Positions 1 through 64,000 of a stretch of 64,000 nucleotides of DNA are shown here, in pieces. The number at the start of each line of letters is the position of its first letter. Position 1 is the stretch's first letter. The stretch is from contig JARLHZ010000004.1 of NCBI GenBank assembly GCA_031291995.1, positions 5,272 to 69,271 of the forward strand, in the 5' to 3' direction. The notes below the pieces were generated by a model that saw only the letters and a program-made list of their open reading frames with translations, was not told the origin of the DNA and ran no database searches. Origin of the DNA: Candidatus Doudnabacteria bacterium. Lineage in GTDB: Bacteria > Patescibacteriota > Doudnabacteria > UBA920. The position numbers and the translations under genes are program-made.

Positions 1-2073
1 GACGGCACCGGCGTGGTCCATAACGCGGCCATGTATGGGGAAGAAGACTACCAGCTGGCCAAGGAAAAAGACCTGCCCCGTACAGACATGCTGGACCACA
101 AGGGCCGGTATCTCCCGATGGCTCCGGAAAATTTAAGGGGAGTGTTTTTTAAAGACGCGGAAAAAATCATCCTTAAGGAACTTCGCGAGAAAAATTTGGT
201 TTATAAAACCGAGCATTACAAACACAACTATCCTCACTGCTACCGCTGCGGCACGCCGCTGTTTTACAATGCTTTGCCGGCCTGGTTTATTAACATTCAA
301 AAAATCAAACCCGAGCTGGTAAAAAATAACCAGGACGTCAGCTGGTACCCCGAGCATTTAAAACACGGACGTTTCCAGCAGGGCGTGGAAAACGCGCCGG
401 ATTGGAATATTTCCCGCAACCGGTTTTGGGCCACGGCTTTGCCGTTTTGGAAATGCGAAAACGCGGATTGTAAAAATGTGACTTGTATCGGTTCGGTGGA
501 AGAACTGCGCCTAAAGTCCGTAAATTTTGCGGAGGTTTATCCGGAAACCGAATCGGAAATTAGGAATCGTGAATCGACAGATCCTAATTCGAAATTCCTA
601 ATTCAAAATTCCAATTTGGATTTGCATCGGCCATATATAGATCGTGTTAAACTTAAATGCGACAAATGCGGCGGCCAAATGGCCCGCATTCCCGAAGTCG
701 TGGACTGCTGGGTGGAAAGCGGCAGTATGCCGTTTGCCGAACTCCACGCGCCGTTTGAAAACCAGGAATTATTCAACAGCCGATTCCCATCCGATTTTGT
801 CGTCGAATATATTCCCCAGACCCGCGCCTGGTTTTATGTCATGCACGTGGTATCCACCATAATTTTCGGCAAAGCGCCGTTTAAAAACGTGGTCACAACC
901 GGAACGATTTTGGCCGAAGACGGCAGCAAAATGTCCAAGAGTAAAAATAATTATCCGGATCCGAATTTGGTCATAGAAAAATATGGCGCCGACGCCCTGC
1001 GTTTTTACCTGCTGACCAGCCCGGTGGTAACCGGTGAAGATTTAAATTTTTCCGAAAAAGGCGTGGCCGACATAGGGCGAAAAATTAACTCGCTGCTTTA
1101 CAATGTCTGGAGTTTTTACCGAATGTACTCAAAAGAGCAAATCAGTCTATCAGCTGATCAGCTTATCAGTTCGGACAGCCATATATTGGATAAGTGGATA
1201 GAGGCGCGGTTAAACCGGGTGCAGGTTGAGGTGACTAAACAGCTGGACGCTTACAATACGGTCAAAGCGGGGAAATCTTTGATTGAGTTCATAAATGACC
1301 TGTCCACCTGGTATTTGCGCCGCAGCCGCGACCGGCTCAAACTGCAAAACGAGGAAAGCAAACGGGTGGCCGCGGTCTTAGGGTTTGTCTTGGCTGAAAC
1401 CGCTAAACTTTTGGCGCCCTTTATGCCATTTTTGGCCGATTTCATTTATAAAGACGTCACCGGCCGGGAATCCGTCCATTTGGAATCATGGTCTAATGTC
1501 AATGCGGCCGCCATAGACAGCGACGTTTTAAATAAGATGGAAATTGTCCGCGAAGCCGTAACCCTGGGCCTGGCCGTAAGAAAAACCAAAAACTTTGCCG
1601 TGCGCCAGCCGCTACTGTCGCTGGCTTTTGATTTTCAGGACGAAAAAGTTGAGCTGGGAGGGGAATATGTTCAGCTGGTTTTGGATGAACTGAACGTCAA
1701 GCAAACCGACAATAATCTTTTGGATAAGAATTTGCGCTCCACAGATACCGTGGTGACGCCCGGAACGAAGGCCGTAAAAGCATTCTACCTGGACCTGCAT
1801 ATTACTCCCGAACTGAAACAGGAAGGCGTGGCACGGGAACTGGAGCGCGCCGTTCAGGATTTGCGCAAAAAAAGCGGGCTGAAGGTCGGCGATCTGGCGG
1901 ATATATACTACAATACCCAGGACGGCGATTTGGAAAATATTTTGCTGAAAATGCTCGACCGTAAAAAAACTTTCATTAGCCAAATCAGCAAAAGTCTGGA
2001 AGTGGAAGTCGACTTTGAAGTTCAGGCTGAAATTGACGGCAAGCCAATTTGGATGGGGATAGTCAAAATATAA
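1..2073 (+). CDS. ileS: isoleucyl-tRNA synthetase, C-terminal ~690 aa (gene starts upstream of window)
   Basis: KMSKS motif (KMSKSKNN), class I aaRS anticodon-binding region, CxxC knuckles (CYRCG, CDKCGG). The frame is open from position 1, so the listed start at 13 (GTG) is internal. Confidence 0.85.
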   Translation, partial: DGTGVVHNAAMYGEEDYQLAKEKDLPRTDMLDHKGRYLPMAPENLRGVFFKDAEKIILKELREKNLVYKTEHYKHNYPHCYRCGTPLFYNALPAWFINIQKIKPELVKNNQDVSWYPEHLKHGRFQQGVENAPDWNISRNRFWATALPFWKCENADCKNVTCIGSVEELRLKSVNFAEVYPETESEIRNRESTDPNSKFLIQNSNLDLHRPYIDRVKLKCDKCGGQMARIPEVVDCWVESGSMPFAELHAPFENQELFNSRFPSDFVVEYIPQTRAWFYVMHVVSTIIFGKAPFKNVVTTGTILAEDGSKMSKSKNNYPDPNLVIEKYGADALRFYLLTSPVVTGEDLNFSEKGVADIGRKINSLLYNVWSFYRMYSKEQISLSADQLISSDSHILDKWIEARLNRVQVEVTKQLDAYNTVKAGKSLIEFINDLSTWYLRRSRDRLKLQNEESKRVAAVLGFVLAETAKLLAPFMPFLADFIYKDVTGRESVHLESWSNVNAAAIDSDVLNKMEIVREAVTLGLAVRKTKNFAVRQPLLSLAFDFQDEKVELGGEYVQLVLDELNVKQTDNNLLDKNLRSTDTVVTPGTKAVKAFYLDLHITPELKQEGVARELERAVQDLRKKSGLKVGDLADIYYNTQDGDLENILLKMLDRKKTFISQISKSLEVEVDFEVQAEIDGKPIWMGIVKI

Positions 2074-2075
2074 TA

Positions 2076-2159
2076 TTTTACGAAGTACGAACGGATACGA
2101 ACTTACGAACCCGTTAAGTACGTCAGTTCGTATGTTCGTAAAATTTCGTACTTCGTAAA
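2076..2159. repeat. word-built palindromic hairpin (tacgaa/ttcgta family) between ileS and recO
   Basis: ttttacgaagtacgaa...ttcgtacttcgtaaa inverted arms. The right arm abuts the recO ATG. A near-identical element lies at 61660-61737. Confidence 0.7.
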
Positions 2160-2162
2160 CTC

Positions 2163-2873
2163 ATGCCGCAGGAACAAACCCGGTTAGCGATAATTTTAAA
2201 AAAGCAGCCGTATAACGAGGGCGACGAGTTGATTACGGTTTTTACCAGGGAAGCGGGTAAGCTTCGGGCTTTGGCCAAATCGGTCAAGCTGCAAAAAGCC
2301 AAACTTCAGTCCAGGCTGCAGCAGTTATTTTTGGTTAATCTGGAATTAACTTCGGCCAAATTGCCAAAAATAATTGGCGTGGAATCCCGCGCGACTTTTT
2401 TAAAAATGCGGGACAACCTGGCGGCGGTAAAAATGGCCTATTATGCCAGTGAACTGATATTAAAATTTACCCCGGACGAACAGAAAAATGAAGCCTTATT
2501 CGATTTGCTGGCGGAGTTCCTAAAATTTTTGGACAGCGAATCAAAACAGCCGGTTTTGGATTTGGCATTGGCCAAATTTAAAATTAATATTTTGCGGACA
2601 TTGGGTTTGGATATTAGTTATCCGGCGGGCGCGAAATTTTTCAGTAACAGCCATGGCGGCTTTGTTGCCGGACAGTCCCAGGATTCCCGGCCCGTTACCC
2701 TCCCGACGCTGGATTTATTTATTTCTTTAAAAGACTGTCGGTTTGATTACTTAGTCAGTCTTAATTTTGGAGACCAAGTCCTCCTGGAGAACTTACAAAA
2801 TTTGTTGTCCCAATTTGTGGAATACCAGCTGGAAAGGCCTGTAAAATCGGAGCGGTATTTAAAACATGGCTAG
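2163..2873 (+). CDS. recO: DNA repair protein RecO-like
   Basis: N-terminal OB-fold pattern AIILKKQPYNEGDELITVFTREAGKLRALAKSVK is typical of RecO. Length ~236 aa. No C4 zinc finger seen. Confidence 0.5.
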   Translation: MPQEQTRLAIILKKQPYNEGDELITVFTREAGKLRALAKSVKLQKAKLQSRLQQLFLVNLELTSAKLPKIIGVESRATFLKMRDNLAAVKMAYYASELILKFTPDEQKNEALFDLLAEFLKFLDSESKQPVLDLALAKFKINILRTLGLDISYPAGAKFFSNSHGGFVAGQSQDSRPVTLPTLDLFISLKDCRFDYLVSLNFGDQVLLENLQNLLSQFVEYQLERPVKSERYLKHG

Positions 2874-2963
2874 AATTTAACGCTCCCGGTAATTTTATGG
2901 TATAATATTGGGGCTTAGGTCAATTATTTAAGCCGAATTATTGTAAAAAATTAACAACAAAAT

Positions 2964-4790
2964 ATGGAAGATCCAAATCGTCCCGGCAATGATTTCGTTA
3001 AAAAGCAGGTCGCGGGGCCGTCGGCCCAAATGTCCGTAATTTCAGGCGGTATTAATACCCCAAAGGTGGCGGACGGAGGTTTTAAAAGTTTTTACCGGTC
3101 CAATAAATGGTATTTTTTGGCGATTATCGCCGGGGTAGTAATTATTTCCCTATTGGGTTACTATGCCTTCAAAAAAGGTCCGGCATCCACGTCCAAGCAG
3201 GCCAATGTGGCCATAAATATAGATGTCCCGCAAACCGTGCCCAGCGGGGGAGAAGCGGTATATAAAATTACGGTCACCAATAACGATGCGCAAAAACTCG
3301 TCAGTATGCAGCTTGAACTGGCTTATCCCGAGGGTGAAAGTTACGAAAGCAGCAGCCCGCAGGCCGCTGACCTTTCCGGCAGCCTGTTCAGCGTCCCAGA
3401 TTTGCTTCCGGGCCAGAATGCTGTGGTTATCGTTAAAACCAAAATTACCGGCAACGTGGGAGACCAAAAAACGCTTGACGCCAAACTCCATTACAGTTAC
3501 GGAAATTTTAACTCCCAATTTGTCAAAGACCAGACCTCCACTATCCAATTGGCGGCTTCGAATATCGGCCTGACCCTGCAGGGGCCGACTAATACCAGCA
3601 ACGCCCAGCTGGTCATGTACACCATAACTTACCAGAATAATTCGGGCGGCGATGTGCAAAACGCCCGGGTGGAAATGGACTATCCGGATGGTTTTGTGTT
3701 CGCGCAGTCCACGCCGGCTCCGGATTTGGGAAGCAATACCTGGGTCATTCCCACGCTTTCCAAAAACGCTTCCAGCACCATTACCGTACAGGGGACGTTT
3801 TCCGCGGCCAATCCGGGGGAGAACAAAACCGCGACGGCTAATTTCCTAATTCAGGGGCCGGACGGGAATTATTTTACCCAAAACTCAACCACTTTTTCCA
3901 CGCAAATTTCCAGCCTGCCGCTCTTAGTGACGCAGTCGCTCCAGGCGGCCAATACCGGCAACGTCGTCAATCCGGGTCAAAATTTAACTTTCAATATTAC
4001 TTATCAAAATAACGCCAGCGTGGCCGCCACGGGCGTAAACGTAGAGGTGGATTTGAACACCAAGGTAATCGACCCGGCATCCATTTCATCCCAGGGCGGG
4101 CAAATTAACAACAGTACGATAATTTGGAACGCGTCCGGCGTGCCCCAGCTGGCCAGCTTGCTGCCTAACCAGTCCGGCCAGTTGTCGTTTACTTTGAAAG
4201 TCAACAATCCGGCCACGAAGGATTCTTCCAAGAACCTGACAATTATTTCCGACATCAAAATAAAATCCAACGAATATTCCACGGCGTTCCCCGGGAATGA
4301 ACTGGCGCTAAAAGTTTCCAGCCCTTCCAGCGTCAACACGGCTTTGACTTATGTTTCGGGAAGTCTGCCGCCACAGGTCGGCAAGTCGACGGTTTACCAG
4401 GTCAGTGTTTCTTTGACTAATTCCAGTAATGATTTTTCCAGCGGCGTCTTTACGGCATTTATACCGGCGGCCAGCTTTTCGCAGTCGGGTGTTTCGCCGG
4501 ACGAAGCCCAAAATGTGCAGTTTGATCCGGCCACTAACAAATTAACCTGGAATGTGGGCAGTTTGCCGGCTAATACCGGCCGGTTCAACCAGGCCAGAAT
4601 ACTGACTTTTGACCTGACTTTAAATCCCGGAGCCACTAACGCCAACCAGCCGGTAGTCCTGCTCAACAAAATGAATTTTTCCGCTACCGACTTGTTTACC
4701 AACCAGCCGGTCAGCGTGGCCGCGCCGGATCTCCGCACCTCCGACCTCCAGGGGCAGGGCGGCTTTAGCCAGGGGACGGTTCAGCCGTAA
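2964..4790 (+). CDS. membrane-anchored surface protein with DUF11-like repeated domains
   Basis: N-terminal TM helix (WYFLAIIAGVVIISLLGYYAF) followed by ~5 repeated ~110-aa T/N/S-rich beta domains (GEAVYKITVTNNDAQ..., VMYTITYQNNSGGDVQNARVEMDYPDG...). Confidence 0.5.
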   Translation: MEDPNRPGNDFVKKQVAGPSAQMSVISGGINTPKVADGGFKSFYRSNKWYFLAIIAGVVIISLLGYYAFKKGPASTSKQANVAINIDVPQTVPSGGEAVYKITVTNNDAQKLVSMQLELAYPEGESYESSSPQAADLSGSLFSVPDLLPGQNAVVIVKTKITGNVGDQKTLDAKLHYSYGNFNSQFVKDQTSTIQLAASNIGLTLQGPTNTSNAQLVMYTITYQNNSGGDVQNARVEMDYPDGFVFAQSTPAPDLGSNTWVIPTLSKNASSTITVQGTFSAANPGENKTATANFLIQGPDGNYFTQNSTTFSTQISSLPLLVTQSLQAANTGNVVNPGQNLTFNITYQNNASVAATGVNVEVDLNTKVIDPASISSQGGQINNSTIIWNASGVPQLASLLPNQSGQLSFTLKVNNPATKDSSKNLTIISDIKIKSNEYSTAFPGNELALKVSSPSSVNTALTYVSGSLPPQVGKSTVYQVSVSLTNSSNDFSSGVFTAFIPAASFSQSGVSPDEAQNVQFDPATNKLTWNVGSLPANTGRFNQARILTFDLTLNPGATNANQPVVLLNKMNFSATDLFTNQPVSVAAPDLRTSDLQGQGGFSQGTVQP

Positions 4791-4846
4791 ATTAGCATTT
4801 AGTAGGTAGTATATAGAATATAGAGTATAGGGTTTATACATTCCAG

Positions 4847-4983
4847 TAAGGCCGTGACGGCCGGATAAAATTTTTTTTGCCTCTACGTCTTGCCAGGTAG
4901 CAACGTTGATAAAAGTAAAACCGTGCGTTGGCAAGGCGCGGGGCAAAAAAATTTTACCGCCCGCCCCGCCCTTACCTTAAGCG
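4847..4983. repeat. ~130-bp repeat element, copy 1 (second copy at 31327-31453)
   Basis: taaggccgtgacggccggataaaa...ttttgcctctacgtcttgcca...ttggcaaggcgcggggcaaaa... shared with 31327-31453. Internal inverted repeat ttttgcc..cgccttgccaa / ttggcaaggcg..ggcaaaa. Confidence 0.6.
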
Positions 4984-5032
4984 TCTTAAATCAATTTTGA
5001 AGTTAAAATCCTATCTCAGACAGGCTACAAGC

Positions 5033-5060
5033 AAAAACACGTTTAGCCAAACGTGTTTTT
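5033..5060. terminator. bidirectional hairpin terminator between convergent genes
   Basis: aaaaacacgtttagccaaacgtgttttt is a perfect stem with an A-run and a T-run on either side. Confidence 0.5.
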
Positions 5061-5163
5061 AAATATGCAGTGAGTATATTTGCTGAAGAAACAGTTTTAG
5101 ATGATGGGGTAAGCGCGCTTCCGCGGCACGATCAGCGCAGATATCCGCGACCAATCCGCGGTA

Positions 5164-6468
5164 TTACGGATAAATATACCCTTTAATATGCGAATCGCTT
5201 GTGGAGACCCAGCGCTGGTCAATCCTGTTAAAATGGTCGTAGTTCATTTCCGAAACCAATATGCGGCCGGAGTCCACGCTTTCCACGTAGGCCACGTGGC
5301 CATAGCGACCATAGCCAGCTCCGCTAAAGACCACGGCCGAATGGCTGGCCGGTTCGCGGCCGGTTACATAGCCGCTGGCACCCGCGTTGGCCAGCCAATT
5401 TTTGGCGTTTCCGCCAAAAGTGATTTTCATTTTAGTCGCCACATAGTAGGTACAATAACCAACCGGGAACAGATGGTTTACCCCATCATAGCCCGAGCTG
5501 ATGCTGGTAACGGTATCGCCGTTGTCGTAAGTTGGGGTATTTTTTGTCTTGGGCTTCGGTTTGGCCGTTGGCGTCGGCACGGGCGGGGGAGTGGTTACAA
5601 CGCCGCCGGGAATTATTAGGAAGTCCCCGGGGTTGATGTCTTCGGCGCTGTCCAGACCGTTGTAGGAAATAATTGTGGCCAGCAACTGCGCCGCGGTCTG
5701 ATCGCGGGTTTGTTTGTTGGTGTTATACCGGTCCGGGCTGTATTGCGCGGCCAGGTCGGGCAGGGTGGTGTTAGGTCCGGCGGTGACCGCCACGCCGTCA
5801 ACCGGCGGGATTATCAGGTTCCATCCCGGCTTTATGGTATTGGAAGTTAGAGAAGGGTTGCTCCAGAGGATGCTGTTGACGGAAATGCCGTTTTTAGCGG
5901 CTATGGATTTTAGGGTATCTCCATCCTGGGTCAGGTAGACTTTTTTAGTTACGTTGCTGACCATGGATTTAAGGCTGTCCGGGCTTGGCGCCACCATGCC
6001 GTTGTTGTCGTCCATAACCGTCCCGCTGTTCTCGGTTGTATTGTCGGAAGACACGGTATCGGGATTCAGTCCGGAAAAATCGTCGGCATAAGCCTGAGGC
6101 ACAAAATTATTTTTGGCCACAACGGTAATGATGCTGGAGTTTTTGGCGTACAGTTTGGCGTTAAGCACCTGGTGGCGGTTAATAAAATTACCGGCCAGGC
6201 TGTTGTCCGCAAAGCTGCCGCCGGTAAAAAAGAATATATTCAGCCCGGCCACCATCAGGCTGAGCATAATTACAAACAGTTCGCTGGAAAATTTCAATAC
6301 AAAATCCATCCAGTCCATCTTTTTTAAATGGATGGCCGGAAAACTCTGCAAATGCAGCCTCTTTAAATTAGGCGCCCTTCGGCTGATGTCGCCGAAAAGC
6401 TGTTTAATTTCCGTTTTGGCGGTAAAGGTCAGGCGGGAAAGGTAGCGTTTGAGTCGCGACCGCCACAA
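5164..6468 (-). CDS. LysM + CHAP domain peptidoglycan hydrolase (membrane anchored)
   Basis: LysM (YLTQDGDTLKSIAAKNGISVNSILWSNP). C-terminal CHAP signature (GYCTYYVATK...GHVAYVESV...VSEMNY). N-terminal TM. The start may be an internal Met. Confidence 0.7.
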   Translation of the reverse strand: MWRSRLKRYLSRLTFTAKTEIKQLFGDISRRAPNLKRLHLQSFPAIHLKKMDWMDFVLKFSSELFVIMLSLMVAGLNIFFFTGGSFADNSLAGNFINRHQVLNAKLYAKNSSIITVVAKNNFVPQAYADDFSGLNPDTVSSDNTTENSGTVMDDNNGMVAPSPDSLKSMVSNVTKKVYLTQDGDTLKSIAAKNGISVNSILWSNPSLTSNTIKPGWNLIIPPVDGVAVTAGPNTTLPDLAAQYSPDRYNTNKQTRDQTAAQLLATIISYNGLDSAEDINPGDFLIIPGGVVTTPPPVPTPTAKPKPKTKNTPTYDNGDTVTSISSGYDGVNHLFPVGYCTYYVATKMKITFGGNAKNWLANAGASGYVTGREPASHSAVVFSGAGYGRYGHVAYVESVDSGRILVSEMNYDHFNRIDQRWVSTSDSHIKGYIYP

Positions 6469-6873
6469 GCTGATTTTTTGGATATCGGCTCCTTATTTTA
6501 CGCGTTGTGGTCCAAACCAGACCCGCATAAAATAATAATATATAGATAAGCTCGTTTTTTTATGGACAACAGGGGAAATTGCCAGCTAATTCCTATATAT
6601 ATTAATTGTCTTTTTTAGAGTGATTTGCACTTATTAGTTTAACAAGATAAGGAGCAGGGGGCAAGGATTTTATTCACAAGCCTGACATTTTTGGCTTTAT
6701 TTACAGGAGATTTTTTTAACCTACCTTTAAAATAGAGGCGAATTTAGGCCGCTATCCATTTTAACAATTGCCATCCTAATATTTTATCAACGCATAAAAT
6801 CGCGTCACGTTAATTAAAAATTAGGACTAAACGATTATAAAATGTTAAAATGATAAGATGTTAAAATAATCCT

Positions 6874-9078
6874 ATGGATTTATCGGCGTTAAATAATCAG
6901 CAAAAGCAGGCGGTCACAGCGGGTCTCGGGCCGGTTTTGGTATTGGCCGGGCCGGGCAGCGGCAAGACCAAAACCTTAACCCACCGGCTGGCGTATTTAA
7001 TTGAAAAAAAACTCGTGCCGCCGGCCAACATTTTAGCCCTGACTTTTACAAATAAGGCGGCTAAGGAGATGCGCGGCCGGGTGGCTGTGCTGTTGGCGAG
7101 ATTTGTTTCCGCGACGGAACAATTGACCATGGGAACTTTTCACGCCGTGTGCGCCAAAATTTTGCGGCACGAAATCGCGGTTTTAGGCTATGGCCATGAT
7201 TTTGTGATTTTTGACAGCCAAGACCAGCAAAAAGTCATTAAGGAAATTTTGGAAGAACTGCGCGTGGACACCAAGCGTCTGCCGGCCTCTATGTTTGGCG
7301 CCCTGATTTCCCGCGCCAAAAATCTTCTGCAGCTGCCGGCGGAACTGGATTTGGGATTGGATTCCCCGCTCCGCGAAAAATTAGCCGAAGTTTACGCGCG
7401 TTACCAGGACAGCCTGTTTAAGCAAAACGCTCTTGATTTTGACGACTTGCTGATGCTCACCGTAAAAATTATGGAAAACTTCCCCAAAATACTCCAAAAA
7501 TATCAAAAAAAGTTCGTTTATGTTTTGGTTGATGAATACCAGGACACCAACGCCGCCCAATACCGCCTGTTACGAATGTTCTCCGAACACCGCAATTTGT
7601 TCGTGGTCGGCGACGACGCGCAGAGCATATATAAATTCCGCGGCAGCGACATTACCAACATCCTGAATTTTGAAAAGGATTTTCCCGAGGCTCAAATTAT
7701 CAAACTCGAACAGAATTACCGGAGCACCAAGAATATTTTAAACGCCGCGCAAAAGGTTATAGAGCTTAATCCCGAACAAAAACCCAAAACTTTGTGGACG
7801 GAAAATCCGGACGGGGAAAAAATTATTTTGGCCTGCGAAGAGGATGAGCAGGCCGAAGGCGGGTTTGTGGCCAGAAATATTATTAAGCTGGCCACCAACC
7901 AGGGAACCGGGGAATTGGAATACGAGACGGACGACAGCCAAAAGGACAATGACGATAAGCCAAGTTTCTCTATTCTCGACAGGTTCATTAAAGCCAAAAA
8001 AATGCAGGCCAAATATTCACCGTCGCTGGGCAGTTTTGGCCGGGGGCTGTTACCGCAGCTGCCGAAAAAGCACGAACCGCTTAGGGAATTTTGCGTACTT
8101 TACCGGACCCACGCGCAGAGCCGTGCCATTGAAGAAGCTCTAATAGAATCAAGTATTCCGTACCAGATTGTCGGCGGCCTGAAATTTTACGAACGCAAGG
8201 AAATTAAGGACATGCTGGCTTATTTGCGCCTGACGCTCAATTTTCGCGACTTGGTATCGTTAAAGCGCGTGGTTAACGAGCCGCCGCGGGGGATTGGGGA
8301 TAAGTCTTATGAGATAATCAGGGATTTTATATTAAATTTTAAACAGGATGAGAAATCCGAAAAACCGGATAAATCAAAGAAGCTCGCTTCTGATTCCCCA
8401 GTTCTCCGCCTTTCAGAATTTAGGAGCGCGTTTGCCGAAGTTACGCTGCAGCGCAAAGCCTGGCATTCGGCGCAGGATTTTTTTGCCGTGCTCGGGGAGC
8501 TTACGGAGTTTAACGAAAAATCCGCTTTGTCCGAGCTGATGAAATTGGTTGTCCGGAAAACGGGATACGAAAAATACTTGCGCGACGGCAGCGAGGCCGG
8601 CGAATCGCGTTTTGAAAACGTGGAAGAACTGTATTCCGTGGCGCAAAAGTTCGGCAACCTGCCGTGGCGGGAAGCGTTGTCGGAATTTTTGCAGGAAGTG
8701 GCGCTTATTAGCGAAATCGACCAAAAAGACGAAAGCAAAGACGCGGTAACTCTTATGACCCTGCATAGCGCGAAGGGTCTGGAGTTCGATAATGTGTTTT
8801 TTGTGGGGCTGGAAGAGGGGATATTGCCTCACAGCCGCAGCCTGCTGGACCCGAGCGAACTGTCCGAAGAAATCCGCCTGGCTTACGTGGGCCTGACCCG
8901 GGCGCGCAAACGCCTGTTTTTGGTCTACACCCACAGCCGCCGCGTGTTCGGCAATTGGCAAATCAGCCAACCGTCGCGCATTCTTAAAGCTTTGCCCAGA
9001 GAAAATATGGAATACCGGGGAACTGCCAAAGAACATTTTAGCGGCAACGATGGGGAACTGGAGTATGAAGTCACGTAG
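6874..9078 (+). CDS. uvrD: UvrD/PcrA/Rep-family ATP-dependent DNA helicase
   Basis: Walker A GPGSGKTKTLTHR, motif II VLVDEYQDTN, and a UvrD C-terminal motif VGLTRARKRLFL. Confidence 0.85.
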   Translation: MDLSALNNQQKQAVTAGLGPVLVLAGPGSGKTKTLTHRLAYLIEKKLVPPANILALTFTNKAAKEMRGRVAVLLARFVSATEQLTMGTFHAVCAKILRHEIAVLGYGHDFVIFDSQDQQKVIKEILEELRVDTKRLPASMFGALISRAKNLLQLPAELDLGLDSPLREKLAEVYARYQDSLFKQNALDFDDLLMLTVKIMENFPKILQKYQKKFVYVLVDEYQDTNAAQYRLLRMFSEHRNLFVVGDDAQSIYKFRGSDITNILNFEKDFPEAQIIKLEQNYRSTKNILNAAQKVIELNPEQKPKTLWTENPDGEKIILACEEDEQAEGGFVARNIIKLATNQGTGELEYETDDSQKDNDDKPSFSILDRFIKAKKMQAKYSPSLGSFGRGLLPQLPKKHEPLREFCVLYRTHAQSRAIEEALIESSIPYQIVGGLKFYERKEIKDMLAYLRLTLNFRDLVSLKRVVNEPPRGIGDKSYEIIRDFILNFKQDEKSEKPDKSKKLASDSPVLRLSEFRSAFAEVTLQRKAWHSAQDFFAVLGELTEFNEKSALSELMKLVVRKTGYEKYLRDGSEAGESRFENVEELYSVAQKFGNLPWREALSEFLQEVALISEIDQKDESKDAVTLMTLHSAKGLEFDNVFFVGLEEGILPHSRSLLDPSELSEEIRLAYVGLTRARKRLFLVYTHSRRVFGNWQISQPSRILKALPRENMEYRGTAKEHFSGNDGELEYEVT

Positions 9079-9082
9079 ATAA

Positions 9083-9190
9083 TGCCAAATTTCAGATTTC
9101 AAATATCAAATCAATGGCGAAGTTTAAAATTTAAAATTTAAAATTAGGATTTGATTTAAAATTTTTAATTTAAAATTTGTAATTGTGTCC
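9083..9190. repeat. word-built hairpin, caaatttcaaat / atttgaaatttg family
   Basis: ccaaatttcagatttcaaatatcaaatc ... gatttaaaatttttaatttaaaatttgtaattg are inverted arms of A/T-rich words. Confidence 0.6.
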
Positions 9191-9192
9191 CA

Positions 9193-10095
9193 ATGAATGT
9201 AGATCAACTAAAAAATCTTCTCAAGCATTACCATCTCAAGCCCAACTTTACCTACGGCCAGAATTTTTTGATTGACGATATTGTGCTGCAGGACATAGTT
9301 GACGCGGCGGACATAAGCGAGGCCGACGCGGTTTTGGAAATCGGCCCGGGCATTGGCAACCTGACCCGCGCTTTGTGCGAGCGCGCGGGTTTTGTTTTGT
9401 CCATAGAAAAAGACCCGAAGTTTTTTCCAATACTGAAGTCCGTAAAAAAAGATTATCCCGAAAACTTCCGCTTTGAAATTGCCGACGCCCTTGAGTTCGA
9501 TTTTCAGGCGGAGCTATCTGCCAGGGGATTTATTAATCCAAACGCCGGAACAAATGTCGTTCCGCGTCCAGATCCGCGTAGCGGATCCGCGTTTAGATCC
9601 GCGGGTTATAAAGTTGTCGCCAACATCCCATACTACATTACCGGAAAAATTTTACAAATGCTGATGACGGCAAAAGTTAAGCCAAGCAGCATCGTCGTGC
9701 TAACGCAAAAAGAAGTCGCGCGCAACCTGGCGGCCAAAGCGGGGGACTTGGGAATTCTGGCCATCTCGGTCCAGCTGTACGGCGAACCTAAACTGGTGCA
9801 GGTCGTCCAGTCCAAAAGTTTTTATCCGGCGCCAAAAGTCGACAGCGCGATAGTCAAAATAGATTTGTACGACAAAGCCAAATATGAGCTCGCCGACGAA
9901 AAAAGATTTTTTAAAATTGTCAAAGCTTGCTTCGCCGGCAAGCGAAAACAAATCCATAACACCCTGGTAAACAATTTGCACCTGGATAAAAATTTCGTGG
10001 CCGATATTTTGCGCCAGCTAAAAATAAAACCTGAGGCAAGACCTCAGGAGTTAACCATTGAACAGTGGATTGACCTAGCCGGAAAGATTCAGTAA
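9193..10095 (+). CDS. rsmA: 16S rRNA (adenine1518/1519-N6)-dimethyltransferase RsmA/KsgA, with an internal ~25-aa insertion
   Basis: YGQNFLIDDIVLQDIV, SAM-binding motif VLEIGPGIGNLTRAL, and VVANIPYYIT. The insertion is encoded by gatccgcg-type repeats at ~9529-9615. Confidence 0.8.
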   Translation: MNVDQLKNLLKHYHLKPNFTYGQNFLIDDIVLQDIVDAADISEADAVLEIGPGIGNLTRALCERAGFVLSIEKDPKFFPILKSVKKDYPENFRFEIADALEFDFQAELSARGFINPNAGTNVVPRPDPRSGSAFRSAGYKVVANIPYYITGKILQMLMTAKVKPSSIVVLTQKEVARNLAAKAGDLGILAISVQLYGEPKLVQVVQSKSFYPAPKVDSAIVKIDLYDKAKYELADEKRFFKIVKACFAGKRKQIHNTLVNNLHLDKNFVADILRQLKIKPEARPQELTIEQWIDLAGKIQ

Positions 10096-10098
10096 TAA

Positions 10099-10200
10099 TT
10101 CGAAATTGCAAATATCAAATTTCAAATCAAGGCCAATATCTTAATTTTTTAATTTGGCATTAAAAATTGATTTGAAATTTGTAATTTGGTATTTGTCATT
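10099..10200. repeat. word-built hairpin, caaatttcaaat family
   Basis: cgaaattgcaaatatcaaatttcaaatcaa ... ttgatttgaaatttgtaatttggtatttg. Confidence 0.6.
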
Positions 10201-10861
10201 TTTTTAGTACCGCTTCATCGCCCGCCGTGATGTTGTTTTTTTTCGCCCACCCGGCATTTACTTCCACCACCCAATTGACCGGCGACGGGGGATAGTAAAC
10301 CGGGAGGCGCGAGTTGCAGCTTTCAACCGATAAGTTACAAATCGCGGGAGCGGGGACATCGGGAGTTACGCCTGTAACTTTTCCGTCCGCAATCCAAATA
10401 AAATCCAAATTAAATTTCATATCCTTCATCCAAAATCCGGTCATTTGCGCCGAGCCAAAATCAAACAGCATGCCCTGGCCTGTGGCCATGGAAATTCTGT
10501 CCGATAAACCTTGTTGCTGCTCCGCCGGCGTGTTCGCAATTTCCACATTCAAATTTTGTGAACCAATTTGCAATCGATGAGAGTAACTATATGGCTGAGC
10601 CGAAACCGGAGCAGAGGATAATATCTGCTGATTGCATCCCGCGGCCAAGACAGCCGTAAAAAAAATTAAAGCCAATAGTTTGAGTAAACGATTATTATTA
10701 AATGTGTCATCCCGACCCGCCGTCGCCAAGGCTTTGGCGGGCAAGCCGACATCATTATGAGCATGGGTCAGGCGAAGCCCTGAGCGGAGCGAAGGGGATC
10801 CCTTATGTGTAGAAATCGCAAATAATTTTATTTTCATCTCTAAATCATACCAAGTCCTCAA
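10196..10861 (-). CDS. DUF192-family lipoprotein. The N-terminal ~55 codons of the ORF probably belong to a repeat element and are not coding
   Basis: Lipobox-like LLALIFFTAVLAAGC and the DUF192 core GMLFDFGSAQMTGFWMKDMKFNLDFIWI. The upstream part of the ORF spans the MITE-like copy at 10694-10815, so the true start is probably near 10700. Confidence 0.55.
   Translation of the reverse strand: MRTWYDLEMKIKLFAISTHKGSPSLRSGLRLTHAHNDVGLPAKALATAGRDDTFNNNRLLKLLALIFFTAVLAAGCNQQILSSAPVSAQPYSYSHRLQIGSQNLNVEIANTPAEQQQGLSDRISMATGQGMLFDFGSAQMTGFWMKDMKFNLDFIWIADGKVTGVTPDVPAPAICNLSVESCNSRLPVYYPPSPVNWVVEVNAGWAKKNNITAGDEAVLKK
10694..10815. mobile_element. MITE-like element copy (TGTCATCCCG family)
   Basis: Starts tgtgtcatcccgaccc and contains gggtcaggcgaagccctgagcggagcgaaggggatccc. 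Related to the copies at 14564, ~15500, 15956 and 47170. Confidence 0.45.
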
Positions 10862-10983
10862 ACCTATTGCAAAATTTATCCGGATGTGCTATAATAAGAA
10901 TGTAAAAGGTAAAAGTTCGCTTAGAAATCAAAACAAAACACAATTTAATAACATCAAATCGGAGGCCAATAATTTAGGCCGAT

Positions 10984-11454
10984 TTGTATTGTGAAACAAA
11001 ATTAAAATCCAATATTATGAGGCATTATCACATGAGCCGAATTCTATATACTTTCATGGTAGCTTTGTTGTTAACTACCGCGGCCGTTTTTGTTTTGTAT
11101 TCGCAGGCGTTACCCGCAAAAGCGCTGCCGGTGTTTGTTCCTTATGGAGGCTTCGTAATTGCCGGCCCCTTGGCTGCCCAGAGTATTATTTGTCCGGAAT
11201 ATTCACTTGTAAATAATGTCGATTTGGAAAACGGTCTCGGGCCGGTTATTGGTATTGCCATCCCTGTCACGCCGCCGGCGCCGACTTATGATTTCAACGA
11301 TATATTTACACCCGGTAATCCTTTAGTGGGTGGCGTTCTGCCGACCCCCTGTGCGGTGGGCCTCGGAGGCGTCCAGGTTTATCCTATATTTTTTGACGCT
11401 CCGGACGGCCCGTTTTATTTGACCGGTACGGGCGGAATTCCGGGAACATATTAA
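10984..11454 (+). CDS. small secreted/membrane hypothetical protein (likely start at 11032, MSRILY...)
   Basis: N-terminal hydrophobic helix LYTFMVALLLTTAAVFVLY followed by a Gly/Pro-rich mature part. No family recognised. Confidence 0.35.
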   Translation: MYCETKLKSNIMRHYHMSRILYTFMVALLLTTAAVFVLYSQALPAKALPVFVPYGGFVIAGPLAAQSIICPEYSLVNNVDLENGLGPVIGIAIPVTPPAPTYDFNDIFTPGNPLVGGVLPTPCAVGLGGVQVYPIFFDAPDGPFYLTGTGGIPGTY

Positions 11455-11464
11455 AAAAACAAAT

Positions 11465-12331
11465 ATGGAAATTTCAAATCAGGAAGCTCAATCTGTTTCT
11501 CCTCAATCAATACAGTGGGGGCATTTTGGCATAATTATGTTTGCCGTAATTTTGCTTTTTGGCGCGGCGTACTTGGAAAAGCCCCAGCTGTTTGATTTTC
11601 ACAAAGCGCAAACCCTTGCCGAGGCCGGCTTGCCGCATTATGTTCCTTATGTTCCCTCGGCGGAAGACTTGCCTCAGCCGGCCGTGCTGGGGGCAAGCAC
11701 CGACCAGGGTCCGCAAATAATAGGGGACGACGGAAAAGTCGCCCCGGTAAACGTTGGACAAGTCTTGGGCGCCAGCACCCAGGGGGTTCAACTTTCTTTA
11801 AGCGATATTAAAGTAAATTCCATTCCCGACTCCGCGGGGTCAGTTAAACAATATTTTATCGATACGCAAGCCATAGAATCAAATGTTATTAGTAATAATG
11901 ATTTTGCAGGAGCTATAAACTCCGGAGACCAAGGGCAAATAAATATTCAGGCGCAAAAAATTTCCGGCTTGTTAGCCGCATTGCAGAAATTACCCGTTCC
12001 CCAGAGCCTTATAAAACTGCAGCAATTAAAAATCGTCCAGTATAATTCCACGATCGCTCTGCTGCAGAATTTTACGAAAGCCGATGAAAACCCCGACCAA
12101 ATTAGTGCCGATCTTCAGCAGTTTTTAAAGAGCCAGCAGGACTTGGATAATGAAAATATCGCGGTGGCGCAAAAATTTCCTCAGGACGACCCACAGTCGG
12201 CGTTGTATCTTAATGCTGACGGCTCCCCGGCTGTTTCGCAATCCACCATTGACAACTTTGGTTCCAGCGCGGTCACGCCAAGCCAAGTTTCCAGCTTAAC
12301 GAATTTAGACAACAGCGATGCGGGCCAATAA
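11465..12331 (+). CDS. hypothetical membrane-anchored protein
   Basis: TM helix HFGIIMFAVILLFGAAYL followed by a Q/S/D-rich hydrophilic domain. No recognisable family. Confidence 0.35.
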   Translation: MEISNQEAQSVSPQSIQWGHFGIIMFAVILLFGAAYLEKPQLFDFHKAQTLAEAGLPHYVPYVPSAEDLPQPAVLGASTDQGPQIIGDDGKVAPVNVGQVLGASTQGVQLSLSDIKVNSIPDSAGSVKQYFIDTQAIESNVISNNDFAGAINSGDQGQINIQAQKISGLLAALQKLPVPQSLIKLQQLKIVQYNSTIALLQNFTKADENPDQISADLQQFLKSQQDLDNENIAVAQKFPQDDPQSALYLNADGSPAVSQSTIDNFGSSAVTPSQVSSLTNLDNSDAGQ

Positions 12332-14276
12332 CGTCAAAAAAATAATTGCAGCGGCTTTAATTTTCAGCCAAATGGTTTTGATGCCGGGCTTGGCTTTTGC
12401 TTTGCCCCTTAGCGGTACCGGTACAGCTGCCGGGGCGGTCAATCCTGTGCCGATTAATGACAGCGGGTCGGTCGTCGGAAATACCGCATTTGATATTGCT
12501 TTAAAAGCAATTTTAACTTTAAATCCCGAATCCCTGGCGGTTTGCGATACTACACTGCAGGGATTCGAAAAAACGGATACTGTAACGCAGGTTGGGTTTT
12601 CTTTTTCTGCGATTATCGGTGGAGGAAATCTTTTGGCCGCGCAGTATGCCAAGGAGATTACCGCATACACCGCATATTTGGCGTGTCTTGAAGGCGATCC
12701 GACCTTGGGTTTTACGCCGGGCGTGCTCCCTGCTTTACAAGCTTTAACATCGCCAAACATTTATACCGCAAGCGTCAAGGAACAATATATTACTAAGGTT
12801 AACGCGAGTATTGAAGCCTATACCGCTAAATTGAACAGCGCCATTGCTAAATACAATGTTGCCAGCCAAAACATCTGGAAAGCCTTTTTAATTACCGTTC
12901 TTCTTCAAACCACGAAAGTCGTGGCTGACCAGTTGGTAAACAAGTTGGTGAATAATTTTAAAATTGCCAATATCAAAGCTTATACCGATTCGGTCGCGAC
13001 TTTAATGTATGACAACCAGTTTATTCGGGACAATTTTCCCGACAACCAGGGCCAGCTTATGGCCAGGGCTATTTTAACTAATCCGGCGTTCCGATTCCAG
13101 GTGCCGCCCGGGATTTACGTTCAAGCGGACACGGCTTTGGGTTATGCGACCTTGAATCCGGACGATCCCTATTTTTACAGCGACCTGGCCAAAGCCGGCT
13201 TTGCGGCTACGAATCCCTATTATTTACATACGACTTACGTAGGCGGTGTTGATCAATCTCATGGTTCGGCGCTGGCTTCGGCCAAGACTTTTATTTCCCA
13301 GGGCACCGGCTATAAAGCGCCGGTTAATTGCGCGGGCAGTCTGGCCCAGCAGCAGCAAATAGACACCGCGACCAAAGCCGCATCAGATCAGTTGGCTAAT
13401 AGAGCGGCATTGCTTCAAAGTTTGCAAAATGCCAGAAGTACCATGACTAATTTTACCACTGCGCAAATTCAGCAGATGGATAGCGACATAGCCAAAGCCC
13501 AGGCCGATTATAATACTGCGCTGGCCGCGTGGAATAATTTGCCATTTACCGTGACTGGTAATAATAGTGTTAGCAATTCAGCCGTGGGCGGCGGTAATAA
13601 CACCGAAGGCACCGCGGCTATTGTTATGTGCGAGGCTATTAATTCCCCGGCCGTGTTAGTCAATCAGGGTATAGATGCCATGTTTAAATCTTTAAACCTT
13701 GGCCAGTATACCCCCAACAACTTGCCCGGTTTCTTAAAGGCAATGGCTGGTATCGCAACACAAATCGGTTCCAGTATGGTTATGGGCGGCATTACCGGTC
13801 ACGCCGTAAATATAAATGAAAATATGGCTGCGGGCGCGGCGGTTTCCGTCACCCAAGCGGCGACCATTCAAACACTAAACAACAACACCGAAAGTAATAT
13901 GGCAAAGGGGATAGATCTTGAAGCTTACCCCAACTCGGGTGTAACCAACGGGTATACTTTAACCTGGACGGTTATGACGACTCAAATCGGGACCGCCAGT
14001 TATGCGGCGATTACCGGGCCGGGGGTAGTGGGTACTACGACAAGGCTGCCGCTCAGCGGGAGCATGCAAGTAGTTTCGCCGACGGGCGGCAATTATACAC
14101 TGACTGTATTTGATTCTTCCGGTAAACCACTGATTACCGCCGTAGCCACTGCCACACCGCAGCAGACCGCGTACAATAATAATGCAAACTCGCCAACCGT
14201 GGCCGGCGCGTTTACCAACCAGCCGGTAATTCTGCCCAGAGGCCTGGTGCCCGTATTTGCTCCGAGAGGGGAATAG
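12318..14276 (+). CDS. large secreted hypothetical protein (signal peptide)
   Basis: Signal peptide IIAAALIFSQMVLMPGLAFALP. 652 aa, A/T/N-rich. No family recognised. Confidence 0.4.
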   Translation: MRANNVKKIIAAALIFSQMVLMPGLAFALPLSGTGTAAGAVNPVPINDSGSVVGNTAFDIALKAILTLNPESLAVCDTTLQGFEKTDTVTQVGFSFSAIIGGGNLLAAQYAKEITAYTAYLACLEGDPTLGFTPGVLPALQALTSPNIYTASVKEQYITKVNASIEAYTAKLNSAIAKYNVASQNIWKAFLITVLLQTTKVVADQLVNKLVNNFKIANIKAYTDSVATLMYDNQFIRDNFPDNQGQLMARAILTNPAFRFQVPPGIYVQADTALGYATLNPDDPYFYSDLAKAGFAATNPYYLHTTYVGGVDQSHGSALASAKTFISQGTGYKAPVNCAGSLAQQQQIDTATKAASDQLANRAALLQSLQNARSTMTNFTTAQIQQMDSDIAKAQADYNTALAAWNNLPFTVTGNNSVSNSAVGGGNNTEGTAAIVMCEAINSPAVLVNQGIDAMFKSLNLGQYTPNNLPGFLKAMAGIATQIGSSMVMGGITGHAVNINENMAAGAAVSVTQAATIQTLNNNTESNMAKGIDLEAYPNSGVTNGYTLTWTVMTTQIGTASYAAITGPGVVGTTTRLPLSGSMQVVSPTGGNYTLTVFDSSGKPLITAVATATPQQTAYNNNANSPTVAGAFTNQPVILPRGLVPVFAPRGE

Positions 14277-14323
14277 TATTCGCTTTTCAATCGACCGTTT
14301 AGAAAAACAAAAATTAGGAGATC

Positions 14324-14352
14324 AAAAAACCATCATCAAAGATGGTTTTTTG
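14324..14352 (+). terminator. rho-independent terminator
   Basis: aaaaaccatc-atcaaa-gatggttttttg is a stem-loop followed by a T-run, downstream of 12318-14276. Confidence 0.6.
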
Positions 14353-14481
14353 ATAGTCACGGGTCTGCCGCCGAATATTTATGCTTAACGCGTTAGGCCT
14401 GACCCGGATAGTTATTTGCACTATAATTTGCATCCATCGGTTGCAAATAATTTCAATAAGCGTAAACTGTAGATAGCCATT

Positions 14482-14519
14482 TGGTAGACAAAACGTGCGG
14501 CCGCACGTTTTGTCTACCA
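14482..14519. repeat. 38-bp perfect palindrome, copy 1
   Basis: tggtagacaaaacgtgcggccgcacgttttgtctacca (centre GCGGCCGC). Confidence 0.9.
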
Positions 14520-14563
14520 ATATCAAATAAAAATTATTACAAGTAGTCTTAAAAATAAAGTTT

Positions 14564-14656
14564 CGTCATCCCCGGCTTGACCGGGGATCCAGAATTGTTC
14601 TTACTTGCTTGACTTGGATTCCTCCGTCCGCCTTAGGCGGGAGGACGGGAATGACG
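14564..14656. mobile_element. MITE-like element copy (TGTCATCCCG family)
   Basis: cgtcatccccggcttgaccggggatcc ... ggcgggaggacgggaatgacg. The termini are inverted (gtcatccccg / cgggaatgac). Confidence 0.45.
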
Positions 14657-14717
14657 TAAAGTGGTCAAAGGTTATTTTTTAAGATAGCTTCTAAGATAAA
14701 AATTAAATTTTACTTTT

Positions 14718-15251
14718 ATGCCGAAAAAAGATTCGACCGCGGTAAATGAAGTTTTATTTTGGCTGTACGAGACGGGGAAGCTTTTGTCCGTAATTTTCGC
14801 GTCCAAGCACGAATGGAAAAGGCGGATGTGGAATCATACCTGGGGGAACTACAACAATTATAAATCCACGGTTTACCATATGCGGGAACAGGGGCTGGTG
14901 GAAATCGTGTCCAAAGATGGCTTAAGGTTTTTAAAACTTACGTCCAAAGGGCAAATGGAAGCATTGCTGGCCAAAGCAAAAGTCGTTAAGCGAGCAGTTT
15001 GGGATAAAAAATGGCGGGTGCTGATTTTTGACATCCCGGAAGACGCCAAATTGCAGAGGAACCAATTCAGGCGTCTGTTAAAAAGAAATGAATTTAAAAA
15101 ATTGCAGGCCAGCGTTTATGTAAACCCCTACCCGTTTAACCGCGAGGCAATTGAATATTTAAAAGAATCAGGTTTAATAAAGTACATTCGGATTTTAAAA
15201 GTTGAAGAAATGGACAGTGATGCCGATTTGCGTAAGATGTTTAATATATAG
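14718..15251 (+). CDS. wHTH + Cas2/VapD-fold (PaaX-like) small protein
   Basis: N-terminal winged-helix-like region (VYHMREQGLVEIVSKDGLRFLKLTSKGQ). The C-terminal region matches the Cas2 beta1-alpha1-beta2 pattern (KKWRVLIFDIPED...QFRRLLKRNEFKKLQASVYVN). No cas1 or array is present. Confidence 0.4.
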   Translation: MPKKDSTAVNEVLFWLYETGKLLSVIFASKHEWKRRMWNHTWGNYNNYKSTVYHMREQGLVEIVSKDGLRFLKLTSKGQMEALLAKAKVVKRAVWDKKWRVLIFDIPEDAKLQRNQFRRLLKRNEFKKLQASVYVNPYPFNREAIEYLKESGLIKYIRILKVEEMDSDADLRKMFNI

Positions 15252-15325
15252 GACTTACTTCTTTCAAAGCGGAACACATTTTTTAATGAGCTTCTGATAC
15301 TAGTCAAATAATCTAAAAATAAAAT

Positions 15326-15363
15326 TGGTAGACAAAACGCGCGGCCGCACGTTTTGTCTACCA
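15326..15363. repeat. 38-bp palindrome, copy 2 (one mismatch)
   Basis: tggtagacaaaacgcgcggccgcacgttttgtctacca. Confidence 0.9.
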
Positions 15364-15732
15364 AAGACAAGAGTTGTATTTTTATATTTATAGGCGATAT
15401 TGGCGAATGGCGCGGGTGGTGTGGCGTGGCAAATCAAATCGGATATTCTGAAGGCAATTTCGGTTTTAATCGACACTATTCCCCGGAGCCCCACTCCAGG
15501 GTTAACAATTATGTCATCCCGGAATTTTTCAGGGCTGTGAAAAATATCCGGGATCCAGTCAGGGCGGCATTCTGGATCCCGGCTCTCTACCTTCGTCAAG
15601 GCTACGGCAGACAAGTCGGATGTATTCGGCCGAGCTGATACACTAGCTATTTGGACTTGTTACCACGCTGCTCTGCCGCGGGGAGGGCTCATTGAAAATC
15701 TGATGCCAATCTTAATAATCTAGAAAGAAAAT

Positions 15733-15770
15733 TGGTAGACAAAACGTGCGGCCGCACGTTTTGTCTACCA
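15733..15770. repeat. 38-bp perfect palindrome, copy 3
   Basis: tggtagacaaaacgtgcggccgcacgttttgtctacca. Confidence 0.9.
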
Positions 15771-15955
15771 AAGACAGGTTTTGTTGAAATTATATTTTAT
15801 AGACGATATCGGTGCGTGGCGCGGGTGGTGCGGGGTGGAAAATCGTCCCGGATATTCTAAAGGTAATGTCGGTTTTATCTAATTTTTACCAATACACAAA
15901 ATTGTTCCGTTTCCCGTAGGTTTGCCGGACTATATTTTGACTTTAATTCACAAGT

Positions 15956-16115
15956 TTGCCGAGGTTACTTCCCACTGGCCCTGTGTCATTGCGAGGAAAC
16001 AAGGGCTTTGACTTATTTCCGAAGCAATCTTAGAGAGACAATAAGATTGCTTCGTCGGCTGCACTCCTCGCAATGACACAACAATTCAATACCCAGTGGG
16101 CAGTAACTTGCCGAG
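15956..16115. mobile_element. MITE-like element with ~45-bp imperfect terminal inverted repeats
   Basis: Left arm ttgccgaggttacttcccactggccctgtgtcattgcgagga. Right arm tcctcgcaatgacacaacaattcaatacccagtgggcagtaacttgccgag. Internal palindrome gaagcaatcttagagagacaataagattgcttc. Confidence 0.55.
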
Positions 16116-16119
16116 TATT

Positions 16120-16147
16120 TTGTGATTTTTGGGGAATGTGGTATAAT
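16120..16147 (+). promoter_or_regulatory. sigma70-like promoter candidate for the VirB6-like gene
   Basis: -35 ttgtga at 16120-16125, a 16-nt spacer, and an extended -10 tgg-tataat at 16139-16147. It sits 24 bp upstream of the ATG at 16171. Confidence 0.4.
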
Positions 16148-16170
16148 TTTAGTGAAAGTCTTATCCACAA

Positions 16171-24782: not shown

Positions 24783-25181
24783 ATGGCAGATCAAAACAAA
24801 ATAATCCATAAGGATCTCAGTTATAAAATTGTCGGTGTTGCTTTTAGATCTTTTAAGGCAACAGGATATGGAATGCCTGAAAAGTACTGTCAAGGTGTGT
24901 TCGCTGCCGAACTTGAGAAAGCTGGGTTGCACTTTAATCGGGAAGTTTATGTTACTTTAAATTATGAAGGTAAAGTTATCACAAAGTATTTTTTAGATTT
25001 TATTGTTGAAGATTCGGTGGTTGTGGAATTAAAAGTTCGGCCAAAAATCGGATATGCCCATATTGAACAAGTAATGGCATACCTTAAAGCAACGAATAAG
25101 AAATTAGCGATTTTAATCTATTTTACCCAAGAAGGTGTGAAATATCGGAGAATCGTTAATTCTTACAACAAACTACAATGA
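24783..25181 (+). CDS. GxxExxY-family protein (PD-(D/E)XK-like)
   Basis: DLSYKIVGVAFRSFKATGYGMPEKYCQGVFAAELEKAGL...FLDFIVEDSVVVELKV...IEQVMAYLKATNKKLAILIYF. Confidence 0.7.
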   Translation: MADQNKIIHKDLSYKIVGVAFRSFKATGYGMPEKYCQGVFAAELEKAGLHFNREVYVTLNYEGKVITKYFLDFIVEDSVVVELKVRPKIGYAHIEQVMAYLKATNKKLAILIYFTQEGVKYRRIVNSYNKLQ

Positions 25182-25186
25182 GCAGG

Positions 25187-25222
25187 TTCGTATATTAATT
25201 TTAAATTTGTATATTCGCGATT
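25187..25222. repeat. right arm of the inverted repeat bracketing the GxxExxY gene
   Basis: ttcgtatattaattttaaatttgtatattcgcgatt. Confidence 0.7.
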
Positions 25223-25225
25223 ACT

Positions 25226-25909
25226 ATGAAGCTTGAAATGCAAAACAAAAAAAAGCCTATTGGGAAGCCGACGCAGAATTTTTTGCGTATTTCGGAAATA
25301 AAAAACGACACCGTGGTTATGGACGACGGAACTTTGCGGGTCATAATTATGGTGTCCAGCACCAATTTTGACTTAAAGAGCCAGGACGAACAGAATTCCA
25401 TTATTTTCGGTTTCCAGCGGTTTTTAAACAGCCTGGAATTTCCCGTCCAGATTCTCATGCAAAGCCGAAAAATGGAGATTGGCGGCTATTTGGAAAAATT
25501 AAAGAAATTGGCGGACAAGCAGACCAACGAGCTCCTCCGCGTCCAGACCAACGAATACGTGGAGTTTATTTCCCGGCTCATTGAGAACGCCAGCATTATG
25601 AATAAGAATTTTTATATTGTCGTCCCTCTGGGGGAAAGCATTTTTCCGGCCGCCGCGGGGTTCTTTAGCCGCGTATTCGGCAGGGGGCGGGAACGGGAAG
25701 TTACCGAGCGGATAGAAAATTTTGAAAAGGCCAAAGAAAAATTGGACAACCGCGCCACCTCGCTGGCCTCCAACCTTTCGGGTATTGGCATTCGGGCAGA
25801 ACGAATGAAGACGGAAGAAATTATCCAGCTGTATTATAATTCCTATAATTTTGAATCGGGCCCGCTGATAAACCCGGGAGAGCTTAAAGAAATCAAACTA
25901 TCACAATAA
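25226..25909 (+). CDS. protein resembling a VirB4/TrbE N-terminal domain (no ATPase motifs)
   Basis: FLRISEIKNDTVVMDDGTLRVIIMVSSTNFDLKSQDEQNSIIFGFQRFLNSLEFPVQILMQSR resembles the CagE/TrbE/VirB4 N-region. Confidence 0.3.
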   Translation: MKLEMQNKKKPIGKPTQNFLRISEIKNDTVVMDDGTLRVIIMVSSTNFDLKSQDEQNSIIFGFQRFLNSLEFPVQILMQSRKMEIGGYLEKLKKLADKQTNELLRVQTNEYVEFISRLIENASIMNKNFYIVVPLGESIFPAAAGFFSRVFGRGREREVTERIENFEKAKEKLDNRATSLASNLSGIGIRAERMKTEEIIQLYYNSYNFESGPLINPGELKEIKLSQ

Positions 25910-25923
25910 ATCAATTGATTAAT

Positions 25924-26030
25924 GTCAAATTATAAATATCAAATTTCAAATCAATGTCAAAGTTTGAAATTTAAAAAATTTGTAATTAGGTTTTGATTTG
26001 AAATTTGTAATTTGATATTTGAAATTTAAC
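25924..26030. repeat. word-built hairpin, caaatttcaaat family
   Basis: tgtcaaattataaatatcaaatttcaaatcaatgtcaaag ... ttttgatttgaaatttgtaatttgatatttgaaattt. Confidence 0.6.
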
Positions 26031-26032
26031 CT

Positions 26033-27880
26033 ATGTCTATTTTTAGCAAACTCACCGAACAGGATTTAGAACAAAAAAAGGCTCAGCTCAAGGAAAAGGA
26101 GAAGGAACATTCCCTGAGTTCGTCATTGGGCGATTTGGAAAAAACCTATAAGGAAGGCTTGACGACGTTAAAGGATATTATCGCGCCGTCGGCTTTAAAA
26201 TTTGAAGGGTCGCATTTTGAATTAAACGGCAAATACGGCCGCAGTTTTTTCGTGCTGGCCTATCCGCGCTTTTTGTCCAGCAACTGGCTGTCGTTTATAA
26301 TCCAGGCGGACGGAGCCCTGGATTTGTCGATGTTTATTTATCCCATAGACTCGGCGGACATTCTAAAAAAATTAAAGAGCAAGGTCGGGGAACTTGGTTC
26401 GCAAATGTCCATTAACCAGGAAAAGGGCATGGTCCGCGACCCGATGCTGGAGACGGCTTACAAAGACGTGGAAGGCCTGCGCGACAACTTAATGCAGGGT
26501 ACGGAAAAGTATTTTCGGTTCGCCCTGTACTTTACAATATACGCCAACGATTTAAAGGAACTGGACAAATCATCCTCGACCCTGGAAAGCAGCCTGGGGG
26601 CCAAGCTGATTGTTACCAAACGGGCGCTGCTTCAGACGCAGAACGGACTGAATTCCACGCTTCCCATGGGTTTGGACGAACTGGACGTGGCCAATAACAT
26701 GAATACCAGCCCGCTGTCCTCGTGTTTTCCTTTTGTGTCATCGGATTTGACTTCCAACGACGGGATTTTATACGGCATTAACCGACACAATAACAGTTTG
26801 ATATTATTTGACCGTTTTGCCATGGAAAATGCCAACTCCGTTGTGTTTGCCAAGTCCGGCGCGGGGAAGTCTTACGCGGTCAAATTGGAAGTTTTACGAA
26901 GTCTCATGGTTGGCACAGACGTTATTATCGTGGATCCGGAAAATGAGTACCAGCATTTGGCCGCGGCTGTTGGCGGAACTTATTTGAGCGTCAGTTTAAA
27001 TTCCCCGTCCCGCATTAACCCGTTTGATTTGCCGGTTGCCGTGGAAGGTGAAAGCAACGCGGACGTCCTGCGCAGTTCGGTTATTAACTTGCTGGGTTTG
27101 TTCAGTTTGATGCTGGGCAAGCTAAATCCCACCGAAGAAGCCATTATGGACAAGGCCATTTGGCAAACTTACGCCAAAAAAGATATTACATCCGAATTGG
27201 AAGATTTTAAAAACATTGAGTGCCCGACCATGAACGATTTGATGGAAATTTTAAACAGCATGGTCGGAGCCGAGAGCCTGGCTCAGCGGCTGACCAAATT
27301 TACCGAAGGCACTTTTGGCGGATTGCTAAACCAGGCGACCAACGTGGTGCTTAACAACCAGCTGGTGGTATTTTCCATCCGCGATTTGGAAGAGGAACTG
27401 AGGCCAATAGCCATGTATATTATTTTAAATTACATTTGGAATGTCGTCCGCAGCGAATTAAAGCGCCGCATTCTGGCCGTGGACGAAGCCTGGATACTCA
27501 TGCAGCATGAAGACAGCGCCAGGTTCCTGTTCGGTATTGCCAAACGCGCCCGTAAATATTACCTTGGCCTGACCACCATTACCCAGGACGTGGCCGACTT
27601 TTTGGCCAGCCCCTACGGCAAACCGATTGTGACCAACTCGTCCATCCAAATGTTGTTAAAACAATCCCCGGCGGCTATTAATGTAATCGCTGAAACATTC
27701 TTTTTGACCGAGGGAGAAAAATATTTATTGCTGGAAAGCGAAGTCGGCGAAGGGATATTTTTTGCCGGGCTGAAGCACGCGGCCATCAAAATTTACGCGT
27801 CCTACGTGGAAGACCAAATAATTACCACCGACCCCAAACAGCTTTTGGAAATTCAGGACAGCCAGGAAAAGTTGAACTAA
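26033..27880 (+). CDS. VirB4/TrbE-family type IV secretion ATPase
   Basis: Walker A FAKSGAGKSYAV, Walker B ILAVDEAWILM, and a VirB4-like N-region (GKYGRSFFVLAYPRFLSSNWLSFII...DLSMFIYPID). Confidence 0.65.
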   Translation: MSIFSKLTEQDLEQKKAQLKEKEKEHSLSSSLGDLEKTYKEGLTTLKDIIAPSALKFEGSHFELNGKYGRSFFVLAYPRFLSSNWLSFIIQADGALDLSMFIYPIDSADILKKLKSKVGELGSQMSINQEKGMVRDPMLETAYKDVEGLRDNLMQGTEKYFRFALYFTIYANDLKELDKSSSTLESSLGAKLIVTKRALLQTQNGLNSTLPMGLDELDVANNMNTSPLSSCFPFVSSDLTSNDGILYGINRHNNSLILFDRFAMENANSVVFAKSGAGKSYAVKLEVLRSLMVGTDVIIVDPENEYQHLAAAVGGTYLSVSLNSPSRINPFDLPVAVEGESNADVLRSSVINLLGLFSLMLGKLNPTEEAIMDKAIWQTYAKKDITSELEDFKNIECPTMNDLMEILNSMVGAESLAQRLTKFTEGTFGGLLNQATNVVLNNQLVVFSIRDLEEELRPIAMYIILNYIWNVVRSELKRRILAVDEAWILMQHEDSARFLFGIAKRARKYYLGLTTITQDVADFLASPYGKPIVTNSSIQMLLKQSPAAINVIAETFFLTEGEKYLLLESEVGEGIFFAGLKHAAIKIYASYVEDQIITTDPKQLLEIQDSQEKLN

Positions 27881-28040
27881 TTTCAAATTACAAATAACAA
27901 ATTTCAAATAAATTCCTAATTTTAAGCGCCAAATAATATCCAAAAGGCCGCGTGTTAAATTTCAAAAGTCCGGGTTTGGCCTTTGAAATTTGGATTTTGG
28001 CGTTGGTTTGATATTTGGAATTTGTAATTTGGAATTTTTT
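27881..28040. repeat. word-built hairpin(s), caaatttcaaat family
   Basis: tttcaaattacaaataacaaatttcaaat ... atttgaaatttggattttggcgttggtttgatatttggaatttgtaatttggaat. Confidence 0.6.
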
Positions 28041-28045
28041 ATTTT

Positions 28046-31000
28046 ATGGCCCAAGCAGCAACAACCGGAATTGACTCGGCGTCATCATCTGGAATACAGC
28101 CAACACCGGGACGTTCGACGGGAGGCGGGTCCAGAAAACCCAAGCTGATTGTTTTGGGCAAGCCGTTTTCCGGCGGAGCGTTTGTCTCTTACGTGTTTGT
28201 TAACGGCAAACCGGCTCCGGCAAATACCGCGGCGCAGTTAAAGCCGGGCGACGAAATCGCCATTGCCGGCGGCGGTTTGGTCGGGTTTTTAAGTTGGACA
28301 TTTTTCCAGCTGGGCCGCCCGGGAAAACCAATCGCGATTTTAACCGCGCACAGCGACAGCCGCGTGGTTTTTCAGGCGCCCGACTGGCATAACGCGTTTG
28401 ACCCGGGCCTGCCGATAATGCTCGCGTTTACCGACAAAGACAAAAATTCGGTATGGGGAATTCCGGTGTCTTTTTCCTTTGGCGAAGAATCCGAAAAAGA
28501 CCAGCAGCGGGCCGGGGGTAAAAAAATAGAAGACCAGCTAAATCGCAAGTTCGGTGAAGGGCAAAAAACCGGAGACGGTAATCTGGCAATGGAAGCGACC
28601 GGCGCGGCGCTCGCGGGTGTTTTGTCGCCGTTTATGCCGGGAGCCGATAAGGCGGCGGCGCGCGATGCTTTGGCTGCCGCTTTTAAATCGGGAGACTATA
28701 AGAAAGTTGAACAGGCAATCAACAATCTTAAAACGATGGGCAAGGATGGTGCTGAAATCATGCGGGAGTTCAGGGGTGTGCCGCCGCAGTTTCGATCGCT
28801 TTTAGACAAGGCTATTATTGATATAAATAATCAGACGATAACAAAGGCGGAGGTCGTAAGTAACTTGGAGAAAATCGCCGACACGGCTAATGTTGATGAC
28901 TTTGATGCTGAACAGGAGGGTGGCGGCCAACAAATTCAGACTTCAGAGGAAATATCATCAGCAACGTCAGGCGGCGGACAGTCCACTGTAAGCGTTCAGG
29001 AATCAGGCGGCGATGGGGCCTCATCTACAGTTGCAAGTTCAGGTTCCGCGGGCGGTACGGTTTCCTCAACGGTTACCGGTTCCGGCGATGGGGCGGGTAG
29101 CTCTACGGTCAATACCAACCAAAAGAGTACGGCGGAAATTAATCAACAGTCCACGGCGCGGGCGGCGTCGGGTGGCGGGGGCGGGACAAAAGTTACCGGT
29201 CAGGCTCAGGCGAGCGCGGGAGTTTCGGGGCAAGTTCCGATATCGGCCGGTAACCAGCAATCCTCCAAAGTCAGTAGCGGGATTTCCGGCGGCGTATCTG
29301 CAGCGGCAGGCGCAGGAATTGCGGCTGCGGTTGATTCAGCAGTCGGCGGGTTAAAAATTAGTTCAGTTGCCACAAAAGGACCGGCAGGTCCGGAAACTTT
29401 GCCAAAAAAACCGTCCGGCGAGTCGGCTGTTCTTGTGCAACCGGCCGGCGGGCAAAAATTGAACGTTACCGCGAAACTGGACCAGCGGACATTATCGGAT
29501 GTATCTGGCAAGCCTCAGGGTCAAGGGTTGGTTCCGGCATCTTTGATGAAAACCGGCGCTCCTGCGGGCTCGCCATCGGCAAAACAAGTGGGCAAGGGGC
29601 GAGGGGAAGTTGGCGGGGCTGCAAAAATGCAAGGATCGAAACAAGAAAATATCGCGCGCCCGTCCCCGCAGGAAGTTAATTTAAAATTAGAAACCCAAAC
29701 AATTTTAAAAGCGGAGGCAAAGACTGAAACTCCGACCGCATCTGAAGTCCCGTCCGGGATGAAAGAGATGTTCGAGAACGAGAGTGTCATGCGCCGGTTG
29801 AGTTTGGGGCGTGAAATTGCGGAACAGCAACCGGCCGAACCACCGTCTGGCGATAGCGCTCAACACGGGACTGGCAGGGAGGGCAAAGATCACGGGGCCC
29901 GGGATAAAGAGCCTTCACCGCCACCTCAAATTCCACGACGTCCGGAACCCGGAGAAATTAAGGAAGCCTTAAAGCCGCCAGCTCCTTTGCCGCCGAACCC
30001 GAAAGGGGAGTCAAATGCCGCTGGCGCGGCATCGGAAGGCCAGGGGCCTGAATCGGGACGCGAACCCAATGTCCCCGGGGAGCATTTGAACGCGCCTGCG
30101 TCTCCGGAAAATTTGGGCGAAGGCGGCCCGGGTGCGGCGGCCGGTGGAGCGCCGGTAGCGGCCGGTCAAGGTGAGGGTGGTACAGCCGGTCAAGGGGAAG
30201 AAGAAGCCGAGGAAGACGCGGCCGACGAAACGGGAGCTGGAGCGGCGGGTCGCCAGCCAGGTATGCCGGCAGTGCCTGTGCCGGGAGTGGCGGCCGGCAA
30301 GACCGGTCAGGGTAAAGGAAAAGGCGAAAAAGATAAACTTATTAAAGAAGCGACCGATTTGGTGAATACGGAGATGAACGGTTTCCTTAGCCAAGGAGCC
30401 ATTTGGGTGTGGGCGGTTGCCATTCCTTCGTTCGGACTTGCCGTAATTTTGGGTGCTGTTGTGGGCGATTTGCTGTTTGCCTTAAAAAAACGCCTGATTA
30501 AAATGGCGCTGGATAAAGTTTGGATTGCCAAAACTATTGTGGGTGACGAAATAACTCCCGACGAAATTGCCGACAACATCAATTTTAGCGTGGGCGTTAA
30601 GGCCAATGTCGCGGTAATGAATTTGATAACGGTATTAATGGTAGTACTTGTGATTATTTTTACCGGCGCGGTGGCATACTTAGGCTGTACATGGCCGCTG
30701 GGCAAGACAGTTGCCAGCGCGACAAATTATCAATTTACTATTTTAGGCGCCGCCGGTCTTAGTGGTGTTTGCCAGTCGATGACAAATGTTAATGTGTCAT
30801 TAAATAATTCCATTAATGCCTCCACCCCCGTCGGCTCCTGCGCCATTCTGCCTTCCGGAATCGCCACGCCGGGGCAGTTGGCTTTGACTTGTTTCGGGTC
30901 CAATCCCACCATAGACGCAACCGCCTCAATTGTCGCGGCGCATGAAAGCGGCGGGAACCCCGCAATTCCAAGCTCTGTAGATATATGCCAGCCCGGAGGA

Positions 31001-31294
31001 CAGCCGGTGTCGTTTGGACTATTTCAAATTAACATTACCAACCATAAAATTAACGGCCTTAACTGCCCGGCGGCATTCGATTATCCCGCCGGAGTCAGTC
31101 CGCGCGAATATGATGCCAACAACCATCAATGTACGATTGTAGATCAAACGTTATATAATAACTGTGTGACCGCGGCGGAAACAGCGGAATATAACATTGC
31201 GGCGGCCTGTCAAATTTCCGGCAACGGGACCAACTGGGGCGCCTGGCAGGCCGACATTAACGCTTGCGGGATTAGTAAAACAATTAGTCCATAA
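28046..31294 (+). CDS. giant low-complexity membrane protein with a C-terminal lytic transglycosylase (SLT) domain. A VirB1/PrgK-like cell-wall remodelling enzyme
   Basis: About 750 aa of G/S/A/P/E-rich sequence, a TM region (AIWVWAVAIPSFGLAVILGAVVGDLLF ... LITVLMVVLVIIFTGAVAYLG), then the SLT motif IVAAHESGGNP...QPVSFGLFQINIT. Confidence 0.55.
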   Translation: MAQAATTGIDSASSSGIQPTPGRSTGGGSRKPKLIVLGKPFSGGAFVSYVFVNGKPAPANTAAQLKPGDEIAIAGGGLVGFLSWTFFQLGRPGKPIAILTAHSDSRVVFQAPDWHNAFDPGLPIMLAFTDKDKNSVWGIPVSFSFGEESEKDQQRAGGKKIEDQLNRKFGEGQKTGDGNLAMEATGAALAGVLSPFMPGADKAAARDALAAAFKSGDYKKVEQAINNLKTMGKDGAEIMREFRGVPPQFRSLLDKAIIDINNQTITKAEVVSNLEKIADTANVDDFDAEQEGGGQQIQTSEEISSATSGGGQSTVSVQESGGDGASSTVASSGSAGGTVSSTVTGSGDGAGSSTVNTNQKSTAEINQQSTARAASGGGGGTKVTGQAQASAGVSGQVPISAGNQQSSKVSSGISGGVSAAAGAGIAAAVDSAVGGLKISSVATKGPAGPETLPKKPSGESAVLVQPAGGQKLNVTAKLDQRTLSDVSGKPQGQGLVPASLMKTGAPAGSPSAKQVGKGRGEVGGAAKMQGSKQENIARPSPQEVNLKLETQTILKAEAKTETPTASEVPSGMKEMFENESVMRRLSLGREIAEQQPAEPPSGDSAQHGTGREGKDHGARDKEPSPPPQIPRRPEPGEIKEALKPPAPLPPNPKGESNAAGAASEGQGPESGREPNVPGEHLNAPASPENLGEGGPGAAAGGAPVAAGQGEGGTAGQGEEEAEEDAADETGAGAAGRQPGMPAVPVPGVAAGKTGQGKGKGEKDKLIKEATDLVNTEMNGFLSQGAIWVWAVAIPSFGLAVILGAVVGDLLFALKKRLIKMALDKVWIAKTIVGDEITPDEIADNINFSVGVKANVAVMNLITVLMVVLVIIFTGAVAYLGCTWPLGKTVASATNYQFTILGAAGLSGVCQSMTNVNVSLNNSINASTPVGSCAILPSGIATPGQLALTCFGSNPTIDATASIVAAHESGGNPAIPSSVDICQPGGQPVSFGLFQINITNHKINGLNCPAAFDYPAGVSPREYDANNHQCTIVDQTLYNNCVTAAETAEYNIAAACQISGNGTNWGAWQADINACGISKTISP

Positions 31295-31326
31295 ATAGTA
31301 ACGGAATCAACGTTGTGTATTACGGC

Positions 31327-31453
31327 TAAGGCCAGGGCGGCCGGACAAAATTTGTTTTGCCTCTACGCCTTGCCAACGAACGGTGTTGGTAGTAGCAAAG
31401 CTTGGGCGGGCAAGGCGCGGGGCAAAATAATTTTTCCGGCCGCGCCGGCCCAT
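31327..31453. repeat. ~130-bp repeat element, copy 2
   Basis: taaggccagggcggccggacaaaatttgttttgcctctacgccttgccaa...ttggtagtagcaaagcttgggcgggcaaggcgcggggcaaaa matches 4847-4983. Confidence 0.6.
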
Positions 31454-31484
31454 ACTTAAGCGCACAAAACTTAATTCGTCGGGT

Positions 31485-31965
31485 AAATTGCCATATGAAA
31501 CCAATATATAAAATTTTAATCGGGGTTATTGTCGGCGGGATATTTTTATTCAGCATCTATTTGGCCGTAACTTCCCAAAAACAGGTCGCCAGCCCTGCAA
31601 CGGTACCGATAACCGGACCAACCTTAACCGTGCCGGCCAAGGGCGGCAGTCTGCCGGTTAGCGATTTTACCAAACATCCCCAGGAAGTTCTTGGGGCCAC
31701 TACCGTAATTAAGCAGAACGACAATTACAGTATTGTCTATTTCCCCGTAGACCAAAGTTTTTTAATTACAATTTTAGCCCAGCCCGTCCAGCAGAACCGC
31801 GATGCCGCGGAACAGCTGTTACTTAGCCAGTTGCAGGTGAGCGAGGCCGATGCCTGCAAACTGGCCGTTTCCTTAACCGTGCCGGCCGGCGTTAGCGAAC
31901 AACTGGCCGGAGTTGACTACGGTTTGAGTTTTTGCCCCAATGGCAAGGCATTTCCGTCACAGTGA
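31485..31965 (+). CDS. hypothetical membrane-anchored protein (start taken at MKPIYKIL)
   Basis: TM helix ILIGVIVGGIFLFSIYLAV. The ORF-track start at 31402 lies inside the repeat element. Confidence 0.4.
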
Positions 31966-32024
31966 AAGTAGTTCGGCTGTCATATCGAACCTGCGATTAA
32001 ACAGGTTCACAAGCCTGAGTGAGG

Positions 32025-32140
32025 CCGGAAATCCTGCCGATTTTCCTAGCTGCGGGGCTCCTCGTTCATCCGCTTTCAGCGGATATCACTTCGTCAGACA
32101 ATCCTCGCTGCGGAAAATCGCCAGTATTTCCGGCCTCCGG
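32025..32140. repeat. long imperfect nested hairpin (~115 nt)
   Basis: Outer stem ggccggaaat/atttccggcc, then ctgccgattttcc/ggaaaatcgccag, then gctgcgggg/cctcgctgc. Apical hairpin atccgc-tttca-gcggat. Confidence 0.5.
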
Positions 32141-32257
32141 GTTTGTTCTACTCGAGATTGTGAACTGTTACCACTGTCGAATTTCCCCAATCGGCCATTT
32201 TATGCTATAATACTCGCATAAGTTTTTCCACAGAATTATTTTTGTAACAAAAATAAA

Positions 32258-33445
32258 ATGAATAAAAAAGCCATTGCCATTTTAGGGGCCATATTTGTCT
32301 TGATTGTCGGGACTTTGGGTTTTTTGATATATCTTAAATACTCCGGTTCATCCAAAACCCCGGCTCCTTCCGCGAACCAAAATCAAAATGGAAATCCCGC
32401 CGCCGGCAGCCAGCCTGCCACCACGACAGCCCAAACGACCGGGCAGAATCCGGCTACGACAACTCCCGTTACCGGTCCGCCTCCCGCCATGGGGCTTTTG
32501 ACCTCGGACCAGGTGGTTTCACCCGCTTTATTTTTTAACGGCGGAGGTATAACCTATTTCGACAACCAGGGAAATTTATTCCAGGCGGCAATACAAACTA
32601 ACGCGGGGCAGTTGTCGTTAACCGGCAAAAAGCAACTGGATATCCCCACAAAGTCCAGCATCACAAAAATTTTCTGGCCGCAAAAAGGCAACGATTTTAT
32701 AATCCAGACCAATAATCCCGTCACCGGCCGGTACTCCTGGAGTTATTTTAACAGCACACTTGGGACTTATACCGATTTCCCGCCTCAGGTCGCGTCTTTT
32801 GACTGGATGCCAAACGGAACCCAAATCGCGTATATTTGGATAAACGGCGGCAAAGCAGTTTTGGAAGCGGGAGATCCGGCATTTAAATCATGGCAGAAAA
32901 TCGGGGATTTATATCAAAATGACAATGTTATAAGCGTGTCGCCGGACGGATCACAAATATTGTTTTACGAATCCGAGCCCGCCGGGACGCAAAATCCGAT
33001 TAATTCGGTGAGCATAGACGGTAAAGTCTGGAAGGGACTTATTAAAGACGGCTTTAATTACGGCGTGTTGTGGAGTCCGGATGGTCAGAAGTTTATTTTT
33101 GGGAAAAAAGATCCGGTCAGCCTTCAATTCCAATTGTGGTATGACAATTTGGCTTCCGGAGAAACTAAGAATTTGGGATTATTTACCACTACGCAAAAAG
33201 CCGTTTGGGGGTCTGACAGTAATACCATTTACGCCGCGGTGCCATCTTCGCCTGCCGCCAACCCAAACAGCCTGACCAACGACACTTTTTTCCGATTAAA
33301 CACAACTACTCTGGACAAACAGCAGTTCAGCATCGGTAATACGCCGGTGGACGGAGAAAATTTGTTTTTGAGTACGGATGGAAATGACCTGTTTTTTAAG
33401 AACGCGCAGGACGGCGGCTTGTATTATTTGAACGTTGCCCAATAG
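32258..33445 (+). CDS. membrane-anchored TolB-like (PD40/WD40-like beta-propeller) protein
   Basis: N-terminal TM, a T/P/Q-rich linker, then repeated SPDGSQILF / WSPDGQKFIF PD40-like motifs. Confidence 0.45.
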   Translation: MNKKAIAILGAIFVLIVGTLGFLIYLKYSGSSKTPAPSANQNQNGNPAAGSQPATTTAQTTGQNPATTTPVTGPPPAMGLLTSDQVVSPALFFNGGGITYFDNQGNLFQAAIQTNAGQLSLTGKKQLDIPTKSSITKIFWPQKGNDFIIQTNNPVTGRYSWSYFNSTLGTYTDFPPQVASFDWMPNGTQIAYIWINGGKAVLEAGDPAFKSWQKIGDLYQNDNVISVSPDGSQILFYESEPAGTQNPINSVSIDGKVWKGLIKDGFNYGVLWSPDGQKFIFGKKDPVSLQFQLWYDNLASGETKNLGLFTTTQKAVWGSDSNTIYAAVPSSPAANPNSLTNDTFFRLNTTTLDKQQFSIGNTPVDGENLFLSTDGNDLFFKNAQDGGLYYLNVAQ

Positions 33446-33454
33446 GAATAAACT

Positions 33455-33640
33455 GACAAGATTGACATAATTGAACAAAATTGACAAGATTATCATAGTA
33501 TAACCTTGTCAATTTTTTTTGGCTCGGCATTCTTTACACCAGGAACTACTTAGCAAAAATCGTTTATGATATTCCTGTCAATCCTGTCAATCCTGTCAAT
33601 CTTGTCAATCTTGTCAATCATTTTACTCTTGTCAATCATC
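33455..33640. repeat. word-built inverted arrays (ttgacaag x3 upstream, cctgtcaat/cttgtcaat x6 downstream) around a terminator hairpin
   Basis: ctgacaagattgacataattgaacaaaattgacaagatt ... hairpin ttgacaagattatcatagtataaccttgtcaa followed by an 8-T run ... cctgtcaatcctgtcaatcctgtcaatcttgtcaatcttgtcaatc. Confidence 0.6.
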
Positions 33641-33642
33641 CC

Positions 33643-34977
33643 ATGCCCAAATCATCCGTAGTCTTCATTTGCTCCAACTGCCAGTATAGTTCGCCGCGTT
33701 GGCAGGGCAAGTGTCCCAATTGCGGGCAGTGGAATACCCTGGTGGAAAGCCGGGTTAAAATATCAAATTCCAAACATCAAATTTCCAAAGCCGCCGAGCC
33801 GGTGGATTTGGCAATGGTGGATATTAGCCAGCGAGCCAAAATTGTCAGCGGCATATCCGAGTTTGACGACGTGCTGGGCGGGGGCTTTGTTCCGGGCAGT
33901 TTGGTTCTGCTCGGCGGCGACCCCGGTATTGGCAAATCCACATTGGCTTTGCAGATTTCCATGCGGCTGGGAGAAAAAGTTTTGTATGTGTCCGGCGAAG
34001 AATCGGTCCATCAGATAAAATTGCGCTCGGGCCGGGTCAGTGAAAGCCAGCAGCTAAATGTTTTAGCCGAAACGGATTTGGACGCGGTTTTGGCGTCGAT
34101 AGAAGCACGGTCTCCTGAATTGGTGGTTATTGATTCCATCCAAACAATGTACAGCCAGGAGGCCAGCGGCGTGGCCGGCGGCGTGGCGCAGGTTACATCG
34201 GCAGTGCAAAAAATTATGCGCTTGGCCAAGCAAAATCACATTTCTTTTATTTTAATCGGCCATGTTACCAAAGAAGGTTATTTGGCCGGACCTAAAACTT
34301 TGGAGCATATGGTGGACACAGTGTTGTACCTGGAAGGGGAGCGGTTCGCCAGTTTTCGCATTTTGCGATGCGTGAAAAACCGCTTCGGGACAACCAATGA
34401 GGTGGGAGTGTTTGAGATGCAGGGACAGGGTCTGGCCGAAGTTAAAAACCCATCGCAGTTGTTTTTGGGCGAGGAACAAATGCAGGCCAGCGGGAATATT
34501 ATAACATCGGTAATGGAGGGCAGCCGGGCTCTTTTGCTGGAAATTCAGGCTTTAACTTCCGCAACCAACTTTGGTTACCCAAAGCGCACCACGGCCGGTT
34601 TTGATGTTAACCGCCTGCAGCTGCTTACCGCCATTCTTTCCAAGCGGGCGGGGCTAAATTTAGCCAACCAGGACATTTATATTAATGTTGTCGGCGGCAT
34701 AAAAATAGACGAGCCGGCCGCCGATTTAGCCGTGGCGCTGGCCATTGTCAGCAGTTTAAAAGAAGCGGTGGTAGCCGATACTATTGTCGTAGGGGAATTG
34801 GGGCTTTCCGGCGAAGTCCGCTACGTGCCAAACTTGGAGAAACGGATTAAAGAAGCGGAAAAATTGGGATTCAAAAAAATTATCTGCCCCCGCATGCGCC
34901 AAGGTTATGATATTAAAAACGCAAAAATAAAAATCCTGCCGGTAAAAACCTTGCAGGAAGCGATAAACTTAATATAA
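33643..34977 (+). CDS. radA: DNA repair protein RadA/Sms
   Basis: Zinc finger CSNCQYSSPRWQGKCPNCGQW, Walker A GGDPGIGKST, KNRFG motif CVKNRFG, and a Lon-like C-terminal domain. Confidence 0.85.
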   Translation: MPKSSVVFICSNCQYSSPRWQGKCPNCGQWNTLVESRVKISNSKHQISKAAEPVDLAMVDISQRAKIVSGISEFDDVLGGGFVPGSLVLLGGDPGIGKSTLALQISMRLGEKVLYVSGEESVHQIKLRSGRVSESQQLNVLAETDLDAVLASIEARSPELVVIDSIQTMYSQEASGVAGGVAQVTSAVQKIMRLAKQNHISFILIGHVTKEGYLAGPKTLEHMVDTVLYLEGERFASFRILRCVKNRFGTTNEVGVFEMQGQGLAEVKNPSQLFLGEEQMQASGNIITSVMEGSRALLLEIQALTSATNFGYPKRTTAGFDVNRLQLLTAILSKRAGLNLANQDIYINVVGGIKIDEPAADLAVALAIVSSLKEAVVADTIVVGELGLSGEVRYVPNLEKRIKEAEKLGFKKIICPRMRQGYDIKNAKIKILPVKTLQEAINLI

Positions 34978-35176
34978 AAAGAAGAAGCCGGACAAACTTT
35001 GGGGTGCATTCCGGCAGTTTGTCCGACTCTCCGTACCGCCCGGCCGACGCGTAGCCGTGAGCAGTACGAACTTGAAGTAAGAGATGTCACCGAAAGCCCA
35101 TGCATTTAACCCTCCGCAAGGAAACCGATACGGATTCGGCTATTGCTTTTGGGTGAGCCTTGGGTGATGTCTCCTG

Positions 35177-35506
35177 CTAGGATGTGAGCGGCTTGTAATC
35201 GAGGCCGTTGACCCAAAGCAGGCTGCGACTAGCCTGTTTCAGTAACGGAGCCGTGCCAAGTATTTCCAGGGTCTTAACCGGTATTGCCCTGGTTTCCTTC
35301 TCCCCGTCGCGGCGACCTATTAGGATCAGGTGCCGTTGTTTTATTGAAAGCACGATCGCGTGCACTTCAATATAACTCAGGGTTTCATGTTTTCGCGAAA
35401 GAAGCCATGCGCGATTGTTGATGACCGCTCTTGCGGTATCGATTTCAGTTGAGATCGAAAAGGGGTCCGGGTCAACCCACTTTTTAACCAGTTTCCTCGT
35501 CATCAT
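35177..35506 (-). CDS. hypothetical protein
   Basis: 109-aa ORF with no recognisable family. Confidence 0.25.
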   Translation of the reverse strand: MMTRKLVKKWVDPDPFSISTEIDTARAVINNRAWLLSRKHETLSYIEVHAIVLSIKQRHLILIGRRDGEKETRAIPVKTLEILGTAPLLKQASRSLLWVNGLDYKPLTS

Positions 35507-35597
35507 TTCTATTCTCCTAGTCTACAATATCAATACCCCTCTTTTTAAATTGAATAAATTTTACAATAAATGAGGGAAATAAGCAAATTTTTTTATT

Positions 35598-37667
35598 TTA
35601 TTCAAAATGCACAACCTTGTCTTTTATTTTTTCTTTCAAACTTGGGTAGCTGTCCAAATTTAAATCATCAGTTAAAATCGCCAATGCTTCCTGGCGGGCG
35701 GGCTGGATGAGGGAGGTGTAGGAGGGGTCGAAGTATTTAAAGTTCCAGCCGCTTTGGGTTTGACCGTACATTTCGCCGAAGCCGCGCTGTTTTAAGTCTA
35801 GTTCGGCCAGTTCAAAACCGTCGTTGGTTTTGGTAAATTCAGTCAGCCGGTTTACCGTATCCGGATTTTGGTTATCGGAAAATAAAAAGCAATAGCTTTG
35901 GTGCTCCGCGCGGCCGACGCGCCCGCGGAACTGGTGGAGCTGGGCCAAGCCGAAACGGTCGGCACCTTCTATAATAATCGTGGAGGCATTTGGCACATCC
36001 ACCCCAACTTCGATTACGGAGGTGGAAACCAGTATTTGGGTTTTATTGTTCAAGAAATCTTTCATTGCCGCTTCTTTTTCCGGGCCTTTTAATCGGCCAT
36101 GCATTAGGCCGATTTGAAAAGTTGGAAATACCTTTTTAAGGTTTACTTGTTCCGATTTGGCGGATTTTACCCCGAGCTTATCGCTTTCTTCAATCAACGG
36201 GGTAATAACAAAAACCTGCCTGCCGGCCGTGACCTGTTTGGTTATGAACTCATAGGCCTTTTCGCGGTTAGTCGCGTTAACCAGCTTGGTGACAATATTT
36301 TTGCGGCCTGCCGGCTTGCTTTTAATTTGCGAAATGTCGAGTTCGCCGTAAACCGCCAGCTGTAAAGTTCGGGGGATGGGCGTCGCGCTTAAAGACAACA
36401 AATGGGGGACTTTGCCCCGGGTATTTATCAGTTGGGCACGCTGCTCCACCCCGAACCGGTGCTGTTCGTCTATAACAACCAAAGCCAATTTTTTAAATTT
36501 AATATTTTTCTGCAGAAGCGCGTGGGTGCCGATGTAAAGACCGGGCATTCCTTCTTTAATAAGCGCCGAAAGCTTGTCTTTTTTTTCCGGTTTGTTGTTC
36601 AGCAGGCAGTAATTATTGGTTATAAGCGCGCATCGCGCATTAAAATTTACGGGCGATTTACAAAACAGGCCATGGGCAGTTTGATAATGCTGGCTGGCTA
36701 AAATTTCCGTGGGCGCCAACAATACTGCCTGGTATCCGTCCGAAATTGCCTGCAGGGCGGCAATAAGCGCCACCAAAGTCTTGCCGCTGCCTACGTCTCC
36801 TTCCAAAAGCCGGTTCATCGGCAAGGGCTTTTGCATATCCTGTAAAACATTCCAGGCCGATTTTCGCTGGTCGGCCGTCAGTTTAAACGGCAGGCTTGCC
36901 ACAAAATTTTTAACCACGTTTTCTTCAAATTTTACAGCGTACGCCTTTTTTTCGGACAGTTTTATTTTATGCCGCCGCGCGGCCAGCTGGTTATAAAAAA
37001 TTTCCTCAAATGCCAGGCGTTTTCTAGCCTCGGCCATCCCGTCCGGGCTATCGGGGAAGTGTGACTGCTTTATCGTGGCGTCTATATCCATCAGCGCTTG
37101 GTGCTTAAGAATATCCGAGGGCAGGTTATCGGCAATCTGTCCCGACAAAGGTAAAACTTGGGCGACCAAATTACGGAAGGTTTTGGGGTAAATGCTTTGT
37201 TTTAAATGGTAGAGGGGTACCAGGCGCGCAGTATGAATCGGGAAGTCCGACAGTTTTTCGTAAATGGGGTTGGTAAGTTGCAGGCTCGATTTATAGTAAT
37301 CCGCCGAACCCGCTAAAAAGATTTCTTCACCGGCGGCCAGGCTTTTGGCCAAATAAGGCTGGTTAAACCAGACAACTTTTATCGATCCGGTATCGTCGGA
37401 TACCACGGCCTCGGCCAGGGCCATACGTCCGTACATGGCAAAGCGTCCCGAAATACTGTTTATCTTTACTTTCAGACTGACGTTTTCACCAGGTTTTAAA
37501 TCTATAATTTGTTTGACCCGGGAGAAATCCAGATAGCGGTATGGGAAATACAAAAGTACGTCCCGCGCCGTAAAAAGTCCGAGCTTTTTTAAAGCCGCAA
37601 TTTGCGGCTTTTGGAGTTTGAAAAAATTTTCGATCGGGGAGTCTAGTTCCGGCATAAAATGGTGCAC
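35598..37667 (-). CDS. recG: ATP-dependent DNA helicase RecG
   Basis: Motif I GDVGSGKTLVA, motif II VVIDEQHRFGV, and an N-terminal wedge/OB region. The listed start overlaps the tRNA-Arg 3' end by 8 nt, so the second Met (MPELD, ~37655) is the likelier start. Confidence 0.85.
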   Translation of the reverse strand: MHHFMPELDSPIENFFKLQKPQIAALKKLGLFTARDVLLYFPYRYLDFSRVKQIIDLKPGENVSLKVKINSISGRFAMYGRMALAEAVVSDDTGSIKVVWFNQPYLAKSLAAGEEIFLAGSADYYKSSLQLTNPIYEKLSDFPIHTARLVPLYHLKQSIYPKTFRNLVAQVLPLSGQIADNLPSDILKHQALMDIDATIKQSHFPDSPDGMAEARKRLAFEEIFYNQLAARRHKIKLSEKKAYAVKFEENVVKNFVASLPFKLTADQRKSAWNVLQDMQKPLPMNRLLEGDVGSGKTLVALIAALQAISDGYQAVLLAPTEILASQHYQTAHGLFCKSPVNFNARCALITNNYCLLNNKPEKKDKLSALIKEGMPGLYIGTHALLQKNIKFKKLALVVIDEQHRFGVEQRAQLINTRGKVPHLLSLSATPIPRTLQLAVYGELDISQIKSKPAGRKNIVTKLVNATNREKAYEFITKQVTAGRQVFVITPLIEESDKLGVKSAKSEQVNLKKVFPTFQIGLMHGRLKGPEKEAAMKDFLNNKTQILVSTSVIEVGVDVPNASTIIIEGADRFGLAQLHQFRGRVGRAEHQSYCFLFSDNQNPDTVNRLTEFTKTNDGFELAELDLKQRGFGEMYGQTQSGWNFKYFDPSYTSLIQPARQEALAILTDDLNLDSYPSLKEKIKDKVVHFE

Positions 37668-37736
37668 CCGGCTGGAATCGAACCAGCGGCCTTTCCCTTC
37701 GGAGGGGAACGCTCTGATCCACTGAGCTACGGATGC
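37660..37736 (-). tRNA. tRNA-Arg (anticodon CCG)
   Basis: The reverse complement reads GCATCCGTAGCTCAGTGGATCAGAGCGTTCCCCTCCGAAGGGAAAGGCCGCTGGTTCGATTCCAGCCGGGTGCACCA. Cloverleaf is consistent. Anticodon loop CUCCGAA. Confidence 0.85.
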
Positions 37737-37748
37737 AGAATAATCGCG

Positions 37749-38219
37749 CTAAAATTTAAACCGGTGCATAATTTTTTGTGCCGTGGTTTCCTGGGTCAGG
37801 TGGTGTTCGGGCAAGAACCGAACCAGAAAATTTCTGACTTCTTCGGGATCCTGCCGCTCTAGTTCCAAAATTACGACATTGTTAACCAGGGCGGAAGAAT
37901 GGAAGTTTACCGTTTGGTGCCGGTCGTTGTTAACAATCCAGAAATATTTAAGCTGTTTATAAGGGTAGGACAGATTGCCAAAGCGAATGCCCCGTTCATT
38001 GATTTCAATTTCCACGCGCTGGGGGGTTTGGCGGGCAAAAATAATAATTAACGCGCCGATAATGGCCAAGCTGACCGCCGCAAAGTAATCGCTTTCCACA
38101 ATAATGAAAAAAGCAATAAGTAAAATAAAAACCGCGACTAAAGTTATATACCATCCGGAAGTTTTGGGGTAATACTTAAATTCGTGCGCTTCCCAGGAAA
38201 TCGGGCTGAGGTTAGACAT
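37749..38219 (-). CDS. hypothetical membrane protein
   Basis: Two TM helices (WYITLVAVFILLIAFFIIV, AVSLAIIGALIIIF) followed by a soluble domain. Confidence 0.4.
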   Translation of the reverse strand: MSNLSPISWEAHEFKYYPKTSGWYITLVAVFILLIAFFIIVESDYFAAVSLAIIGALIIIFARQTPQRVEIEINERGIRFGNLSYPYKQLKYFWIVNNDRHQTVNFHSSALVNNVVILELERQDPEEVRNFLVRFLPEHHLTQETTAQKIMHRFKF

Positions 38220-38260
38220 AATGCTTTAGATTCATTAAAATATAGCAAGGTGTTATATTT

Positions 38261-38349
38261 GGAGAGGTCGCATAGTGGTTTAGTGCTCCGGTCTTGAAAA
38301 CCGGCAGGGCCAAAAGCTCTCGAGGGTTCGAATCCCTCCCTCTCCGCCA
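38261..38349 (+). tRNA. tRNA-Ser (anticodon TGA), type II with long variable arm
   Basis: GGAGAGGTCGCATAGTGGTTTAGTGCTCCGGTCTTGAAAACCGGCAGGGCCAAAAGCTCTCGAGGGTTCGAATCCCTCCCTCTCCGCCA. Anticodon loop CUUGAAA. Confidence 0.85.
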
Positions 38350-38385
38350 AGTTAATTACATTATACCATTTTTTTCAATAATAAC

Positions 38386-38427
38386 AAAAACGGCTTTTCT
38401 CTAGAAAAAGCCGTTTTATTTTTGTTT
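38386..38427. terminator. rho-independent terminator (bidirectional)
   Basis: aaaaacggcttttctctagaaaaagccgtttt followed by tatttttgttt. Confidence 0.65.
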
Positions 38428-38526
38428 CAGGATTATGGTCCAAAGCCCGGCTGTCGCCGCGTTTCGGATAATCTGTCGTCCTGAATCGGGAAAAGAAAGA
38501 TTTTCTTTTCGCCGGTCAAAACAACA

Positions 38527-39795
38527 TTAGGGATGGAATTTTGGAGCGGGGTCTTCTATTATAAACCCGCCGGTAGCCACGTTGGGGTCGGGCGTAAAGT
38601 TAAACATCGGGGTACTCGTGGCCTCGCTTTCCGCCGTTGTCGTGCCATTTTTTGAGGTAAAGGCTCCTTCCACTTTTTTGGCGCCCGGAGTGCTGGTCGC
38701 GGTGGGCTGGGATTCCGTAGCGGCCGTAGTAGTTGCCGCGATGCCGGGAATGGACGCAATTGTAGTAGTAGTGGTGGTAGAGCCGGAAGCGGAATCGGCA
38801 CCGTCTGTTAGCAAAATTTGGGTTGCCACCAGCATATTCTGTTCCGGTTTGCCAATGGCATTGACCGTTTGCCCGGCCGATAAATCGGATAGCCGCAGCA
38901 TGTCCCCGGAATTATTGGTAATAACAGTTTGCGGGTCGGTGTTAAACGTAATTTTTTCCACCGTAATCTTTCCGTTCTGAATGGTGTTTATTACGCCCAA
39001 TACCGTTACCATGGTGGAAGTGTTATTAAGCTGGGCCAGCGCCTGGCTGTTATCGGCAATGGTCATTGCCTGCTTAATTTGCGAGAGCTGTTTGGTGTTA
39101 TTGTTTAAGGCCGTCAACGCGGTTTGAGCCGCGGTTTGGATTTGTTTGTCGGACTTGATTTGTTTTAGCAATGATTGCTGTTTTTGAGTCAGGTCTTCCA
39201 GGGAATTCAGCAGCGGCTTGTTGCTTTGCGCCTGCGGGTCTGTTTGAGTGACTCCGGCCGCCGCCGCCAGCGCATTGGTCGTCTGGCTGGAAAGTTCGGT
39301 TAAGGCCGCGGTTTGCGCCTGCTGGCTATTTTGGCTTGGATTACTGAATATCTGCTGGGCTTCATCCAGGCGTTTTTGCGCAAACGCGATTTGCAGATTG
39401 GCTTTGGCCTGCGGATCCATGGCAAATATCAATTGTGTCTTTTCCTCGGCGCGTTTGAGGGCGAACAGGCTGTTTCCCGGCAAAGAATTTCTGGCCGCGT
39501 ATGCCGTAAAGGCGCCCGCGGACAAAAGCAGCATTAACCCGCTGCTTACGGCGGCAAACTTAAATGTGTAGGACCATTTCAGCCAGTACAACTTGGTTTT
39601 GCTAAGAGCATACTTTCTTTGCATCAGCGGAGTTGGTACTATCGCTTTCGGCATGTCCAGAAGCATTCGGCTAACGTCCAACAGGGGAGACATATCGTGA
39701 TTGGCCTCGTTAAAACTTGCCAGGATGTCCTGTTTGGAATGCCCCGCCGCGAGTTTGGCGAGCGCTTGATTGAAAATGTCTTCCCGGCTGTTCAT
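38527..39795 (-). CDS. membrane-anchored putative anti-sigma factor (DUF5667-like) with a T-rich C-terminal region
   Basis: Located immediately downstream of the ECF sigma gene with a 6-bp gap. Single TM (FKFAAVSSGLMLLLSAGAFTAYAA). Q/A-rich coiled region. Confidence 0.4.
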   Translation of the reverse strand: MNSREDIFNQALAKLAAGHSKQDILASFNEANHDMSPLLDVSRMLLDMPKAIVPTPLMQRKYALSKTKLYWLKWSYTFKFAAVSSGLMLLLSAGAFTAYAARNSLPGNSLFALKRAEEKTQLIFAMDPQAKANLQIAFAQKRLDEAQQIFSNPSQNSQQAQTAALTELSSQTTNALAAAAGVTQTDPQAQSNKPLLNSLEDLTQKQQSLLKQIKSDKQIQTAAQTALTALNNNTKQLSQIKQAMTIADNSQALAQLNNTSTMVTVLGVINTIQNGKITVEKITFNTDPQTVITNNSGDMLRLSDLSAGQTVNAIGKPEQNMLVATQILLTDGADSASGSTTTTTTIASIPGIAATTTAATESQPTATSTPGAKKVEGAFTSKNGTTTAESEATSTPMFNFTPDPNVATGGFIIEDPAPKFHP

Positions 39796-39801
39796 GTATG
39801 G

Positions 39802-40398
39802 TTAAATTTCGTTCGCGGGTTTTTCCGCGCTGATTAATTCCTGAAGCTTGGTAATGGCTCGGTGCTGAATAACCCTAACCGCTCCTTCGCTTTTGTGGAG
39901 CATTACGGCGATTTCCGCGTTATCCAAACCTTCCAGAAACTTTAATTTTATGACAATTTGCTGTTCATGCCCCAATTCCTTCATCAGTCTCAATAAAATT
40001 TTTTGCTGCTGCTGGAGATCCAAAACATCAATAATGTTGCTCTCATATTCCAGCGAATTTTCCAGCTCTTCAATATCGATTATCTGCTTTTTTTGCCGAT
40101 AATGGTCAATTACCAGGTTCCGCGCGATTTGATATAGCCAGCCCTGAAAGGAGGCATTATCGCTTACGTCGGACAATTTGGTGAACGCCCGCAAAAAAAC
40201 GTCTTCGGCCAAATCTTCGGCCAGCTGTTTATGCCCGACGCGGAAGAATATAAAACGATAGAGTTTTTTAAAATACAATTCGTAAATTTCCGTCAGGGCC
40301 TCCTGGTTGCCCTGCTTGGCTTTCGCCAGCAGAGCAGCCAAGGCGTCTTGGCCGGTAAAATTCGCGTTGCTTATATTGTAGACGGAATTTATGTCCAT
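39802..40398 (-). CDS. RNA polymerase sigma factor, ECF (sigma-70 group 4) family
   Basis: Region 2 (FFRVGHKQLAEDLAEDVFLRAF...IARNLVIDHYR) and region 4 HTH (LEGLDNAEIAVMLHKSEGAVRVIQHRAITKL). Confidence 0.75.
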   Translation of the reverse strand: MDINSVYNISNANFTGQDALAALLAKAKQGNQEALTEIYELYFKKLYRFIFFRVGHKQLAEDLAEDVFLRAFTKLSDVSDNASFQGWLYQIARNLVIDHYRQKKQIIDIEELENSLEYESNIIDVLDLQQQQKILLRLMKELGHEQQIVIKLKFLEGLDNAEIAVMLHKSEGAVRVIQHRAITKLQELISAEKPANEI

Positions 40399-40612
40399 TT
40401 GTTACAGACTGGAAGGTTATTAAGCAATAATTTGGGATTTTTGGCAATGAAACTGTCAAAAATACATGATTCCGGAGAAAAATTTAGGAATTAAGCCGTA
40501 ATCACATATCTATTTTACCATATTTAGGCGATTATTGGTGCCTAAAGCTCTTCACACATAAACCCTAATTTGCTAGTCTTATAATAAATAGTATATTAAT
40601 TAACGAAAAATT

Positions 40613-41008
40613 ATGTTTAAAGGCTTTAAAGATTTTGTGTTGCGGGGCAATGCGGTGGATTTGGCCGTAGGCGTGGTTATGGGAGCCGCTTTTGGCACCG
40701 TGGTTAACGCATTGGTTAAGGATTTCTTAACTCCGTTGATCGGGATTATTTTTAGGATTCCTCATTTATCCGGATGGAGCCTGACCATAAACGGCAGTAC
40801 TTTTTTGTTTGCCGACCTGATTAATTCGTTTATTGCCTTTTTACTGGTTGCTCTGGCTGTTTATTTTTTTGTCGTGGTGCCGATGAATACCCTGACAACC
40901 AAATTTAAAAAGCCCGTTGAGCCTGGGACTAAAAAGTGTCCAGATTGTTTGAGCGACATCCCCCTTGCCGCAAAGCGTTGCGCATTTTGCGGACAGGTAA
41001 TAGTTTAA
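40613..41008 (+). CDS. mscL: large-conductance mechanosensitive channel MscL with a C-terminal zinc-ribbon tail
   Basis: MFKGFKDFVLRGNAVDLAVGVVMGAAFGTVVNALVKDFLTPLIG and a C-terminal CPDC...CAFCG. Confidence 0.8.
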   Translation: MFKGFKDFVLRGNAVDLAVGVVMGAAFGTVVNALVKDFLTPLIGIIFRIPHLSGWSLTINGSTFLFADLINSFIAFLLVALAVYFFVVVPMNTLTTKFKKPVEPGTKKCPDCLSDIPLAAKRCAFCGQVIV

Positions 41009-41020
41009 ATTATGCTGACT

Positions 41021-41097
41021 AGTGTCAAGGGTCGCCCTTGACATAGATGTTTTTGAATAAAATCAGCGTTTTTGACGGCCGACAAAAACGCTGATTT
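41021..41097. terminator. two consecutive hairpin terminators between convergent mscL and the pspC-domain gene
   Basis: gtgtcaagggtcgcccttgacat, and aaaatcagcgtttttgacggccgacaaaaacgctgatttt with a perfect 15-bp stem. Confidence 0.55.
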
Positions 41098-41112
41098 TAT
41101 AAAAGCCGAAAA

Positions 41113-42177
41113 CTACCATCTTTTTATTTTTTCCCACACGTGCTGCCACCACAGGGAAACTTTGTAAAAGTAAGGATGCGAGTCGGGGACAAAGTGCCAA
41201 AGCAGCCAAATCATTATGGCCCAAAAAGCGAACCAGGCCATAGCCTCGGGAAAACCATCATGGTTATGATAATGGTGGATGTTTCCATCTTGCACGTAAG
41301 TCCAATGCCACCGCGCGGCTTTAAATGGCCAGACAATAAAACTATAAAGGCAGAGCCAAACTAAAACCGCGACCCAAATCGGAATTCCGGCCGGCACGGC
41401 ATAGCCTAATATCATGCCCTTCGTGGCCAGGCTGAGCAAGCCGAGTAACCAGAGTACCGACAACACGCCAATTATCAGGCCAAAAAACGGAATGTATCCC
41501 GGACCGTGATTGCTATACATTTCCTGGCGCCGGCGCTGTTTTTCTTCGCGGTGCTGCTGCTTTATTTCGTGCCGCCATTTTTTCCATTCGCCTTTGTCGG
41601 CAAAATTGTGGTATTCCTGTTTGGCCTTATCTACCCATTCCTGGGCGGTAAAGGGTCGGCCAAAAGCCTGGGCTTTTTCCTTTGAGGTCTTGGCCTTGGG
41701 AATCACAATCATCATAATTAAATAAACCAAAATCCCGAAGCCTTGGGTTACTAAAGTTAAAATAATAAAAATCAGGCGGATTAATGTTACGTCGGCGTTA
41801 AAATAGGCGGCTAAGCCGGTGCAAACGCCTCCGAATATGGCTCCTTCGCGAATAAGATACAATCGCTTGGGCGCGCCAGCGCTGTCATTTTGGCTCGAGT
41901 TAGCGGTTTCGTCTGTTTTTTGAGAACCCTGAACCGGCCCCATTTCCTTAAGAACTTCGTCGACTTCTTTTTCTAAAACCACTGTTTTTCCCGCGGCCAA
42001 AAACCGGCTGAATTTTTCGGCCACGGCCTGTTCCAGGTCGGCAATTATTTCTTCTTTGTCGGGATCCTCGCCGAGCCGAGTCCGGGCCTCTTGCAAATAA
42101 TTTTGCAGTTTTTCGTAACCGCCTTCTTCCAGCAAAAACGCGCGGCCGTTTAAATTTATGGTGATAACTTTGTTCAT
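41113..42177 (-). CDS. PspC-domain membrane protein
   Basis: PspC domain LYLIREGAIFGGVCTGLAAYFNADVTLIRLIFIILTL, followed by additional TM helices and a basic linker. Confidence 0.6.
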   Translation of the reverse strand: MNKVITINLNGRAFLLEEGGYEKLQNYLQEARTRLGEDPDKEEIIADLEQAVAEKFSRFLAAGKTVVLEKEVDEVLKEMGPVQGSQKTDETANSSQNDSAGAPKRLYLIREGAIFGGVCTGLAAYFNADVTLIRLIFIILTLVTQGFGILVYLIMMIVIPKAKTSKEKAQAFGRPFTAQEWVDKAKQEYHNFADKGEWKKWRHEIKQQHREEKQRRRQEMYSNHGPGYIPFFGLIIGVLSVLWLLGLLSLATKGMILGYAVPAGIPIWVAVLVWLCLYSFIVWPFKAARWHWTYVQDGNIHHYHNHDGFPEAMAWFAFWAIMIWLLWHFVPDSHPYFYKVSLWWQHVWEKIKRW

Positions 42178-42181
42178 AGTA

Positions 42182-42508
42182 CTAAAGCTGGTTAATGGTT
42201 AGGTTAATATTTTCCAAATAATCGAGAAGGGTTTTAAGCTGTTCCTTGCCTTTGGCGGTTAGCGAGTAATATTTGCGGGGCGGCCCCGATTCGCTTTCTA
42301 CCCAGGCGTAGTCTACGGCTTCTTCCCGGCGCAGCCGGCTGAGCAGGGGATAGAGCGTTCCTTCCTGCGTGGCAAAATCGGTAACCTTGAGTTTTTCCAG
42401 GATATCGGCGGCGTAAGCTTTTTTCTTGCTGATAATTTTTAACACGGCCGCCTCCAAAAGCCCCTTGCGGATTGGTCCAAATTTTTCTTCCAAGTTGGAG
42501 TTAACCAT
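42182..42508 (-). CDS. PadR-family transcriptional regulator
   Basis: LLEAAVLKIISKKKAYAADILEKLK...GTLYPLLSRLRREEAV...YYSLTAKGKEQL is a winged helix typical of PadR. Confidence 0.7.
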   Translation of the reverse strand: MVNSNLEEKFGPIRKGLLEAAVLKIISKKKAYAADILEKLKVTDFATQEGTLYPLLSRLRREEAVDYAWVESESGPPRKYYSLTAKGKEQLKTLLDYLENINLTINQL

Positions 42509-42744
42509 AAAAAGTCATTAAAGCTACCTTTTTATATAAAGGTAGCATAGACAAAAAATGTTGTCAAGTTTTTGGCGGGTAAAGATATAATTATATTTTT
42601 CCGTCGTTATTAACTATAGCGGCCAATTTCGGGTAATAGCCGGTTCATAACAAGTAATATTTAAAATTTTCCCGGCCGCGGCGAGTTATTTAAGATTCCT
42701 TGATAATTTTTAATTAAATGAAACACAAAAGGAGGTGATGAATT

Positions 42745-42933
42745 ATGGCAAAATATGGAAAAACGGCGCAAAAAAAAGTTAAACGCGCCATGCACGAAAT
42801 GAAGCGCGGAAAATTAATTAGCGGGCGAAGTCATAAGAAAGTGCGCAGTCGGCGACAGGCCATAGCCATCGGACTGTCAGAGTCCGGAAAAATGGGTGCC
42901 AAGGTTTCCAGGCCGAGAAAGAACATAAGTTAG
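42745..42933 (+). CDS. small basic hypothetical protein
   Basis: 62 aa, K/R-rich (AKYGKTAQKKVKRAMHEMKRGKL). Confidence 0.3.
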   Translation: MAKYGKTAQKKVKRAMHEMKRGKLISGRSHKKVRSRRQAIAIGLSESGKMGAKVSRPRKNIS

Positions 42934-42963
42934 CTGGTAATCTTAAATTTATAAGGAGAAACT

Positions 42964-43116
42964 ATGCTGTTATTTATTGCGATTATATTATTGGTTCTAT
43001 GGGGTTTGGGTCTGGCACTGCATGTTCTGGGCGGATTTATTTACATGTTTTTGGTGGCCGCTTTATTGGTTGGGTTGGCGCATTTTGTCAAAGGGAATAA
43101 GACGTCTAACTTATAA
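42964..43116 (+). CDS. lmo0937/DUF5670-family small membrane protein (not in supplied ORF track)
   Basis: ATG at 42964 to TAA at 43116. MLLFIAIILLVLWGLGLALHVLGGFIYMFLVAALLVGLAHFVKGNKTSNL. RBS-like aaggagaa at 42953. Confidence 0.5.
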   Translation: MLLFIAIILLVLWGLGLALHVLGGFIYMFLVAALLVGLAHFVKGNKTSNL

Positions 43117-43129
43117 TTAACTGACATTT

Positions 43130-43378
43130 ATGGGAATTATATTATGGATAATTTTTGGCGCGCTGGTCGGCTGGATTGCCTCGGCTATTATGGGCAGGAA
43201 TGAGGGGGTAGTTATGAATATTGTAATCGGTATCGTTGGGGCAATAATCGGCGGTTGGATTATGAGCGCCATTGGCTCAACCGGGGTAACCGGGTTTAAC
43301 CTATACAGCTTTCTGGTCGCCTTGCTCGGCGCGGTAGTACTTATCTTTATAGTCAGAGCGATTCGTGGAATGGCCTAA
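43130..43378 (+). CDS. GlsB/YeaQ/YmgE-family stress-response membrane protein
   Basis: MGIILWIIFGALVGWIASAIMG...VIGIVGAIIGGWIMSAIG...GFNLYSFLVALLGAVVLIFIVRAIRG. Confidence 0.8.
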   Translation: MGIILWIIFGALVGWIASAIMGRNEGVVMNIVIGIVGAIIGGWIMSAIGSTGVTGFNLYSFLVALLGAVVLIFIVRAIRGMA

Positions 43379-44122
43379 AAAAAGGGGTCAGGAGCCATTT
43401 ACTAGAAGATAGTTTTGTGGTATCTTTAAAATATGCCCAGATCCCAAAGAGCCGACATAGCCAATATTATTTACCATGTCATCAACCGGTCCAATGCCAG
43501 AATGGCCATTTTTGAAAAAGCCCAGGATTTTCTGGCCTTTTTGGAAGTTTTAAGTGAAGCCAGGGAGAAGTTTCTTGTGGAAGTTCTGGCTTTTTGCATA
43601 ATGCCCAACCATTGGCATTTAATTTTAAAACCTTTAAAATACGGGGAACTGTCCAAGTTTATGGCCTGGCTGACAATGACCCATACCCAGCGCTGGCATG
43701 CCTTTCACCACACCGTCGGCAGCGGCCATTTGTATCAGGGCAGGTACAAGTCTTTTCCGGTTCAAACCGATGAGTATTTTATTCAACTAGTCCGGTATGT
43801 GGAAAGAAACCCATTAAGAGCAAAGTTAGTCAAAAGTGCCGAAGACTGGAAGTGGGGCAGTTTATGGTTAAGGCAGCAGGGGACTTTACAACAAAAGCAA
43901 TTACTCGGTTCCTGGCCCATACCGCCGAGTAAAAATTACCTGAAGTTGGTTAATACTGTTCAACCTATAGCCGAAGTCGACTCTATTAGAACCGCCATTG
44001 CAAAAAACCGACCCTTAGGAGACGACCGCTGGGTACAACGCACGGCTAAGACATTGGGTTTAACATCCTCATTAAGAAACCCGGGTAGGCCAAGAAAAAA
44101 CGGCTCCTGACCCCTTTTTGTT
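43379..44122. mobile_element. IS200/RAYT-like unit: tyrosine (HUH) transposase gene bracketed by 18-bp perfect inverted repeats
   Basis: aaaaaggggtcaggagcc at 43379-43396, and ggctcctgacccctttttg at 44104-44122 overlapping the stop codon. Confidence 0.6.
43433..44110 (+). CDS. REP-associated tyrosine transposase (RAYT) / IS200-like HUH transposase
   Basis: HUH motif MPNHWHLIL, a conserved Y in RYVERNP, and the typical N-terminus YHVINRSNARMAIF. Confidence 0.75.
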   Translation: MPRSQRADIANIIYHVINRSNARMAIFEKAQDFLAFLEVLSEAREKFLVEVLAFCIMPNHWHLILKPLKYGELSKFMAWLTMTHTQRWHAFHHTVGSGHLYQGRYKSFPVQTDEYFIQLVRYVERNPLRAKLVKSAEDWKWGSLWLRQQGTLQQKQLLGSWPIPPSKNYLKLVNTVQPIAEVDSIRTAIAKNRPLGDDRWVQRTAKTLGLTSSLRNPGRPRKNGS

Positions 44123-44316
44123 CCTCAACCTCCTGCCGATATGAACGATAAAGTTTCCCGGACTTTCAACCCCAAATCACATAGTGTGCGAGTACTCGGA
44201 GATTAAAAGTTATGAAATTCGCAAATTGTCAGGAAACACTAAACTGGCTAAAAAACTGCGGAGAAAAAATACGACAGCTTGAACATAACCGTTATTTTTT
44301 CGCAAAAGAAAAACCC

Positions 44317-44574
44317 TCAAAGGGGTTTGGTTAAGCTGTCAGTTAACATAGTTTTTATCGTTGTTCTGCCTTTGGCGGTTTTTAAGTACATCTCCCGTCT
44401 TTTTGCGTCTTTGGTTGAGATATAAGCTTCATAAAACAGCAACTTCCATGGCCTGTAGGGTTTTGTTGCTATGGATAAGCCATCGTTGTGTTGCCTGAAC
44501 CTTTGCCGTAGGTCAGTCGTATATCCGATGTATAACCTACCTTTGAGGTTGCGTAAGATATAAACGTAAAACAT
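44317..44574 (-). CDS. GIY-YIG domain protein (small, UPF0213-like)
   Basis: MFYVYILRNLKGRLYIGYTTDLRQRFRQHN...Y is the GIY-YIG signature. Confidence 0.75.
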   Translation of the reverse strand: MFYVYILRNLKGRLYIGYTTDLRQRFRQHNDGLSIATKPYRPWKLLFYEAYISTKDAKRREMYLKTAKGRTTIKTMLTDSLTKPL

Positions 44575-44613
44575 ATTTGTTTTTTATGCCCCCCAACAGT
44601 TTAGTGTTGGGTT

Positions 44614-44730
44614 TGGTATCCCAGCACCATTCGGTGCGGGATTACCACGGCACCAGCCCGTGGCTAATTTACACTGGTTTAAAGGATTGGTCGCAAGCGG
44701 TTGGCTACGGCCACGCACCGAATGGTGCCG
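44614..44730 (-). other. structured element: a 15-bp perfect stem enclosing ~80 nt with internal hairpins, between tRNA-Glu and the GIY-YIG gene
   Basis: gcaccattcggtgcg ... cgcaccgaatggtgc. Internal hairpins tggc-cgta-gcca and ccacgg-gctggtg-ccgtgg. Confidence 0.4.
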
Positions 44731-44805
44731 TGGTAGCGCTACCGGGAATCGAACCCGGATTTAGTGGATGAGAACCACTTATCCTAACCATTAGATGATA
44801 GCGCC
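44731..44805 (-). tRNA. tRNA-Glu (anticodon CTC)
   Basis: The reverse complement reads GGCGCTATCATCTAATGGTTAGGATAAGTGGTTCTCATCCACTAAATCCGGGTTCGATTCCCGGTAGCGCTACCA. All four arms pair. Anticodon loop UUCUCAU. Confidence 0.8.
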
Positions 44806-45029
44806 ATATAAGGATTTGTCGGAGCTTTGGTTGATTTACTTGATAATCTCATCAATTTTACCAAATTTTGCGAAAAGCCTCAAGGTATGGCATACTAATA
44901 AAAAGCTTATGCTACTAAAATAACGCTGATAGGCACGCTGATTATGCCGCTGAAACTTCAGGTCGCTTTGATCCTGGCAGTAAGAATCAGTAGTCATTCA
45001 GCGGAAAAAGTACTTATTCGAAACAAAAC

Positions 45030-46271
45030 ATGCCGAAACAAAAGCTGTTTTTTCCCAAGGATTTTTTGTGGGGTGCTTCCACTTCGGGGCATCAGACAGA
45101 AGGCAACAACACCAACAGTGATTGGTGGGCTTTTGAACATAGCCAGCGCCGGGAGGCAGTGCTTAAGGCAGCGGGGAAAAATATTCCTGACTATCAAAGC
45201 GGTATTGCCTGTGACAGCTACAATAGGTATGACGAAGATTTCGCTTTAGCCCAGCATCTTAACCATAACGCCACGCGTATTGGCATTGAATGGGCGAGAA
45301 TTGAACCGGAAGAAGGAAAATTTTCCGAAAAAGAACTGGCTCATTACGAAAAAGTTTTGCAATCGGCCAAATTCCACGGTCTGCAGACTTTTGTCACGTT
45401 GCACCACTATACATTGCCCAAGTGGCTGGCCGATAAGGGCGGATTTTTAAACCCGGCCTCCGTAGGATTGTTCGCCCGCTACGTGTCCGCGGTCTCGCGG
45501 CGGCTTAACCAGTATACCGATTTTTGGTTGACAATAAACGAGCCGGAAGTTTACGCCACACACTCTTATTTATTGGGCCGATATCCGCCCAAGAAAAAAA
45601 GCCTGTTTAAAACATTGAAGGTGGTAAATAATTTGGTTGATGCCCATAACCAGGCCGCGAAAATTTTAAAATTTGAAACCGGCAAACCGGTGAGTATGGC
45701 CTATCAGCTGTCCGATTTGGAACCTTCCGGATTTTTCAGCCATTTTACCCATTTTTTGGCGGAATATTTGGCTAATGAATATATTATAAACCGGACCATC
45801 GGCACCTGCGATTTTATTGGGGTAAACTATTACATCCACCATCACATTGGTTTTTGGGGTATCAGGAAACACAGCCATAGTAAGCATGAACAAAACGATT
45901 TAGGATGGGGGATACATCCCGACGGTTTGGAACGCCTGCTGGTCAATTTGAAAAAACACAATAAGCCAATTTACATTACCGAGAACGGGATTGCCGACTC
46001 AAAGGACATTAAAAGGGAAAAATTCATTAAAGACCATTTATACCATGTGCACTGCGCCATACAAAAAGGCGTGGACGTGCGCGGTTATTTATACTGGTCG
46101 TTAATCGACAACTTCGAGTGGTTACACGGTTTTTGGCCGCGGTTTGGGCTGGTTGAAATCGACCGGGAAGACTTGCTTCGCCGGAAGGTCCGTTACAGCG
46201 CTTTAAAGTACGCGGAAATTTGCCGGACCAATTGTTTGGAAGTGGATGCGTCCCAAGTGCATAACATATAA
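45030..46271 (+). CDS. glycoside hydrolase family 1 beta-glucosidase
   Basis: FLWGASTSGHQTEGNN, TINEPEVY (acid/base), YITENGIAD (nucleophile). Confidence 0.8.
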   Translation: MPKQKLFFPKDFLWGASTSGHQTEGNNTNSDWWAFEHSQRREAVLKAAGKNIPDYQSGIACDSYNRYDEDFALAQHLNHNATRIGIEWARIEPEEGKFSEKELAHYEKVLQSAKFHGLQTFVTLHHYTLPKWLADKGGFLNPASVGLFARYVSAVSRRLNQYTDFWLTINEPEVYATHSYLLGRYPPKKKSLFKTLKVVNNLVDAHNQAAKILKFETGKPVSMAYQLSDLEPSGFFSHFTHFLAEYLANEYIINRTIGTCDFIGVNYYIHHHIGFWGIRKHSHSKHEQNDLGWGIHPDGLERLLVNLKKHNKPIYITENGIADSKDIKREKFIKDHLYHVHCAIQKGVDVRGYLYWSLIDNFEWLHGFWPRFGLVEIDREDLLRRKVRYSALKYAEICRTNCLEVDASQVHNI

Positions 46272-46273
46272 TA

Positions 46274-47161
46274 ATGATTACGCTGCTTACAATCTTCCAA
46301 TATCTTATCCAGGCCGTGGTGGACTTAATGGATAAGTTTTTAATTACGGCGCGCAAACTGGAGCCGGTGAAGTATACCTTTTATACGGTTGCGACGGGCG
46401 CCTTGCTGGCCGTATTGTGGCCCTGGAATTTTGCCGTTATCCCGTTGAAGTTTATAGTTTTGGATTTATTTTCCGGCGCTTTTTTTAGCCTGGCAATGTA
46501 TGTATTTTTTGTGGCCTTGTCTCAGGGCGAAGTTTCCCGCGTGGTGCCGTTTGTGTTTGGCCTGGTTCCGGTATTTGACGTGGTTATTTCCCTAATTACC
46601 GGCCACAATAGTTTGCGGATCAATGAGCTTGCCGCGGTATGCCTGCTTATTCCCGGAGCGCTGCTGATTTCCCATCAAAAACACGCCGGTTGGATAAAGC
46701 ATGCCGGCCTTAAAGTTTTAAGCGCGCTGCTGTTCAGTGTTTATTACGCATTGTGGCAATTCGGGGCGCAAAGCGGCCCCGTGCTGAACAATTTGATTTG
46801 GAACAGGCTGGGCGCCGCCGCGATTTTAGTTTTGCTGCTGTTGGTTCCGGTTTTTAGGAAAAAAGTTTTTTCGATAGATGAAGTAAAAAATCGCGCCAAC
46901 ACCTCGTTTTTATTTTTATTTAAACAGGTTTTGGGAGGTGCGAATTTTATATTTTTGAGCTTTCTATTTGTGGTCGGGAAAATTTCGATAATTAACGCCC
47001 TGCAAGGCTTTCGTTACGCGTTTTTGCTGTTATTGAGTTTTCTGCTGGCCCGCCACCATATGCATTTAATGGATGAAAAAACCGACCGAAAGGTGGTAAT
47101 TCAAAAAACCGCGGGAATAATTTTAATATTTATCGGCACGGTCTTATTGTTTGTGACGTAG
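46274..47161 (+). CDS. polytopic membrane protein (DMT/EamA-like?)
   Basis: About 9-10 predicted TM helices. No specific motifs recognised. Confidence 0.3.
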   Translation: MITLLTIFQYLIQAVVDLMDKFLITARKLEPVKYTFYTVATGALLAVLWPWNFAVIPLKFIVLDLFSGAFFSLAMYVFFVALSQGEVSRVVPFVFGLVPVFDVVISLITGHNSLRINELAAVCLLIPGALLISHQKHAGWIKHAGLKVLSALLFSVYYALWQFGAQSGPVLNNLIWNRLGAAAILVLLLLVPVFRKKVFSIDEVKNRANTSFLFLFKQVLGGANFIFLSFLFVVGKISIINALQGFRYAFLLLLSFLLARHHMHLMDEKTDRKVVIQKTAGIILIFIGTVLLFVT

Positions 47162-47169
47162 TTTATAGT

Positions 47170-47285
47170 TGTGTCATCCCGAGCCGGAACATTACAGGGA
47201 TCAAAGGCGAGGGATCCCTTAACGCGAGATAATCGATTAATTTTAGGGATTCCTCAGTCGGCCGCACTCCTTCGGAATGACACAG
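47170..47285. mobile_element. MITE-like element copy (TGTCATCCCG family) with inverted termini
   Basis: tgtgtcatcccgagccgg ... ccttcggaatgacacag. Internal gggatcaaaggcgagggatccc. Confidence 0.55.
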
Positions 47286-47298
47286 TAAAAAATCTAAA

Positions 47299-48288
47299 AT
47301 GAAAAAAAGCGTTATCGTTATTCTTATAGTTATCGTTGCCGCTATCCTTGGCCTGTATTGGTATGGCAAACCTAAAGCGGGGCCGATTACCTATGGCGTG
47401 ACTTTTAGCGTGCCCGACGCCCAAAGTTTGGGGCTCGACTGGAAGCAGGCTTACGCGGCCACGCTGACCGATTTGAACGTTAAGCTCATACGCATTCCGG
47501 TTTATTGGGACGAAGTGGAAAATTCCGAGGGGCAATATAATTTTGGCGACATTGATTATATGGTAAACCTGGCCGAGCAAAATCATGCCCAGGTTATTTT
47601 GGGCATTGGCAAGCGACTGCCGCGGTGGCCGGAGTGCCATGAGCCCGACTGGGCCGGGAAACTTTCGGCGGACGCGCAACAGACCGCGCAATTGTCCTAT
47701 ATGGAAACCGTTGTGAACCGTTATTTGGATAATTCGGCTGTCAGCACCTGGCAGGTGGAAAACGAACCGTTTTTGGCATCCTTCGGCCCGTGTCCGTTGC
47801 TGGATGAGAATTTTTTTGCCACGGAAATTGCCACGGTTAAAAAGCTGGATCCGTCGCGGCCGATTTTGGTTACCGACAGCGGGGAGCTTGATTGGTGGAT
47901 AAAAGCAAGTAAGTACGGCGATGAATTTGGGACGACGTTTTACCGATACGTATATTCTGACGTGCTGAAGCGCTATTGGACTAATTTTTACTTTGCGCCC
48001 TTTGTATACAATATAAAAGCGGGTATAATGAAATTAGCGCACCCGGGAAAACCGGTACAAATAGCGGAGCTTGAAGCCGAGCCCTGGACAACGGCCGGAA
48101 TAACTTCCACGCCCATAGACCAGCAATTCGGCACCATGAGCCTGGATCATTTTAAAACCATAACCCGCCTGGCGGCACAAACCGGCTTTTCCCCGCAAAT
48201 TTTGTGGGGCGTGGAATGGTGGTATTGGATGAAGACCACGCAGGGGCATCCGGAATTTTGGAACGCGGCTAAGGAATTAATTAAATAA
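47299..48288 (+). CDS. secreted/membrane-anchored glycoside hydrolase (TIM-barrel, GH5-like NEP motif)
   Basis: N-terminal TM. The catalytic-acid-like motif WQVENEPF. No closer family assignment. Confidence 0.45.
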   Translation: MKKSVIVILIVIVAAILGLYWYGKPKAGPITYGVTFSVPDAQSLGLDWKQAYAATLTDLNVKLIRIPVYWDEVENSEGQYNFGDIDYMVNLAEQNHAQVILGIGKRLPRWPECHEPDWAGKLSADAQQTAQLSYMETVVNRYLDNSAVSTWQVENEPFLASFGPCPLLDENFFATEIATVKKLDPSRPILVTDSGELDWWIKASKYGDEFGTTFYRYVYSDVLKRYWTNFYFAPFVYNIKAGIMKLAHPGKPVQIAELEAEPWTTAGITSTPIDQQFGTMSLDHFKTITRLAAQTGFSPQILWGVEWWYWMKTTQGHPEFWNAAKELIK

Positions 48289-48471
48289 AATTGCCCAAGA
48301 TTAAATAAAACTAAATAAAGGTTCCCCGCCGCAAGCAGCGGGGTATTACTGCAAAGACATCGCTACAATTGCGCGGCGAGCCGCGCGGTATTGAACCTGT
48401 ATTATCTCCTCGGCTCGCTCGGCCATAAATGGCCGGACTCGCTCTACGTCGCTAATAAAATTTGCTACAAA

Positions 48472-48516
48472 TCAATTTTACTTAATTTTACTTAATTTTA
48501 GTAATTTTACTTAATG
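48472..48516. repeat. short tandem direct repeats (ttttacttaat x3-4)
   Basis: tcaattttacttaattttacttaattttagtaattttacttaatg immediately upstream of the ROK gene. Confidence 0.6.
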
Positions 48517-48521
48517 AATTT

Positions 48522-49283
48522 ATGAACATAATCGGCCTGGACATCGGCGGAACAAAAATTACCGGGGCGGTTTATGACGGTAAAAAAGCCGTTGAAGAAC
48601 TTACCATTGTCACGCCGAAAAATTTGTTTGAATTTGAGCGCAACATAATTAAGTTGGTGGATTTTTTGTCGGCCAAACAAAAAATTGCCGGCGTCGGCAT
48701 AGGCATGGCTGGACTGGTGGACTCCAAATCGGGTATTGTCAGGCATTCGCCGAATATCAAATATATAAAAGATTTTAATTTGGTTAATCTGTTTAAACTG
48801 AACGGTGTAAAAAAAATTAAAATTGATAACGATGCAAGTTGTTTTGCCAGGGCGGAACTATTGACGGGGCAGGGGAGAGGCTCGCAGAATTTTTTGGCTA
48901 TAACTTTGGGTACGGGTATTGGCGGCGGCATAGTGATTGCGCGGAAGTTGTATCGCGGATCCGATAACTTTGGCGGCGAGTTGGGACACGCGATTGTCGG
49001 CGACGGATTTTTTGAAGAAAACTTTAAAAAATTCCGCGACAAGCGGGATTTTAAAAGCGCCGGTGTGTTAATTGGCAAAGCCTGCGCGTCTTTTGTAAAT
49101 ATTTTTTCTCCCGAAGCCATAATCATTGGCGGCGGATTCGGACATAACGAAAGCAAAAAATATCTGCCATACGCCAAACGGGAAATTAAGAAATATCTTT
49201 TTAACGAAAAATCGCAAGTTAAAATATTGATTACACAATTAAAAAACCCCGGCGCCCTGGGCGCCGCGCTAATGTATCATTAA
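48522..49283 (+). CDS. ROK-family sugar kinase (glucokinase-like)
   Basis: IGLDIGGTKITGAVYDG and the LGTGIGGGIV motif. Confidence 0.7.
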   Translation: MNIIGLDIGGTKITGAVYDGKKAVEELTIVTPKNLFEFERNIIKLVDFLSAKQKIAGVGIGMAGLVDSKSGIVRHSPNIKYIKDFNLVNLFKLNGVKKIKIDNDASCFARAELLTGQGRGSQNFLAITLGTGIGGGIVIARKLYRGSDNFGGELGHAIVGDGFFEENFKKFRDKRDFKSAGVLIGKACASFVNIFSPEAIIIGGGFGHNESKKYLPYAKREIKKYLFNEKSQVKILITQLKNPGALGAALMYH

Positions 49284-49288
49284 TTTAT

Positions 49289-49411
49289 ATGAAGAAAATT
49301 ATAATAATTTTGGGCCTTTTAACATTAATGGCGGCGGGATGCGCCAAAGTGCAGCTTCAACAAAACGTGCCGACATCGCCGGCCGCGTCTTACGAGGAGC
49401 TGCCGAAATAA
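49289..49411 (+). CDS. small lipoprotein (40 aa, not in supplied ORF track)
   Basis: MKKIIIILGLLTLMAAGCAKVQ has a lipobox-like LMAAGC. Confidence 0.3.
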   Translation: MKKIIIILGLLTLMAAGCAKVQLQQNVPTSPAASYEELPK

Positions 49412-49412
49412 T

Positions 49413-49754
49413 ATGAATGAATTTCGTAAAGTAATTAAACATATAAATGTGGAAGCTAATGAAGCCAAGCGCTCGGGAAAAGAGCCGTTCCAAAAAATGC
49501 CCGTGGATTTTAAAGGTTTTGTTGAATCGGCGAGAAACCAAAAGGAGCTTTGGCGTGGGTGGGTGTCCGAACAGAACATTACCCGGCTTTTAGCGGGGAA
49601 CCCCGGTGAATTATATGTTGTAATAGAAGGCCGAACTAAAGGTGAGTTGAAGGACTTTTTGAAATATTTGGACGATGTTCTTCCGGATATGGATGAAATT
49701 CCGGACGAAACTGCTAAATTTTGGGAAACGCTTAGAAGTCAGGCAGAGAGTTAA
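49413..49754 (+). CDS. hypothetical protein
   Basis: 113-aa ORF with no family recognised. Confidence 0.35.
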   Translation: MNEFRKVIKHINVEANEAKRSGKEPFQKMPVDFKGFVESARNQKELWRGWVSEQNITRLLAGNPGELYVVIEGRTKGELKDFLKYLDDVLPDMDEIPDETAKFWETLRSQAES

Positions 49755-49829
49755 AATAATTGTACAAAACCCGCCAAGAGTATGGCGGGTTTTGAACGGA
49801 TTTATTCGCGTAAATTTGGGTATCATTAT

Positions 49830-50678
49830 CTATTCTTCTTCATCGGCGTCTTCGTCTTCGGCGTCGCTGTCCTCTGTCGCCGCTTTGTCACCAAATTTTC
49901 CATATTCACCGGGCTGTGCCAATTCGGCCGGGGCGGCGATTTCGGGATTTATTTCCGGCTTTATCGCAGGAGGCTGATTATTTAATTCCGATTGTATGAC
50001 GGTTTCTTCCGGCGCGGATACTGCCATTTGTGAATTATCGGGATGTTCAAGAATTGGCGTAACGGATATCGGATCCCTTGAAGCTGGGGCGGCAACCAAC
50101 GGGACATCCGGAGGATTATCGATAGTCATAGCTTCCTGGTTTAATCCCGGCGTTTCCGGCAGTTTAATTTGGCTGACAAGTTTTTCGAATTCCGGCAGTT
50201 CGCCGACCGATTGCAGACCAAGGTTCATCAGAAATTCCGTGGTGGTTTGGTACAAAAAACTGCGCGCGTCGTGCGGGTTGGGGATTTTTTCTATGAGTCC
50301 TCTCATAAGCAAACTGCGGACGCTGTATTGGGAGTTTACCCCTCTTATGGCCTCGATTTCCGCTTTGGAAATCGGCTGGCGGTAGGCGATTATAGCGAGG
50401 ACTTCCACTGTGGCGTCGGTCAGTTTTTCCCGTAATTCGGCGTTTAGGAAATTTTTTACCTGGGGGGAATATTTGCTGTTGGTCGATAATTGAAATTCGC
50501 CGTTGTTATCGAGCAGGACAATCCCGTCGTCTTTTTTCCGTTCGGCCAAATTGGCCAGCGCCTGCTGGACGGCAGACTCTTCCAATTCCAAAATTTTTGC
50601 CAGCTCCCTGGCTTTCAACGGCTTGCCGGCTACAAAGAGTATGGCTTCCAAAGTTTTTATCAGGTGTTCCTGTTCCAT
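49830..50678 (-). CDS. scpB: segregation and condensation protein B with an acidic C-terminal extension
   Basis: LIKTLEAILFVAGKPLKARELAKIL ... VEVLAIIAYRQPISKAEIEAIRGVNSQYSVRSLLMRGLI. Confidence 0.8.
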   Translation of the reverse strand: MEQEHLIKTLEAILFVAGKPLKARELAKILELEESAVQQALANLAERKKDDGIVLLDNNGEFQLSTNSKYSPQVKNFLNAELREKLTDATVEVLAIIAYRQPISKAEIEAIRGVNSQYSVRSLLMRGLIEKIPNPHDARSFLYQTTTEFLMNLGLQSVGELPEFEKLVSQIKLPETPGLNQEAMTIDNPPDVPLVAAPASRDPISVTPILEHPDNSQMAVSAPEETVIQSELNNQPPAIKPEINPEIAAPAELAQPGEYGKFGDKAATEDSDAEDEDADEEE

Positions 50679-50902
50679 AGTAAAAATAGACCGATAATAA
50701 TTAAGATGAACGCGTAAAATAAAATAGTCGGCTTTCGGCCCAGCAAAGCCGGTACGCTGTCTTTGTCGGGGGTCGGCGGCGCTTTAATCCAGTTATGCTC
50801 TATTAAATAGCCAAAGGTGTGTTTGTAAATATCATCAAATGCCAGGCTGCCGTAGCAAATGCCGGCAAGGAGAAAGATTAGGGCGATTAGGGTTTTGGAC
50901 AT
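50660..50902 (-). CDS. small membrane protein
   Basis: Two TM helices (LIALIFLLAGICYGSLAF, TILFYAFILIIIGLFLLW). Confidence 0.35.
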   Translation of the reverse strand: MSKTLIALIFLLAGICYGSLAFDDIYKHTFGYLIEHNWIKAPPTPDKDSVPALLGRKPTILFYAFILIIIGLFLLWNRNT

Positions 50903-50946
50903 AAAAGATACTGATATACTAATACATACCGATAATACGGATAATA

Positions 50947-51687
50947 CTAATCGTTAGTGCTGTCAGAATTATGTTTCCTAATGACAACGTCCGCGAAAAG
51001 CGTTTCCTGGTCGGCAATAAAAATTTTCTGCTTAATGAGTTCCAACAATGCTAAAAAAGTGATTATAATTTCGCCTTTATTTTTCGCGGTTTTTAGAAGC
51101 TCGCTGAGCTTGGTCTCAATTTTGCCGCTTAACTGGATTTGCAGCTGGTTGATTTTTTCCTGAATGGAAACCGCTTCCTTGAGCTTGGCTTTGGGTAAAT
51201 TATCAAGCTCTTTTAAGCCCTTTAAAACGGTCAGTATCGCGTTATGCAGTTCCTGGGCGGTGGCCGAAGGGTCGGGATAGAAACTGATTTTTTGTTCAAA
51301 AGTAACTTCGCGTATAAAACCTTGCCGGCGGCGCGAGTCCAGTTTTTTTAAATATTTGGCGACTTCCTTAAATTGTTTATATAGCAGGAGCCGTCCTTCC
51401 AAATCAAAACCCGCGTCTTCCTCTTCTTCCTCAATTTCCAAAGTCGGCAAAATGGCCTTGGATTTTATAACCAGCAACTTCGCGGCAATGGATAAATAAT
51501 CTGCCAGGCTTGTCGGGTCAATTTGCTCCAGTTGTTTAATGTATTGGATAAACTGCTCGGTAACTTCGGCTAAGGCTATCTCGGTAATATTAAGCTGCCG
51601 TTGTTCTATAAGCGTCAGCAGTAAATCCAGCGGGCCTTCGAATTGTTTGACTTTGGTGTGGAGCATAAAATATGAAATATGAAGCAT
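50947..51687 (-). CDS. scpA: segregation and condensation protein A
   Basis: FEGPLDLLLTLIEQRQLNITEIALAEVTEQFIQYI is the kleisin ScpA N-terminus. Confidence 0.75.
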   Translation of the reverse strand: MLHISYFMLHTKVKQFEGPLDLLLTLIEQRQLNITEIALAEVTEQFIQYIKQLEQIDPTSLADYLSIAAKLLVIKSKAILPTLEIEEEEEDAGFDLEGRLLLYKQFKEVAKYLKKLDSRRRQGFIREVTFEQKISFYPDPSATAQELHNAILTVLKGLKELDNLPKAKLKEAVSIQEKINQLQIQLSGKIETKLSELLKTAKNKGEIIITFLALLELIKQKIFIADQETLFADVVIRKHNSDSTND

Positions 51688-51702
51688 GAAACATGAAGCA
51701 TG

Positions 51703-52059
51703 TTAAGGCATTCTGCGCAACATACCCCAGAGCATTCTCGCAATTTCTTCCGCTTGTTGATTTAATTCTTGAAAATCTTTTTCCGACATGAATTTTTCGT
51801 CGTGGCAAAAATTTATCAGAAACAGCACTTCTTTTAATGAGCCATAAGAAATTTCAATAAAATTTTTGTGGACTTTTTCTTTAATTCTTGCGTATCCTTC
51901 CGTATAATTTAGAGCAACTGATATAACCGCACGTCTGAATTGAGAAGTAATGCCGTATAATTCATCCTTAGGGAATCCTCTGCAAATTTTGTATGACAAA
52001 TGGCAAAATTCCTTAATTTTGGCCTTCAAATTTTCGTGGTAAGTTTGCTCCATATTCAA
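51703..52059 (-). CDS. four-helix-bundle protein (23S rRNA intervening-sequence protein family), second copy
   Basis: ICRGFPKDELYGITSQFRRAVISVALNYTEGYAR...FIEISYGSLKEV. Confidence 0.75.
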   Translation of the reverse strand: MNMEQTYHENLKAKIKEFCHLSYKICRGFPKDELYGITSQFRRAVISVALNYTEGYARIKEKVHKNFIEISYGSLKEVLFLINFCHDEKFMSEKDFQELNQQAEEIARMLWGMLRRMP

Positions 52060-52074
52060 TGGGTGTTTCGAGCT

Positions 52075-52641
52075 TCATTTTTTTGCTTTACTGAAATTAC
52101 CTAAAATGGGTTTCACCATCTTTTGAAAGTCTTTCAACCCGACTTCCACGCTATCGGTAAAGGTTCCGGCGCTGGCGATCATTTTCTTGGATCGGGACAT
52201 TCCTTTATCCAGTAACGTTTGCAGGTTGTATTCGGACCCGAACGGGTGGAGTAGGCCGACTTTAGTTTTTAGGTATTTGGCAATGTCTTTTTCACTCGCC
52301 ATACTTACTTTTTTCGCCTTTAAAGCTTTTTTGATGCCGCTAAAATCCACGTACTTGCCGGCGGGTAACACGATTAAAACAAAATTCACAGAATCCTTTT
52401 TCTTTATCGAACTTTTAACACTGGACGGCTCCCAGCCGTCCACCTTAACCAAAACCACCTTAGCTATTTCGCTAAGTTTCCTTTTCGTCGTCGCCCCCAC
52501 ATCGTGCGCGGTAAAAACGACTTTATGTTCTAACGTCTTATACTTAATTTTTGCCTGGTCTAAAAGTTTGGTGACTTTAGTTTGAATTATCTTGGTCTGC
52601 TTTTTAATTTTTGCTTTTTTGGATATTTTTTTCTTAGGCAT
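52075..52641 (-). CDS. YbaK/ProX-type aminoacyl-tRNA deacylase domain protein with a Lys-rich N-terminal tail
   Basis: VKVDGWEPSSVKS...FVLIVLPAGKYVDFSGIKKAL ... VGLLHPFGSEYNLQTLLDKGM (G..PFG...D motif). Confidence 0.5.
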   Translation of the reverse strand: MPKKKISKKAKIKKQTKIIQTKVTKLLDQAKIKYKTLEHKVVFTAHDVGATTKRKLSEIAKVVLVKVDGWEPSSVKSSIKKKDSVNFVLIVLPAGKYVDFSGIKKALKAKKVSMASEKDIAKYLKTKVGLLHPFGSEYNLQTLLDKGMSRSKKMIASAGTFTDSVEVGLKDFQKMVKPILGNFSKAKK

Positions 52642-52651
52642 AAATTTATTA

Positions 52652-52978
52652 TTAACTTTTTGTATAAAAAATGTAAATCAGGAAAGCAACCACAAGAATT
52701 ATGAACGCAACCGTCGCTATATAAGGGTGTTTCTGTTCAGGTAGATTATTGTTATCTTTACGAATTAATGAAACCCAAAACCAAGATATTGGACCCATCC
52801 CGCCATATTTTATCTGTAAAAAAATTTCCGCAATAAAAACGAAAATTATTAAGCCAAGAGTATATAGGACTATTGCGGCCACAGCCCATTCATAATATTG
52901 GTCTAAAATCATTAAGGCTATAAGGCCTCCAAGTAAAATTCCTATTGTGATTAATATTCCTTTTAATTGTTTCGGCAT
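52652..52978 (-). CDS. small polytopic membrane protein
   Basis: Three TM helices. Confidence 0.35.
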   Translation of the reverse strand: MPKQLKGILITIGILLGGLIALMILDQYYEWAVAAIVLYTLGLIIFVFIAEIFLQIKYGGMGPISWFWVSLIRKDNNNLPEQKHPYIATVAFIILVVAFLIYIFYTKS

Positions 52979-53113
52979 GTTTGTACTTTTATTTTAAAAG
53001 TAAAATTAAAGACATTTGACTGGATCCCGGATATTTTTTGCGGCTTATGATGTTCATATTCGCAAAAAAATCCGAGATGACGCTTGAAGTTCGGCGATAA
53101 TTCAGCGTACCTA

Positions 53114-54994
53114 TCAGCGATTATTCAGCGGTTTCTTCGGCAAATCCAATTTTATATGCAATTCCTTAAGCTGTTTTTCTTCCACGGTGCCGGGGGCGCC
53201 CATCATGACGTCTTCGGCACTGCCGTTTTTGGGGAAGGCGATGACTTCGCGGATGTTGGGTTCATTTTGAAAAAGCATTAGCATCCGGTCAATTCCCGGG
53301 GCGAATCCGCCGTGCGGCGGTGCGCCGTATTCAAAAGCGCGAATCATGCCGCCGAATTTTTCGTCCACGGTCTCTTTGCTATAGCCGCAAATTTCAAAAG
53401 CTTTGTACATTATTTCGGGTTTATAGTTGCGAATCGCGCCGGATGAAAGTTCCAGACCATTGGCAATAATATCGTATTGATATGCTCTAACCTCATCAGG
53501 TTTCTGCGTATTTAAAGCCTCCAGGCCGCCCTGCGGCATGGAAAACGGGTTATGCATAAAGTCCCAGCGCTTTTCAGTTTCGCTGTATTCAAACATCGGA
53601 AAATCCGTAATCCAGGCCCAGGCTACAACACTAGGATCCTTTAAGCCGAACATATCTCCAAGTTTGTCCCGGAGTTTGCCTAAAACTTTATTTACGATAT
53701 TTTTTTGGTCCGCGCCAAAAAATATAATATCGCCGGGCACCGCGCGGGTTTTGTTAAGGATTGATTGGATTTCATCAGCAGATAAGAATTTGAGGATGGG
53801 GGAGCGTAGCGTAATTGGTTCGTTGTCCGCGCCGTAGTGCAGGCCCGTGGCCTGCTTTTCCTGATTAGGCAGACCGGGGGCCTGCACTATATCCGAATCA
53901 GGTTGACCGCAAACAATATAAGCCAATCCTCCCGCGCCTTCTTTTTTAACCATTTCGGTTAACTCGTCAATCTGGCTTCGTGACATTTTCGCGCCGCCCT
54001 GGCAGCAAATGGCTTTAACCGCGCCACCGCTTTTAATCGCGTTGCCGAAAACGAAAAATTTAGTATCCTTTAAATCTTCGGTTAAATTTACCATCTTCAT
54101 GTCAAACCTCAAATCGGGTTTGTCGCTGCCGTACAAATCCATTGCCTCCAGATAGGGGATGCGGGGAAACGGTTTTTGCCAGACTTTTTTACCGGCAAAT
54201 TTTTCTGTAAGCTCAACAAACAGCGGTTCCATCTCATTAAATACGACCTCATCTTTGTCGGCAAAAGCTATTTCCAAATCAAGCTGGTAGAATTCTCCGG
54301 GGCTTCTGTCGGCGCGCGGGTCCTCGTCGCGGAAGCACGGGGCAATTTGGTAATATTTCGGTACGCCGCCGGTCATGAGCAGCTGCTTAAACTGCTGCGG
54401 CGCCTGGGGTAAAGCATAAAACTTGCCCGGATGTAATCGGGACGGAACTAAAAAGTCGCGCGCGCCTTCGGGCGACGAAGACGTTAAAATCGGTGTGGTA
54501 ATTTCTATAAAACCATGCTCGGTCATGTAGTGATGAATAGTCTGGATCATCTGGTGCCTTTTTTTCAACATGATTTGCATTTTTTCCCGCCGCAAATCCA
54601 AAAAGCGGTATTTTAACCGCAAATCTTCGTTTATATCCGCCTGTTCGCCATGGCCGTGCGCCACCTGGAAGGGGAGAGGCTTGGAAGAATTTAAGACAGT
54701 GATTGACAACGTTAAAATTTCCACGCCGCCGGTGGGCAAATTTTCATTTTTAGTTTCAGCCGAGCGTTCAATAATTTTTCCTTCGGCCTTGATAACAAAT
54801 TCGTCGCGGCATTTGTCCGCCACGGCAAAAGCTTCCTTGTCCTCGGGGTGAATTGCGAGCTGGACTATTCCGGTGTGGTCACGCAGGTCAATAAAAATCA
54901 CGCCGCCGTGATCGCGCCGTGAGTTTACCCAGCCGGAAACCGTAACTTCATGCCCAACCAATTTGGGCGTTTCTAATGCGTATGTTCTTCCCAT
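53114..54994 (-). CDS. aspS: aspartyl-tRNA synthetase
   Basis: OB domain GWVNSRRDHGGVIFIDLRD, class II motifs FRDE and GGGIDRML-like GIDRMLMLF. Start taken at MGRTYALE. The track ORF extends to 55081. Confidence 0.85.
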   Translation of the reverse strand: MGRTYALETPKLVGHEVTVSGWVNSRRDHGGVIFIDLRDHTGIVQLAIHPEDKEAFAVADKCRDEFVIKAEGKIIERSAETKNENLPTGGVEILTLSITVLNSSKPLPFQVAHGHGEQADINEDLRLKYRFLDLRREKMQIMLKKRHQMIQTIHHYMTEHGFIEITTPILTSSSPEGARDFLVPSRLHPGKFYALPQAPQQFKQLLMTGGVPKYYQIAPCFRDEDPRADRSPGEFYQLDLEIAFADKDEVVFNEMEPLFVELTEKFAGKKVWQKPFPRIPYLEAMDLYGSDKPDLRFDMKMVNLTEDLKDTKFFVFGNAIKSGGAVKAICCQGGAKMSRSQIDELTEMVKKEGAGGLAYIVCGQPDSDIVQAPGLPNQEKQATGLHYGADNEPITLRSPILKFLSADEIQSILNKTRAVPGDIIFFGADQKNIVNKVLGKLRDKLGDMFGLKDPSVVAWAWITDFPMFEYSETEKRWDFMHNPFSMPQGGLEALNTQKPDEVRAYQYDIIANGLELSSGAIRNYKPEIMYKAFEICGYSKETVDEKFGGMIRAFEYGAPPHGGFAPGIDRMLMLFQNEPNIREVIAFPKNGSAEDVMMGAPGTVEEKQLKELHIKLDLPKKPLNNR

Positions 54995-55179
54995 AAAACC
55001 GCTGATCAAACGCGGATAGCTACGCTGATACCACGCTGACAGCCAATTCCGCCCTCGTCCGATAGACAGTCGGCAGGGCATTAATATTATGCCCTAATTA
55101 TATCGTAAATGCGGATTTTTGCCAAATAGTTTTATTTTGAATATAATGGATAAAGTTTGATAAATAATCGAAATAAAAA

Positions 55180-55758
55180 ATGTTAAAAAAGATAGTTTTG
55201 GATCTTGAAACCCAGAAATCTTTTCAGGATGTCGGGGGGCGGGGAAAGAATCATTTGTTAAAAATTAGCGTGGCCTGCATTTACGATTATTCGACGGGTA
55301 AATATTCCTCTTTTGAAGAATATGAGCTTCCCAAACTGGCTCCCATTTTACAGACCGCGGACCAGATTATCGGTTACAACATTAGAGATTTTGATTTTCA
55401 GGTTATTCAGCCGTATTTAAATTTTAATGTTTCCGAGGTGCCGTATTTGGACTTGCTGGTGGAAATAGAAAAAGTTTTGCAGCACCGCATCAAGCTGGAG
55501 TTGGTGGCGCAGGGGACACTGGGTACCGGTAAATCGGGCTCGGGGCTCGAGGCCCTGCTTTTTTACAAAAACGGCCGGATGGATTTGCTGAAAAAATATT
55601 GTCTGGATGACGTAAAAATTACCAAGCAGGTTTACGATTACGCCATAAAAAACGGCAAACTTTTATATAAAGATTTTTTTAAGACCAAGGAGATTGCTTT
55701 AAAAATCGCGGATGCCGTGCCGCGGGTGGGAGTGAAACACCAGGCGGCTTTGTTCTAA
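55180..55758 (+). CDS. RNase H-fold 3'-5' exonuclease-like protein (PolB exonuclease-domain-like)
   Basis: IVLDLETQ ... IGYNIRDFDFQVI ... YCLDDVKITKQVYDY is a DEDD-like arrangement. Confidence 0.4.
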   Translation: MLKKIVLDLETQKSFQDVGGRGKNHLLKISVACIYDYSTGKYSSFEEYELPKLAPILQTADQIIGYNIRDFDFQVIQPYLNFNVSEVPYLDLLVEIEKVLQHRIKLELVAQGTLGTGKSGSGLEALLFYKNGRMDLLKKYCLDDVKITKQVYDYAIKNGKLLYKDFFKTKEIALKIADAVPRVGVKHQAALF

Positions 55759-55879
55759 CACGCGGAATGGGCGCAGATATGTACGCTGATTAGGCCGCTG
55801 ATATTTCGGGCATCTTCCGGGAACTGTAATATACATCGGATTTTCCGCGATCGCGCTCTCGTAGTATTTATAAAAGCGA

Positions 55880-56728
55880 ATGAAAAAATATCTTTTAGCC
55901 AGTATTATTTTACTCATCGGTTTATTTTTCTTTTTGAAAAATGTTTTTTCCGGCGGGCTAATTTTGCCCCAGACGTTCCGTCTTGGGCCGGTCGTAATTC
56001 ACTATTACGGAATAATTATGGCCGCGGCGGCCGCGGCGGGGTTTGTTTTAGCCACAAGCCGCGTGCGAAAATTTGACCTTGAACCTAAGGCGGCTGAAGA
56101 CATGCTGTTTTGGGTAATCGTTGGCGGCTTTGTCGGCGCGCGGCTGTACCATGTATTGTCTTCATTCGGATATTATCTGCAGTATCCGCTCGACGCCTTC
56201 AAAGTCTGGAACGGCGGATTGTCCATTTATGGCGCCGTCTTGGGCGGCATCTTAACCTTATGGGTTTTAAAACGCCTATTCACTAATCACTATTCACTAT
56301 TCACTATTTTAGACTGGCTCGCGCCGTCCGTTATTTTAGGCCAAATTATTGGACGTTTCGGCAACCTGTTTAATTATGAAGCTTTCGGCTACCCGACCAA
56401 TTTGCCGTGGAAAATGTTCGTGCCGGAAATATTCCGTCCCGTGCAGTTTATCCGGTCGGCTTATTTTCATCCCTGGTTTTTGTACGAACTTTTAGGCAAT
56501 GTTTTAATTCTGACTTTCCTTTTAAAAATGGGAAAGCCGAAACGTCCGGGCCAGGTTGTTTTATTCTATATTTTATTGTATAATAGTCTGAGATTTTGCC
56601 TGGAATTTTTAAGAATTGACAGTACTTTTATCGGGGCTTTCAGGCTAAACGCGATATCGAGCCTGGTTTTGGTGCTCGCGGCCGCCGTGGGACTATTTTA
56701 TGCAAATAAGCGCACTAAGCCATCATAA
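55880..56728 (+). CDS. lgt: prolipoprotein diacylglyceryl transferase
   Basis: GPVVIHYYGIIMAAAA...GARLYHVL...WNGGLSIYGAVLGG...GRFGNLFN...HPWFLYE. Confidence 0.8.
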   Translation: MKKYLLASIILLIGLFFFLKNVFSGGLILPQTFRLGPVVIHYYGIIMAAAAAAGFVLATSRVRKFDLEPKAAEDMLFWVIVGGFVGARLYHVLSSFGYYLQYPLDAFKVWNGGLSIYGAVLGGILTLWVLKRLFTNHYSLFTILDWLAPSVILGQIIGRFGNLFNYEAFGYPTNLPWKMFVPEIFRPVQFIRSAYFHPWFLYELLGNVLILTFLLKMGKPKRPGQVVLFYILLYNSLRFCLEFLRIDSTFIGAFRLNAISSLVLVLAAAVGLFYANKRTKPS

Positions 56729-57458
56729 ATTGGTCGCGTTTGTCCTGGCATTGCTGTTTTTGGCGGTGATGCAGGTTTTTTCCATTCCCCAGCCAATTTT
56801 CAGGTTTATGGTGCCGGCTTTTTTTGGTTTTGTCGCCTTGCTGACCTGGTATAACCATTGGTATCTGACCCGTGTACAAAAATATAATTTTTGGCTGCTG
56901 GTCCGGCCAATCTTACTGCTTTGCGCGAGTTTTGGAATATTTTTGATTATTCCTTCAATCGCCCTGCGCGGAATATTTCTGATGACGTCGGCGGCCATAA
57001 TTTTTTTTATAGAACTGATTTTGGGTAATCTGGCGGAGAACATTCTGCTCAACGAAACTTTGTTAATAGCCTTTGGCCTGTTTTTAGCCTGTTTCGCGGC
57101 TTATTATTACCTGCCGCAATTTGAACCGTTATACCTGGCCGGAATATTTTTATCGGCCGCGCTTCTGACCCGCTCATTTTACGAGGTGGTGCCCCGGCCC
57201 GACAGAGTTAAAACTATCGGGGCATTGGCCATCGGACTGTTTTGCTCCGAGCTTTACTGGGCGCTGAATTTTTTGCATTTCCATTTTAGCGTGCTGAGCC
57301 TGGTACTTTTCAATATATTTTACCTTTGTCTTATCCTCAATTATTACCATTTATTCCATTTGTTAAATTTTAAAAAAATCCAGTTCCATTTAATTTTAAT
57401 CTCCGTTTGCGTGCTGTTGGTTATTTTTTCCACGCCCTGGTCAATCTTACCCCAATAA
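56700..57458 (+). CDS. polytopic membrane protein
   Basis: About 7 TM helices. No family recognised. Confidence 0.35.
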   Translation: MQISALSHHKLVAFVLALLFLAVMQVFSIPQPIFRFMVPAFFGFVALLTWYNHWYLTRVQKYNFWLLVRPILLLCASFGIFLIIPSIALRGIFLMTSAAIIFFIELILGNLAENILLNETLLIAFGLFLACFAAYYYLPQFEPLYLAGIFLSAALLTRSFYEVVPRPDRVKTIGALAIGLFCSELYWALNFLHFHFSVLSLVLFNIFYLCLILNYYHLFHLLNFKKIQFHLILISVCVLLVIFSTPWSILPQ

Positions 57459-57459
57459 T

Positions 57460-58524
57460 ATGAACAAAAAACAGGCCACCTTTATAATTTTAGTCTCCGT
57501 AATTTTGACTTTGCTGGTGAATATATTTTTTGGCCGATATCTCATGGCGAAAATTTCCACCTGGCCGGTATTGAATCGCCTACGGCTGCTTAGCCCCCAG
57601 GCGCCGATTGTTATAAACAATAATCAGACCGTGCGCGTCAGCGACAGCGGCGACGCGGGCCAGTTGGTCCGCCAGGTTAACCCCAAACTGGCAACCGTTG
57701 TTCTGGTAAATAACGGGTCTGTTACGGTGGCCGGAGCAGCCGCTAATTTAACATCCGATGGCGGTTTTGTGGCGGCAACGTCGAGCTTTGGGGCAAAAGC
57801 ACCCGCCGGATATTTTGTGGTGTTAAGCGATGGCACCGAGGCGCCAATTACCCAAATCGCGCTGGATCCCGCGACCTCGCTGGCTTTTTTTAAAGCCGAC
57901 TTAAGCGGCGTCCCTGTGCAAAACCTGGACAACTCGGCCGAAGTGGCCGCCGGAGACAAGCTTTTCTTCATCCAAAACTCCCTGCAAAATTTTACCGCTA
58001 AAGTTGCGGAAGGCGCGGCGGTATCCGGCCAGTCCGATATTGAGGGACAGGTTTTTGCGGCCGACAATCCCAGCCGGGGGTTTGGCATCGGTTCTACCGC
58101 GGGGTTATCGGCGGGCGAAGCGGTTTTAGACAGTTCGGGAAATATTGTGGGAATTTTTAATGGTAGCGCGATAATTTCCGCCGACGTGTTAAAAAAGGCG
58201 ATGAGTTTATTTTTTGGCAATCCGGCGCAAATAATCCGGCCGAGCTTCGGTTTTAATTATTCGATTGTTACACGCAATGACAGCAGGCTGACGGGTCTGC
58301 CGCAGGGCGCGGCGGTAAAATCGGTAGCCGTAACCGGTCCCGCCCGAACCGCCGGCTTGGAAGTTGGCGATATTATTATTTCCGTCGACAGCCAGGCCGT
58401 CAGCGAAGCCTCCACCCTGGAACCGTTGCTGGAAAATTATCAACCCGGGGACACGGCCGCCTTTGTGGTCGCGCGCGGGAAGAACCAGCTGACTTTAAAA
58501 TTAAAAGTCGGACAATTAAAGTAA
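57460..58524 (+). CDS. membrane-anchored PDZ-domain protein, HtrA-like with apparently degenerate protease motifs
   Basis: N-terminal TM and a C-terminal PDZ (GLEVGDIIISVDSQAVSEASTLEPLL...GDTAAFVVARGKNQLTLKLKV). No GNSGG serine motif. Confidence 0.45.
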   Translation: MNKKQATFIILVSVILTLLVNIFFGRYLMAKISTWPVLNRLRLLSPQAPIVINNNQTVRVSDSGDAGQLVRQVNPKLATVVLVNNGSVTVAGAAANLTSDGGFVAATSSFGAKAPAGYFVVLSDGTEAPITQIALDPATSLAFFKADLSGVPVQNLDNSAEVAAGDKLFFIQNSLQNFTAKVAEGAAVSGQSDIEGQVFAADNPSRGFGIGSTAGLSAGEAVLDSSGNIVGIFNGSAIISADVLKKAMSLFFGNPAQIIRPSFGFNYSIVTRNDSRLTGLPQGAAVKSVAVTGPARTAGLEVGDIIISVDSQAVSEASTLEPLLENYQPGDTAAFVVARGKNQLTLKLKVGQLK

Positions 58525-58533
58525 TGTGTAATT

Positions 58534-58983
58534 ATGGATATTGATAAATTACATCTGGAACCGGCAAAAAAAGTTAAGACCAGCGACCATCGGGGCATTG
58601 AGAACGGCTGGCTGATGGAACTGTATAAAGACAAAGACACGGGACAAAAAACCGAAGCTTATTTAACCGCGGCCTTACCGGGCGCGTTTAAGGGCTATCA
58701 TCTTCACCGCGTCCGCGCGGCCAGGTATGTGGCTGTAAAAGGGCGAATGAAAATTACCTGCTACGAAAACCAAGGCGGCAAATGGAAGCCGAGCGAGTAT
58801 ATTTTGTCGGCGGATAACCCGCAAAGATTGTTTATTCCCAAAAATGTGGCCACCGGTCTGGAAAATATCGGCAGTGAAGAAGCCTGGCTCATTAATTATC
58901 CGGATCCAGCCTATGACCCAAGCTTGAAAGACGAACAGGTGGAATACACAAGGGAAGAGCTGGAACGGGGCATTGTTAAATGA
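58534..58983 (+). CDS. cupin-type sugar epimerase/isomerase (RfbC/FdtA-like)
   Basis: HRGIENGWLMELYKD...AFKGYHLH...FIPKNVATGLENIGSEEAWLINYPD. Immediately upstream of rfbB-rfbD-rfbA. Confidence 0.5.
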   Translation: MDIDKLHLEPAKKVKTSDHRGIENGWLMELYKDKDTGQKTEAYLTAALPGAFKGYHLHRVRAARYVAVKGRMKITCYENQGGKWKPSEYILSADNPQRLFIPKNVATGLENIGSEEAWLINYPDPAYDPSLKDEQVEYTREELERGIVK

Positions 58984-59068
58984 ATTAGGAATGATGAATT
59001 AGGAATGATGAATTAGGAATTATGAGTTTGTCCCATTCCTAATTCCTAATTCCTAATTCCTAATTCCA
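58984..59068. repeat. word-built hairpin (taggaa/ttccta family)
   Basis: aattaggaatgatgaattaggaatgatgaattaggaattatg ... cattcctaattcctaattcctaattcctaattcc. Confidence 0.7.
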
Positions 59069-59071
59069 ACT

Positions 59072-60046
59072 ATGAAATTACTAGTGACCGGCGGAGCCGG
59101 GTTTATCGGTTCCAACTTTGTCCATTATTGGCTGAAACATCATCCGGACGATAAAATTGCCGTTTTGGATAAATTGACGTACGCCGGAAATTTGGAAAAT
59201 CTGGCCGCGGTGAAAGACAAAATCGAGTTTATCAAAGGCGACATTTGCGAAGAAGCCGATGTCGAACGGGCCATAAACAATGTAAATGTACTGGTACACT
59301 TTGCGGCCGAAAGCCACGTGGACCGTTCCATAACCGGACCCGACGAATTTATCCGGACTAATGTATTGGGAACGCACCAATTGTTAAAGTCGGCCCGCAA
59401 ACATAACCTCAGTCGTTTCCATCATGTTTCCACGGACGAGGTGTTCGGCAGCCTGCCGCTTAATTCGCAAATAAAATGGACGGAAAATTCTCCTTATAAT
59501 CCCCGCAGCCCCTATTCGGCCTCCAAGGCCGCGTCCGACCATTTAGTCCGCGCTTATTTTTATTCTTACGGCCTGCCCATTACCATAAGCAATTGCGCCA
59601 ATAATATTGGGCCATTTATGTTTCCGGAAAAATTGGTTCCGCTGGCGATTACCAACCTGTTGTCCGGGAAAAAGGTGCCGGTGTACAAACCCGGAAATCA
59701 GATCCGCGAATGGCTTTTTGTCGACGATCATTGCAGCGGAATAGAGGCGATTTTGGAAAAAGGGAAAGTGGGGCAGACATATTTTATCGGTCCGGACAAT
59801 CCCGAATTTAGCAACCTCGAAGTTATCAAAAAGATATTGGTTCTGATGGGCCTGGGCGAGGATAATATTGAGTTTGTGGGCGACCGTCCCGGTCACGACC
59901 AAAAATATTCCCTCAGCCATGACAAAATAACCGCGGAACTCGGTTGGTCGCCAAAATTTAATCTGGAAGAGTCTTTGAAACAAACGGTTGATTGGTATAA
60001 AACAAATATTGATTGGTGGAAAAAATTAAAAAATCTGATACCATAG
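59072..60046 (+). CDS. rfbB: dTDP-glucose 4,6-dehydratase
   Basis: MKLLVTGGAGFIGSNFV, catalytic YSASKAASDHL, 324 aa. Confidence 0.85.
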   Translation: MKLLVTGGAGFIGSNFVHYWLKHHPDDKIAVLDKLTYAGNLENLAAVKDKIEFIKGDICEEADVERAINNVNVLVHFAAESHVDRSITGPDEFIRTNVLGTHQLLKSARKHNLSRFHHVSTDEVFGSLPLNSQIKWTENSPYNPRSPYSASKAASDHLVRAYFYSYGLPITISNCANNIGPFMFPEKLVPLAITNLLSGKKVPVYKPGNQIREWLFVDDHCSGIEAILEKGKVGQTYFIGPDNPEFSNLEVIKKILVLMGLGEDNIEFVGDRPGHDQKYSLSHDKITAELGWSPKFNLEESLKQTVDWYKTNIDWWKKLKNLIP

Positions 60047-60047
60047 C

Positions 60048-60881
60048 ATGAGCAATATTTTAATTTTAGGATCGCAGGGAATGCTGGGAGGGGAGCTGAA
60101 ACGCACTTTCTCCAAGGCTTTGGGTTGGGATCGAAAGGAACTTGACCTCGGGCAAATAGGCGATCTTGAGCAACGCCTGGCCGCTTTGCCGCAACTCCCG
60201 GACGCGGTTATTAATTGCGCCGCTTATAACGATGTTGACGGCGCGGAAGCGTATCCCGACAAGGCCTTTTTAATAAATTCCACGGCTGTGGGCAAGATTG
60301 CTTCGGCTTGCAACAGTTTGGGCATCCCGCTCATCCACTTCAGCAGTAATTACGTTTTCGACGGGGAGAAGGGCGAATACCGTGAAGACGACCAGCCGAA
60401 CGCTCTTTCGACCTACGGTAAGTCCAAATATCAGGGGGAGCAATTGCTCCGGAAAAACTGTTTTAAATATTATTTAATCCGCACTTCGGTTTTGTTCGGG
60501 CAGGAGGCCGAGAGCCAATTTGCCAAAAAAAGCTTTATTGAAATTATGCTGGAGCTCAGGGAGACAACCGACACTATTAAAGCGGTAACCGACGAAATTA
60601 ACAGCCTGACATACGTTTCCGATTTGGCCTCGTCGGTGGAAGCCTTAATTACCAAAAAATATCCATATGGAATTTACCATATTGTAAACGGCGGCCAGGC
60701 CAGCTGGTACGACTTTGCCCAGGAAATTTTTCGGTTAAAGGGCAAAGAAGTTAAGCTGGAAGCCGTAGACTCATCCGCATTCCCGCGCAAGGCCTCGCGG
60801 CCGAAAAAAGCTGTTTTACTTAACACCAAGTTCCCCGAGTTGCGCTCCTGGCAGGAAGCGCTCGCGGAATTCCTTAGTTAG
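60048..60881 (+). CDS. rfbD: dTDP-4-dehydrorhamnose reductase
   Basis: ILILGSQGMLGGEL...YGKSKYQGE and a NAD(P)-binding Rossmann fold. Operon context. Confidence 0.75.
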   Translation: MSNILILGSQGMLGGELKRTFSKALGWDRKELDLGQIGDLEQRLAALPQLPDAVINCAAYNDVDGAEAYPDKAFLINSTAVGKIASACNSLGIPLIHFSSNYVFDGEKGEYREDDQPNALSTYGKSKYQGEQLLRKNCFKYYLIRTSVLFGQEAESQFAKKSFIEIMLELRETTDTIKAVTDEINSLTYVSDLASSVEALITKKYPYGIYHIVNGGQASWYDFAQEIFRLKGKEVKLEAVDSSAFPRKASRPKKAVLLNTKFPELRSWQEALAEFLS

Positions 60882-60944
60882 GAATTAGGAAGTAGGAATA
60901 AGGAAACTCCTAACTCCTACTTCCTAACTCCTAAATCCTAATTC
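60866..60944. repeat. word-built hairpin (taggaa/ttccta family)
   Basis: ttaggaattaggaagtaggaataaggaaactcctaactcctacttcctaactcctaaatcctaattc. Confidence 0.7.
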
Positions 60945-61658
60945 ATGAAAGGCATCATACTCTCCGGCGGAACGGGCACGCGCCTTTATCCGCTGACCAA
61001 AGTCACATCCAAACAGCTTCTGCCGGTCTATAACCGGCCGATGATTATGTATCCGCTGGATACTTTGCTTAAGGCCGGCATAAATGAGATTTTAATAATT
61101 GTTTCTCCCGAACACGCGGAGGATTACGGCAAACTTTTGGGCGACGGCGGCGAATTCGGCTGCCGAATAGTCTATAAAGTTCAGGACAAGCCGGAAGGGC
61201 TGGCTCAGGCATTTATTTTAGGGCAGGAATTCATAGGCAATGACAGCGTGTGCATGATTTTGGGCGACAATATTTTTGAAGATGATTTTTCGGGTGTCAT
61301 CAAGAATTTTAAAAGCGGCGGACAAGTCTTCGCCAAGGCGGTAACGGATCCTGAGCGCTTTGGGGTGGTTAAGTTTAACGATAAAATGCAGGCCGTTAAA
61401 ATAGAAGAAAAACCTAAGGAATTTCTATCTAATTTTGCCATTACCGGCTTATATATTTACGATAACCGCGTGGCCGAGGTGGCAAAACAGGTTAAGCCTT
61501 CCGCGCGCGGCGAATTGGAAATAACCGAATTGCATAATTGGTATTTAACGCGCGGCGAATTAAAAGTGGATTTGGTTAAAGGGGAATGGGTGGATGCCGG
61601 AACTTTTGAATCCCTGTTCCATGCCGGCGAACTAATGCGCCGTAAAGCCACGGGGTAA
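60945..61658 (+). CDS. rfbA: glucose-1-phosphate thymidylyltransferase (short form)
   Basis: MKGIILSGGTGTRLYPLTKVTSKQLLPVYNRPMIMYPL. Confidence 0.8.
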   Translation: MKGIILSGGTGTRLYPLTKVTSKQLLPVYNRPMIMYPLDTLLKAGINEILIIVSPEHAEDYGKLLGDGGEFGCRIVYKVQDKPEGLAQAFILGQEFIGNDSVCMILGDNIFEDDFSGVIKNFKSGGQVFAKAVTDPERFGVVKFNDKMQAVKIEEKPKEFLSNFAITGLYIYDNRVAEVAKQVKPSARGELEITELHNWYLTRGELKVDLVKGEWVDAGTFESLFHAGELMRRKATG

Positions 61659-61737
61659 TTTACGAAGTACGAAGTTTTACGAACCTACGAACGCGCGAAC
61701 TTCGTAAGTTCGTACCTCTTCGTACTTCGTAAACTCC
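61659..61737. repeat. word-built hairpin (tacgaa/ttcgta family), near-copy of 2076-2159
   Basis: tttacgaagtacgaagttttacgaacctacgaacgcgcgaacttcgtaagttcgtacctcttcgtacttcgtaaactc. The right arm abuts the ATG at 61740. Confidence 0.7.
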
Positions 61738-61739
61738 AT

Positions 61740-64000: not shown

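Follow-up and report, generated by a model that had tools for sequence, protein, structure and literature searches.

An in-frame heptamer insert in ileS

The window, by which we mean the whole 64,000-nucleotide stretch of Candidatus Doudnabacteria DNA analysed here, opens within ileS (Table 1). The ileS product matches the solved IleS2 structure PDB 8c9d with an E-value of 3e-133, and its best database matches are IleS proteins of Candidatus Doudnabacteria or Patescibacteria, 69-71% identical to it. The sequence-only reading of this DNA had placed a hairpin built of repeated words in frame within ileS and credited it with about 24 extra residues just before HRPYID. Both the DNA and the peptide were found in that place, in the linker between VYP and LDLHRPYID, but the number of extra residues varies with the reference: 21 codons by heptamer parse, 25 residues relative to 8c9d, which has 5 residues where the window ileS has 30, and 15-19 relative to bare (unoccupied) Doudnabacteria orthologues.

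Table 1. Features of the window discussed in the text (dG in kcal/mol).
Feature	Positions	Strand	Remarks
ileS, C-terminal 691 codons of type-2 IleS	1..2073	+	gene start upstream of window; ORF call
Cys148 and Cys158 codons, upstream half of four-cysteine module around linker	454..486	+	invariant in 50-sequence alignment
In-frame insert, nine heptamer units, 63 nt, 21 codons, within E180..S200	549..611	+	heptamer parse
Left arm, CGAATCG GAAATTA GGAATCG TGAATCG	549..576	+	purine-rich GAAT words
Core hairpin	558..603	+	perfect 10-bp stem and inner 5-bp stem
Loop unit, ACAGATC	577..583	+	
Right arm, CTAATTC GAAATTC CTAATTC AAAATTC	584..611	+	AATTC words, imperfect complement of left arm
Cys216 and Cys219 codons, downstream half of module	658..669	+	invariant in 50-sequence alignment
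Word hairpin of another class (TACGAAG / CTTCGTA), directly after ileS stop codon	2074..2162	+	dG -40.5, z -7.6
Second in-frame hairpin, different class, inside aspS, encodes DIVQAPGLPNQEKQATGLHY	53835..53889	-	dG -36, z -5.2
Intergenic hairpin, insert's word family (GGAATGA/TGAATTA facing TTCCTAA x4.7), fills spacer upstream of rfbB	58984..59071	+	dG -33.1, z -6.8
Intergenic hairpin, insert's word family (TTAGGAA/GTAGGAA facing TCCTAAC/TTCCTAC), between rfbD and rfbA	60870..60944	+	dG -31.8, z -5.7

The insert consists of four GAAT-type units, one loop unit and four AATTC-type units, and when 549-618 is read in sevens the right arm is followed by the heptamer CAATTTG; over this arm TRF reported a period 7/14 array at 582-616. 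The codons of the region specify S181 E I R N R E S T D P N S K F L I Q N S N L D L204, then H205 R P Y I D. The reading frame is unbroken across 549-611, with the conserved IleS blocks and the KMSKS motif intact on either side, and the insert is stop-free in one frame only, which is the frame in use. If 549-611 is taken out, VYPETNLDLH remains, near the bare forms in length.

The linker lies within a loop that is flanked by four invariant cysteines in two pairs, which we take to form a putative zinc-binding module of IleS. AF2 applied to the window fragment, from which the N-terminal half is missing, gave a poor catalytic core, and a full-length orthologue (P0077) carrying an insert of the same heptamer class, class A, was therefore modelled instead. 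There pLDDT falls to about 71 and then 52 within the insert, as against 75-92 in the flanks, and the first arm is predicted to be helical with moderate confidence. We infer that the insert may occupy a surface-exposed position.

Periodicity and shared words set the insert apart

Coding sequence has a mean lag-7 identity of 0.25 (sd 0.07); the insert, at 0.58, ranks in the top 0.5% among 6522 coding windows. It also contains a perfect 10-bp inverted repeat, AATTAGGAAT (558-567) / ATTCCTAATT (594-603); only 8 of this kind exist in the roughly 55 kb of coding DNA, where codon shuffles gave a mean of 1.8. The sequence-only reading had further claimed that the words of the insert are those of the rfb spacers, and the counts bear this out: ATTAGGAA is present 14 times in the window against 3.3 expected, a number reached in 0/100 shuffles, with two occurrences in the insert, seven in the spacer at 58984-59064 and one at 60884. 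The longest exact matches between the insert and spacer 59009-59067 measure 12-13 nt. Longest exact matches were used for this comparison instead of 9-mer sharing between own and other loci, a measure distorted by differences in length and by low complexity of AT-rich DNA. The likeness of spacer and insert lies in words and architecture, with at most 13 nt of exact identity and no full-length consensus with defined ends, and the insert is the one coding copy of its word class within the window.

The fold of the insert, in contrast to its words, is ordinary, and the hairpin is weak whether taken as RNA or as DNA. The RNA of 553-618 folds at -13.3 kcal/mol (z -1.55), 15 of 200 dinucleotide shuffles fold as well, and the 101-nt context of the insert has a z of -1.0. 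Fold energy was accordingly dropped as a main argument, the insert being no more stable than shuffles, and the argument is built instead on periodicity, on words and on comparisons with relatives. We could ask whether the segment is simply a variable loop of native low-complexity IleS sequence, with a chance hairpin and a spacer match due to AT-rich composition. Such a loop would fit a fold energy within the shuffle range and a 9-mer sharing with the rest of the genome that did not exceed the cross-genome background, in the test whose confounding by length and composition is described above. It is scarcely credible in view of the lag-7 signal and the excess of 10-bp inverted repeats and of ATTAGGAA, and the segment is moreover missing from outgroups and nearest relatives; we regard this explanation as already disfavoured.

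Word hairpins fill many of the spacers

The insert and the spacer hairpins have a common layout of left arm, loop and right arm, in the same orientation relative to transcription. The spacer TAGGAAT hairpins, including 58984-59071, contain stop codons in all six frames. Intergenic word hairpins in the window reach z-scores of -3.8 to -8.6, with the exception of 9079-9192 (z -0.9), and the hairpin at 2074-2162 illustrates the general spacer architecture of this genome. Their identity as classical intrinsic terminators was rejected: a scan of 56000-63000 for intrinsic terminators reported none of the word hairpins there, and by eye the insert and spacer hairpins are AT-rich without a T tail, where a terminator has a G+C-rich stem and a T run. 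At the gathering threshold, Rfam returned three tRNAs only and no family for any hairpin.

The insert is not the only element of its kind in coding DNA. The sequence-only reading had proposed scanning other essential genes, and related element types were indeed found in frame in argS and, within the window itself, in aspS, where the insert lengthens the GAD domain internally by 24 residues compared with PDB 4wj3. In-frame arrays or hairpins within the window were also detected in radA and lgt.

The IleS linker is a recurrent site of unrelated inserts

Among 172 IleS orthologues, 84 have a bare segment of 45-53 residues, as do the outgroups L075, L076 and L078 (46 residues). The remaining orthologues carry at least six unrelated insert classes within one linker of about 10 codons, among them arrays of heptamers, an element that ends in GTAG and has terminal inverted repeats, and multi-hairpins rich in GC. 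Between 0 and 55 extra residues of unrelated sequence are accommodated in orthologues that are 86-95% identical elsewhere. In one clade whose members share 86-95% of the protein sequence and 78-88% of the DNA, five states were observed: bare (L083), class B (L084), class E (L081, L004), class C (L086, L082) and class F (L085). Class A occurs in about 11-15 lineages scattered among bare and other-class relatives; it is absent from the nearest relatives of the window ileS, which are of class C, bare or other. The left-arm type and its reading frame recur in the class-A orthologues L007, L009, L010, L012, L020 and L069. A neighbour-joining tree of the 172 IleS sequences was too coarse to prove polyphyly of class A, and close pairs and clades were used instead.

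The alignment that the sequence-only reading had set as its decisive comparison therefore did not reveal a conserved native region, and the segment does not behave as a native IleS insertion domain that is alignable across related lineages and passed on vertically: 84/172 orthologues are bare, class A is scattered, and the sister pair L009 and L207 differ at the site. The two other elements of that reading, a repeat-element insertion and its tolerance at a permissive place, likewise agree with what was found, the former through the bare state of outgroups, 8c9d and orthologues combined with the lag-7 period and the inverted arrays, the latter through the range of unrelated linker contents and the lower pLDDT of the P0077 insert. 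Bypass or splicing of the insert was rejected because all 81 loci retrieved by peptide pattern and tblastn are open, stop-free and in frame through the site despite the 7-nt unit.

The way in which the DNA arrived is less simple to read. L009 (class A) and L207 (a CAACCCT array) share about 90% of the flanking DNA, yet a patch of about 200 nt around the site is only 63% identical, which points to allele replacement by recombination and not to precise insertion. Target-site duplications were not seen at the boundaries of the window insert or of seven related alleles. For the heptamer class, which has neither consensus ends nor a target-site duplication, transposition-like insertion can only be proposed; for element classes other than class A, insertion is demonstrated as judged from sequence comparison.

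The same DNA could have a local origin, through slippage of heptamers in native linker codons followed by intrastrand template switching to form the inverted arm as a quasi-palindrome; the likeness to the spacers would then stem from a mutational process in common and not from the copying of an element. In each spacer hairpin the unit variants of one arm return mirrored in the other (as at 60870-60944), which is the behaviour of word families and not of copy families. One-orientation arrays start directly in the native VYPNF codons (L035, L061, L059, L073), that of L061 (CCAAATTTTCAA...) being one for which growth on the spot out of native sequence is conceivable, and arrays are locally homogenised (L010, AATTCAG x4; L012, GAATCAA x4). 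The missing target-site duplications would also fit a local process, as would the presence of TTCCTAA arrays in at least 120 unrelated metagenome contigs of 39-66% GC. We nevertheless hold a local origin to be unlikely: slippage alone produces direct arrays only, whereas the insert has the full two-arm and loop layout; class-A DNA, including its GC[AT]GAAT start, recurs where the nearest relatives are without it; and classes C, E and F at the linker have other genomic copies with matching ends.

We also considered a selected function, either as mRNA structure (a translational pause, or a site for an RNase or regulator) or as a lineage-specific peptide contacting tRNA or a partner. About half of the orthologues have an occupant in the linker, and in many cases its RNA is structured: the fold of class E reaches about -99 kcal/mol (z -7 to -10), and z-scores of -2 to -5 were obtained for L038, L057 and classes C and F. 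The helix predicted with moderate confidence for the first arm of class A would be compatible with a functional peptide. Against this, sequence, fold stability and length (0-55 residues) bear no relation from one occupant to the next, half of the orthologues are empty, class-A hairpins range from z +0.3 to -3.9, Rfam gave no match, and the elements are also present in many unrelated genes and spacers. A selected function is in our view distinctly improbable.

Elements of the same types in other genes and loci

TRF detected period-7 arrays throughout the window, and in 942 kb of related loci it detected 115, of which 66 are coding, 35 intergenic and 14 boundary-straddling; intergenic DNA makes up 12% of the 942 kb and holds 35 of the 115. 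The element types of the ileS linker are also found in frame in argS, aspS, radA and at other ileS sites, and recurrent sites lie in ArgRS after YTHARIxGILRK and in IleS after FYRMY and after HYPFEN. Copies of other classes with matching termini were located within the same 12-kb loci: at L001 10415-10500, at L004 3860-3960, where the copy is in frame in argS, and in L013, which has two copies of its element within ileS. In L023 one CAACCCT array type is present in both ileS and argS, and in L082 a hairpin is nested inside a class-C element. The sequence-only reading missed that the ileS insert is one case among many: its linker is a hot spot that has been filled time and again, and other genes, aspS of the window among them, show the same.

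Discussion

Our results make it probable that 549-611 was copied from the inverted heptamer arrays that fill many spacers of this genome, has since partly decayed, and is translated and tolerated in a permissive linker of IleS without a function of its own. The arrival route may have been insertion, local slippage or recombination. In the course of events that we favour, the DNA would have been copied from a hairpin element that existed before, whether it came in through insertion or through recombination with an allele already carrying such an element, and the array would not have grown in place. Selection would then have retained only the open, in-frame version, which the ribosome presumably reads straight through. 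The linker tolerates almost any added peptide and the element therefore persists as about 21 extra residues. The weakness of the insert hairpin may be explained by coding constraints: fully complementing GAAT[TC]A-type words would yield TAA or TGA within every 21 nt, and complete complementarity of the arms could therefore not last in coding DNA. The insert in the window is most likely neutral baggage.

Several known systems resemble these elements in part. In the passages of PMC10969869 and PMC6649704 devoted to them, Rickettsia palindromic elements (RPEs) are described as multi-copy elements of about 100-150 bp, found in spacers and in frame in unrelated housekeeping genes, in families with a full-length consensus and a conserved peptide. 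By that description, the elements reported here are RPE-like in being palindromic, in lying both in spacers and in frame, in being translated as an added peptide at positions that are probably compatible with function, in a repeat identity that fades over time, and in belonging to a reduced-genome, host-dependent lineage. They are set apart by the same description from RPE-1 to RPE-10, the insert being 63 nt of 7-nt words in both orientations without a consensus, and the host is a Patescibacteria (CPR) lineage and not Rickettsia. To our knowledge, the recurrence of many element classes in one linker is no reported feature of RPEs.

Short tandem arrays of 7-nt words, in many copies per genome and some of them hairpin-forming, are shared with the cyanobacterial short tandemly repeated repetitive (STRR) sequences, whose consensus words differ from those of the insert and of which in-frame arrays occur in cyanobacterial proteins. 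Here, unlike STRR, the words are GAATNNN / NNAATTC, the host is Doudnabacteria-like, and inverted pairs of arrays typically form long hairpins that take up whole spacers, with arrays also lying in frame in essential genes. The Nostoc genome has intergenic heptamer arrays such as ttgtcagttgtcagttgtca (44 copies) and attgcgaattgcgaattg (PMC2408588, Table 3). STRR and the Nostoc arrays can be likened to the present ones in being mostly in spacers and in having no assigned function. A limited search on STRR, heptanucleotide repeats and CPR palindromic elements found no relevant literature.

REP/BIME elements, which go with REP-associated tyrosine transposases (RAYTs), are similarly short imperfect palindromes scattered in spacers and free of target-site duplications; REPs measure 20-40 nt, have a conserved GTAG head, lie outside genes and flank the cognate Y1 transposase gene. 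GTAG also opens the aspS insert and the class-C elements of relatives, and GTAGYGCRNNCC is present once in the window, in the aspS insert. The ileS insert departs from REP/RAYT systems: it starts with CGAATCG and not with a GTAG head, lies within a gene and consists of heptamers. The window contains a Y1_Tnp-like ORF (43433-44110) flanked by inverted copies of a 13-mer, GGGGTCAGGAGCC, and its NCBIfam RAYT score is below the curated cut-off. The 13-mer has no further copies in the window and no likeness to the insert, and no link of the insert to this gene was found.

MITEs (ERIC, BOX and others) that create in-frame fusions have been described (PMC10969869), and the present elements are comparable to them in small size, in inverted repeats, in being non-autonomous and in the ability to lodge within an ORF and lengthen its product. 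Of the features of MITEs, a terminal inverted repeat with target-site duplication and a partner IS were not found for the heptamer class, whose arms are inverted arrays; a clear terminal inverted repeat, of 21 nt, is present only in class C of relatives. Stable inverted repeats in coding sequence are rare, with few cases listed, among them the long, perfect and apparently maintained palindromes in mitochondrial genes of Nematomorpha (PMC6649704). These too have both arms translated within coding sequence and are gained or lost between species, but the ileS coding copy is short and imperfect.

With the ileS insert, an uncultivated CPR bacterium provides a clear example within an essential gene. 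The wider pattern is that the IleS linker, and comparable linkers of ArgRS and AspRS, are refilled repeatedly by different repeat elements. Such segments inflate the lengths of CPR proteins and give rise to spurious low-complexity or 'novel' regions in annotation and structure prediction, and the inserts mark permissive sites in aminoacyl-tRNA synthetases. We tentatively suggest that Doudnabacteria, possibly with other Patescibacteria, could be a second lineage after Rickettsia that routinely carries hairpin repeats in frame in essential genes, the heptamer type and the hot spots in aminoacyl-tRNA synthetase linkers being new. If this is true, a heptamer word arrayed in both orientations would constitute a new type of element, whose compatibility with coding would be set by stop-codon arithmetic, three heptamer units being equal to seven codons. 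The hot spots IleS VYP|LDLH, IleS FYRMY|HVLDKW and ArgRS ARIxGILRK|ELSVLRKL would then swap unrelated elements on a species-level time scale, and this turnover would suggest insertion or recombination targeted by hairpins and not random insertion followed by selection. The system would offer a natural setting in which to follow how repeat DNA turns into protein sequence and whether hairpins attract more insertions.

A heptamer repeat read in frame in ileS

The product of the ileS gene that opens the window matched the solved Priestia IleS2 (8c9d) at E 3e-133, and its closest database matches were Candidatus Doudnabacteria/Patescibacteria IleS proteins, 69-71% identical. The sequence-only reading had reported a word hairpin encoding extra residues in this gene, and the DNA and peptide that it quoted were found exactly where it had placed them. 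Positions 549-618 could be parsed into the heptamers CGAATCG GAAATTA GGAATCG TGAATCG, ACAGATC and CTAATTC GAAATTC CTAATTC AAAATTC CAATTTG. The insert proper (549-611) is built of nine units, 63 nt or 21 codons, with four of the GAAT type before a single loop unit and four of the AATTC type after it, and its deletion in silico leaves VYPETNLDLH, approximately the length of the shortest orthologues. As a periodic repeat it exceeds chance: identity at lag 7 is 0.58 against 0.25 ± 0.07 in coding windows (top 0.5%), and its perfect 10-bp inverted repeat (558-567/594-603) is one of eight in coding DNA, codon shuffles giving 1.8. As a thermodynamic hairpin it is not exceptional, since the folding energy of region 553-618 is -13.3 kcal/mol and its z is -1.55 (-1.0 in a 101-nt context). 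The proposed hairpin thus holds as a repeat and inverted repeat, not as a stable fold. Its words are, as proposed, those of the rfb spacers: ATTAGGAA occurs in 14 copies against 3.3 expected, mainly in the insert and in the rfb spacer at 58984-59064, with another at 60884, and exact matches between insert and rfb spacer reach 12-13 nt.

Many spacers of the window are "word hairpins" extending from a stop codon to the following start codon, in which a 7-nt word is repeated in tandem and, beyond a loop, once more as an inverted array, the unit variants of one arm being mirrored in the opposite arm. Among the word classes are TACGAAG, TAGGAAT/TAGGAAG and CAAATTT, besides a TGTCAA-type word of 9 nt. 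These hairpins lack T tails, an intrinsic-terminator scan of 56000-63000 called none of those located there, and none matched an Rfam family. Those at 2074-2162, 58984-59071, 60870-60944 and 61659-61739 fold far better than the ileS insert (z -5.7 to -8.6 versus -1.55), and the weakness of the latter can be traced to heptamer/codon phase and stop codons. Because 21 nt hold three heptamers and seven codons, translation passes through the word in each of its three phases, and GAAT[TC]A-type words, once complemented, contain TAA or TGA; a coding copy is therefore unable to keep perfect arms. Spacer TAGGAAT hairpins carry stops in all six frames and the ileS copy is open in the used frame only.

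Four hairpins (2074-2162, 58984-59071, 60882-60944 and 61659-61739) take up the entire spacer between co-directional genes; the start codon follows the stem by 3-8 nt and no obvious Shine-Dalgarno sequence was seen there. Two further spacer elements (14560-14690 and 47170-47275), of the type GTCATCCC...GGAATGAC, resemble a hairpin found in frame in the ileS of locus L085 (class F below). CAAATTT word hairpins are also interspersed in a cluster at 23749-27880 encoding a 23S rRNA intervening-sequence protein, a PrgI-like protein, a PD-(D/E)XK nuclease and a TraG/VirB4-like ATPase, which is possibly what remains of a type IV secretion or conjugation system. Separately, a 40-bp perfect palindrome, TTGGTAGACAAAACGTGCGGCCGCACGTTTTGTCTACCAA, occurs at 14481-14520, 15325-15364 and 15732-15771, with one variant copy, around a small ORF (14718-15251) with a PaaX central (Cas2-like) domain; these palindromes could be operators or REP-like repeats.

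Repeat-related features of the window
Feature	Position	Strand	Details
ileS, type-2 isoleucyl-tRNA synthetase (window begins inside gene)	1-2073	+	ORF and homology
ileS period-8 array, unit ATCAGTCT	1141-1170		peptide ISLSADQLISS; linker FYRMY/HILDKW
Spacer word hairpin	2074-2162		z -7.6
Hypothetical ORF	19964-21520		in-frame heptamer arrays 21036-21121
Hypothetical ORF	22173-23696		in-frame heptamer arrays 22337-22977
radA word array	33758-33789		in frame; peptide KISNSKHQISK after RadA zinc ribbon
Y1 (IS200-like) transposase-like ORF, 225 aa	43433-44110	+	PF01797, E 9e-17
aspS in-frame hairpin (aspS 53114-55081)	53835-53889	-	encodes DIVQAPGLPNQEKQATGLHY; dG -36 kcal/mol, z -5.2
lgt word array, CTATTCA x4.7	56276-56308		in frame; peptide LFTNHYSLFTI
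Spacer word hairpin, upstream of rfbB	58984-59071		z -6.8
Spacer word hairpin, rfbD/rfbA	60870-60944		z -5.7
Spacer word hairpin	61659-61739		z -8.6

The VYP/LDLH linker is a variable site in IleS

We compared 120 database orthologues and 81 DNA loci including the window, which gave 172 sequences once duplicates were merged. The distance from the conserved W of FWKCE to the HRPYID segment ranged from 45 to 100 residues. This stretch was bare, at 45-53 residues (for instance VYPNYDPANLEKLDLH), in 84 of the 172, and likewise in outgroup loci of Portnoybacteria and Magasanikbacteria (L075, L076, L078) and in the solved IleS2. The remaining orthologues carry inserts of unrelated classes, all within the linker of about 10 codons that separates VYP from LDLH. 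Class A, the window type, consists of arrays of GAATNNN opposite arrays of NNAATTC, read in the same frame (peptide E-L-R-I-K-N-x-E-S ... F-I-I-H-N-S; L007, L009, L010, L012, L020 and L069, among others); class B of AGATTTA arrays; class C of an element of about 57 nt with 21-nt terminal inverted repeats starting GTAGCGCGCC; class D of ATTTCAA/AATTTTC arrays in a single orientation; class E of a GC-rich multi-hairpin of 150-200 nt (dG about -99 kcal/mol, z -7 to -10); and class F of a long hairpin, CGTCATTCTGA...TCAGAATGACG. Several further types occur besides these. In the nearest relatives of the window IleS the linker is bare or holds class C or another insert, in no case class A, so that the class-A segment is not a conserved native region, the alternative that orthologue alignment could have revealed. 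The neighbour-joining tree was too coarse for counting independent class-A gains. Together with the repeat statistics and the words shared with spacers, the bare linkers of the outgroups and of the 84 sequences support the proposed repeat-element insertion.

All 81 loci, which were collected via peptide patterns and tblastn rather than gene calls, are open and in frame across the site. Given a unit of 7 nt, such uniformity would be expected only under translation of the segment and selection on its frame; bypass or excision of the insert is accordingly disfavoured.

The linker is bracketed by the invariant residues Cys148/Cys158 and Cys216/Cys219, which presumably make up the zinc module, with its four cysteines, of IleS. 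In an AF2 model of the full-length class-A orthologue P0077 (mean pLDDT 77), a helix runs into the first arm (about 71), the second arm is a low-confidence coil (about 52) and the flanks reach 75-92; when the truncated fragment of the window was modelled, its catalytic core came out poorly. That the insert would form a surface loop is suggested mainly by how extremely tolerant this site is.

Linker states turn over between close relatives

Within one clade, whose members are 86-95% identical in protein sequence when the C-terminal two-thirds are compared, and 78-88% identical in DNA, the linker is bare in L083 and carries class B in L084, E in L081 and L004, C in L086, F in L085 and, in L082, class C with an additional hairpin nested inside. 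L009, of class A, and L207, with a CAACCCT array, share about 90% identity in the flanking DNA, and identity drops to 63% across about 200 nt centred on the linker site. Because of this patch, the sequences suggest that at least some replacements were recombination with a divergent allele, not precise insertion. L081 and L082, whose ileS genes are about 90% identical, likewise display a low-identity patch, to about 63%, at alignment columns 750-1200. Such patterns suggest that these ileS genes are mosaic through recombination between Doudnabacteria lineages.

Similar elements in other genes and sites

Within the window, a strong in-frame hairpin also lies in aspS, and in-frame heptamer arrays lie in radA, lgt and two hypothetical ORFs. 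The aspS hairpin adds 24 residues within the GAD domain (reference PDB 4wj3), and its plus strand starts GTAGTGCAGGCC, as in class-C elements of related genomes. The hypothetical ORFs, without Pfam match, contain CAAATTA, AGCAGAC and AGACAGC arrays of up to 11 units, encoding peptides such as ITNNKLQIPNG and QQTADSKQ, and some of their words are common to spacer hairpins. In related loci, elements of the ileS linker recur close by: class C appears again in L001 (10415-10500), class E in frame in the adjacent argS of L004, one PHPGPLPxGEG-coding hairpin twice inside ileS of L013, and the CAACCCT hairpin of L023 in frame both in its ileS and in its argS. Over 942 kb, a TRF census yielded 115 period-7 arrays (66 coding, 35 intergenic and 14 across boundaries), an approximately four-fold enrichment in intergenic DNA, which makes up 12% of the total. 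Its recurrent coding sites were ArgRS after YTHARIxGILRK (at least 14 loci), the ArgRS N-terminus, IleS after FYRMY (in-frame heptamer arrays in 8 loci) and IleS after HYPFEN. The TTCCTAA array TTCCTAATTCCTAATTCC was found in at least 120 metagenome contigs (L087-L206) with a GC content of 39-66%, and this word is therefore not lineage-specific; its copies lie mostly outside long ORFs, some being translated as FLIPNSSFLIPNS or ELGIRNEELGIRN.

Origin of the insert and relation to known systems

In the best-supported reading, a genomic repeat hairpin would have joined ileS within a permissive linker and would be read through, giving extra peptide; the copy would now be decaying under coding constraint and have no function of its own, the insert being most likely neutral. 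For the non-heptamer classes, insertion is demonstrated by other copies with matching ends and by a nested element. Heptamer-class copies have words in common but lack a consensus, and target-site duplications were not seen at their boundaries; some arrays could have grown in place, and an apparent recombination tract lies at the L009/L207 site. The best NCBIfam match of the Y1 ORF is RAYT (REP-associated tyrosine transposase), at 69 bits, under the cut-off of 80. The ORF is flanked by an inverted 13-mer, GGGGTCAGGAGCC (43384-43396 and 44102-44114), which bears no resemblance to the heptamer hairpins and has no further copy within the window, and a link from this gene to the hairpins is unsupported.

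Functionally, the closest known system is the Rickettsia palindromic elements (RPEs), palindromes that occupy spacers and also lie in frame within housekeeping genes, at positions that the protein can accommodate, and whose repeat identity fades over time (PMC10969869, PMC6649704). The ileS insert does not belong to the RPE families, being 63 nt long versus about 100-150 bp, heptamer-built and devoid of a full-length consensus. Its heptamer arrays resemble cyanobacterial STRR-type repeats, catalogued in Nostoc spacers (PMC2408588), and it does not qualify as a REP/RAYT element. With regard to MITEs, its arms are inverted arrays, and no target-site duplication was seen at its boundaries or in seven related alleles. 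In the literature searched we found no paper tying CPR bacteria to coding palindromes. The insert is of moderate interest for its context: in aminoacyl-tRNA synthetase genes of this CPR lineage, it occupies a hot spot where repeat hairpins are found in frame again and again.

Follow-up and report, generated by a model that had tools for sequence, protein, structure and literature searches.

The origin, mobility and function of the intervening sequences (IVSs) of bacterial rRNA have been questions since about 1990. Helix 45 of 23S rRNA is a classical site of IVS insertion, as is helix 25. [quoted passage not shown] Excision by RNase III, with no religation, is known for the IVSs of Coxiella, Salmonella and Leptospira, and the origin of IVSs was called unclear in the same 2016 Coxiella paper (PMC4990558). 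IVS-type insertions and 23S_rRNA_IVP ORFs are also on record for the rRNA genes of CPR bacteria (PMC11270868).

The stretch of 64,000 nucleotides of Candidatus Doudnabacteria DNA analysed here (the window) contains two hairpins, E1 and E2, each of which consists of four TACGAA hexamers, a loop, and four TTCGTA hexamers, at the positions where the original prediction had placed a pair of tacgaa/ttcgta hairpins. Their parts are as follows.

2076-2159 (+): E1, whole element, in the ileS-recO spacer; the spacer stretch runs to 2162
2076..2109 (+): E1 left arm, TTT followed by TACGAA-g-TACGAA-cgga-TACGAA-ct-TACGAA; hexamer part 2079-2109
2110..2126 (+): E1 loop, 17 nt, cccgttaagtacgtcag, with no conservation relative to the E2 loop
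2127..2162 (+): E1 right arm, TTCGTA-tg-TTCGTA-aaat-TTCGTA-c-TTCGTA, then the tail AAACTC; hexamer part 2127-2157
61658-61737 (+): E2, whole element, in the spacer between an NTP-transferase (rfbA-like) gene and a gene for 318 aa; the spacer stretch runs to 61739
61658..61691 (+): E2 left arm, (A)TTT followed by TACGAA-g-TACGAA-gttt-TACGAA-cc-TACGAA; hexamer part 61661-61691
61692..61700 (+): E2 loop, 9 nt, cgcgcgaac
61701..61739 (+): E2 right arm, TTCGTA-ag-TTCGTA-cctc-TTCGTA-c-TTCGTA, then the tail AAACTCCAT; hexamer part 61701-61731

The left-arm hexamers of E1 start at 2079, 2086, 2096 and 2104, and both elements have a hexamer-start spacing of 7-10-8 (left arm) and 8-10-7 (right arm). The outer TTT/AAA flanks of E1 pair as well, which widens the inverted repeat to 2076-2159, and CTC is next. 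The ileS stop codon ends at 2073, leaving a gap of 2 nt to E1, and the recO ATG is at 2163, 3 nt past the end of the element. RecO homologues of 235-240 aa, which align over 99-100% of the query, support this ATG as the true recO start. The RecO of the window is itself 100% identical to an NCBI protein from Candidatus Doudnabacteria. The upstream NTP-transferase (rfbA-like) gene (60945-61658) overlaps E2 by the final base of its stop codon; the flank pairing of E2 extends to 61737, and the downstream ATG is found 2 nt on, at 61740. The gene that starts there, which had been described as encoding a membrane protein, has a product of 318 aa without a Pfam family. The right arm thus ends 2-3 nt before the downstream ATG in both cases, and its closeness to the start codon, as first described, was confirmed.

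The arms of the two hairpins had also been called near-identical. This is correct for the hexamers, which agree at 48 of 48 positions, and for the outer flanks, but not for the N4 and N2 spacers, which agree at 4 of 14 positions, or for the loops (17 and 9 nt), which are unrelated. When both copies and both strands are aligned, conservation is limited to the hexamers, the base that separates hexamer 1 from hexamer 2, and the TTT/AAA flanks; within each element the spacers of 4 and 2 nt are non-complementary, and they differ between E1 and E2. Because of the divergent spacers and unrelated loops, E1 and E2 are not recent duplicates. The suggestion of a recent transposition of the same element is, therefore, not supported, since E1 and E2 agree no better than by chance at their unconstrained positions; what is supported is a single repeat family, with dispersed copies and a site variably occupied in relatives.

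The 13-mer TACGAAGTACGAA occurs four times in the window versus 0.02 times expected, and 0 of 100 shuffles reproduced this. TACGAA alone occurs 38 times versus 31 expected, with 16 of the 38 inside E1 and E2, so the hexamer is not enriched elsewhere. Chance or low complexity as the source of E1 and E2 is excluded by the shuffles together with the recurrence of the module across genomes (see below). The predicted RNA folding energies are -40.5 kcal/mol for E1 and -43.6 kcal/mol for E2 (z = -7.9 and -8.9, respectively). The opposite strand is equally foldable, the range for both strands being about -40 to -48 kcal/mol (z of -7 to -10). The terminal inverted repeats form an interrupted stem of ~29 bp, as do those of the IVS class. 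Mismatches showed no sense-strand bias (28 G.U versus 23 A.C) and, therefore, provide no positive evidence for selection on RNA structure over DNA sequence. In Rfam 15, no family matches E1 or E2, and the only gathering-score matches of the window are three tRNAs; at E <= 1, E1 gave generic matches to miRNA-precursor-like hairpins only, far under threshold.

A scan for the pattern TACGAAGTACGAA-N2-6-TACGAA, with one genome per species, matched at least 112 genome loci, compared with a chance expectation of ~20 for the whole collection by a rough uniform-composition estimate. Among the matches listed (at least 112), 79 carry Patescibacteria/CPR names, the named lineages being Saccharibacteria, Doudnabacteria, Moranbacteria, Parcubacteria/Paceibacterota, and Yonath-, Azam-, Terry-, Jorgensen-, Portnoy- and Tagabacteria, and a minority of the listed loci are labelled Bacteroidota, Bdellovibrionota or others. 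The arm module recurs with the same spacing across the listed loci. There are 185 arms among the matches listed, and 58 adjacent pairs are convergent, with a TACGAA arm followed by a TTCGTA arm. Convergent loops are mostly 0-52 nt and reach 691 nt, and divergent pairs are never less than 369 nt apart. Each arm is a fixed array of four TAC-N-AA hexamers (TACGAA here), inverted around a loop of any length, and the family occurs in three forms, namely gene-less spacer hairpins, arms that flank a GxxExxY gene, and insertions in 23S rRNA. Carriage by phages was dismissed, as the viral collection gave a single match in 2.9 million viral contigs.

Two other arrangements of the arms were seen. At five loci of the Saccharibacteria genome SRP167671_co2_238 (L056, L059, L076, L101 and L103), TACGAA arms form the outer boundaries of longer elements. 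These elements have another inverted repeat further inside (ctgtcattccggacttgatccggaat ...) and are repeated at intervals of 1-2 kb. The four-hexamer arm is also present as tandem direct repeats, with four units in a Bacteroidia MAG (L080, 1-180) and two units at L038 (7738-7831).

The association with GxxExxY genes was found in three long convergent pairs (L015, L036 and L089, from a Flavobacteriales, a Saccharibacteria and a Paceibacterota genome between them), each of which encloses an ORF of 110-133 aa belonging to this family (TIGR04256; Pfam PDDEXK_3). At L036, no more than 1 nt of loop is left on either side of the ORF. In an independent sample of 80 metagenome loci, which were picked by the GxxExxY protein alone with no use of the DNA motif, inverted repeats scoring at least 30 flanked 42 of 65 GxxExxY ORFs versus 4 of 103 neighbouring ORFs. 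These arms are arrays of the TAC-N-AA type (TACGAA, TACAAA(T) and TACTAA(T)), with GCGAAT and ACAGAT occurring as well, and their hexamer spacing clusters at 7-8, 10-12 and 8-9. A canonical TACGAA-type arm adjoins 20 of 69 distinct GxxExxY ORFs; conversely, 28 of the 54 canonical TACGAA arms in 200 kb adjoin such ORFs, and the arms around the gene at L183 are exactly of the E1/E2 type. For 41 of 49 GxxExxY ORFs, the genes on both sides have the same orientation as the ORF. Genes for four-helix-bundle proteins are flanked likewise, at L158, at L057 and in the window itself, where a cassette of each kind is present.

23749-24123: four-helix-bundle (23S rRNA IVS protein) gene, between CAAAT/ATTTG (TACAAAT-type) arms
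24654..24690 (+): left arm of the GxxExxY cassette, a degenerate 36-nt arm, TAATCGCGAATATACAAATTTTAAATAATATACGAA
24783..25181 (+): GxxExxY gene (TIGR04256 / PF13366), PD-(D/E)XK nuclease fold, the cargo of the cassette
25187..25223 (+): right arm of the GxxExxY cassette, degenerate, TTCGTATATTAATTTTAAATTTGTATATTCGCGATTA, 2 nt before the next ATG at 25226

The two cassettes stand side by side. As regards the optional S23p-type loop ORF of the IVS class, the four-helix-bundle gene of the window stands between TACAAAT-type arms, TACGAA-type arms carry GxxExxY genes, and E1 and E2 contain no ORF. Next to the two cassettes are genes for a PrgI-family protein (24201-24653) and for a TraG/VirB4-like ATPase (26033-27880), and the region 24201-27880 resembles a type IV secretion cluster or a conjugation-like one.

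The GxxExxY protein of the window is a candidate trans-acting factor. Its AlphaFold2 model has a pLDDT of 90, residues D72, E82 and K84 are conserved, and a search by sequence found no solved structure. A fold search with the model returned generic PD-(D/E)XK relatives (Cas4 SSO0001, lambda exonuclease, MGME1, a splicing endonuclease and Hjc), predicted similarities that would be compatible with a DNA or an RNA substrate. The type of hexamer, defined by G, A or T as its fourth base, did not co-vary with GxxExxY phylogeny, the similarity values being 0.499 versus 0.491 (permutation p = 0.18, n = 30). The nuclease carried as cargo may, accordingly, not be the reader of the hexamers.

A family with inverted repeats at the element ends, numerous dispersed copies, an interior that varies in length, and sites occupied in one genome but empty in another is also what one would expect of ordinary MITEs, that is, deletion derivatives of a DDE-transposase insertion sequence that are mobilised in trans. 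However, no target-site duplication was detected for 44 full elements (30 had none and 12 had 1 nt, as expected by chance), and none of the long pairs showed a transposase between its arms. In convergent pairs 100-2500 bp apart, the longest ORF was a GxxExxY ORF or a short unannotated one, the comparison of between-arm ORFs with Pfam/NCBIfam having covered the three GxxExxY ORFs only. GxxExxY and four-helix-bundle genes alone recur as cargo, and the hexamers are identical across class-level lineages. We consider an origin as MITEs highly improbable. The marks of a mobile or selfish family are nevertheless evident from the dispersed copies and from a site that is occupied in some relatives and empty in others. 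We infer mobility from these marks, because target-site duplications are absent and neither insertion nor excision was observed as an event.

The third form of the family connects it to the IVSs. The link comes from one 23S rRNA gene, that of L024, a Paceibacterota MAG, which contains two TACGAA hairpins.

1-2153 (minus strand): 23S rRNA gene of L024
697-758: TACGAA hairpin 1 of L024, which replaces the tip of the helix before GGUAGGGGAGC, that is, helix 45
1276-1337: TACGAA hairpin 2 of L024, inserted (71 nt) in the tip of a hairpin close to position 690 of the model

Both rRNA hairpins fold as stems. From these insertions and the parallels with the Coxiella and CPR IVSs, we conclude that the TACGAA hairpin is an IVS-type element that is far commoner between protein genes. 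E1 and E2 are of the latter kind, and thus are not inserted in an rRNA helix as IVSs are.

One could also envision that E1 and E2 are cis-regulatory RNA hairpins of the host, functioning either as terminators for the upstream gene or by occluding the start region, so that translation of recO and of the membrane-protein gene would require coupling to upstream translation or opening of the stem. The stems begin 2-5 nt past the upstream stop codon and finish 2-3 nt short of the ATG, they fold with high stability, and operon-internal positions are favoured, as 31 of 33 clear full-element cases are in co-directional spacers compared with a base rate of 76% (p = 0.007). Full elements fill the spacer, leaving 2-15 nt behind the upstream stop codon and 2-17 nt ahead of the downstream start codon, and lone arms are TACGAA-sense after stop codons and TTCGTA-sense before start codons. 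The terminator function that had been proposed is not borne out. There is no T-run, the tails are AAACTCATG and AAACTCCATATG, and a terminator scan called neither element; canonical terminators with a GC stem and T-run are present elsewhere in the window, for example at 49755-49829. The flanking genes of the family are diverse housekeeping genes (S3, L16, L4, S5, L15-SecY, CysRS, Def, Fmt, GreA, NrdR, UvrD, KsgA and pilus genes) among which we found no common regulon. Some copies reside inside the essential S10/spc ribosomal-protein operons, and a strong terminator is unlikely because these operons need read-through.

With respect to translation, it is true that no Shine-Dalgarno (SD) sequence is left at either hairpin, as had been pointed out, but this is uninformative because the whole genome scarcely uses SD sites, an SD-like motif being located upstream of only 2 of 59 window genes. 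The loss of the SD site can, for the same reason, no longer be taken as a mark of special translation control, and the scarcity counts against a role in start occlusion. The window suggests that this genome uses very short leaders or leaderless mRNAs. The upstream regions in the window are A/T-rich, and several have TATAAT-like boxes ~10-20 nt before the ATG. At E1 and E2, a promoter scan detected no sigma-70-like promoter between the upstream gene and the downstream start.

Comparison of the ileS-recO spacer among Doudnabacteria lineages showed that different repeat families occupy this one spot. In the relative whose RecO is 71% identical, the spacer contains a hairpin with ATTAGA-type arms, and in relatives with RecO proteins of 66-69% and 53% identity the hairpins have four GAAATA repeats per arm (L113-L118 and L202 are the loci with hairpins of these other families). 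The L200 spacer, next to a RecO of 55% identity, is 39 nt long and has no hairpin, and a hairpin is, therefore, not required at this site. At other orthologous sites, the hexamers are retained and the spacers are not: hexamers agree at 47/48 and spacers at 4/14 positions between L073 and L112, where both flanking proteins are 70-76% identical, and at 48/48 and 3/14 between L001 and L045, where the flank is 61% identical, with the hexamer identities subject to an ascertainment bias because these elements were found via the motif. Nearly everything is identical between L008 and L045, where the flank is 95% identical. The near-identical hairpins of this last pair (L008 1430-1517 and L045 1002-1089) come from contigs labelled Doudnabacteria and Saccharibacteria, which could be due to a binning or taxonomy error or to recent transfer.

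Because the hexamers are intact while the spacers are at chance-level identity, we infer that a protein with sequence specificity reads the hexamers. Intact hexamers with scrambled spacers imply either host-level constraint or repeated re-insertion at hot spots. A purely selfish and immobile relic would decay, and the intact hexamers point away from such a relic. The suggestion of host-level constraint is in keeping with a cis-regulatory hairpin. On the other hand, selection on structure only would predict covariation and not one hexamer across class-level Patescibacteria lineages, the spacers are not kept complementary, the L200 relative has the same spacer without the hairpin, and identical arms flank selfish-type genes and split an rRNA. 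We think that a host regulatory hairpin is unlikely.

Alternatively, the hexamers might constitute a double-stranded DNA binding-site array for a conserved host protein (nucleoid-associated, replication, segregation or repressor), with the hairpin as a by-product of symmetry. Such an array would account for the conservation of the hexamers and of the 7-10-8 geometry while spacers and loops are free, for mismatches without strand asymmetry, and for the occurrence of lone arms and of tandem direct arms (L038, L080). It would not account for arms that are nearly always convergent and close, or for the copies at rRNA helix tips, which make sense only by an RNA-level or insertion logic. Neither a common regulon nor a candidate factor was identified, and hexamer centres 7, 10 and 8 bp apart would not, by our own reasoning, lie on one face of B-DNA. 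This explanation seems quite improbable to us. LexA/Cheo boxes, loxP-like sites, DNA uptake sequences, a resemblance to the sarcin-ricin loop and the STRR heptamer repeats of cyanobacteria were considered as well and set aside.

We favour, as the probable explanation, that E1 and E2 are gene-less, IVS-type selfish palindromes that were acquired by insertion and that RNase III probably cuts once the operon has been transcribed. The elements would have been inserted into short operon spacers by a mechanism that leaves no target-site duplication, and insertion into short spacers would be why they touch the upstream stop and downstream start. They would then be co-transcribed in the ileS-recO and rfbA-membrane-protein transcripts and fold into the interrupted stem of ~29 bp. 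By analogy with the rRNA IVSs, RNase III may cut this stem, thereby splitting the cistrons and freeing the downstream start region. The original prediction had raised the processing of the stem as a condition for initiation, and processing is the most plausible RNA fate because the same hairpin type is an rRNA IVS, a class that is cut by RNase III. A motif search of the window found no RNase III gene, which is uninformative since the window covers no more than 64 kb of this genome. More speculatively, a cassette protein might bind the hexamer array, the candidate readers being the GxxExxY PD-(D/E)XK nuclease and the pentameric four-helix-bundle S23p/Avd-like protein.

A broader proposal, which we offer tentatively and as a possibility rather than an expectation, is that TAC-N-AA arrays are the recognition sites of a mobilising or processing protein, and that IVSs, GxxExxY/S23p cassettes and intergenic hairpins all belong to a single, so far unrecognised class of mobile elements with hairpin ends, which would punctuate the operons and rRNAs of Patescibacteria and be removed at the RNA level. 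If this is true, then a single class of mobile element would provide a mechanism for the spread of bacterial IVSs.

Tandem-repeat-arm hairpins are general in this genome, since the window has several such families. A second family, with (T)(T/A)CAAAT / ATTTG(A/T) tandem arms (the TACAAAT type), was observed at 9079-9192, 10096-10195, 25910-26032 and 27881-28045, and its hairpins fill the spacers between genes; the split copy at 23697-23748 and 24124-24200 is the one that encloses the four-helix-bundle gene. A third family has TAGGAAT / ATTCCTA arms and is located at 58984-59071 and 60882-60944, in spacers of a dTDP-sugar (rml-like) cluster just upstream of E2. Two long spacers, 33446-33642 and 48289-48521, contain six copies of TGTCAATC facing GATTGACA repeats, and TTTTACTTAA repeats, and end just before start codons. 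A perfect 40-bp palindrome, TTGGTAGACAAAACGTGCGG joined to CCGCACGTTTTGTCTACCAA, is present at 14481-14520, 15732-15771 and 15325-15364 (two identical copies and one variant), and its sequence is unrelated to the hexamer hairpins. The spacer at 22009-22172 has two direct copies of a small hairpin motif (gtgtggtatataaaccacgg).

The TACGAA module ties together the rRNA IVSs, two very large families of small genes (GxxExxY and four-helix-bundle S23p), and the intergenic hairpins of Patescibacteria. The hexamer array is a defined candidate substrate for binding or cleavage, which makes the IVS question testable, and the elements reside in operons, including ribosomal-protein operons, of organisms that are now culturable and genetically manipulable. 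There is also a caution for annotation, in that stable hairpins abutting start codons in these genomes without SD sites are repeat elements and not gene-specific regulators. In our literature search, no paper described the TACGAA module or placed elements of the IVS type between protein-coding genes, and curators or subscription journals may have noted such elements.

Among the described systems with which the hairpins can be compared, the REP and BIME sequences of Proteobacteria are GTAG-headed palindromes with an associated RAYT (TnpA-REP) gene. Like REPs, BIMEs and REPINs, the TACGAA elements are short, imperfect, multi-copy palindromes in transcribed operon spacers, their conserved sequence implies a protein reader, and target-site duplications are absent. 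They differ in that they have no GTAG head, no RAYT gene was seen beside any copy, the arms are four-hexamer arrays instead of a single palindrome, and the associated genes encode GxxExxY and four-helix-bundle proteins. The attC sites of integrons are defined by R''/R' core sites (RYYYAAC / GTTRRRY) and a linked integrase. Both attC sites and the TACGAA hairpins are imperfect palindromes of variable length between co-directional ORFs, touching stop and start, with conserved ends and a free centre. In contrast to attC, the ends of E1 and E2 lack the GTTRRRY core, no integrase was found among the 20 window ORFs scanned against Pfam, the neighbours of TACGAA hairpins are essential housekeeping genes, and an ORF, where present, is inside the palindrome and not beside it.

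RNase III cleavage of the hairpins in the early region of phage T7 is experimentally established; it yields separate mRNAs and can free a downstream start. E1 and E2 resemble these hairpins in being interrupted stems with internal loops between polycistronic cistrons, whereas the T7 hairpins are not a cross-phylum repeat family with invariant hexamers, and of the two it is for T7 that cleavage is established. The rRNA IVSs provide the last comparison. E1 and E2 are set apart from them by their location in operon spacers between protein-coding genes, the TACGAA family by its fixed four-hexamer 7-10-8 array conserved across Patescibacteria classes, and the commonest cargo of TACGAA arms is the GxxExxY PD-(D/E)XK nuclease in place of the S23p of IVSs; RNase III excision is established for IVSs and would apply to TACGAA hairpins by analogy. 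What the two share is terminal inverted repeats that form a stem of ~28-30 bp, arms composed of short repeats in tandem (GACAGAT in Coxiella; the cassettes L192, L174 and L180 have arms of the ACAGAT type), a loop that may carry an S23p or four-helix-bundle ORF, and insertion at helix tips, as with the TACGAA hairpin at the tip of helix 45 in one Paceibacterota 23S rRNA gene.

Follow-up and report, generated by a model that had tools for sequence, protein, structure and literature searches.

Intergenic hairpins of a Candidatus Doudnabacteria genome as probable terminal inverted repeats of small IVS-like insertion cassettes

The window analyzed here, 64,000 nucleotides of a Candidatus Doudnabacteria contig, contains genes for UvrD (6874-9078), RsmA/KsgA (9193-10095), PrgI (24201-24653), and a VirB4-like ATPase (26033-27880), and several of its spacers hold hairpins assembled from the same short words (all repeat elements below are given on the forward strand). 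The original prediction had correctly placed these hairpins beside uvrD, rsmA, and T4SS genes. With at most one mismatch, CAAATTTCAAAT had 37 matches on both strands versus 2.12 ± 1.47 in dinucleotide shuffles, none of which reached 37, and nearly all of them fell within the predicted spacers, so the word family is real and not background. The matches clustered at 9086-9179, 10109-10188, 23714-23739, 24144-24169, 25940-26028, and 27877-28031, with extra ones within two ORFs (21049-21100 and 22386-22442). Tandem Repeats Finder resolved the words into a 7-nt tandem unit, CAAATNN. The spacers had been described as each having a different arrangement, which held only partly, since both arms of all five CAAATNN copies fit a single register to AATTNCAAATNNCAAATTNCAAATTTCAAATCAA, made of four units with CAAATCAA as the last, giving a common terminal inverted repeat of ~35 bp.

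ORF-less CAAATNN hairpins occupy several of these spacers. The copy between the uvrD stop and the rsmA start (9083-9190) keeps both arms in the family register but is decayed, and for this reason the stem is unsupported in the fold of 9079-9192 (z -0.9; 38/200 shuffles equally good). The stable stems expected from the prediction were found in the other three ORF-less copies, with no shuffle out of 200 folding as well in each case. At the convergent junction of rsmA (+) and a DUF192 gene (-), the hairpin at 10094-10203 has arms (10094-10130 / 10167-10203) that form a 37-nt inverted repeat, 78% complementary, and is followed by T7 (RNA fold of 10096-10200, -23.3 kcal/mol, z -3.6). Another lies between a TrsD/VirB4-N-like gene (25226-25909) and virB4 (25913-26041; arms 25921-25954 / 25993-26026, 34 nt, 82% complementary; fold of 25910-26032, -27.6 kcal/mol, z -3.9), and a further one directly 3' of virB4 (27879-28045; arms 27879-27919 / 27996-28036, 41 nt, 78% complementary; fold of 27881-28030, -40.8 kcal/mol, z -3.9), ending in T6-A-T4 (28035-28045) before the next ATG at 28046.

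The remaining CAAATNN copy (23706-24177) is a cassette with a gene inside. Its left terminal inverted repeat (23706-23749, 4 x CAAATNN) and its right one (24134-24177) form a 44-nt inverted repeat, 84% complementary, and the last unit of the left arm supplies the ATG (23749) of the cargo gene (23749-24123, + strand). The 124-aa product belongs to the four-helix-bundle S23p / 23S rRNA intervening-sequence (IVS) family (PF05635, E 2e-12; TIGR02436, E 1e-18), and an identical NCBI entry is named "four helix bundle protein" of Candidatus Doudnabacteria. This enclosed gene, between the predicted words at 23711 and 24139, had been missed in the prediction, as had the genome-wide design with other words and the link to rRNA IVSs. 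Outside the cassette, 9 nt 5' of the prgI ATG, lies an extended -10 promoter, TGCTATAAT (24183-24191, + strand); TGnTATAAT is conserved 8 to 12 nt 5' of the PrgI ATG in both empty and filled orthologous spacers. A second cassette (24650-25227), bounded by 30-bp inverted repeats (24650-24679 / 25198-25227, 93% complementary), contains a GxxExxY PD-(D/E)XK nuclease gene (24783-25181; PF13366, E 5e-27; TIGR04256, E 1e-27), and the catalytic D..E.K positions are kept in 12 cargo homologues.

Hairpins with other units are also present. Those in the ileS-recO spacer (2077-2159; 34-nt inverted repeat, 85% complementary; fold -40.5 kcal/mol, z -7.6) and 3' of rmlA (61659-61733; 33 nt, 88%; -37.9 kcal/mol, z -8.6) are made of TACGAAN units, and the words common to both were confirmed. 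Two others have TTAGGAA / ATTCCTA (58982-59067; 33 nt, 88%; z -6.7) and TTAGGAA / TTCCTAA units (60878-60934; 27 nt, 89%; z -6.2). The related element 5' of radA (33446-33642) has 9-nt units, TTGACAAnn / TCCTGTCAA, and an inner hairpin followed by T8; its 9-mer recurs in the orthologous spacers of relatives L001, L070, and L077. Solo CAAATNN arrays were found as well, two of four units each in a low-complexity part (21036-21121) of the ORF at 19964-21520, and others (22386-22442) inside the ORF at 22173-23696, adjoined by coding heptamer arrays at 22337-22373, 22669-22726, and 22895-22977. A ~30-aa insertion in IleRS is made of TAGGAAT-type units, and the close clade has 44 solo period-7 arrays in coding linkers, including those of radA, g507, and g518.

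Comparison with 37 related Doudnabacteria genomes, all metagenome assemblies, extended the pattern beyond the window. Inverted repeats scoring at least 36 were found in 55/228 co-directional spacers of the close clade, versus 0/228 in shuffles and 7/131 in distant relatives. The dominant tandem period is 7, with 1.55 arrays per kb of noncoding DNA versus 0.24. The elements fill their spacers, beginning at the upstream stop codon and reaching nearly as far as the following gene's start or promoter (arm start, median 1 nt after the stop codon; arm end, median 8.5 nt before the next start). In 37 independent cassettes from other candidate phyla radiation (CPR) phyla and metagenomes, the cargo is strongly biased toward the orientation of the upstream gene (35/37), with a median of ~50 nt from the upstream stop to the cargo ATG.

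Across the relatives, the same gene junctions exist in three states: empty, with an ORF-less hairpin, or with a cargo-bearing hairpin. Thus, the g227>virB4 junction was empty in 12 genomes, short in 11, and long in 13. Turnover is rapid, as in L010, L011, and L052, with 98 to 99% identical VirB4, where one junction is empty, filled by a GxxExxY cassette, and filled by an IVP cassette, respectively. Two elements in neighboring spacers of L044, one with cargo and the other ORF-less, have 100% identity over 42 nt of the left arm and 96% over 51 nt of the right arm. No target-site duplication was visible when filled and empty junctions were compared, and the turnover among near-identical genomes could reflect allele shuffling by homologous recombination instead of transposition. 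Of the three roles originally proposed for the hairpins, a proliferating mini-repeat is the best supported, given the homologous terminal inverted repeats, the copy with cargo, and the orthologous sites that are empty, filled, or differently filled.

Another of those roles, intrinsic termination, would fit only a subset. At the junction of virB4 and the next gene, 27/33 relatives have a hairpin, of wholly different words, and 18 of the 27 have a following T-run of at least 4; at g395>radA the figures are 19/27 and 11. Cargo was never found at either junction, and nearly all relatives have an ORF-less, T-run hairpin there, which looks like a host function. Together with the placement directly 3' of stop codons, as in Rho-independent terminators, the T-runs after the rsmA and virB4 hairpins of the window, and the rarity of hairpins in divergent spacers (1/17), this could mean that the hairpins are primarily host-encoded terminators or attenuators, in which a hairpin and U-tract are selected at gene 3' ends while the sequence drifts freely. 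We give this general explanation only a small chance. A T-run of at least 4 follows the stem in only 18/64 clean hairpins, and none was present at six in the window (those at 9079, 25910, 2077, 58982, 60878, and 61659). The stems are A/T-rich and 30 to 45 bp long, unlike the ordinary G+C-rich terminators found elsewhere in the window, and with the next gene ~8 nt away a promoter has no room. At three of five junctions, between a quarter and a third of the close relatives have an empty spacer (1 to 45 nt), and the hairpin is therefore not needed there. The same arms also enclose genes of selfish type. Finally, G:U pairs on the sense strand exceed A:C pairs only slightly (134 versus 102, p 0.04; no significance in a sign test by hairpin), so the arms look mainly like inverted repeats at the DNA level and less like RNA structures that selection has long maintained, a point that also counts against the RNase III processing proposed below.

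All 32 hairpin-enclosed ORFs of the window and related loci belong to two families, PF05635 (n=20) and PF13366 (n=12). The class of arm unit tracks the cargo clade. IVP clade 1 pairs with AATTTC[A/T/C]AAT heptamers, including copies at unrelated loci in Campbellbacteria, Moranbacteria, Gracilibacteria, and Berkelbacteria, and arms of this type flank 37/49 metagenomic homologues; the arms of GxxExxY cargo have C[G/A/T]GAT cores. Arms and cargo diverge together and are therefore inherited as a unit. It is quite unlikely that the hairpins are immobile and originated locally, through heptamer slippage during replication and palindrome-perfecting template switching, with small genes invading pre-existing loops. 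Such an origin would fit the solo arrays in coding linkers and the unit number that differs between copies and between Coxiella strains. However, register, unit order, and inner boundary are common to copies at different sites, the two L044 sites have identical arms over 42 nt, arms accompany their cargo clade in different phyla and at unrelated loci, and occupancy varies among genomes whose flanking proteins are 99% identical.

The units themselves, 4 or 5 evenly spaced short cores uniform within an element, resemble protein-binding arrays, and they might be sites for a host DNA- or RNA-binding protein (an operator, nucleoid-associated protein, or RNA chaperone), with the inversion incidental. 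This seems highly improbable: dozens of different cores are present side by side in one genome, and likewise at one junction when genomes are compared, which is more than any one host factor could recognize; no candidate regulator was linked to the arrays; and the inverted arrangement is near-universal (64/191 spacer arrays paired in the strict test, far more by alignment).

We consider it probable that these hairpins form the inverted-repeat ends of small, IVS-like palindromic insertion cassettes between protein-coding genes. Full-length copies measure ~410 to 570 bp, with arms of 4 or 5 tandem units of ~7 nt (8 to 11 nt in one class) and a loop with one ~125-aa gene, which encodes a four-helix-bundle S23p/IVP protein in some copies and a GxxExxY PD-(D/E)XK nuclease in others. 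The ORF-less hairpins of 70 to 200 bp are best read as members of these families whose relation to full-length copies is that of MITEs to transposons. That neither PF05635 nor PF13366 is a known transposase family counts against this reading; recognition of the arms by the cargo protein is suggested by the repeated units of the arms and by the conservation of the nuclease active site. The cassettes are probably co-transcribed and, by analogy with the 23S rRNA IVS, probably cut by RNase III. Read-through from the upstream gene would transcribe the cassette, and its arms would pair into a 30- to 45-bp double-stranded RNA stem open to RNase III. The cut would separate the cistrons and free a cargo mRNA whose leader is very short, which together would make the insertion tolerable. 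Those copies that precede a T-run (after virB4 and 5' of radA) may in addition act as terminators or attenuators. The remaining proposed role, as RNase III sites, is plausible by homology, as the Coxiella IVS is matched in the family of the cargo, the length of the stem, the size of the element, and the heptamer repeats.

Several known repeats share part of this design. Cyanobacterial short tandemly repeated repetitive (STRR) sequences, reportedly heptamer arrays, are likewise concentrated in intergenic DNA with several word families per genome, but phylum and words differ, and STRRs are not known to flank S23p genes as pairs of inverted arms. Rickettsia palindromic elements (RPE) are said to insert in frame inside protein-coding genes, as palindromic repeats do here in IleRS; they are unrelated in sequence and lineage and are not known to have a cargo-bearing form or heptamer substructure. 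The Neisseria Correia elements, which RNase III reportedly processes, are also short, many-copy, intergenic repeats with terminal inverted repeats, presence/absence polymorphism among strains, and hairpins in operon transcripts (as would be the case here). In contrast to these elements and MITEs, the cassettes showed no target-site duplication, their "parent" element encodes no recognised transposase, and their arms consist of 7-nt units in tandem where a unique terminal sequence would be expected.

The 23S rRNA IVSs of Coxiella, Leptospira, Salmonella, and others match the cassettes in size (~430 nt), in a terminal-inverted-repeat stem of ~28 to 44 bp, in a PF05635 ORF in the loop, and in tandem heptamers of variable number that separate the stem from the start of the ORF; IVSs and cassettes alike are regarded as selfish elements that spread horizontally (PMC4990558). 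In Coxiella, the IVS has 428 to 444 nt, a 28-bp inverted-repeat stem with an S23p ORF in the loop, and 2 or 3 tandem heptamers (GACAGAT) 5' of the ORF, their number varying between strains, and is excised by RNase III in vitro (PMC4990558). CPR rRNA insertions also hold 23S_rRNA_IVP ORFs (PMC11270868). However, those IVSs sit in helix 25/45 of 23S rRNA, whereas the cassettes lie between protein-coding genes, in a window with no rRNA, and have many copies per genome, ORF-less derivatives, and a second cargo type (GxxExxY) in equivalent hairpins. Since the full-length copies contain IVS genes, this enigmatic type of rRNA element appears to live between ordinary protein genes as well, and IVS-type elements would be strewn over the junctions between genes in this Candidatus Doudnabacteria genome, with fast turnover.

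The A/T-rich hairpins in the spacers near uvrD, rsmA and the T4SS genes belong to a family of inverted-repeat cassettes that carry one of two types of cargo gene or, as ORF-less derivatives, none, that sit at gene boundaries with their cargo co-oriented with the upstream gene, and that turn over rapidly. The words pointed out in the original prediction are real and far above background: CAAATTTCAAAT, allowing at most one mismatch, had 37 matches in the window versus 2.1 expected, and no shuffle came near that number. Tandem Repeats Finder resolved the words into a tandem unit of 7 nt that reads CAAATNN in the left part of every spacer and appears as the complement in the right part, and an inverted-repeat search recovered four pairs of arms (10094/10167, 23706/24134, 25921/25993, and 27879/27996) of 34 to 44 nt, with 78 to 84% complementarity and a G+C content of 17 to 28%. 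Each spacer had been thought to have its own arrangement of the words, but both arms of all five CAAATNN copies fit a single register to AATTNCAAATNNCAAATTNCAAATTTCAAATCAA and share a 4-unit inverted repeat, so they are homologous copies of one terminal inverted repeat rather than independent assemblies of similar words. A stable stem was found for three of the four short hairpins (z of about -3.6 to -3.9, equaled by 0 of 200 shuffles) but not for the one at 9079-9192 (z of -0.9), which looks like a decayed copy. In other spacers of the window, hairpins of the same design, with fold z values within -6 to -8.6, are built from TACGAAN (two copies, at 2077-2159 and 61659-61733) and from TTAGGAA or TAGGAAT (two copies, at 58982-59067 and 60878-60934), and a 9-mer version precedes radA (33446-33642). 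No Rfam family matched any hairpin, three tRNAs being the sole Rfam matches within the window.

The pair at 23711-23744 and 24139-24173, initially read as spacer hairpins, is a real inverted repeat, but the gene that it encloses had been overlooked. This gene (23749-24123) encodes a 124-aa protein of the four-helix-bundle, 23S-rRNA-intervening-sequence family (IVP or S23p; PF05635, E value of 2e-12; TIGR02436, E value of 1e-18), its ATG is supplied by the last unit of the arm, and the 44-nt arms of the cassette (23706/24134) are 84% complementary and separated by 384 nt. The exact protein is recorded in NCBI under Candidatus Doudnabacteria, and a scan of viral_contigs for phage carriage gave no match to it. 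In the next spacer, a GxxExxY PD-(D/E)XK nuclease gene (24783-25181; PF13366, TIGR04256) is flanked by 30-bp inverted repeats with 93% complementarity.

A search with the VirB4-like ATPase (26033-27880) yielded 80 loci with conserved synteny, from genomes of Candidatus Doudnabacteria and other CPR lineages, all of them metagenome assemblies in which genes were called as longest ORFs; the 37 genomes with VirB4 identity of at least 79% were considered the close clade. Seven was by far the most frequent tandem period in the window and loci together (1.41 Mb), with 154 arrays, 103 of which fell in the 7% that is non-coding. The density of period-7 arrays per kilobase of non-coding DNA was 1.55 in the 37 close genomes versus 0.24 in the more distant ones. 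Since an RNAfold-based hairpin census was overly permissive in A/T-rich spacers, it was replaced by an inverted-repeat aligner that scores G:T and A:C pairs alike, with a threshold of ≥36 and shuffled spacers as the control. Of the 228 co-directional spacers in close-clade genomes, 55 had an inverted repeat at this threshold, as against none of the 228 shuffled spacers and 7 of 131 spacers from distant relatives. Hairpins were infrequent in minus-strand and convergent spacers, a difference that should not be over-read because the sample of loci is skewed toward a single gene cluster that lies mainly on one strand.

We compared five gene junctions around virB4 across the relatives, and three of them occurred in three states: empty (1 to 45 nt), filled by an ORF-less hairpin (ca. 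70 to 200 nt), or filled by a hairpin with an ORF of 119 to 140 aa (410 to 570 nt). At the junction upstream of virB4 (g227>virB4), for example, 12 alleles were empty, 11 short, and 13 long. The states and words of the hairpins were scattered over the VirB4 tree. In three genomes with 98 to 99% identical VirB4 (L010, L011, and L052), one junction was empty, held a GxxExxY cassette, and held an IVP cassette, respectively, while L025 and L069 (98.7% identical) had different words at two junctions. Slow vertical change, that is, the concerted evolution or drift of a conserved host hairpin, is ruled out by genomes that differ in occupancy and cargo despite 99% identical VirB4; such differing states among near-identical genomes indicate fast gain, loss, or replacement at the junctions, through transposition or recombination among alleles. 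Comparison of filled with empty junctions at orthologous sites revealed no target-site duplication.

At the junction upstream of prgI (g507>prgI), the cassette lies after the upstream stop codon and before an extended -10 promoter (TGnTATAAT) located 8 to 12 nt before the PrgI ATG, which is conserved whether the junction is empty or filled. The notion of right arms as a source of -35 boxes was dropped, because this promoter is outside the element and present in the empty alleles. In the window, the prgI -10 box is only 9 nt from the ATG, a spacing that points to mRNAs with no leader or a very short one in this lineage. No Shine-Dalgarno-like sequence was seen before genes that follow hairpins (e.g., those starting at 9193, 26033, 28046, 59072, and 60945). 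Elsewhere, a perfect TTGACA-16-TATAAT promoter-like site with a TG is located on the minus strand (22146-22119), and four tandem 10-mers (AATTTTACTT; 48474-48515) lie directly upstream of a gene starting at 48522.

All 32 hairpin-enclosed ORFs in the window and its relatives belonged to the same two families (20 to PF05635 and 12 to PF13366), and cargo clades track arm classes. The arms of IVP clade 1 are heptamers of AATTTC[A/T/C]AAT, other IVP clades have TAGCATA/AATTCTT or ATCCTTA arms, and the GxxExxY genes, which keep the D..E.K catalytic positions, are associated with C[G/A/T]GAT cores spaced by 8 to 11 nt, the right arm falling within the 3' end of the ORF. Campbellbacteria, Moranbacteria, Gracilibacteria, and Berkelbacteria also have clade 1 IVP genes (63 to 69% identity), located at unrelated loci and flanked by arms of four heptamers; such arms accompanied 37 of 49 metagenomic homologues, the ATG often coming from the last unit. 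[quoted passage not shown] Arrays of CGCTGAT/TCAGCG words, which may represent a further GxxExxY-type arm family, are located in spacers and one coding region (44950-45000, 53090-53130, 55010-55045, and 55770-55800; 1390-1440 in L022).

The geometry of the cassettes bears on how their cargo could be expressed. By their medians, arms are 40 nt long, start 1 nt past the stop codon, and end 8.5 nt before the next start. Of 37 independent cassettes from outside the Doudnabacteria set, 35 had their cargo in the same orientation as the gene upstream, and the median distance of ca. 50 nt from the upstream stop to the cargo ATG corresponds to the left arm alone, with no room for a promoter. Together, these features argue that expression of the cargo would depend on read-through transcription, in which case the long stem would necessarily be formed at the RNA level. 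Stems of 30 to 45 bp with 83% Watson-Crick pairing would in principle be adequate substrates for RNase III, one of the roles first suggested for the hairpins; cleavage of the co-transcribed stem would cut the operon transcript in two and set the cargo mRNA free, a scheme to which we give about an even chance. Evidence at the RNA level is weak: G:U slightly exceeded A:C pairs on the sense strand (134 versus 102; P = 0.04) but a per-hairpin sign test was not significant, and a noisier RNAfold-based comparison of sense and antisense gave 68:44. We give weight to neither count, and strong selection on the RNA was set aside as a reading.

Intrinsic termination, another of the initial readings, fits some copies, with T7 following the hairpin at 10094-10203 and T6AT4 that at 27879-28036, but no T-run follows those at 9083-9190 and 25913-26041. 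Among 64 hairpins, a T-run of at least 4 followed 18 and an A-run preceded 7, a minority that rules out terminators as a universal explanation. The T-runs concentrate at two junctions that are nearly always occupied and never contain cargo, downstream of virB4 (18 of 27) and upstream of radA (g395>radA; 11 of 19), where copies may have been co-opted as terminators or attenuators. That the T-run copies do terminate transcription seems to us somewhat doubtful. A scan for consensus promoters and terminators, uninformative for A/T-rich stems, returned 29 terminator-like sites versus 27.8 expected; ordinary G+C-rich terminators are present elsewhere in the window.

Heptamers and hairpins were also found inside genes. 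Within ileS (13-2073), an imperfect hairpin with TAGGAAT/ATTCCTA-type units (window 520-620; fold z of -2.3) encodes a segment of ca. 30 aa (aa 170 to 199, SEIRNRESTDPNSKFLIQNSN...) that solved IleRS structures lack; the segment looks like a copy of the hairpin elements lying in frame within the gene. In radA, a solo array of four heptamers (33758-33789) codes for the linker that follows the zinc ribbon, with counterparts in L002 (17518), L015 (16195), L025 (16096), L044 (8296), and L065 (8282); the unit varies by genome, being CAAAT-type in most and AACAGGC in L044. Two poorly conserved proteins of the T4SS cluster have low-complexity parts made of tandem heptamers (22337-22373, 22669-22726, and 22895-22977 in ORF 22173-23696; 21036-21121 in ORF 19964-21520), in which AGCGGAC, AGCAAAC, AGACAGC (up to 11 copies), and CAAATNN encode 7-aa periodic peptides. 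Other repeats in the window include a G+C-rich 40-nt perfect palindrome, TTGGTAGACAAAACG(Y)GCGGCCGCACGTTTTGTCTACCAA, in three copies (14481-14520, 15325-15364, and 15732-15771; six half-site matches versus 0 expected), two of them followed by minus-strand T-runs, and a palindromic family with ends GTCATTSCGAGG ... CCTCGSAATGAC enclosing ca. 70 to 100 nt (15985-16077 and 47173-47281), which recurs downstream of virB4 in L017, L023, and L073. A direct repeat of ca. 40 nt at 22009-22172 has a small hairpin, GTGGTATATAAACCAC, in each copy.

The arms are uniform, with four to five units, and change with the cargo clade, which makes it attractive to suppose that the cargo protein recognizes them. 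The arm would then be the recognition array of its own cargo of ca. 125 aa, either a pentameric S23p/Avd-like four-helix bundle or a GxxExxY nuclease, and cargo plus arms would form a previously unrecognized kind of mobile element, a proposal that we consider unlikely as it stands. If true, the targets of its spread would include gene junctions, rRNA helices, and even tolerant protein loops, and the element would account for rRNA intervening sequences as well as for heptamer families such as the cyanobacterial short tandemly repeated repetitive sequences (STRR). To our knowledge, the large and widespread S23p/IVP and GxxExxY families have gone without an assigned function for about 30 years, and we know of no way of moving described for rRNA intervening sequences, which are called selfish. 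In dozens of natural variants, the arm unit changes along with the cargo clade, which makes the role of the IVS protein directly testable, and ORF-less derivatives, empty and filled alleles in near-identical genomes, and the strict co-orientation rule of the cargo are further handles. For CPR annotation, the hairpins represent a sizeable share of the scarce non-coding DNA and could be misread as terminators, small RNAs, or assembly artefacts.

Our literature searches turned up no account of cassettes of this kind in the spacers of mRNAs, of ORF-less forms derived from them, or of a GxxExxY counterpart; TIGRFAM curators may have noted related context. REP/BIME sequences, which are associated with RAYT transposases, are G+C-rich imperfect palindromes of 20 to 40 bp that have GTAG/CGTC as their head, whereas the arms here are A/T-rich, lack that head, and are made of tandem heptamers. 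STRR are families of tandem heptanucleotide words in heterocystous cyanobacteria; the words differ from those of Candidatus Doudnabacteria, and the heptamer period alone is in common. Rickettsia palindromic elements also occur within genes, as the hairpin copy in ileS appears to do. The cassettes resemble MITEs, and hence the proliferating mini-repeat first envisaged, in their multi-copy terminal inverted repeats and their presence/absence polymorphism, but they lack target-site duplications. Longer elements with the same ends exist (window 23706-24177; L044), and the S23p or PD-(D/E)XK nuclease that they carry is not a known or demonstrated transposase. [quoted passage not shown] Insertions in CPR 16S and 23S rRNA genes also hold 23S_rRNA_IVP ORFs (PMC11270868). 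While rRNA intervening sequences are defined by their location within a helix of 23S (or 16S) rRNA and all the cassettes described here lie between protein-coding genes, the two are alike in size, stem, cargo, and heptamers.

Follow-up and report, generated by a model that had tools for sequence, protein, structure and literature searches.

The DNA analysed here, referred to as the window, is a 64-kb stretch of a Candidatus Doudnabacteria MAG. It carries five intergenic elements (E1–E5) that together contain eight hairpin units, as well as a RAYT-like transposase gene and a gene for a small GIY-YIG protein (Table 1). A sequence-only reading had described a MITE-like family of about five copies here. 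Five loci are indeed present near the positions that it gave, 'about 5 copies' being right as a count of loci, and all five elements lie between ORFs, as it had noted. E3, placed by that reading at ∼15500–15600, ends ∼40 nt farther on (15513–15641 in full); its left unit is intact and its right end has decayed to cTGATAC. The span proposed for E4 (15956–16115) marks the correct locus but is wide enough to include an outer inverted repeat, and no second or unfilled copy of this outer hairpin was detected elsewhere in the window. The repeats are clustered at 14.3–16.2 kb.

Table 1. Positions of the repeat elements and of the candidate partner genes in the window
Feature	Position	Strand	Remarks
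E1 solo hairpin unit, GTCATCCCGA...GGGGATCC	10706–10801	+	∼75-nt interior with a second CPR repeat module, AAGGCTTTGGCGGGCAAGCCG
E2 left unit, cGTCATCCCCGGCTTGACCGGGGATCCAG	14565–14590	+	Fits published SRM pattern; NTS-like flanks
E2 right unit, GTCATTCCCGTCCTCCCGCCTAAGGCGGACGGAGGAATCC	14616–14655	−	Inverted relative to left unit
E2 whole doublet	14565–14655 (91 bp)		DNA fold z = −3.5
E3 left unit, GTCATCCCGGAATTTTTCA...TGAAAAATATCCGGGATCCAG	15513–15556	+	Hairpin present in centroid DNA fold
E3 right arm, decayed, GGATCCCGGCTC...GAGCTGATAC	15574–15641	−	Nested module AAGGCTACGGCAGACAAGTCG
E4 doublet	15985–16077 (93 bp)		Left unit 15985–16029 (+), right unit 16045–16077 (−)
Outer inverted repeat around E4, GTTACTTCCCACTGG / CCAGTGGGCAGTAAC	15964–15978 and 16093–16107		
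RAYT-like Y1 (HUH) transposase gene	43433–44110	+	Private 22-nt inverted repeat, 43379–43400 / 44098–44119
Single-domain GIY-YIG gene (85 aa)	44317–44574	−	PF01541 present
SRM-like hairpins upstream of the GIY-YIG gene	44615–44646 (GTAATCCCGCACCGAATGGTGCTGGGATACC) and 44711–44733		Next to tRNA-Glu
E5 doublet	47173–47281 (109 bp)		Left unit 47173–47217 (+), right unit 47247–47281 (−)

The units have the form (Y)GTC-AT[T/C][G/C]C…variable…G[C/G][G/A]AT-C(C). The 'termini' and the 'internal GGGATCC' reported earlier are thus real motifs, but they are the 5′ and 3′ halves of one hairpin rather than separate features. When GTCAT[TC][CG]C was searched for together with a complementary G[CG][AG]ATC within the next 90 nt, eight such structured units were found in the window, compared with 0.14 ± 0.40 (largest value 2) across 300 dinucleotide shuffles; by itself, the 9-mer GTCATCCCG was not clearly enriched when a single mismatch was allowed (16 matches versus 9.7 ± 2.7 in shuffles). 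All eight units have GTC, a 5-bp closing stem with complementary sides and a C at the 3′ end; in every one the stem starts with AT (W-Y), the C directly follows the palindrome and position −1 is a pyrimidine (T or C). In 95% of 183 doublets from other contigs, this position likewise holds C or T. The stem also covaries: in 19 long arms picked on their 5′ part and loop only, a left G is matched by a right C in 13 and a left C by a right G in the remaining six, with no exceptions. In total, seven stem variants with complementary sides were recorded; the window itself has three stem variants.

Contrary to the earlier description, the elements are not copies of one sequence. In an alignment they average 40% column identity, and nothing beyond the ∼12-nt ends and the closing motif can be aligned, which is the outcome that the sequence-only reading had named as refuting its proposal. 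Unit interiors are unrelated to one another and may hold nested palindromic modules. E2, E4 and E5 are complete inverted doublets of 91–109 bp, E3 is a decayed one and E1 is a solo unit, a form that is common. In a doublet, each strand has at its 5′ end one unit in the correct orientation. The five loci do constitute a dispersed non-coding repeat family with inverted termini, as had been proposed.

E1 and the left unit of E5 agree at 15 of their 16 5′ nucleotides and at all 11 positions of the 3′ sequence GGGATCCCTTA. The right unit of E4 is a CPR 'long arm', GTCATTGCGAGGAGTGCAGCCGACGAAGCAATC, and identical arms occur in Doudnabacteria MAGs; the right unit of E5 is a variant of this arm, GTCATTCCGAAGGAGTGCGGCCGACTGAGGAATCC, and its left unit has two alternative GGGATC closings. 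Hairpin folding of E2–E5 as DNA gave z values from −2.4 to −8.2, the latter for E4, which with its TGT/ACA extension forms 16 terminal base pairs (−29.5 kcal/mol).

Likeness of the units to NTS/SRM repeats

NTS/SRM repeats are hairpins that are bound and nicked, as ssDNA only, by small single-domain GIY-YIG nucleases named Ssn (Chenal et al., Nat Commun 2025, PMC11893778). The restriction to ssDNA, for binding as well as cleavage, was established for the Neisseria and Wolbachia enzymes, and nicking occurs upstream, within a few nucleotides of the hairpin (PMC11893778). Cleavage requires GTC and binding requires the C after the palindrome, whereas the loop is dispensable and can be replaced (PMC11893778). 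The hypervariable interiors of the window units fit this tolerance of loop replacement, and the pyrimidine at position −1 agrees with the published flanks, 'CGTCAT' for NTS and 'HGTC' for SRM (PMC11893778). In addition, the NTS 3′ flank ATCYRG is present in the left units of E2 and E3.

Among the observations that count against an Ssn relationship, two concern the units themselves. First, the published degenerate SRM pattern, HGTCWYN(0-2)YYVSBRHN(0-5)WNVSBRGN(0-2)RNCYNB, has a single match in the window (0.09 expected in shuffles), namely the left unit of E2; the remaining seven preserve the frame, with stems, loops or inserts too long for the pattern. Second, the window mixes three stem variants, whereas sequence inside the palindrome matters to the Neisseria enzyme (PMC11893778). 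Neither Patescibacteria nor candidate phyla are mentioned in the main text of that study, and a full-text literature search for GTCATTGCGAG returned unrelated primers as its sole matches.

Units in related genomes

An HMM search found no canonical ssn gene in the 64-kb window. In two sister Doudnabacteria genomes (L209 and L210), however, a canonical ssn gene has units on both sides (SRM-ssn-SRM), and the same arrangement was found in another member of the Patescibacteria (L192) and in an IMG/VR contig (L154). Among the first 66 IMG/VR loci, a regular-expression search had detected no ORF for a small GIY-YIG protein; the bracketed genes of L154 and L192 were recovered by a profile HMM search and those of L209 and L210 by later look-ups. 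The CPR Ssn protein of L192 and the gonococcal SsnA homologue share 41% identity over 85 aa (E 2e-25), the homology extending over the full length; the reference used is the chromosomal homologue, whose database record is wrongly labelled a plasmid. In Neisseria gonorrhoeae itself (L207), ssn is bracketed by NTS, copies of which also make inverted doublets of ∼107 bp.

The units turn over between related genomes. The spacer between the EamA and GH5 genes, which holds E5 in the window, is empty in three orthologous loci (L199, L201 and L205) and occupied by other elements in three more (L200, L202 and L203). A syntenic Doudnabacteria contig lacks E2–E4 and has units in other spacers. Turnover was seen inside a conserved type-IV-secretion-like cluster. 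The repeats have sharp boundaries that lack TSDs. Doublets made of a long and a short arm also occur as 117 distinct elements on IMG/VR contigs of 36–72% GC. The CPR long-arm pattern was found at 17 Patescibacteria loci among genome contigs and had no match in viral contigs.

Nuclease and transposase candidates in the window

The window contains one single-domain GIY-YIG gene. Alignment of its product with the gonococcal SsnA homologue covers a 64-aa core only (pairwise E 1e-8); the C-terminal KKWxR...NPxWxDL segment is missing, and the homology does not span the whole length (∼90 aa) of a cd10448-type Ssn. GTCAT units do not flank the gene, nor do any lie within 10 kb of its homologues at five related loci; the homologues in L175–L181 have none beside them. 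Because the gene and its homologues lack adjoining units, we regard it as no more than a possible partner nuclease; it is a divergent relative of Ssn.

The RAYT-like gene raises the question of whether the hairpins are REP sequences and the doublets REPINs, mobilised by this Y1 tyrosine transposase. Its product matches model NF047646 over positions 2–145 of 146 (E 3.5e-19), carries an HUH motif (HWH) and a Tyr motif (RYVERNP), and is encoded ∼3 kb from E5; nevertheless, the score of 69 bits falls below the family cut-off of 80. Unit and doublet anatomy of the kind described above, together with the absence of TSDs, is reportedly also a trait of REP/REPIN systems (Nunvar 2010; Bertels & Rainey 2011; Ton-Hoang 2012) and would suit such a transposase. 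A true RAYT gene has on its flanks the REPs that are also scattered over its genome. The 22-nt repeat flanking the window gene, AAAAAGGGGTCAGGAGCC, is unrelated to the GTCAT units and has no other copy in the window. Moreover, phmmer detected no homologue of the RAYT-like protein in ∼200 unit-carrying loci, four of which have ssn directly bracketed by units. We consider mobilisation by the RAYT-like protein quite unlikely.

Alternative origins of the hairpins

Host structural or regulatory hairpins that lack a dedicated nuclease, such as terminators, mRNA stabilisers or protein-binding sites, would also be intergenic and could fold as strongly as E2–E5 do. Yet an intrinsic-terminator scan of positions 14200–16300 scored only unrelated 40-nt palindromes and none of the E2–E4 units, and no T-run follows E5. 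At the gathering threshold Rfam reported nothing but three tRNAs, and an E-value scan of 14.2–16.2 kb gave sub-threshold noise. A specific protein partner is instead indicated by the GTC...C frame, since it recurs from Neisseria to CPR bacteria around ssn genes; a purely structural or regulatory role is accordingly very unlikely.

A classical MITE origin, in which deletion derivatives of an IS are moved by a DDE transposase acting on TGTGTCAT... terminal inverted repeats, is largely refuted and appears extremely improbable: against inverted termini of up to TGTGTCATTGCGAGG (E4) that start TG...CA, a length of 91–109 bp, intergenic placement and presence/absence differences among relatives stand the unrelated bodies, the frequent solo units, the lack of TSDs, the lack of a DDE transposase among the scanned window ORFs, and the fact that each 'TIR' is half of a hairpin whose covarying partner lies inside the element, a partner that a transposase binding site does not need. 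TSDs of 2–9 bp occurred at or below chance at the 183 doublets from other contigs, with the exception of one 5-bp match (0.18 expected), and none were found by eye at E2, E4 or E5. The sequence-only reading had suggested looking elsewhere for a cognate transposase; Pfam scans of ∼47 window ORFs revealed no DDE transposase. What stands of the MITE-like reading is a dispersed intergenic repeat family with inverted termini, and this family also turns over between relatives. The label is only loosely right, and a REP/REPIN-like SRM family is the better description because what is conserved coincides exactly with the defining traits of NTS/SRM hairpins.

Discussion

We conclude that the elements are probably Ssn-related-motif (SRM or NTS-like) hairpin repeats of the REP-like class. 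They do not represent a new transposon, since hairpin repeats of this kind were described in 2025 as Ssn cutting sites. In the Doudnabacteria genome, the units would serve an Ssn-type nuclease as substrates; its gene would lie outside the window, or it may be the divergent GIY-YIG gene within it. Such a nuclease could act whenever the DNA becomes single-stranded, as in replication, DNA uptake or conjugative transfer, and, as in Neisseria, its activity may both spread the repeats and trim incoming or recombining ssDNA.

With the NTS/SRM-Ssn system (PMC11893778) the window elements have in common the frame of (Y)GTC, AT-led palindrome and C, the variable loop and the intergenic enrichment; the likeness extends to sister Doudnabacteria, in which units bracket ssn genes, and to the ∼107-bp inverted doublets around the gonococcal ssnA homologue. 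They differ in their host, a Patescibacteria (CPR) MAG, in the length of most units, which exceeds what the published pattern permits, in the unequal long and short arms of the doublets, in a CPR-specific loop, GGAGTGCRGCCGAC, present in Patescibacteria MAGs only, and in having no canonical ssn gene within 64 kb.

Other repeat families share some of these traits. In REP/BIME/REPIN-RAYT systems, too, a short conserved 5′ motif precedes a variable palindrome, units pair into inverted doublets of ∼100 bp, TSDs are absent and a nuclease gene present as a single copy has units on both sides; in the relatives studied here, however, the bracketed gene encodes a GIY-YIG nuclease and not a Y1 HUH transposase, and the RAYT-like gene of the window has flanking repeats other than GTCAT units. 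Classical bacterial MITEs such as Correia elements resemble the window elements in size, terminal inverted repeats and intergenic location, but the window elements lack TSDs, a common body and a parent IS. The dRS3 and Neisseria intergenic mosaic elements have an ATTCCC-N8-GGGAAT core, the hairpin type of the ATTCC/GGAAT variant in the window, and are similarly clustered, whereas the window has three stem variants, much longer interiors and no apparent link to filamentous-phage integration.

The inverted doublet might itself be a REPIN-like mobile unit whose excision and re-insertion rely on nicking by a GIY-YIG ssDNA nuclease; in this Doudnabacteria genome it would perhaps be served by the tRNA-Glu-linked divergent GIY-YIG gene, or act with the neighbouring RAYT-like gene. 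We regard this as rather unlikely; if true, it would be a transposition chemistry for which no precedent has been described and which operates in bacteria ranging from Proteobacteria to CPR.

Patescibacteria are ultra-small, episymbiotic and heavily dependent on imported DNA and nucleotides. Since they rely on imported DNA, trimming of ssDNA at genomic hairpins could shape uptake and recombination in these cells. An SRM assignment of the window units would place the recently described Ssn/SRM system in Patescibacteria and would explain a very frequent cause of both spurious small ORFs and 'MITE' calls in MAGs, those of CPR bacteria included. The unequal-armed doublets, the nested modules, the sharp TSD-free boundaries and the turnover within the type-IV-secretion-like cluster add comparative detail on how such repeats spread.

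Anatomy and relatedness of the five elements

The loci at which the sequence-only reading had placed a MITE-like family were read directly and both strands were scanned for GTCAT[TC][CG][CG], which confirmed the repeats at all five places: eight genuine units, each a single hairpin with a 5' GTC and a 3' C, make up five elements (E1–E5), all of which lie between ORFs. All units have the frame (Y)GTC-AT[T/C][G/C]C...interior...G[C/G][G/A]AT-C(C). Closing stems occur in three variants, complementary in all cases (ATTGC/GCAAT, ATTCC/GGAAT and ATCCC/GGGAT). The "terminus" and "internal GGGATCC" of the sequence-only reading both exist, but they are not separate features; since every unit has the same closing frame, they make up a single hairpin, the former as its 5' half and the latter as its 3' half. 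Structured units number eight against 0.14 ± 0.40 expected from 300 dinucleotide shuffles; enrichment of the bare 9-mer terminus, with one mismatch allowed, is unconvincing (16 in the window versus 9.7 in shuffles). Folded as single-stranded DNA, E4 reaches -29.5 kcal/mol (z = -8.2), and z is -3.5 for E2, -3.2 for E3 and -2.4 for E5; the whole-element fold of E1 is unexceptional (z = -0.5).

Features of the window discussed in the text
Feature	Position	Strand	Remarks
E1	10706-10801		Solo unit
E2	14565-14655		Pair of inverted units, 91 bp
E3	15513-15641		Intact left unit; right end decayed to cTGATAC
E4	15985-16077		93 bp; 16 terminal base pairs including TGT/ACA extension
E5	47173-47281		109 bp
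Type-IV-secretion-like cluster	12318-34977		PrgI-like 24201-24653; TraC-like 25226-25909; VirB4-like 26033-27880
PDDEXK_3 gene	24783-25181		Region with flanking repeat, 24650-25227
RAYT-like Y1 (HUH) transposase gene	43433-44110		NF047646 at 69 bits, short of the cut-off (80); HWH and RYVERNP motifs
Inverted repeat around RAYT-like gene	43379-44119		22 nt, 95% complementary (AAAAAGGGGTCAGGAGCC...)
GIY-YIG gene	44317-44574	-	85 aa; PF01541; region with tRNA-Glu and hairpins, 44317-44805
Hairpins of GIY-YIG region	44615-44646; 44711-44733		Conserved
Palindrome TTGGTAGACAAAACGTGCGGCCGCACGTTTTGTCTACCAA	14480-14520; 15325-15364; 15732-15771		40 nt, near-perfect
PaaX_M/Cas2-like ORF	14718-15251
Tandem duplication	15307-16120		~408 bp; palindrome plus 82-nt repeat (15387-15468; 15796-15877)
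AT-rich/simple repeats	582-628; 2074-2159; 9076-10202; 21019-28045; 33564-33635; 59037-61733		7-nt period; 9-nt at 33564-33635
ACAGCRG run	22323-22991		Within ORF 22173-23696
G+C-rich repeat	4847-4983; 31327-31462		~137 nt

In a MAFFT alignment covering both orientations, mean column identity among E1–E5 is 40%, and only the initial ~12 nt and the closing motif can be aligned. A single MITE consensus, for which the sequence-only reading itself asked for alignment beyond the terminal motif, is therefore given up. Some partial relationships exist: E1 agrees with the left unit of E5 at 15/16 nt of the 5' end and 11/11 nt of the 3' end, with unrelated interiors. E4 and E5 have the loop GGAGTGCRGCCGAC in common in their right arms, and a nested module, AAGGCTWYGGCRGRCAAGYCG, is present in both E1 and E3 as well as in other Patescibacteria loci, sometimes within unit arms (comparison loci L189 and L196). 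We conclude that E1–E5 are not copies of one element; what they have in common is architecture.

A wider family with sharp ends

The consensus GTCATTSCGARGAGYGNRGCGACGARGSAATC matches 66 IMG/VR stretches, and a pattern for the doublet (two inverted units), GTCATTGCGAG-N58-88-CTCGCAATGAC, matches at least 120. The doublet-pattern matches listed, together with comparison loci already collected, comprise 117 distinct elements of 80–110 bp on contigs of 36–72% GC, in most of which a long arm (...GAG-GAGCGNAGCGAC-GAAGCAATC) stands opposite a shorter one (...GAG-CGAAGC-GAAGCAATC). In the species-representative genome collection, the long-arm variant GTCATTSCGA(N)GGAGTGCRGCCGAC, usually partnered by the short arm GTCATTGCGAGTGCATCCGAAGCAATC, was found in 17 stretches, every one of which belongs to a Patescibacteria MAG (Doudnabacteria, Kuenenbacteria or a bin labelled Saccharibacteria). 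When long arms from that collection and the window's two were chosen on their 5' part and loop only, the stem base covaried: G pairs with C in 13/13 and C with G in 6/6.

Of 183 distinct doublets from other contigs, 95% have C or T at position -1, and flank-to-flank complementarity falls to chance level at position 2 and beyond. Direct repeats of 2–9 bp do not exceed chance, except for one 5-bp match (0.18 expected). The elements are thus sharply bounded and lack the target-site duplications looked for under the MITE reading.

Correspondence to the hairpin repeats of the Ssn system

Ssn proteins are small GIY-YIG nucleases acting on single-stranded DNA. The Neisseria SsnA, a single-domain protein of 94 aa, recognises the hairpin repeat NTS (CGTCATTCCCGCGMAVGCGGGAATCYRG), whose sequence includes the classical dRS3 repeat; it binds the hairpin as single-stranded DNA only, and its cut falls a few nucleotides upstream (Chenal et al. 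2025, Nat Commun 16:2388, PMC11893778). Cleavage depends most on the trinucleotide 5' of the palindrome and binding on the C directly after it, while removal or extension of the loop is tolerated; in Neisseria, Ssn affects transformation (PMC11893778). A second, degenerate repeat, the "Ssn-related motif" (SRM), occurs at least once in 71% of regions around ssnA homologues and on both sides of 42% of homologues (PMC11893778). The window units have exactly the features described for NTS/SRM. The left unit of E2 (cGTCATCCCCGGCTTGACCGGGGATCCAG) fits the published SRM pattern outright (1 match versus 0.09 in shuffles), whereas the remaining seven, though they retain the frame, are longer than the pattern allows. 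The best fit for the window elements is thus the SRM/NTS type of hairpin repeat that belongs to the Ssn system. The window comes from a Candidatus Doudnabacteria MAG, and these repeats are here extended to a CPR lineage with arm variants of its own.

An HMM search over all comparison loci, followed by two look-ups, identified four loci in which units directly flank a canonical Ssn-type gene on both sides: two from Doudnabacteria (L210 and L209), one from Patescibacteria (L192) and one from IMG/VR (L154). The L210 arrangement runs ggcGTCATTCTGAAGGCCTTTAGGCCTGAAGAATC, a 12 nt gap, ssn from ATG to stop and, immediately, gatccttcccctcgtctgactcggggtcaggatgacgcc; the 949-kb contig of L209 also contains two long-arm doublets (L182, L194). 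Over 85 aa, the L192 protein shows 41% identity (E 2e-25) with a gonococcal SsnA homologue, whose gene is itself surrounded by NTS copies, as ~107-bp inverted doublets. Unlike stems flank the single ssn in L209 and L210, ATGCT or ATTCT on one side and ATCCT on the other, so that differences in the stem seem to be tolerated where pairing is preserved.

Turnover between relatives

The spacer holding E5, between EamA and GH5 genes, was compared in relatives whose EamA is 68–74% identical to the window's. It is empty in L199 and L201 (10–20 bp), AT-rich and without a unit in L205, occupied by other palindromes in L200 and L202, and in L203 filled by a different doublet with stems ATCCT/AGGAT and ATTCT/AGAAT. 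The window from 12.3 to 35 kb is syntenic with L209 (proteins 23–92% identical), which has no units at the positions of E2–E4 but carries them in other spacers of the same type-IV-secretion-like cluster. The slot of the window's PDDEXK_3 nuclease gene is the exact position of ssn in L209. The PDDEXK_3 gene lies between the PrgI-like and TraC-like genes and is flanked by a 30-nt inverted repeat (93% complementary); in L209 (9865-10301) the slot holds ssn bracketed by SRM units, indicating that different small nuclease genes use the same spacer.

Nuclease and transposase genes of the window

An HMM search found no canonical ssn within the 64-kb window. The protein of its GIY-YIG gene aligns with SsnA over a 64-aa catalytic core only and lacks the C-terminal segment, and in five related loci no GTCAT units lie within 10 kb of its homologues. 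These homologues share upstream hairpins, CCACGGCACCATTCGGTGCGTGG and GTAATCCCGYACCGWATGGTRCTGGGATACC, adjoining a tRNA-Glu gene; the latter resembles an SRM, but with GTA in place of GTC. In the window, too, the gene adjoins tRNA-Glu behind two such hairpins, and the cassette recurs in related CPR genomes (L175–L181 and L204) with covarying stems and different upstream genes. L179 has the hairpin pair in 4–5 tandem copies, and in L204 two GIY-YIG genes stand in tandem, each accompanied by a partial duplicate of tRNA-Glu. The cassette looks like a tRNA-targeted selfish gene. In Doudnabacteria nzgw383 (L197, 1226-2113), a GIY-YIG domain lies in frame within a ~295-aa ORF, ~280 bp from an SRM doublet; the remainder of this ORF is presumably RibD_C/dihydrofolate-reductase-like.

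About 200 bp from the GIY-YIG gene, on the opposite strand, is the RAYT-like gene. Its flanking inverted repeat has no other copy in the window, and no homologue of its protein was found in ~200 unit-carrying loci. Pfam scans of ~47 window ORFs revealed no DDE transposase that could be cognate to a MITE. With unalignable bodies, no target-site duplications at the 183 doublets and no DDE transposase among the ORFs scanned, DDE/TSD-type MITEs are rejected; what stands of that reading is a mobile-looking intergenic repeat family.

Possible mechanism

Ssn nicks such hairpins on single-stranded DNA only, in dependence on GTC and the 3' C (PMC11893778). The window's units may be Ssn substrates in vivo, with the nuclease encoded elsewhere in the genome or its role perhaps filled by the window's divergent GIY-YIG protein. 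Nicking of transiently single-stranded DNA could account both for how the repeats spread and for how they affect recombination. Because a doublet has one unit at the 5' end of each strand, nicks would fall just outside both ends, a placement compatible with the hypothesis that the doublet is a REPIN-like mobile unit.

Other repeats in the window

The three copies of palindrome TTGGTAGACAAAACGTGCGGCCGCACGTTTTGTCTACCAA lie around the PaaX_M/Cas2-like ORF, whose L209 orthologue is flanked by palindromes with the same GCGGCCGC core. E3 ends one copy of the tandem duplication and E4 the other. AT-rich/simple repeats belong to several families (CAAATTA/CAAATTT, TCCTAAT, TACGAAG, ACAGCRG) and often form gene-flanking inverted pairs, such as 23700-23757 with 25978-26035. 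The two copies of the G+C-rich repeat are 77–79% identical and contain internal palindromic segments.

Follow-up and report, generated by a model that had tools for sequence, protein, structure and literature searches.

PaaX of E. coli represses its own Px promoter by steric hindrance of RNA polymerase, and its two-fold symmetric site, TGATTC-N27-GAATCA, spans 39 bp (PMC9493321). It is a protein of about 300 aa with an N-terminal winged helix, a Cas2-like dimerisation domain (PaaX_M) and a C-terminal domain that binds phenylacetyl-CoA. In the lac (O1-O3), gal (OE-OI) and deo systems, two copies of one operator are bound cooperatively via a DNA loop. Next to nothing is known of how CPR/Patescibacteria regulate transcription. 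A literature search for PaaX or Cas2-like regulators linked to CPR found none, and a recent survey of Patescibacteria T4SS names no regulator (PMC12102498).

The locus described here lies in a 64-kb stretch of DNA (the window) from the metagenome-assembled genome (MAG) of a Candidatus Doudnabacteria bacterium, a member of the CPR. Its central feature is a palindrome which, judging from sequence comparison, is probably the cognate operator of the small PaaX-like regulator that it encloses and serves in autorepression. The palindromes and the gene are as follows.

14481..14520 (no strand), palindrome copy 1, putative upstream operator site, long form
14718..15251 (+ strand), mini-PaaX regulator gene, 177 aa, between palindrome copies 1 and 2
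15325..15364 (no strand), palindrome copy 2, putative downstream site in operator/terminator position, one mismatch
15732..15771 (no strand), palindrome copy 3, duplicated downstream site, perfect

The 38-mer TGGTAGACAAAACGTGCGGCCGCACGTTTTGTCTACCA is present without mismatch at 14482-14519 and 15733-15770 and with one mismatch (T to C at position 15) at 15326-15363. These are the three copies reported by the first-pass annotation, which the analysis confirmed with one amendment: the symmetry continues for one base on either side, so that the full palindrome is 40 bp long (TTGG...CCAA). No further match with up to three mismatches was found in the 64-kb window, and 100 dinucleotide shuffles gave none (chance expectation 0). 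No other perfect hairpin of the window comes near them in length: their arms measure 17-20 nt, those of the next longest 14 nt, and those in shuffled sequence 8-10 nt; the RNA hairpins predicted from them have energies of -26 to -30 kcal/mol. Copy 1 lies 3' of the candidate promoters of the regulator gene, 197 nt ahead of its ATG, and copy 2 lies 73 nt past its stop codon.

The enclosed gene was expected to encode a Cas2-fold protein, and this was borne out. Residues 93-169 match PF20803 PaaX_M (1.1e-18, 67.6 bits against a cutoff of 24), which Pfam describes as 'PaaX central Cas2-like domain', the protein matches the CRISPR_Cas2 profile at 1.8e-5, and its C-terminal fold is Cas2-like. The AF2 model (pLDDT 79) has a winged helix-turn-helix (wHTH; helices at 7-18, 30-36 and 45-57, beta-hairpin at 61-74) that leads into a ferredoxin-like domain; residues 45-57 are the predicted recognition helix and 61-74 the wing. 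The Pfam scan did not call the HTH domain and a PDB search by sequence returned nothing significant, so that only the fold search was informative. Its best PDB match was E. coli PaaX (8a39, E = 2.9e-6), the N-terminal part resembling wHTH proteins of the MarR/PadR/F-93 type and the C-terminal part Cas2. The protein ends at residue 177 and the C-terminal helical ligand domain of PaaX is missing; the PaaX equivalog TIGR02277 gives 34.1 bits against a cutoff of 264.55, with only positions 38-159 of its 279 matched. As modelled, the enclosed gene product is a winged-helix plus Cas2-like 'mini-PaaX', which shares with PaaX the winged helix and the PaaX_M domain, and lacks the domain for phenylacetyl-CoA. 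No genes of phenylacetate catabolism (paa) were detected among the window ORFs scanned, the neighbours being T4SS-type and housekeeping genes.

The likeness to CRISPR Cas2 resides in the ferredoxin-like C-terminal domain, which has up to ~30% identity to type II-A Cas2 over ~70 residues; Cas2 HMMs match it over the first beta-alpha unit. Unlike Cas2, the domain is fused to a wHTH and best matched by PaaX_M, and the window has no CRISPR array, nor do the neighbouring ORFs include cas1. A role in a defence system was considered and rejected, PADLOC yielding partial Cas2 matches only. The finding explains the occasional 'Cas2' mis-annotation of such genes in CPR genomes.

The surroundings of the regulator gene contain the following features.

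14317..14358 (+ strand), intrinsic-terminator-type hairpin (A-tract, stem, T-tract) at the end of the upstream 652-aa gene
14399..14468 (+ strand), two candidate promoters of the regulator gene
14563..14657 (no strand), GC-rich composite hairpin insert between copy 1 and the gene, absent from the orthologous loci
16114..16172 (+ strand), the TrbL/VirB6-like gene's own promoter, TTGTGA-16-TGgTATAAT, in a block >90% identical across orthologs
16171..19932 (+ strand), TrbL/VirB6-like membrane protein, first gene of the downstream T4SS-type cluster

Because the 652-aa gene ends in its own hairpin, the upstream palindrome is not needed to terminate it; equivalent hairpins follow the orthologous gene in loci L003, L006, L007, L013 and L015. 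The candidate promoters of the regulator are weakly defined (8-10/12): CTGACC-17-TATAAT at 14399-14427 scores 10/12 and TTGCAA-16-TAAACT at 14441-14468 scores 8/12, the latter having the layout and -10 box of TTGACA-17-TAAACT in L003. Copy 1 is outside the promoter spacer. Downstream, the TrbL/VirB6-like gene is followed by PrgI-like, VirB4-like and lysozyme-like genes. The regulator locus sits between genes for secreted proteins and the VirB6-like gene of a conserved T4SS cluster.

Nine distinct syntenic orthologous loci were compared (the window, L003, L006, L007, L009, L010, L011, L013 and L015). The proteins are 57-69% identical and synteny is stable. A GGCC-centred palindrome stands on both sides of the gene in all nine, and the core AAAnnTGCGGCCGCAnnTTT is common to seven of the eight loci other than the window, L003 having a diverged core. 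Against an expectation of 0.11, the 64-kb window has three occurrences of the core pattern. Across ~160 kb of loci, 24 occurrences lie beside the gene and two elsewhere, the latter being a single chance match in coding sequence that recurs in duplicate loci. In the orthologous loci the upstream spacer measures 126-265 nt in most cases, and the two sites are ~600-850 bp apart, centre to centre. Absence of the palindrome from other places had been proposed as the mark of a local duplication artefact, which is inapplicable here: the sequence is absent elsewhere, yet its position is conserved across genomes.

The same comparison bears on the proposal that the palindrome is a REP/BIME element mobilised by the RAYT-like Y1 transposase encoded at 43433-44110, which is extremely unlikely. 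Like REP elements, it is an extragenic palindrome of 35-40 bp, with GTAG in one arm (GGTAGAC), and the Y1_Tnp gene in the same window is similar to REP-associated tyrosine transposases. However, REP elements are expected in many dispersed copies, and all three copies of the 38-mer surround one gene, apart from the RAYT-like gene, with none dispersed in 64 kb; exact and relaxed searches of 185,579 representative genomes found 0 copies. The RAYT-like gene, at 69 bits, falls short of the RAYT equivalog cutoff of 80 and is bracketed by a different, unrelated inverted repeat, AAAAAGGGGTCAGGAGCC, which is likewise undispersed. In other genomes the position is syntenic while the arms differ, reading GTAAAG, GGTATA, GTTATA, GACAGC and so on, with no conserved GTAG. 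The connection to the RAYT gene suggested by the first-pass annotation is not supported. The sole match in a metagenome collection (L001) comprises the outer 12-bp arms only, around a different inner stem; this hairpin lies right past a stop codon on an unrelated contig and was judged an ordinary terminator or a chance match.

The placement of the sites in the orthologs argues for an operator. In six loci (L006, L007, L009, L011, L013 and L015) the upstream core fills the 18-nt spacer of a TTGACA-N18-TATnnT promoter with a sigma-70 score of 10-12/12. All six share one register: counted from the palindrome centre, TTGACA occupies -16..-11 and the -10 box +9..+14, and 24-38 nt separate the -10 box from the ATG. 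Since the core takes the whole -35/-10 spacer, a dimer bound there would have to exclude RNA polymerase in these six orthologs. This layout would fit autorepression of the PaaX kind. The window's own site lies 3' of its weak candidate promoters. The core recurs past the stop codon, where the downstream site consists of the core plus genome-specific symmetric arms. Such comparative support now stands behind one of the candidates put forward at first, an operator for the adjacent wHTH protein.

By analogy with PaaX, mini-PaaX would dimerise via its Cas2-like domain, and the dimer would set its two winged-helix domains on a two-fold symmetric site of ~38-40 bp. The span of the window palindrome, 38-40 bp, compares with 39 bp for the PaaX site. 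The two differ in that the PaaX site consists of two hexamers with non-conserved sequence between them, whereas the CPR site is a continuous palindrome with an invariant GCGGCCGC centre. Occupation of the upstream site would give negative autoregulation; in the window, the long-form copy 1, just 3' of the candidate promoters, may serve as a roadblock or an occluding site.

Conservation extends to the sequence itself and not to pairing alone: palindrome positions 1-5, 8-11 and 17 are invariant, whereas the stems of ordinary terminators in the same loci vary freely. At the downstream sites, positions 12-16 vary between genomes with complementarity kept in 44 of 45 cells; nearly all changes replace one Watson-Crick pair by another, and G-U intermediates are few. 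Within each genome, the upstream and downstream sites have the same right outer arm. The promoter-embedded upstream sites are without symmetric outer arms, so that such arms are not strictly required at every site.

Could the palindromes be RNA hairpins only, that is, intrinsic terminators or mRNA-stabilising elements without specific protein recognition, their core being an inherited or convergent terminator? Several observations would suit this. The downstream sites begin at -4 to +73 nt from the stop codon and, from the regulator gene as far as the next promoter, no other strong hairpin is present. Their inner core, with A-tract, GC stem and T-tract, resembles a small bidirectional terminator (-8 to -11 kcal/mol), and its GC stem with T4-7 could end transcription; on the minus strand, terminator scoring picks up copies 2 and 3. 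A pure nucleic-acid hairpin would also show the strong covariation of the arms. In addition, the earlier remark that the stem is far longer than a terminator needs was only half right, since ordinary terminators of these genomes likewise have stems of 14-22 bp, with internal A/T tracts. However, the position at gene ends applies to the downstream copies, and the full stem lacks a T-run behind it on the coding strand. In the six orthologs with embedded promoters, the upstream core between -35 and -10 is outside the gene's transcript and a separate terminator precedes it, a misfit with any terminator. The core is also invariant across genomes where neighbouring terminators vary, G-U intermediates are few among the arm changes, and one paralog (L017) retains the same imperfect palindrome on both sides of its gene, mismatches included. 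A purely RNA-level role is decidedly unlikely on this evidence. With the operator reading preferred, the downstream site would probably be dual: its RNA would form a hairpin that terminates transcription, and its DNA would be a second operator.

The third copy in the window is a duplicate of the downstream site, which arose via a lineage-specific tandem duplication of ~408 bp.

15307..15877 (+ strand), lineage-specific tandem duplication, units 15307-15468 and 15714-15877, period ~408 bp
15692..15719 (+ strand), promoter-like TTGAAA-16-AATAAT, 12 nt 5' of copy 3

The units are 83.6% identical, and each consists of AATAAT, 12 nt, the palindrome and then ~105 nt of G-rich sequence that has no counterpart in the orthologs. 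Copies 2 and 3 differ at 1 of 40 positions in the palindrome and at 26 of 125 in the flanks (binomial P = 1e-3), so that the palindrome is constrained relative to its surroundings. The promoter-like sequence before copy 3 has the same geometry as the candidate promoter ahead of copy 1; at the corresponding place before copy 2 the -35 is degenerate. A promoter directly 5' of the downstream palindromes was rejected as a general feature, as it is found for window copy 3 and L003 only and is not recognisable in the other orthologs. A small RNA or small ORF in the ~105-nt block was likewise rejected; the block is absent from orthologs, its frames are not conserved between the two units, and Rfam gave nothing at gathering or permissive thresholds. 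Nor is copy 1 an inverted copy of the longer unit, since its flanks match at about background level whichever way they are aligned (27/60 at best).

Mini-PaaX genes are not confined to this cluster. Several paralogs occur per genome in varied contexts, and two-site bracketing was found around every relative of the gene examined in CPR bacteria, the conserved T4SS cluster included. Three paralogs (L002, L017 and L020), located beside SmpB/ArgRS, sugar-nucleotide genes and MnmA, none of them T4SS-related, each have a private palindrome on either side of their own gene; that these occupy the same two positions gives further support to the operator candidate. The start of the predicted recognition helix reads [K/R]x[T/S/C][V/I] in the GCGGCCGC group and Y[N/S][A/V/I][L/A/I] in the paralogs (9 versus 3 proteins), and the Cas2-like domain is nearly invariant between the two.

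These paralogs also bear on a further explanation, in which another factor recognises the sites, or the sites are DNA structures (cruciforms or recombination sites) that delimit a cassette, the arms having arisen from template-switch symmetrisation and not from selection. Near-identical sites do bracket the gene in every family member, in L017 they are direct repeats of an imperfect palindrome, and the several paralogs per genome are in varied contexts; the matching right outer arms up- and downstream in each genome suggest exchange of sequence between sites. Against this, stable synteny at the observed protein identity leaves no sign of recent mobility, no recombinase adjoins the gene, the promoter-spacer placement points to transcriptional control, and the adjacent wHTH protein is the obvious DNA-binding candidate. 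Such a cassette, or a different cognate factor, is very unlikely.

The location of the palindrome within a VirB6/PrgI/VirB4/lysozyme-type cluster had raised a last alternative, an oriT/nic-type or other DNA-processing site of the adjacent T4SS, or an element of a replication origin. Inverted repeats to which small accessory DNA-binding proteins attach are typical of oriT regions. Among the window ORFs scanned, none had a relaxase or coupling protein (T4CP) domain, and no similarity to plasmids was found. Cumulative GC skew rises across the whole window with no switch of sign, and DnaA boxes are not enriched (16 found, 12.6 expected), the one perfect sequence (16161-16169) lying in the TrbL/VirB6-like promoter. 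Regulator paralogs outside any T4SS context share the two-site layout. An oriT or origin function is scarcely credible in view of the missing relaxase and coupling protein, the skew and the paralogs far from T4SS, and this suggestion of the first-pass annotation is not supported. Relaxases are also reported to be absent from most Patescibacteria T4SS clusters (PMC12102498).

An operator with two sites recalls lac, gal and deo, in which one copy is also at the promoter and the other distal. Unlike in those systems, the regulator's own gene lies between the two sites, and the distal site is at a terminator position; PaaX, too, differs from mini-PaaX, which has a second copy of its site at the 3' end of its gene. 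By analogy with lac, gal and deo, the second operator may permit cooperative repression through a loop. The downstream site would also keep transcription from running on into the TrbL-like T4SS operon. The conserved promoter of the TrbL-like gene is 130-350 nt beyond the downstream site and contains no palindrome core, so that nothing points to its direct control by the regulator.

A wider but rather unlikely reading is that mini-PaaX proteins are self-contained regulatory modules across the CPR, each with a private pair of ~40-bp operators. The Cas2-like dimer would be positioned on the GGCC/A-tract centre, both being near-invariant, and the genome-specific outer arms (positions 12-17) would be read by the winged helices, which vary. 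Protein and site would co-diversify, insulating paralogs from one another, and the gene would be enclosed in a repression loop formed between its two sites. The module inside the conserved T4SS cluster of Doudnabacteria and relatives would gate expression of the VirB6-like operon.

The locus offers a testable candidate repressor-operator pair, the consensus promoter with embedded operator being clearest in L007. Orthologs with different arms and paralogs with different cores are natural specificity variants, useful for the study of how PaaX-type proteins recognise 40-bp sites. If the modular reading is true, mini-PaaX would be the first candidate regulator of a Patescibacteria T4SS.

The 38-bp palindrome TGGTAGACAAAACGTGCGGCCGCACGTTTTGTCTACCA reported in the first-pass annotation was recovered by sequence search at 14482, 15326 (one T-to-C mismatch) and 15733. 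No further copy was found in the 64-kb window at ≤ 3 mismatches, and shuffled sequences gave 0 matches. Its true symmetry is 40 bp (TTGG…CCAA), and no other perfect hairpin in the window is as long as those formed by its arms of 17 to 20 nt (next longest 14 nt; 8 to 10 nt in shuffles). Copies 2 and 3 each lie in one unit of a tandem duplication (15307-15468 and 15714-15877; identity 83.6% across 165 nt) that has diverged, its units differing at 1 of 40 positions in the palindrome compared with 26 of 125 in the flanks (P = 1e-3). The palindrome is thus constrained, and the duplication is genuine, not produced by assembly.

The gene enclosed by the palindromes, P4L74_00485 from this Candidatus Doudnabacteria (CPR/Patescibacteria) MAG, encodes a 177-aa protein, mini-PaaX, which matches PaaX_M (1.1e-18; Pfam 'PaaX central Cas2-like domain'). 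Cas2 models match it weakly, across one beta-alpha unit, and no CRISPR array or cas1 was found near the gene. In an AlphaFold model (61 homologs as input, pLDDT 79), an H-H-H-beta-hairpin winged helix with a predicted recognition helix at residues 45-57 is followed by a beta-alpha-beta-beta-alpha-beta domain. The closest solved structure is E. coli PaaX (8a39, E = 2.9e-6), followed by the PaaX-like Rv0674 and 3l09; taken alone, the N-terminal part is similar to winged helices of the MarR/PadR/F-93 type and the C-terminal part to Cas2. Mini-PaaX has no C-terminal ligand domain of the PaaX kind, and its score of 34 bits is below the cutoff of 264.55 bits set for the PaaX equivalog. It is not a PaaX ortholog, and would work like the DNA-binding and presumed dimerisation half of PaaX. 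Public annotations of this family include 'CRISPR-associated endonuclease Cas2', 'PaaX' and 'phenylacetic acid degradation operon negative regulatory protein', none of which fits proteins of 175 to 180 aa without cas or paa neighbours.

Regulator homologs with 57 to 69% identity and the same gene order occur at eight distinct loci (L003, L006, L007, L009, L010, L011, L013 and L015), and in 8/8 a GGCC-centred palindrome lies both 5' and 3' of the gene. The common core is AAAnnTGCGGCCGCAnnTTT. At six loci (L006, L007, L009, L011, L013 and L015) the upstream core forms the whole 18-nt spacer of a sigma-70 promoter (10 to 12 of 12 positions), with TTGACA at -16 to -11 and the -10 box at +9 to +14 from the palindrome centre in all six, and the ATG 24 to 38 nt beyond the -10 box. 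In L010 the -35 box is retained and the -10 box is degenerate. The preceding gene in the promoter-embedded loci has a separate terminator of its own, making the upstream core dispensable for termination. Judged from its position, this core would lie outside the regulator's own transcript, and its placement in the spacer matches the arrangement classically seen in autorepressed promoters.

Downstream sites of the orthologs share the core, have arms extended to 34 to 60 bp and start -4 to +73 nt from the stop codon. They lie where a terminator is expected and resemble the long-stemmed terminators usual in these genomes. Counted from the centre, positions 1-5, 8-11 and 17 do not vary among the nine lineages, and positions 12-16 each show three to four different Watson-Crick pair types (paired in 44 of 45 cells). 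Overall, 93.9% of cells are paired (71.7% in shuffles), 10 of 20 pairs have changed on both sides, and the covariation score is 0.615, compared with 0.143 in shuffles (0 of 500 reach 0.615) and 0.06 to 0.13 in slid controls. An RNA hairpin or terminator alone is possible for the arm extensions, but leaves the promoter-spacer copies and the invariant core unexplained.

The core pattern occurs three times in the window (0.11 expected). In approximately 160 kb of loci it occurs 24 times beside the regulator gene and twice elsewhere, the latter being one coding coincidence present in two duplicate loci; the core is essentially exclusive to regulator-gene positions. A core-like AAAAGAACGGCCGCAAGTTT within the regulator coding region (L007 3188-3207; same in L008 2138-2157) arises in one lineage only, from the codons that specify K-N-G-R-K-F in the winged-helix wing, and is probably a coincidence. 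The sole outside match to a relaxed palindrome pattern, GTAGACAAAACGAGCAC-GTGA-GTGCTCGTTTTGTCTAC (L001, JACCDG010345577.1, 9757-9794), lies on an unrelated contig directly 3' of an upstream gene's stop codon. As it shares the outer 12-bp arms and has a different centre, it is probably an ordinary terminator.

Three paralogs have palindromes of their own. P4L74_00420 (L002), in the same MAG (49% identity) between SmpB and ArgRS, has ATACATTAATAAACCGTACCTACGGTTAATTAATGTAT at its stop codon and an imperfect copy between a TTGACT-16-TATATT promoter and the ATG. In a sugar-nucleotide gene context (L017), a 36-nt imperfect palindrome immediately precedes the ATG and an identical copy overlaps the stop codon. 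Adjoining MnmA (L020), a TTGA(T)GCGGCCGTCAA-type site is embedded in a TTGACG-17-TATACT promoter and recurs 3' of the stop codon. Given these contexts, private palindromes on both sides of the gene go with the protein family and are not tied to the T4SS. Among all 12 orthologs and paralogs compared, the Cas2-like domain hardly varies, and the start of the predicted recognition helix sets the nine proteins with a GCGGCCGC core apart from the three paralogs.

The best-supported reading is that the palindrome would be the cognate operator of mini-PaaX, as the first-pass annotation had suggested among other possibilities; the promoter-spacer cores of the orthologs and the private palindromes of the paralogs argue for it. 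PaaX represses its own Px promoter through steric hindrance, and the 39-bp span of its site (TGATTC-N27-GAATCA) reflects two winged helices kept apart by the dimerisation domain (PMC9493321). The 38 to 40 bp here are alike in span, so palindrome length is explained without any special structure. Mini-PaaX would bind the palindrome as a dimer. The arrangement in the window and L003 is derived, the upstream site being a long form 3' of candidate promoters (TTGACA-17-TAAACT in L003). Those in the window are:
14399-14427, candidate promoter CTGACC-17-TATAAT
14441-14468, candidate promoter TTGCAA-16-TAAACT

Only in the window does a 95-nt GC-rich hairpin insert separate the upstream site from the gene. 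Such composite inserts (14563-14657, 15509-15640 and 15982-16080) widen the spacers around the regulator gene, for example GTCATTGCGAGGA...TCCTCGCAATGAC (16-nt perfect arms, 67 nt apart). Orthologous loci have none of them, the window has essentially a single copy of each, and their appearance is that of small insertion or MITE-type elements.

Downstream sites may have a dual role, ending transcription as an RNA hairpin and serving as a second operator at the DNA level. The latter would permit looping with the promoter site, feasible as the centres are 594 to 844 bp apart, and the site would curb read-through into the VirB6-like operon. The promoter of that operon is separate, very conserved and free of the core, and direct control of the T4SS by mini-PaaX is thus not indicated by the sequence.

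The regulator lies on a chromosomal stretch, where it is preceded, in order, by IleRS, RecO, UvrD, KsgA, two unknown proteins and a 652-aa protein, and followed by TrbL/VirB6-like, PrgI-like, VirB4-like ATPase and lysozyme-like genes. The latter set is the monoderm-type T4SS cluster described for Patescibacteria, in which a relaxase is usually missing (PMC12102498). No relaxase or coupling protein was found in the window. An origin or oriT-like site is contradicted by the missing relaxase, by paralogs outside T4SS contexts, by a GC skew that climbs through the entire window and by the lack of any plasmid similarity found. A REP element tied to the RAYT-like gene is likewise contradicted, since that gene has its own, unrelated inverted repeat, and the palindrome is not dispersed and its position is conserved by synteny. 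The RAYT-like Y1 transposase gene (43433-44110, within 43379-44119; REP_Tyr_transpos 69 bits, cutoff 80) lies between 22-nt inverted repeats, AAAAAGGGGTCAGGAGCCATTT and its complement, which were not found elsewhere in the window. The palindromes could conceivably mark a cassette boundary or form a DNA structure, but no recombinase or mobility sign accompanies them.

The TrbL/VirB6-like promoter and leader (16114-16172, TTGTGA-16-TGgTATAAT...) recur at L003 6705-6813 and in L006, L015 and L016, with DNA 90 to 95% identical across orthologs compared with only ~60% for the flanking proteins. A perfect DnaA-box sequence, TTATCCACA, lies at 16161-16169 immediately 5' of the ATG and is perfect in L003 too; DnaA boxes are not enriched over the whole window. 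Two small genes flanking the PrgI-like gene (23749-24123 and 24783-25181), encoding a member of the '23S rRNA-intervening sequence protein' family (PF05635) and a PD-(D/E)XK nuclease (PDDEXK_3), may be insertions into the cluster. Short AT-rich tandem repeats (periods of 7, 9, 10, 14 or 16 nt) lie immediately 5' of many start codons:
6837-6867, repeat before the gene start at 6874
9123-9184, repeat before the gene start at 9193
25996-26027, repeat before the gene start at 26033
28007-28044, repeat before the gene start at 28046
33573-33637, repeat before the gene start at 33643
48474-48515, repeat before the gene start at 48522
58980-59067, repeat before the gene start at 59072
60905-60944, repeat before the gene start at 60945

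Winged-helix dimers that repress their own genes through palindromic operators are commonplace, and the mini-PaaX system is not mechanistically surprising. What is new is a truncated PaaX-type family in CPR bacteria, the pair of private 40-bp sites bracketing its gene and the embedding of one member in a conserved Patescibacteria T4SS cluster, none of which was found described in the searchable literature. Mini-PaaX and its palindrome provide a clean, testable candidate regulator-operator pair in the CPR, a group whose regulation is essentially unknown.
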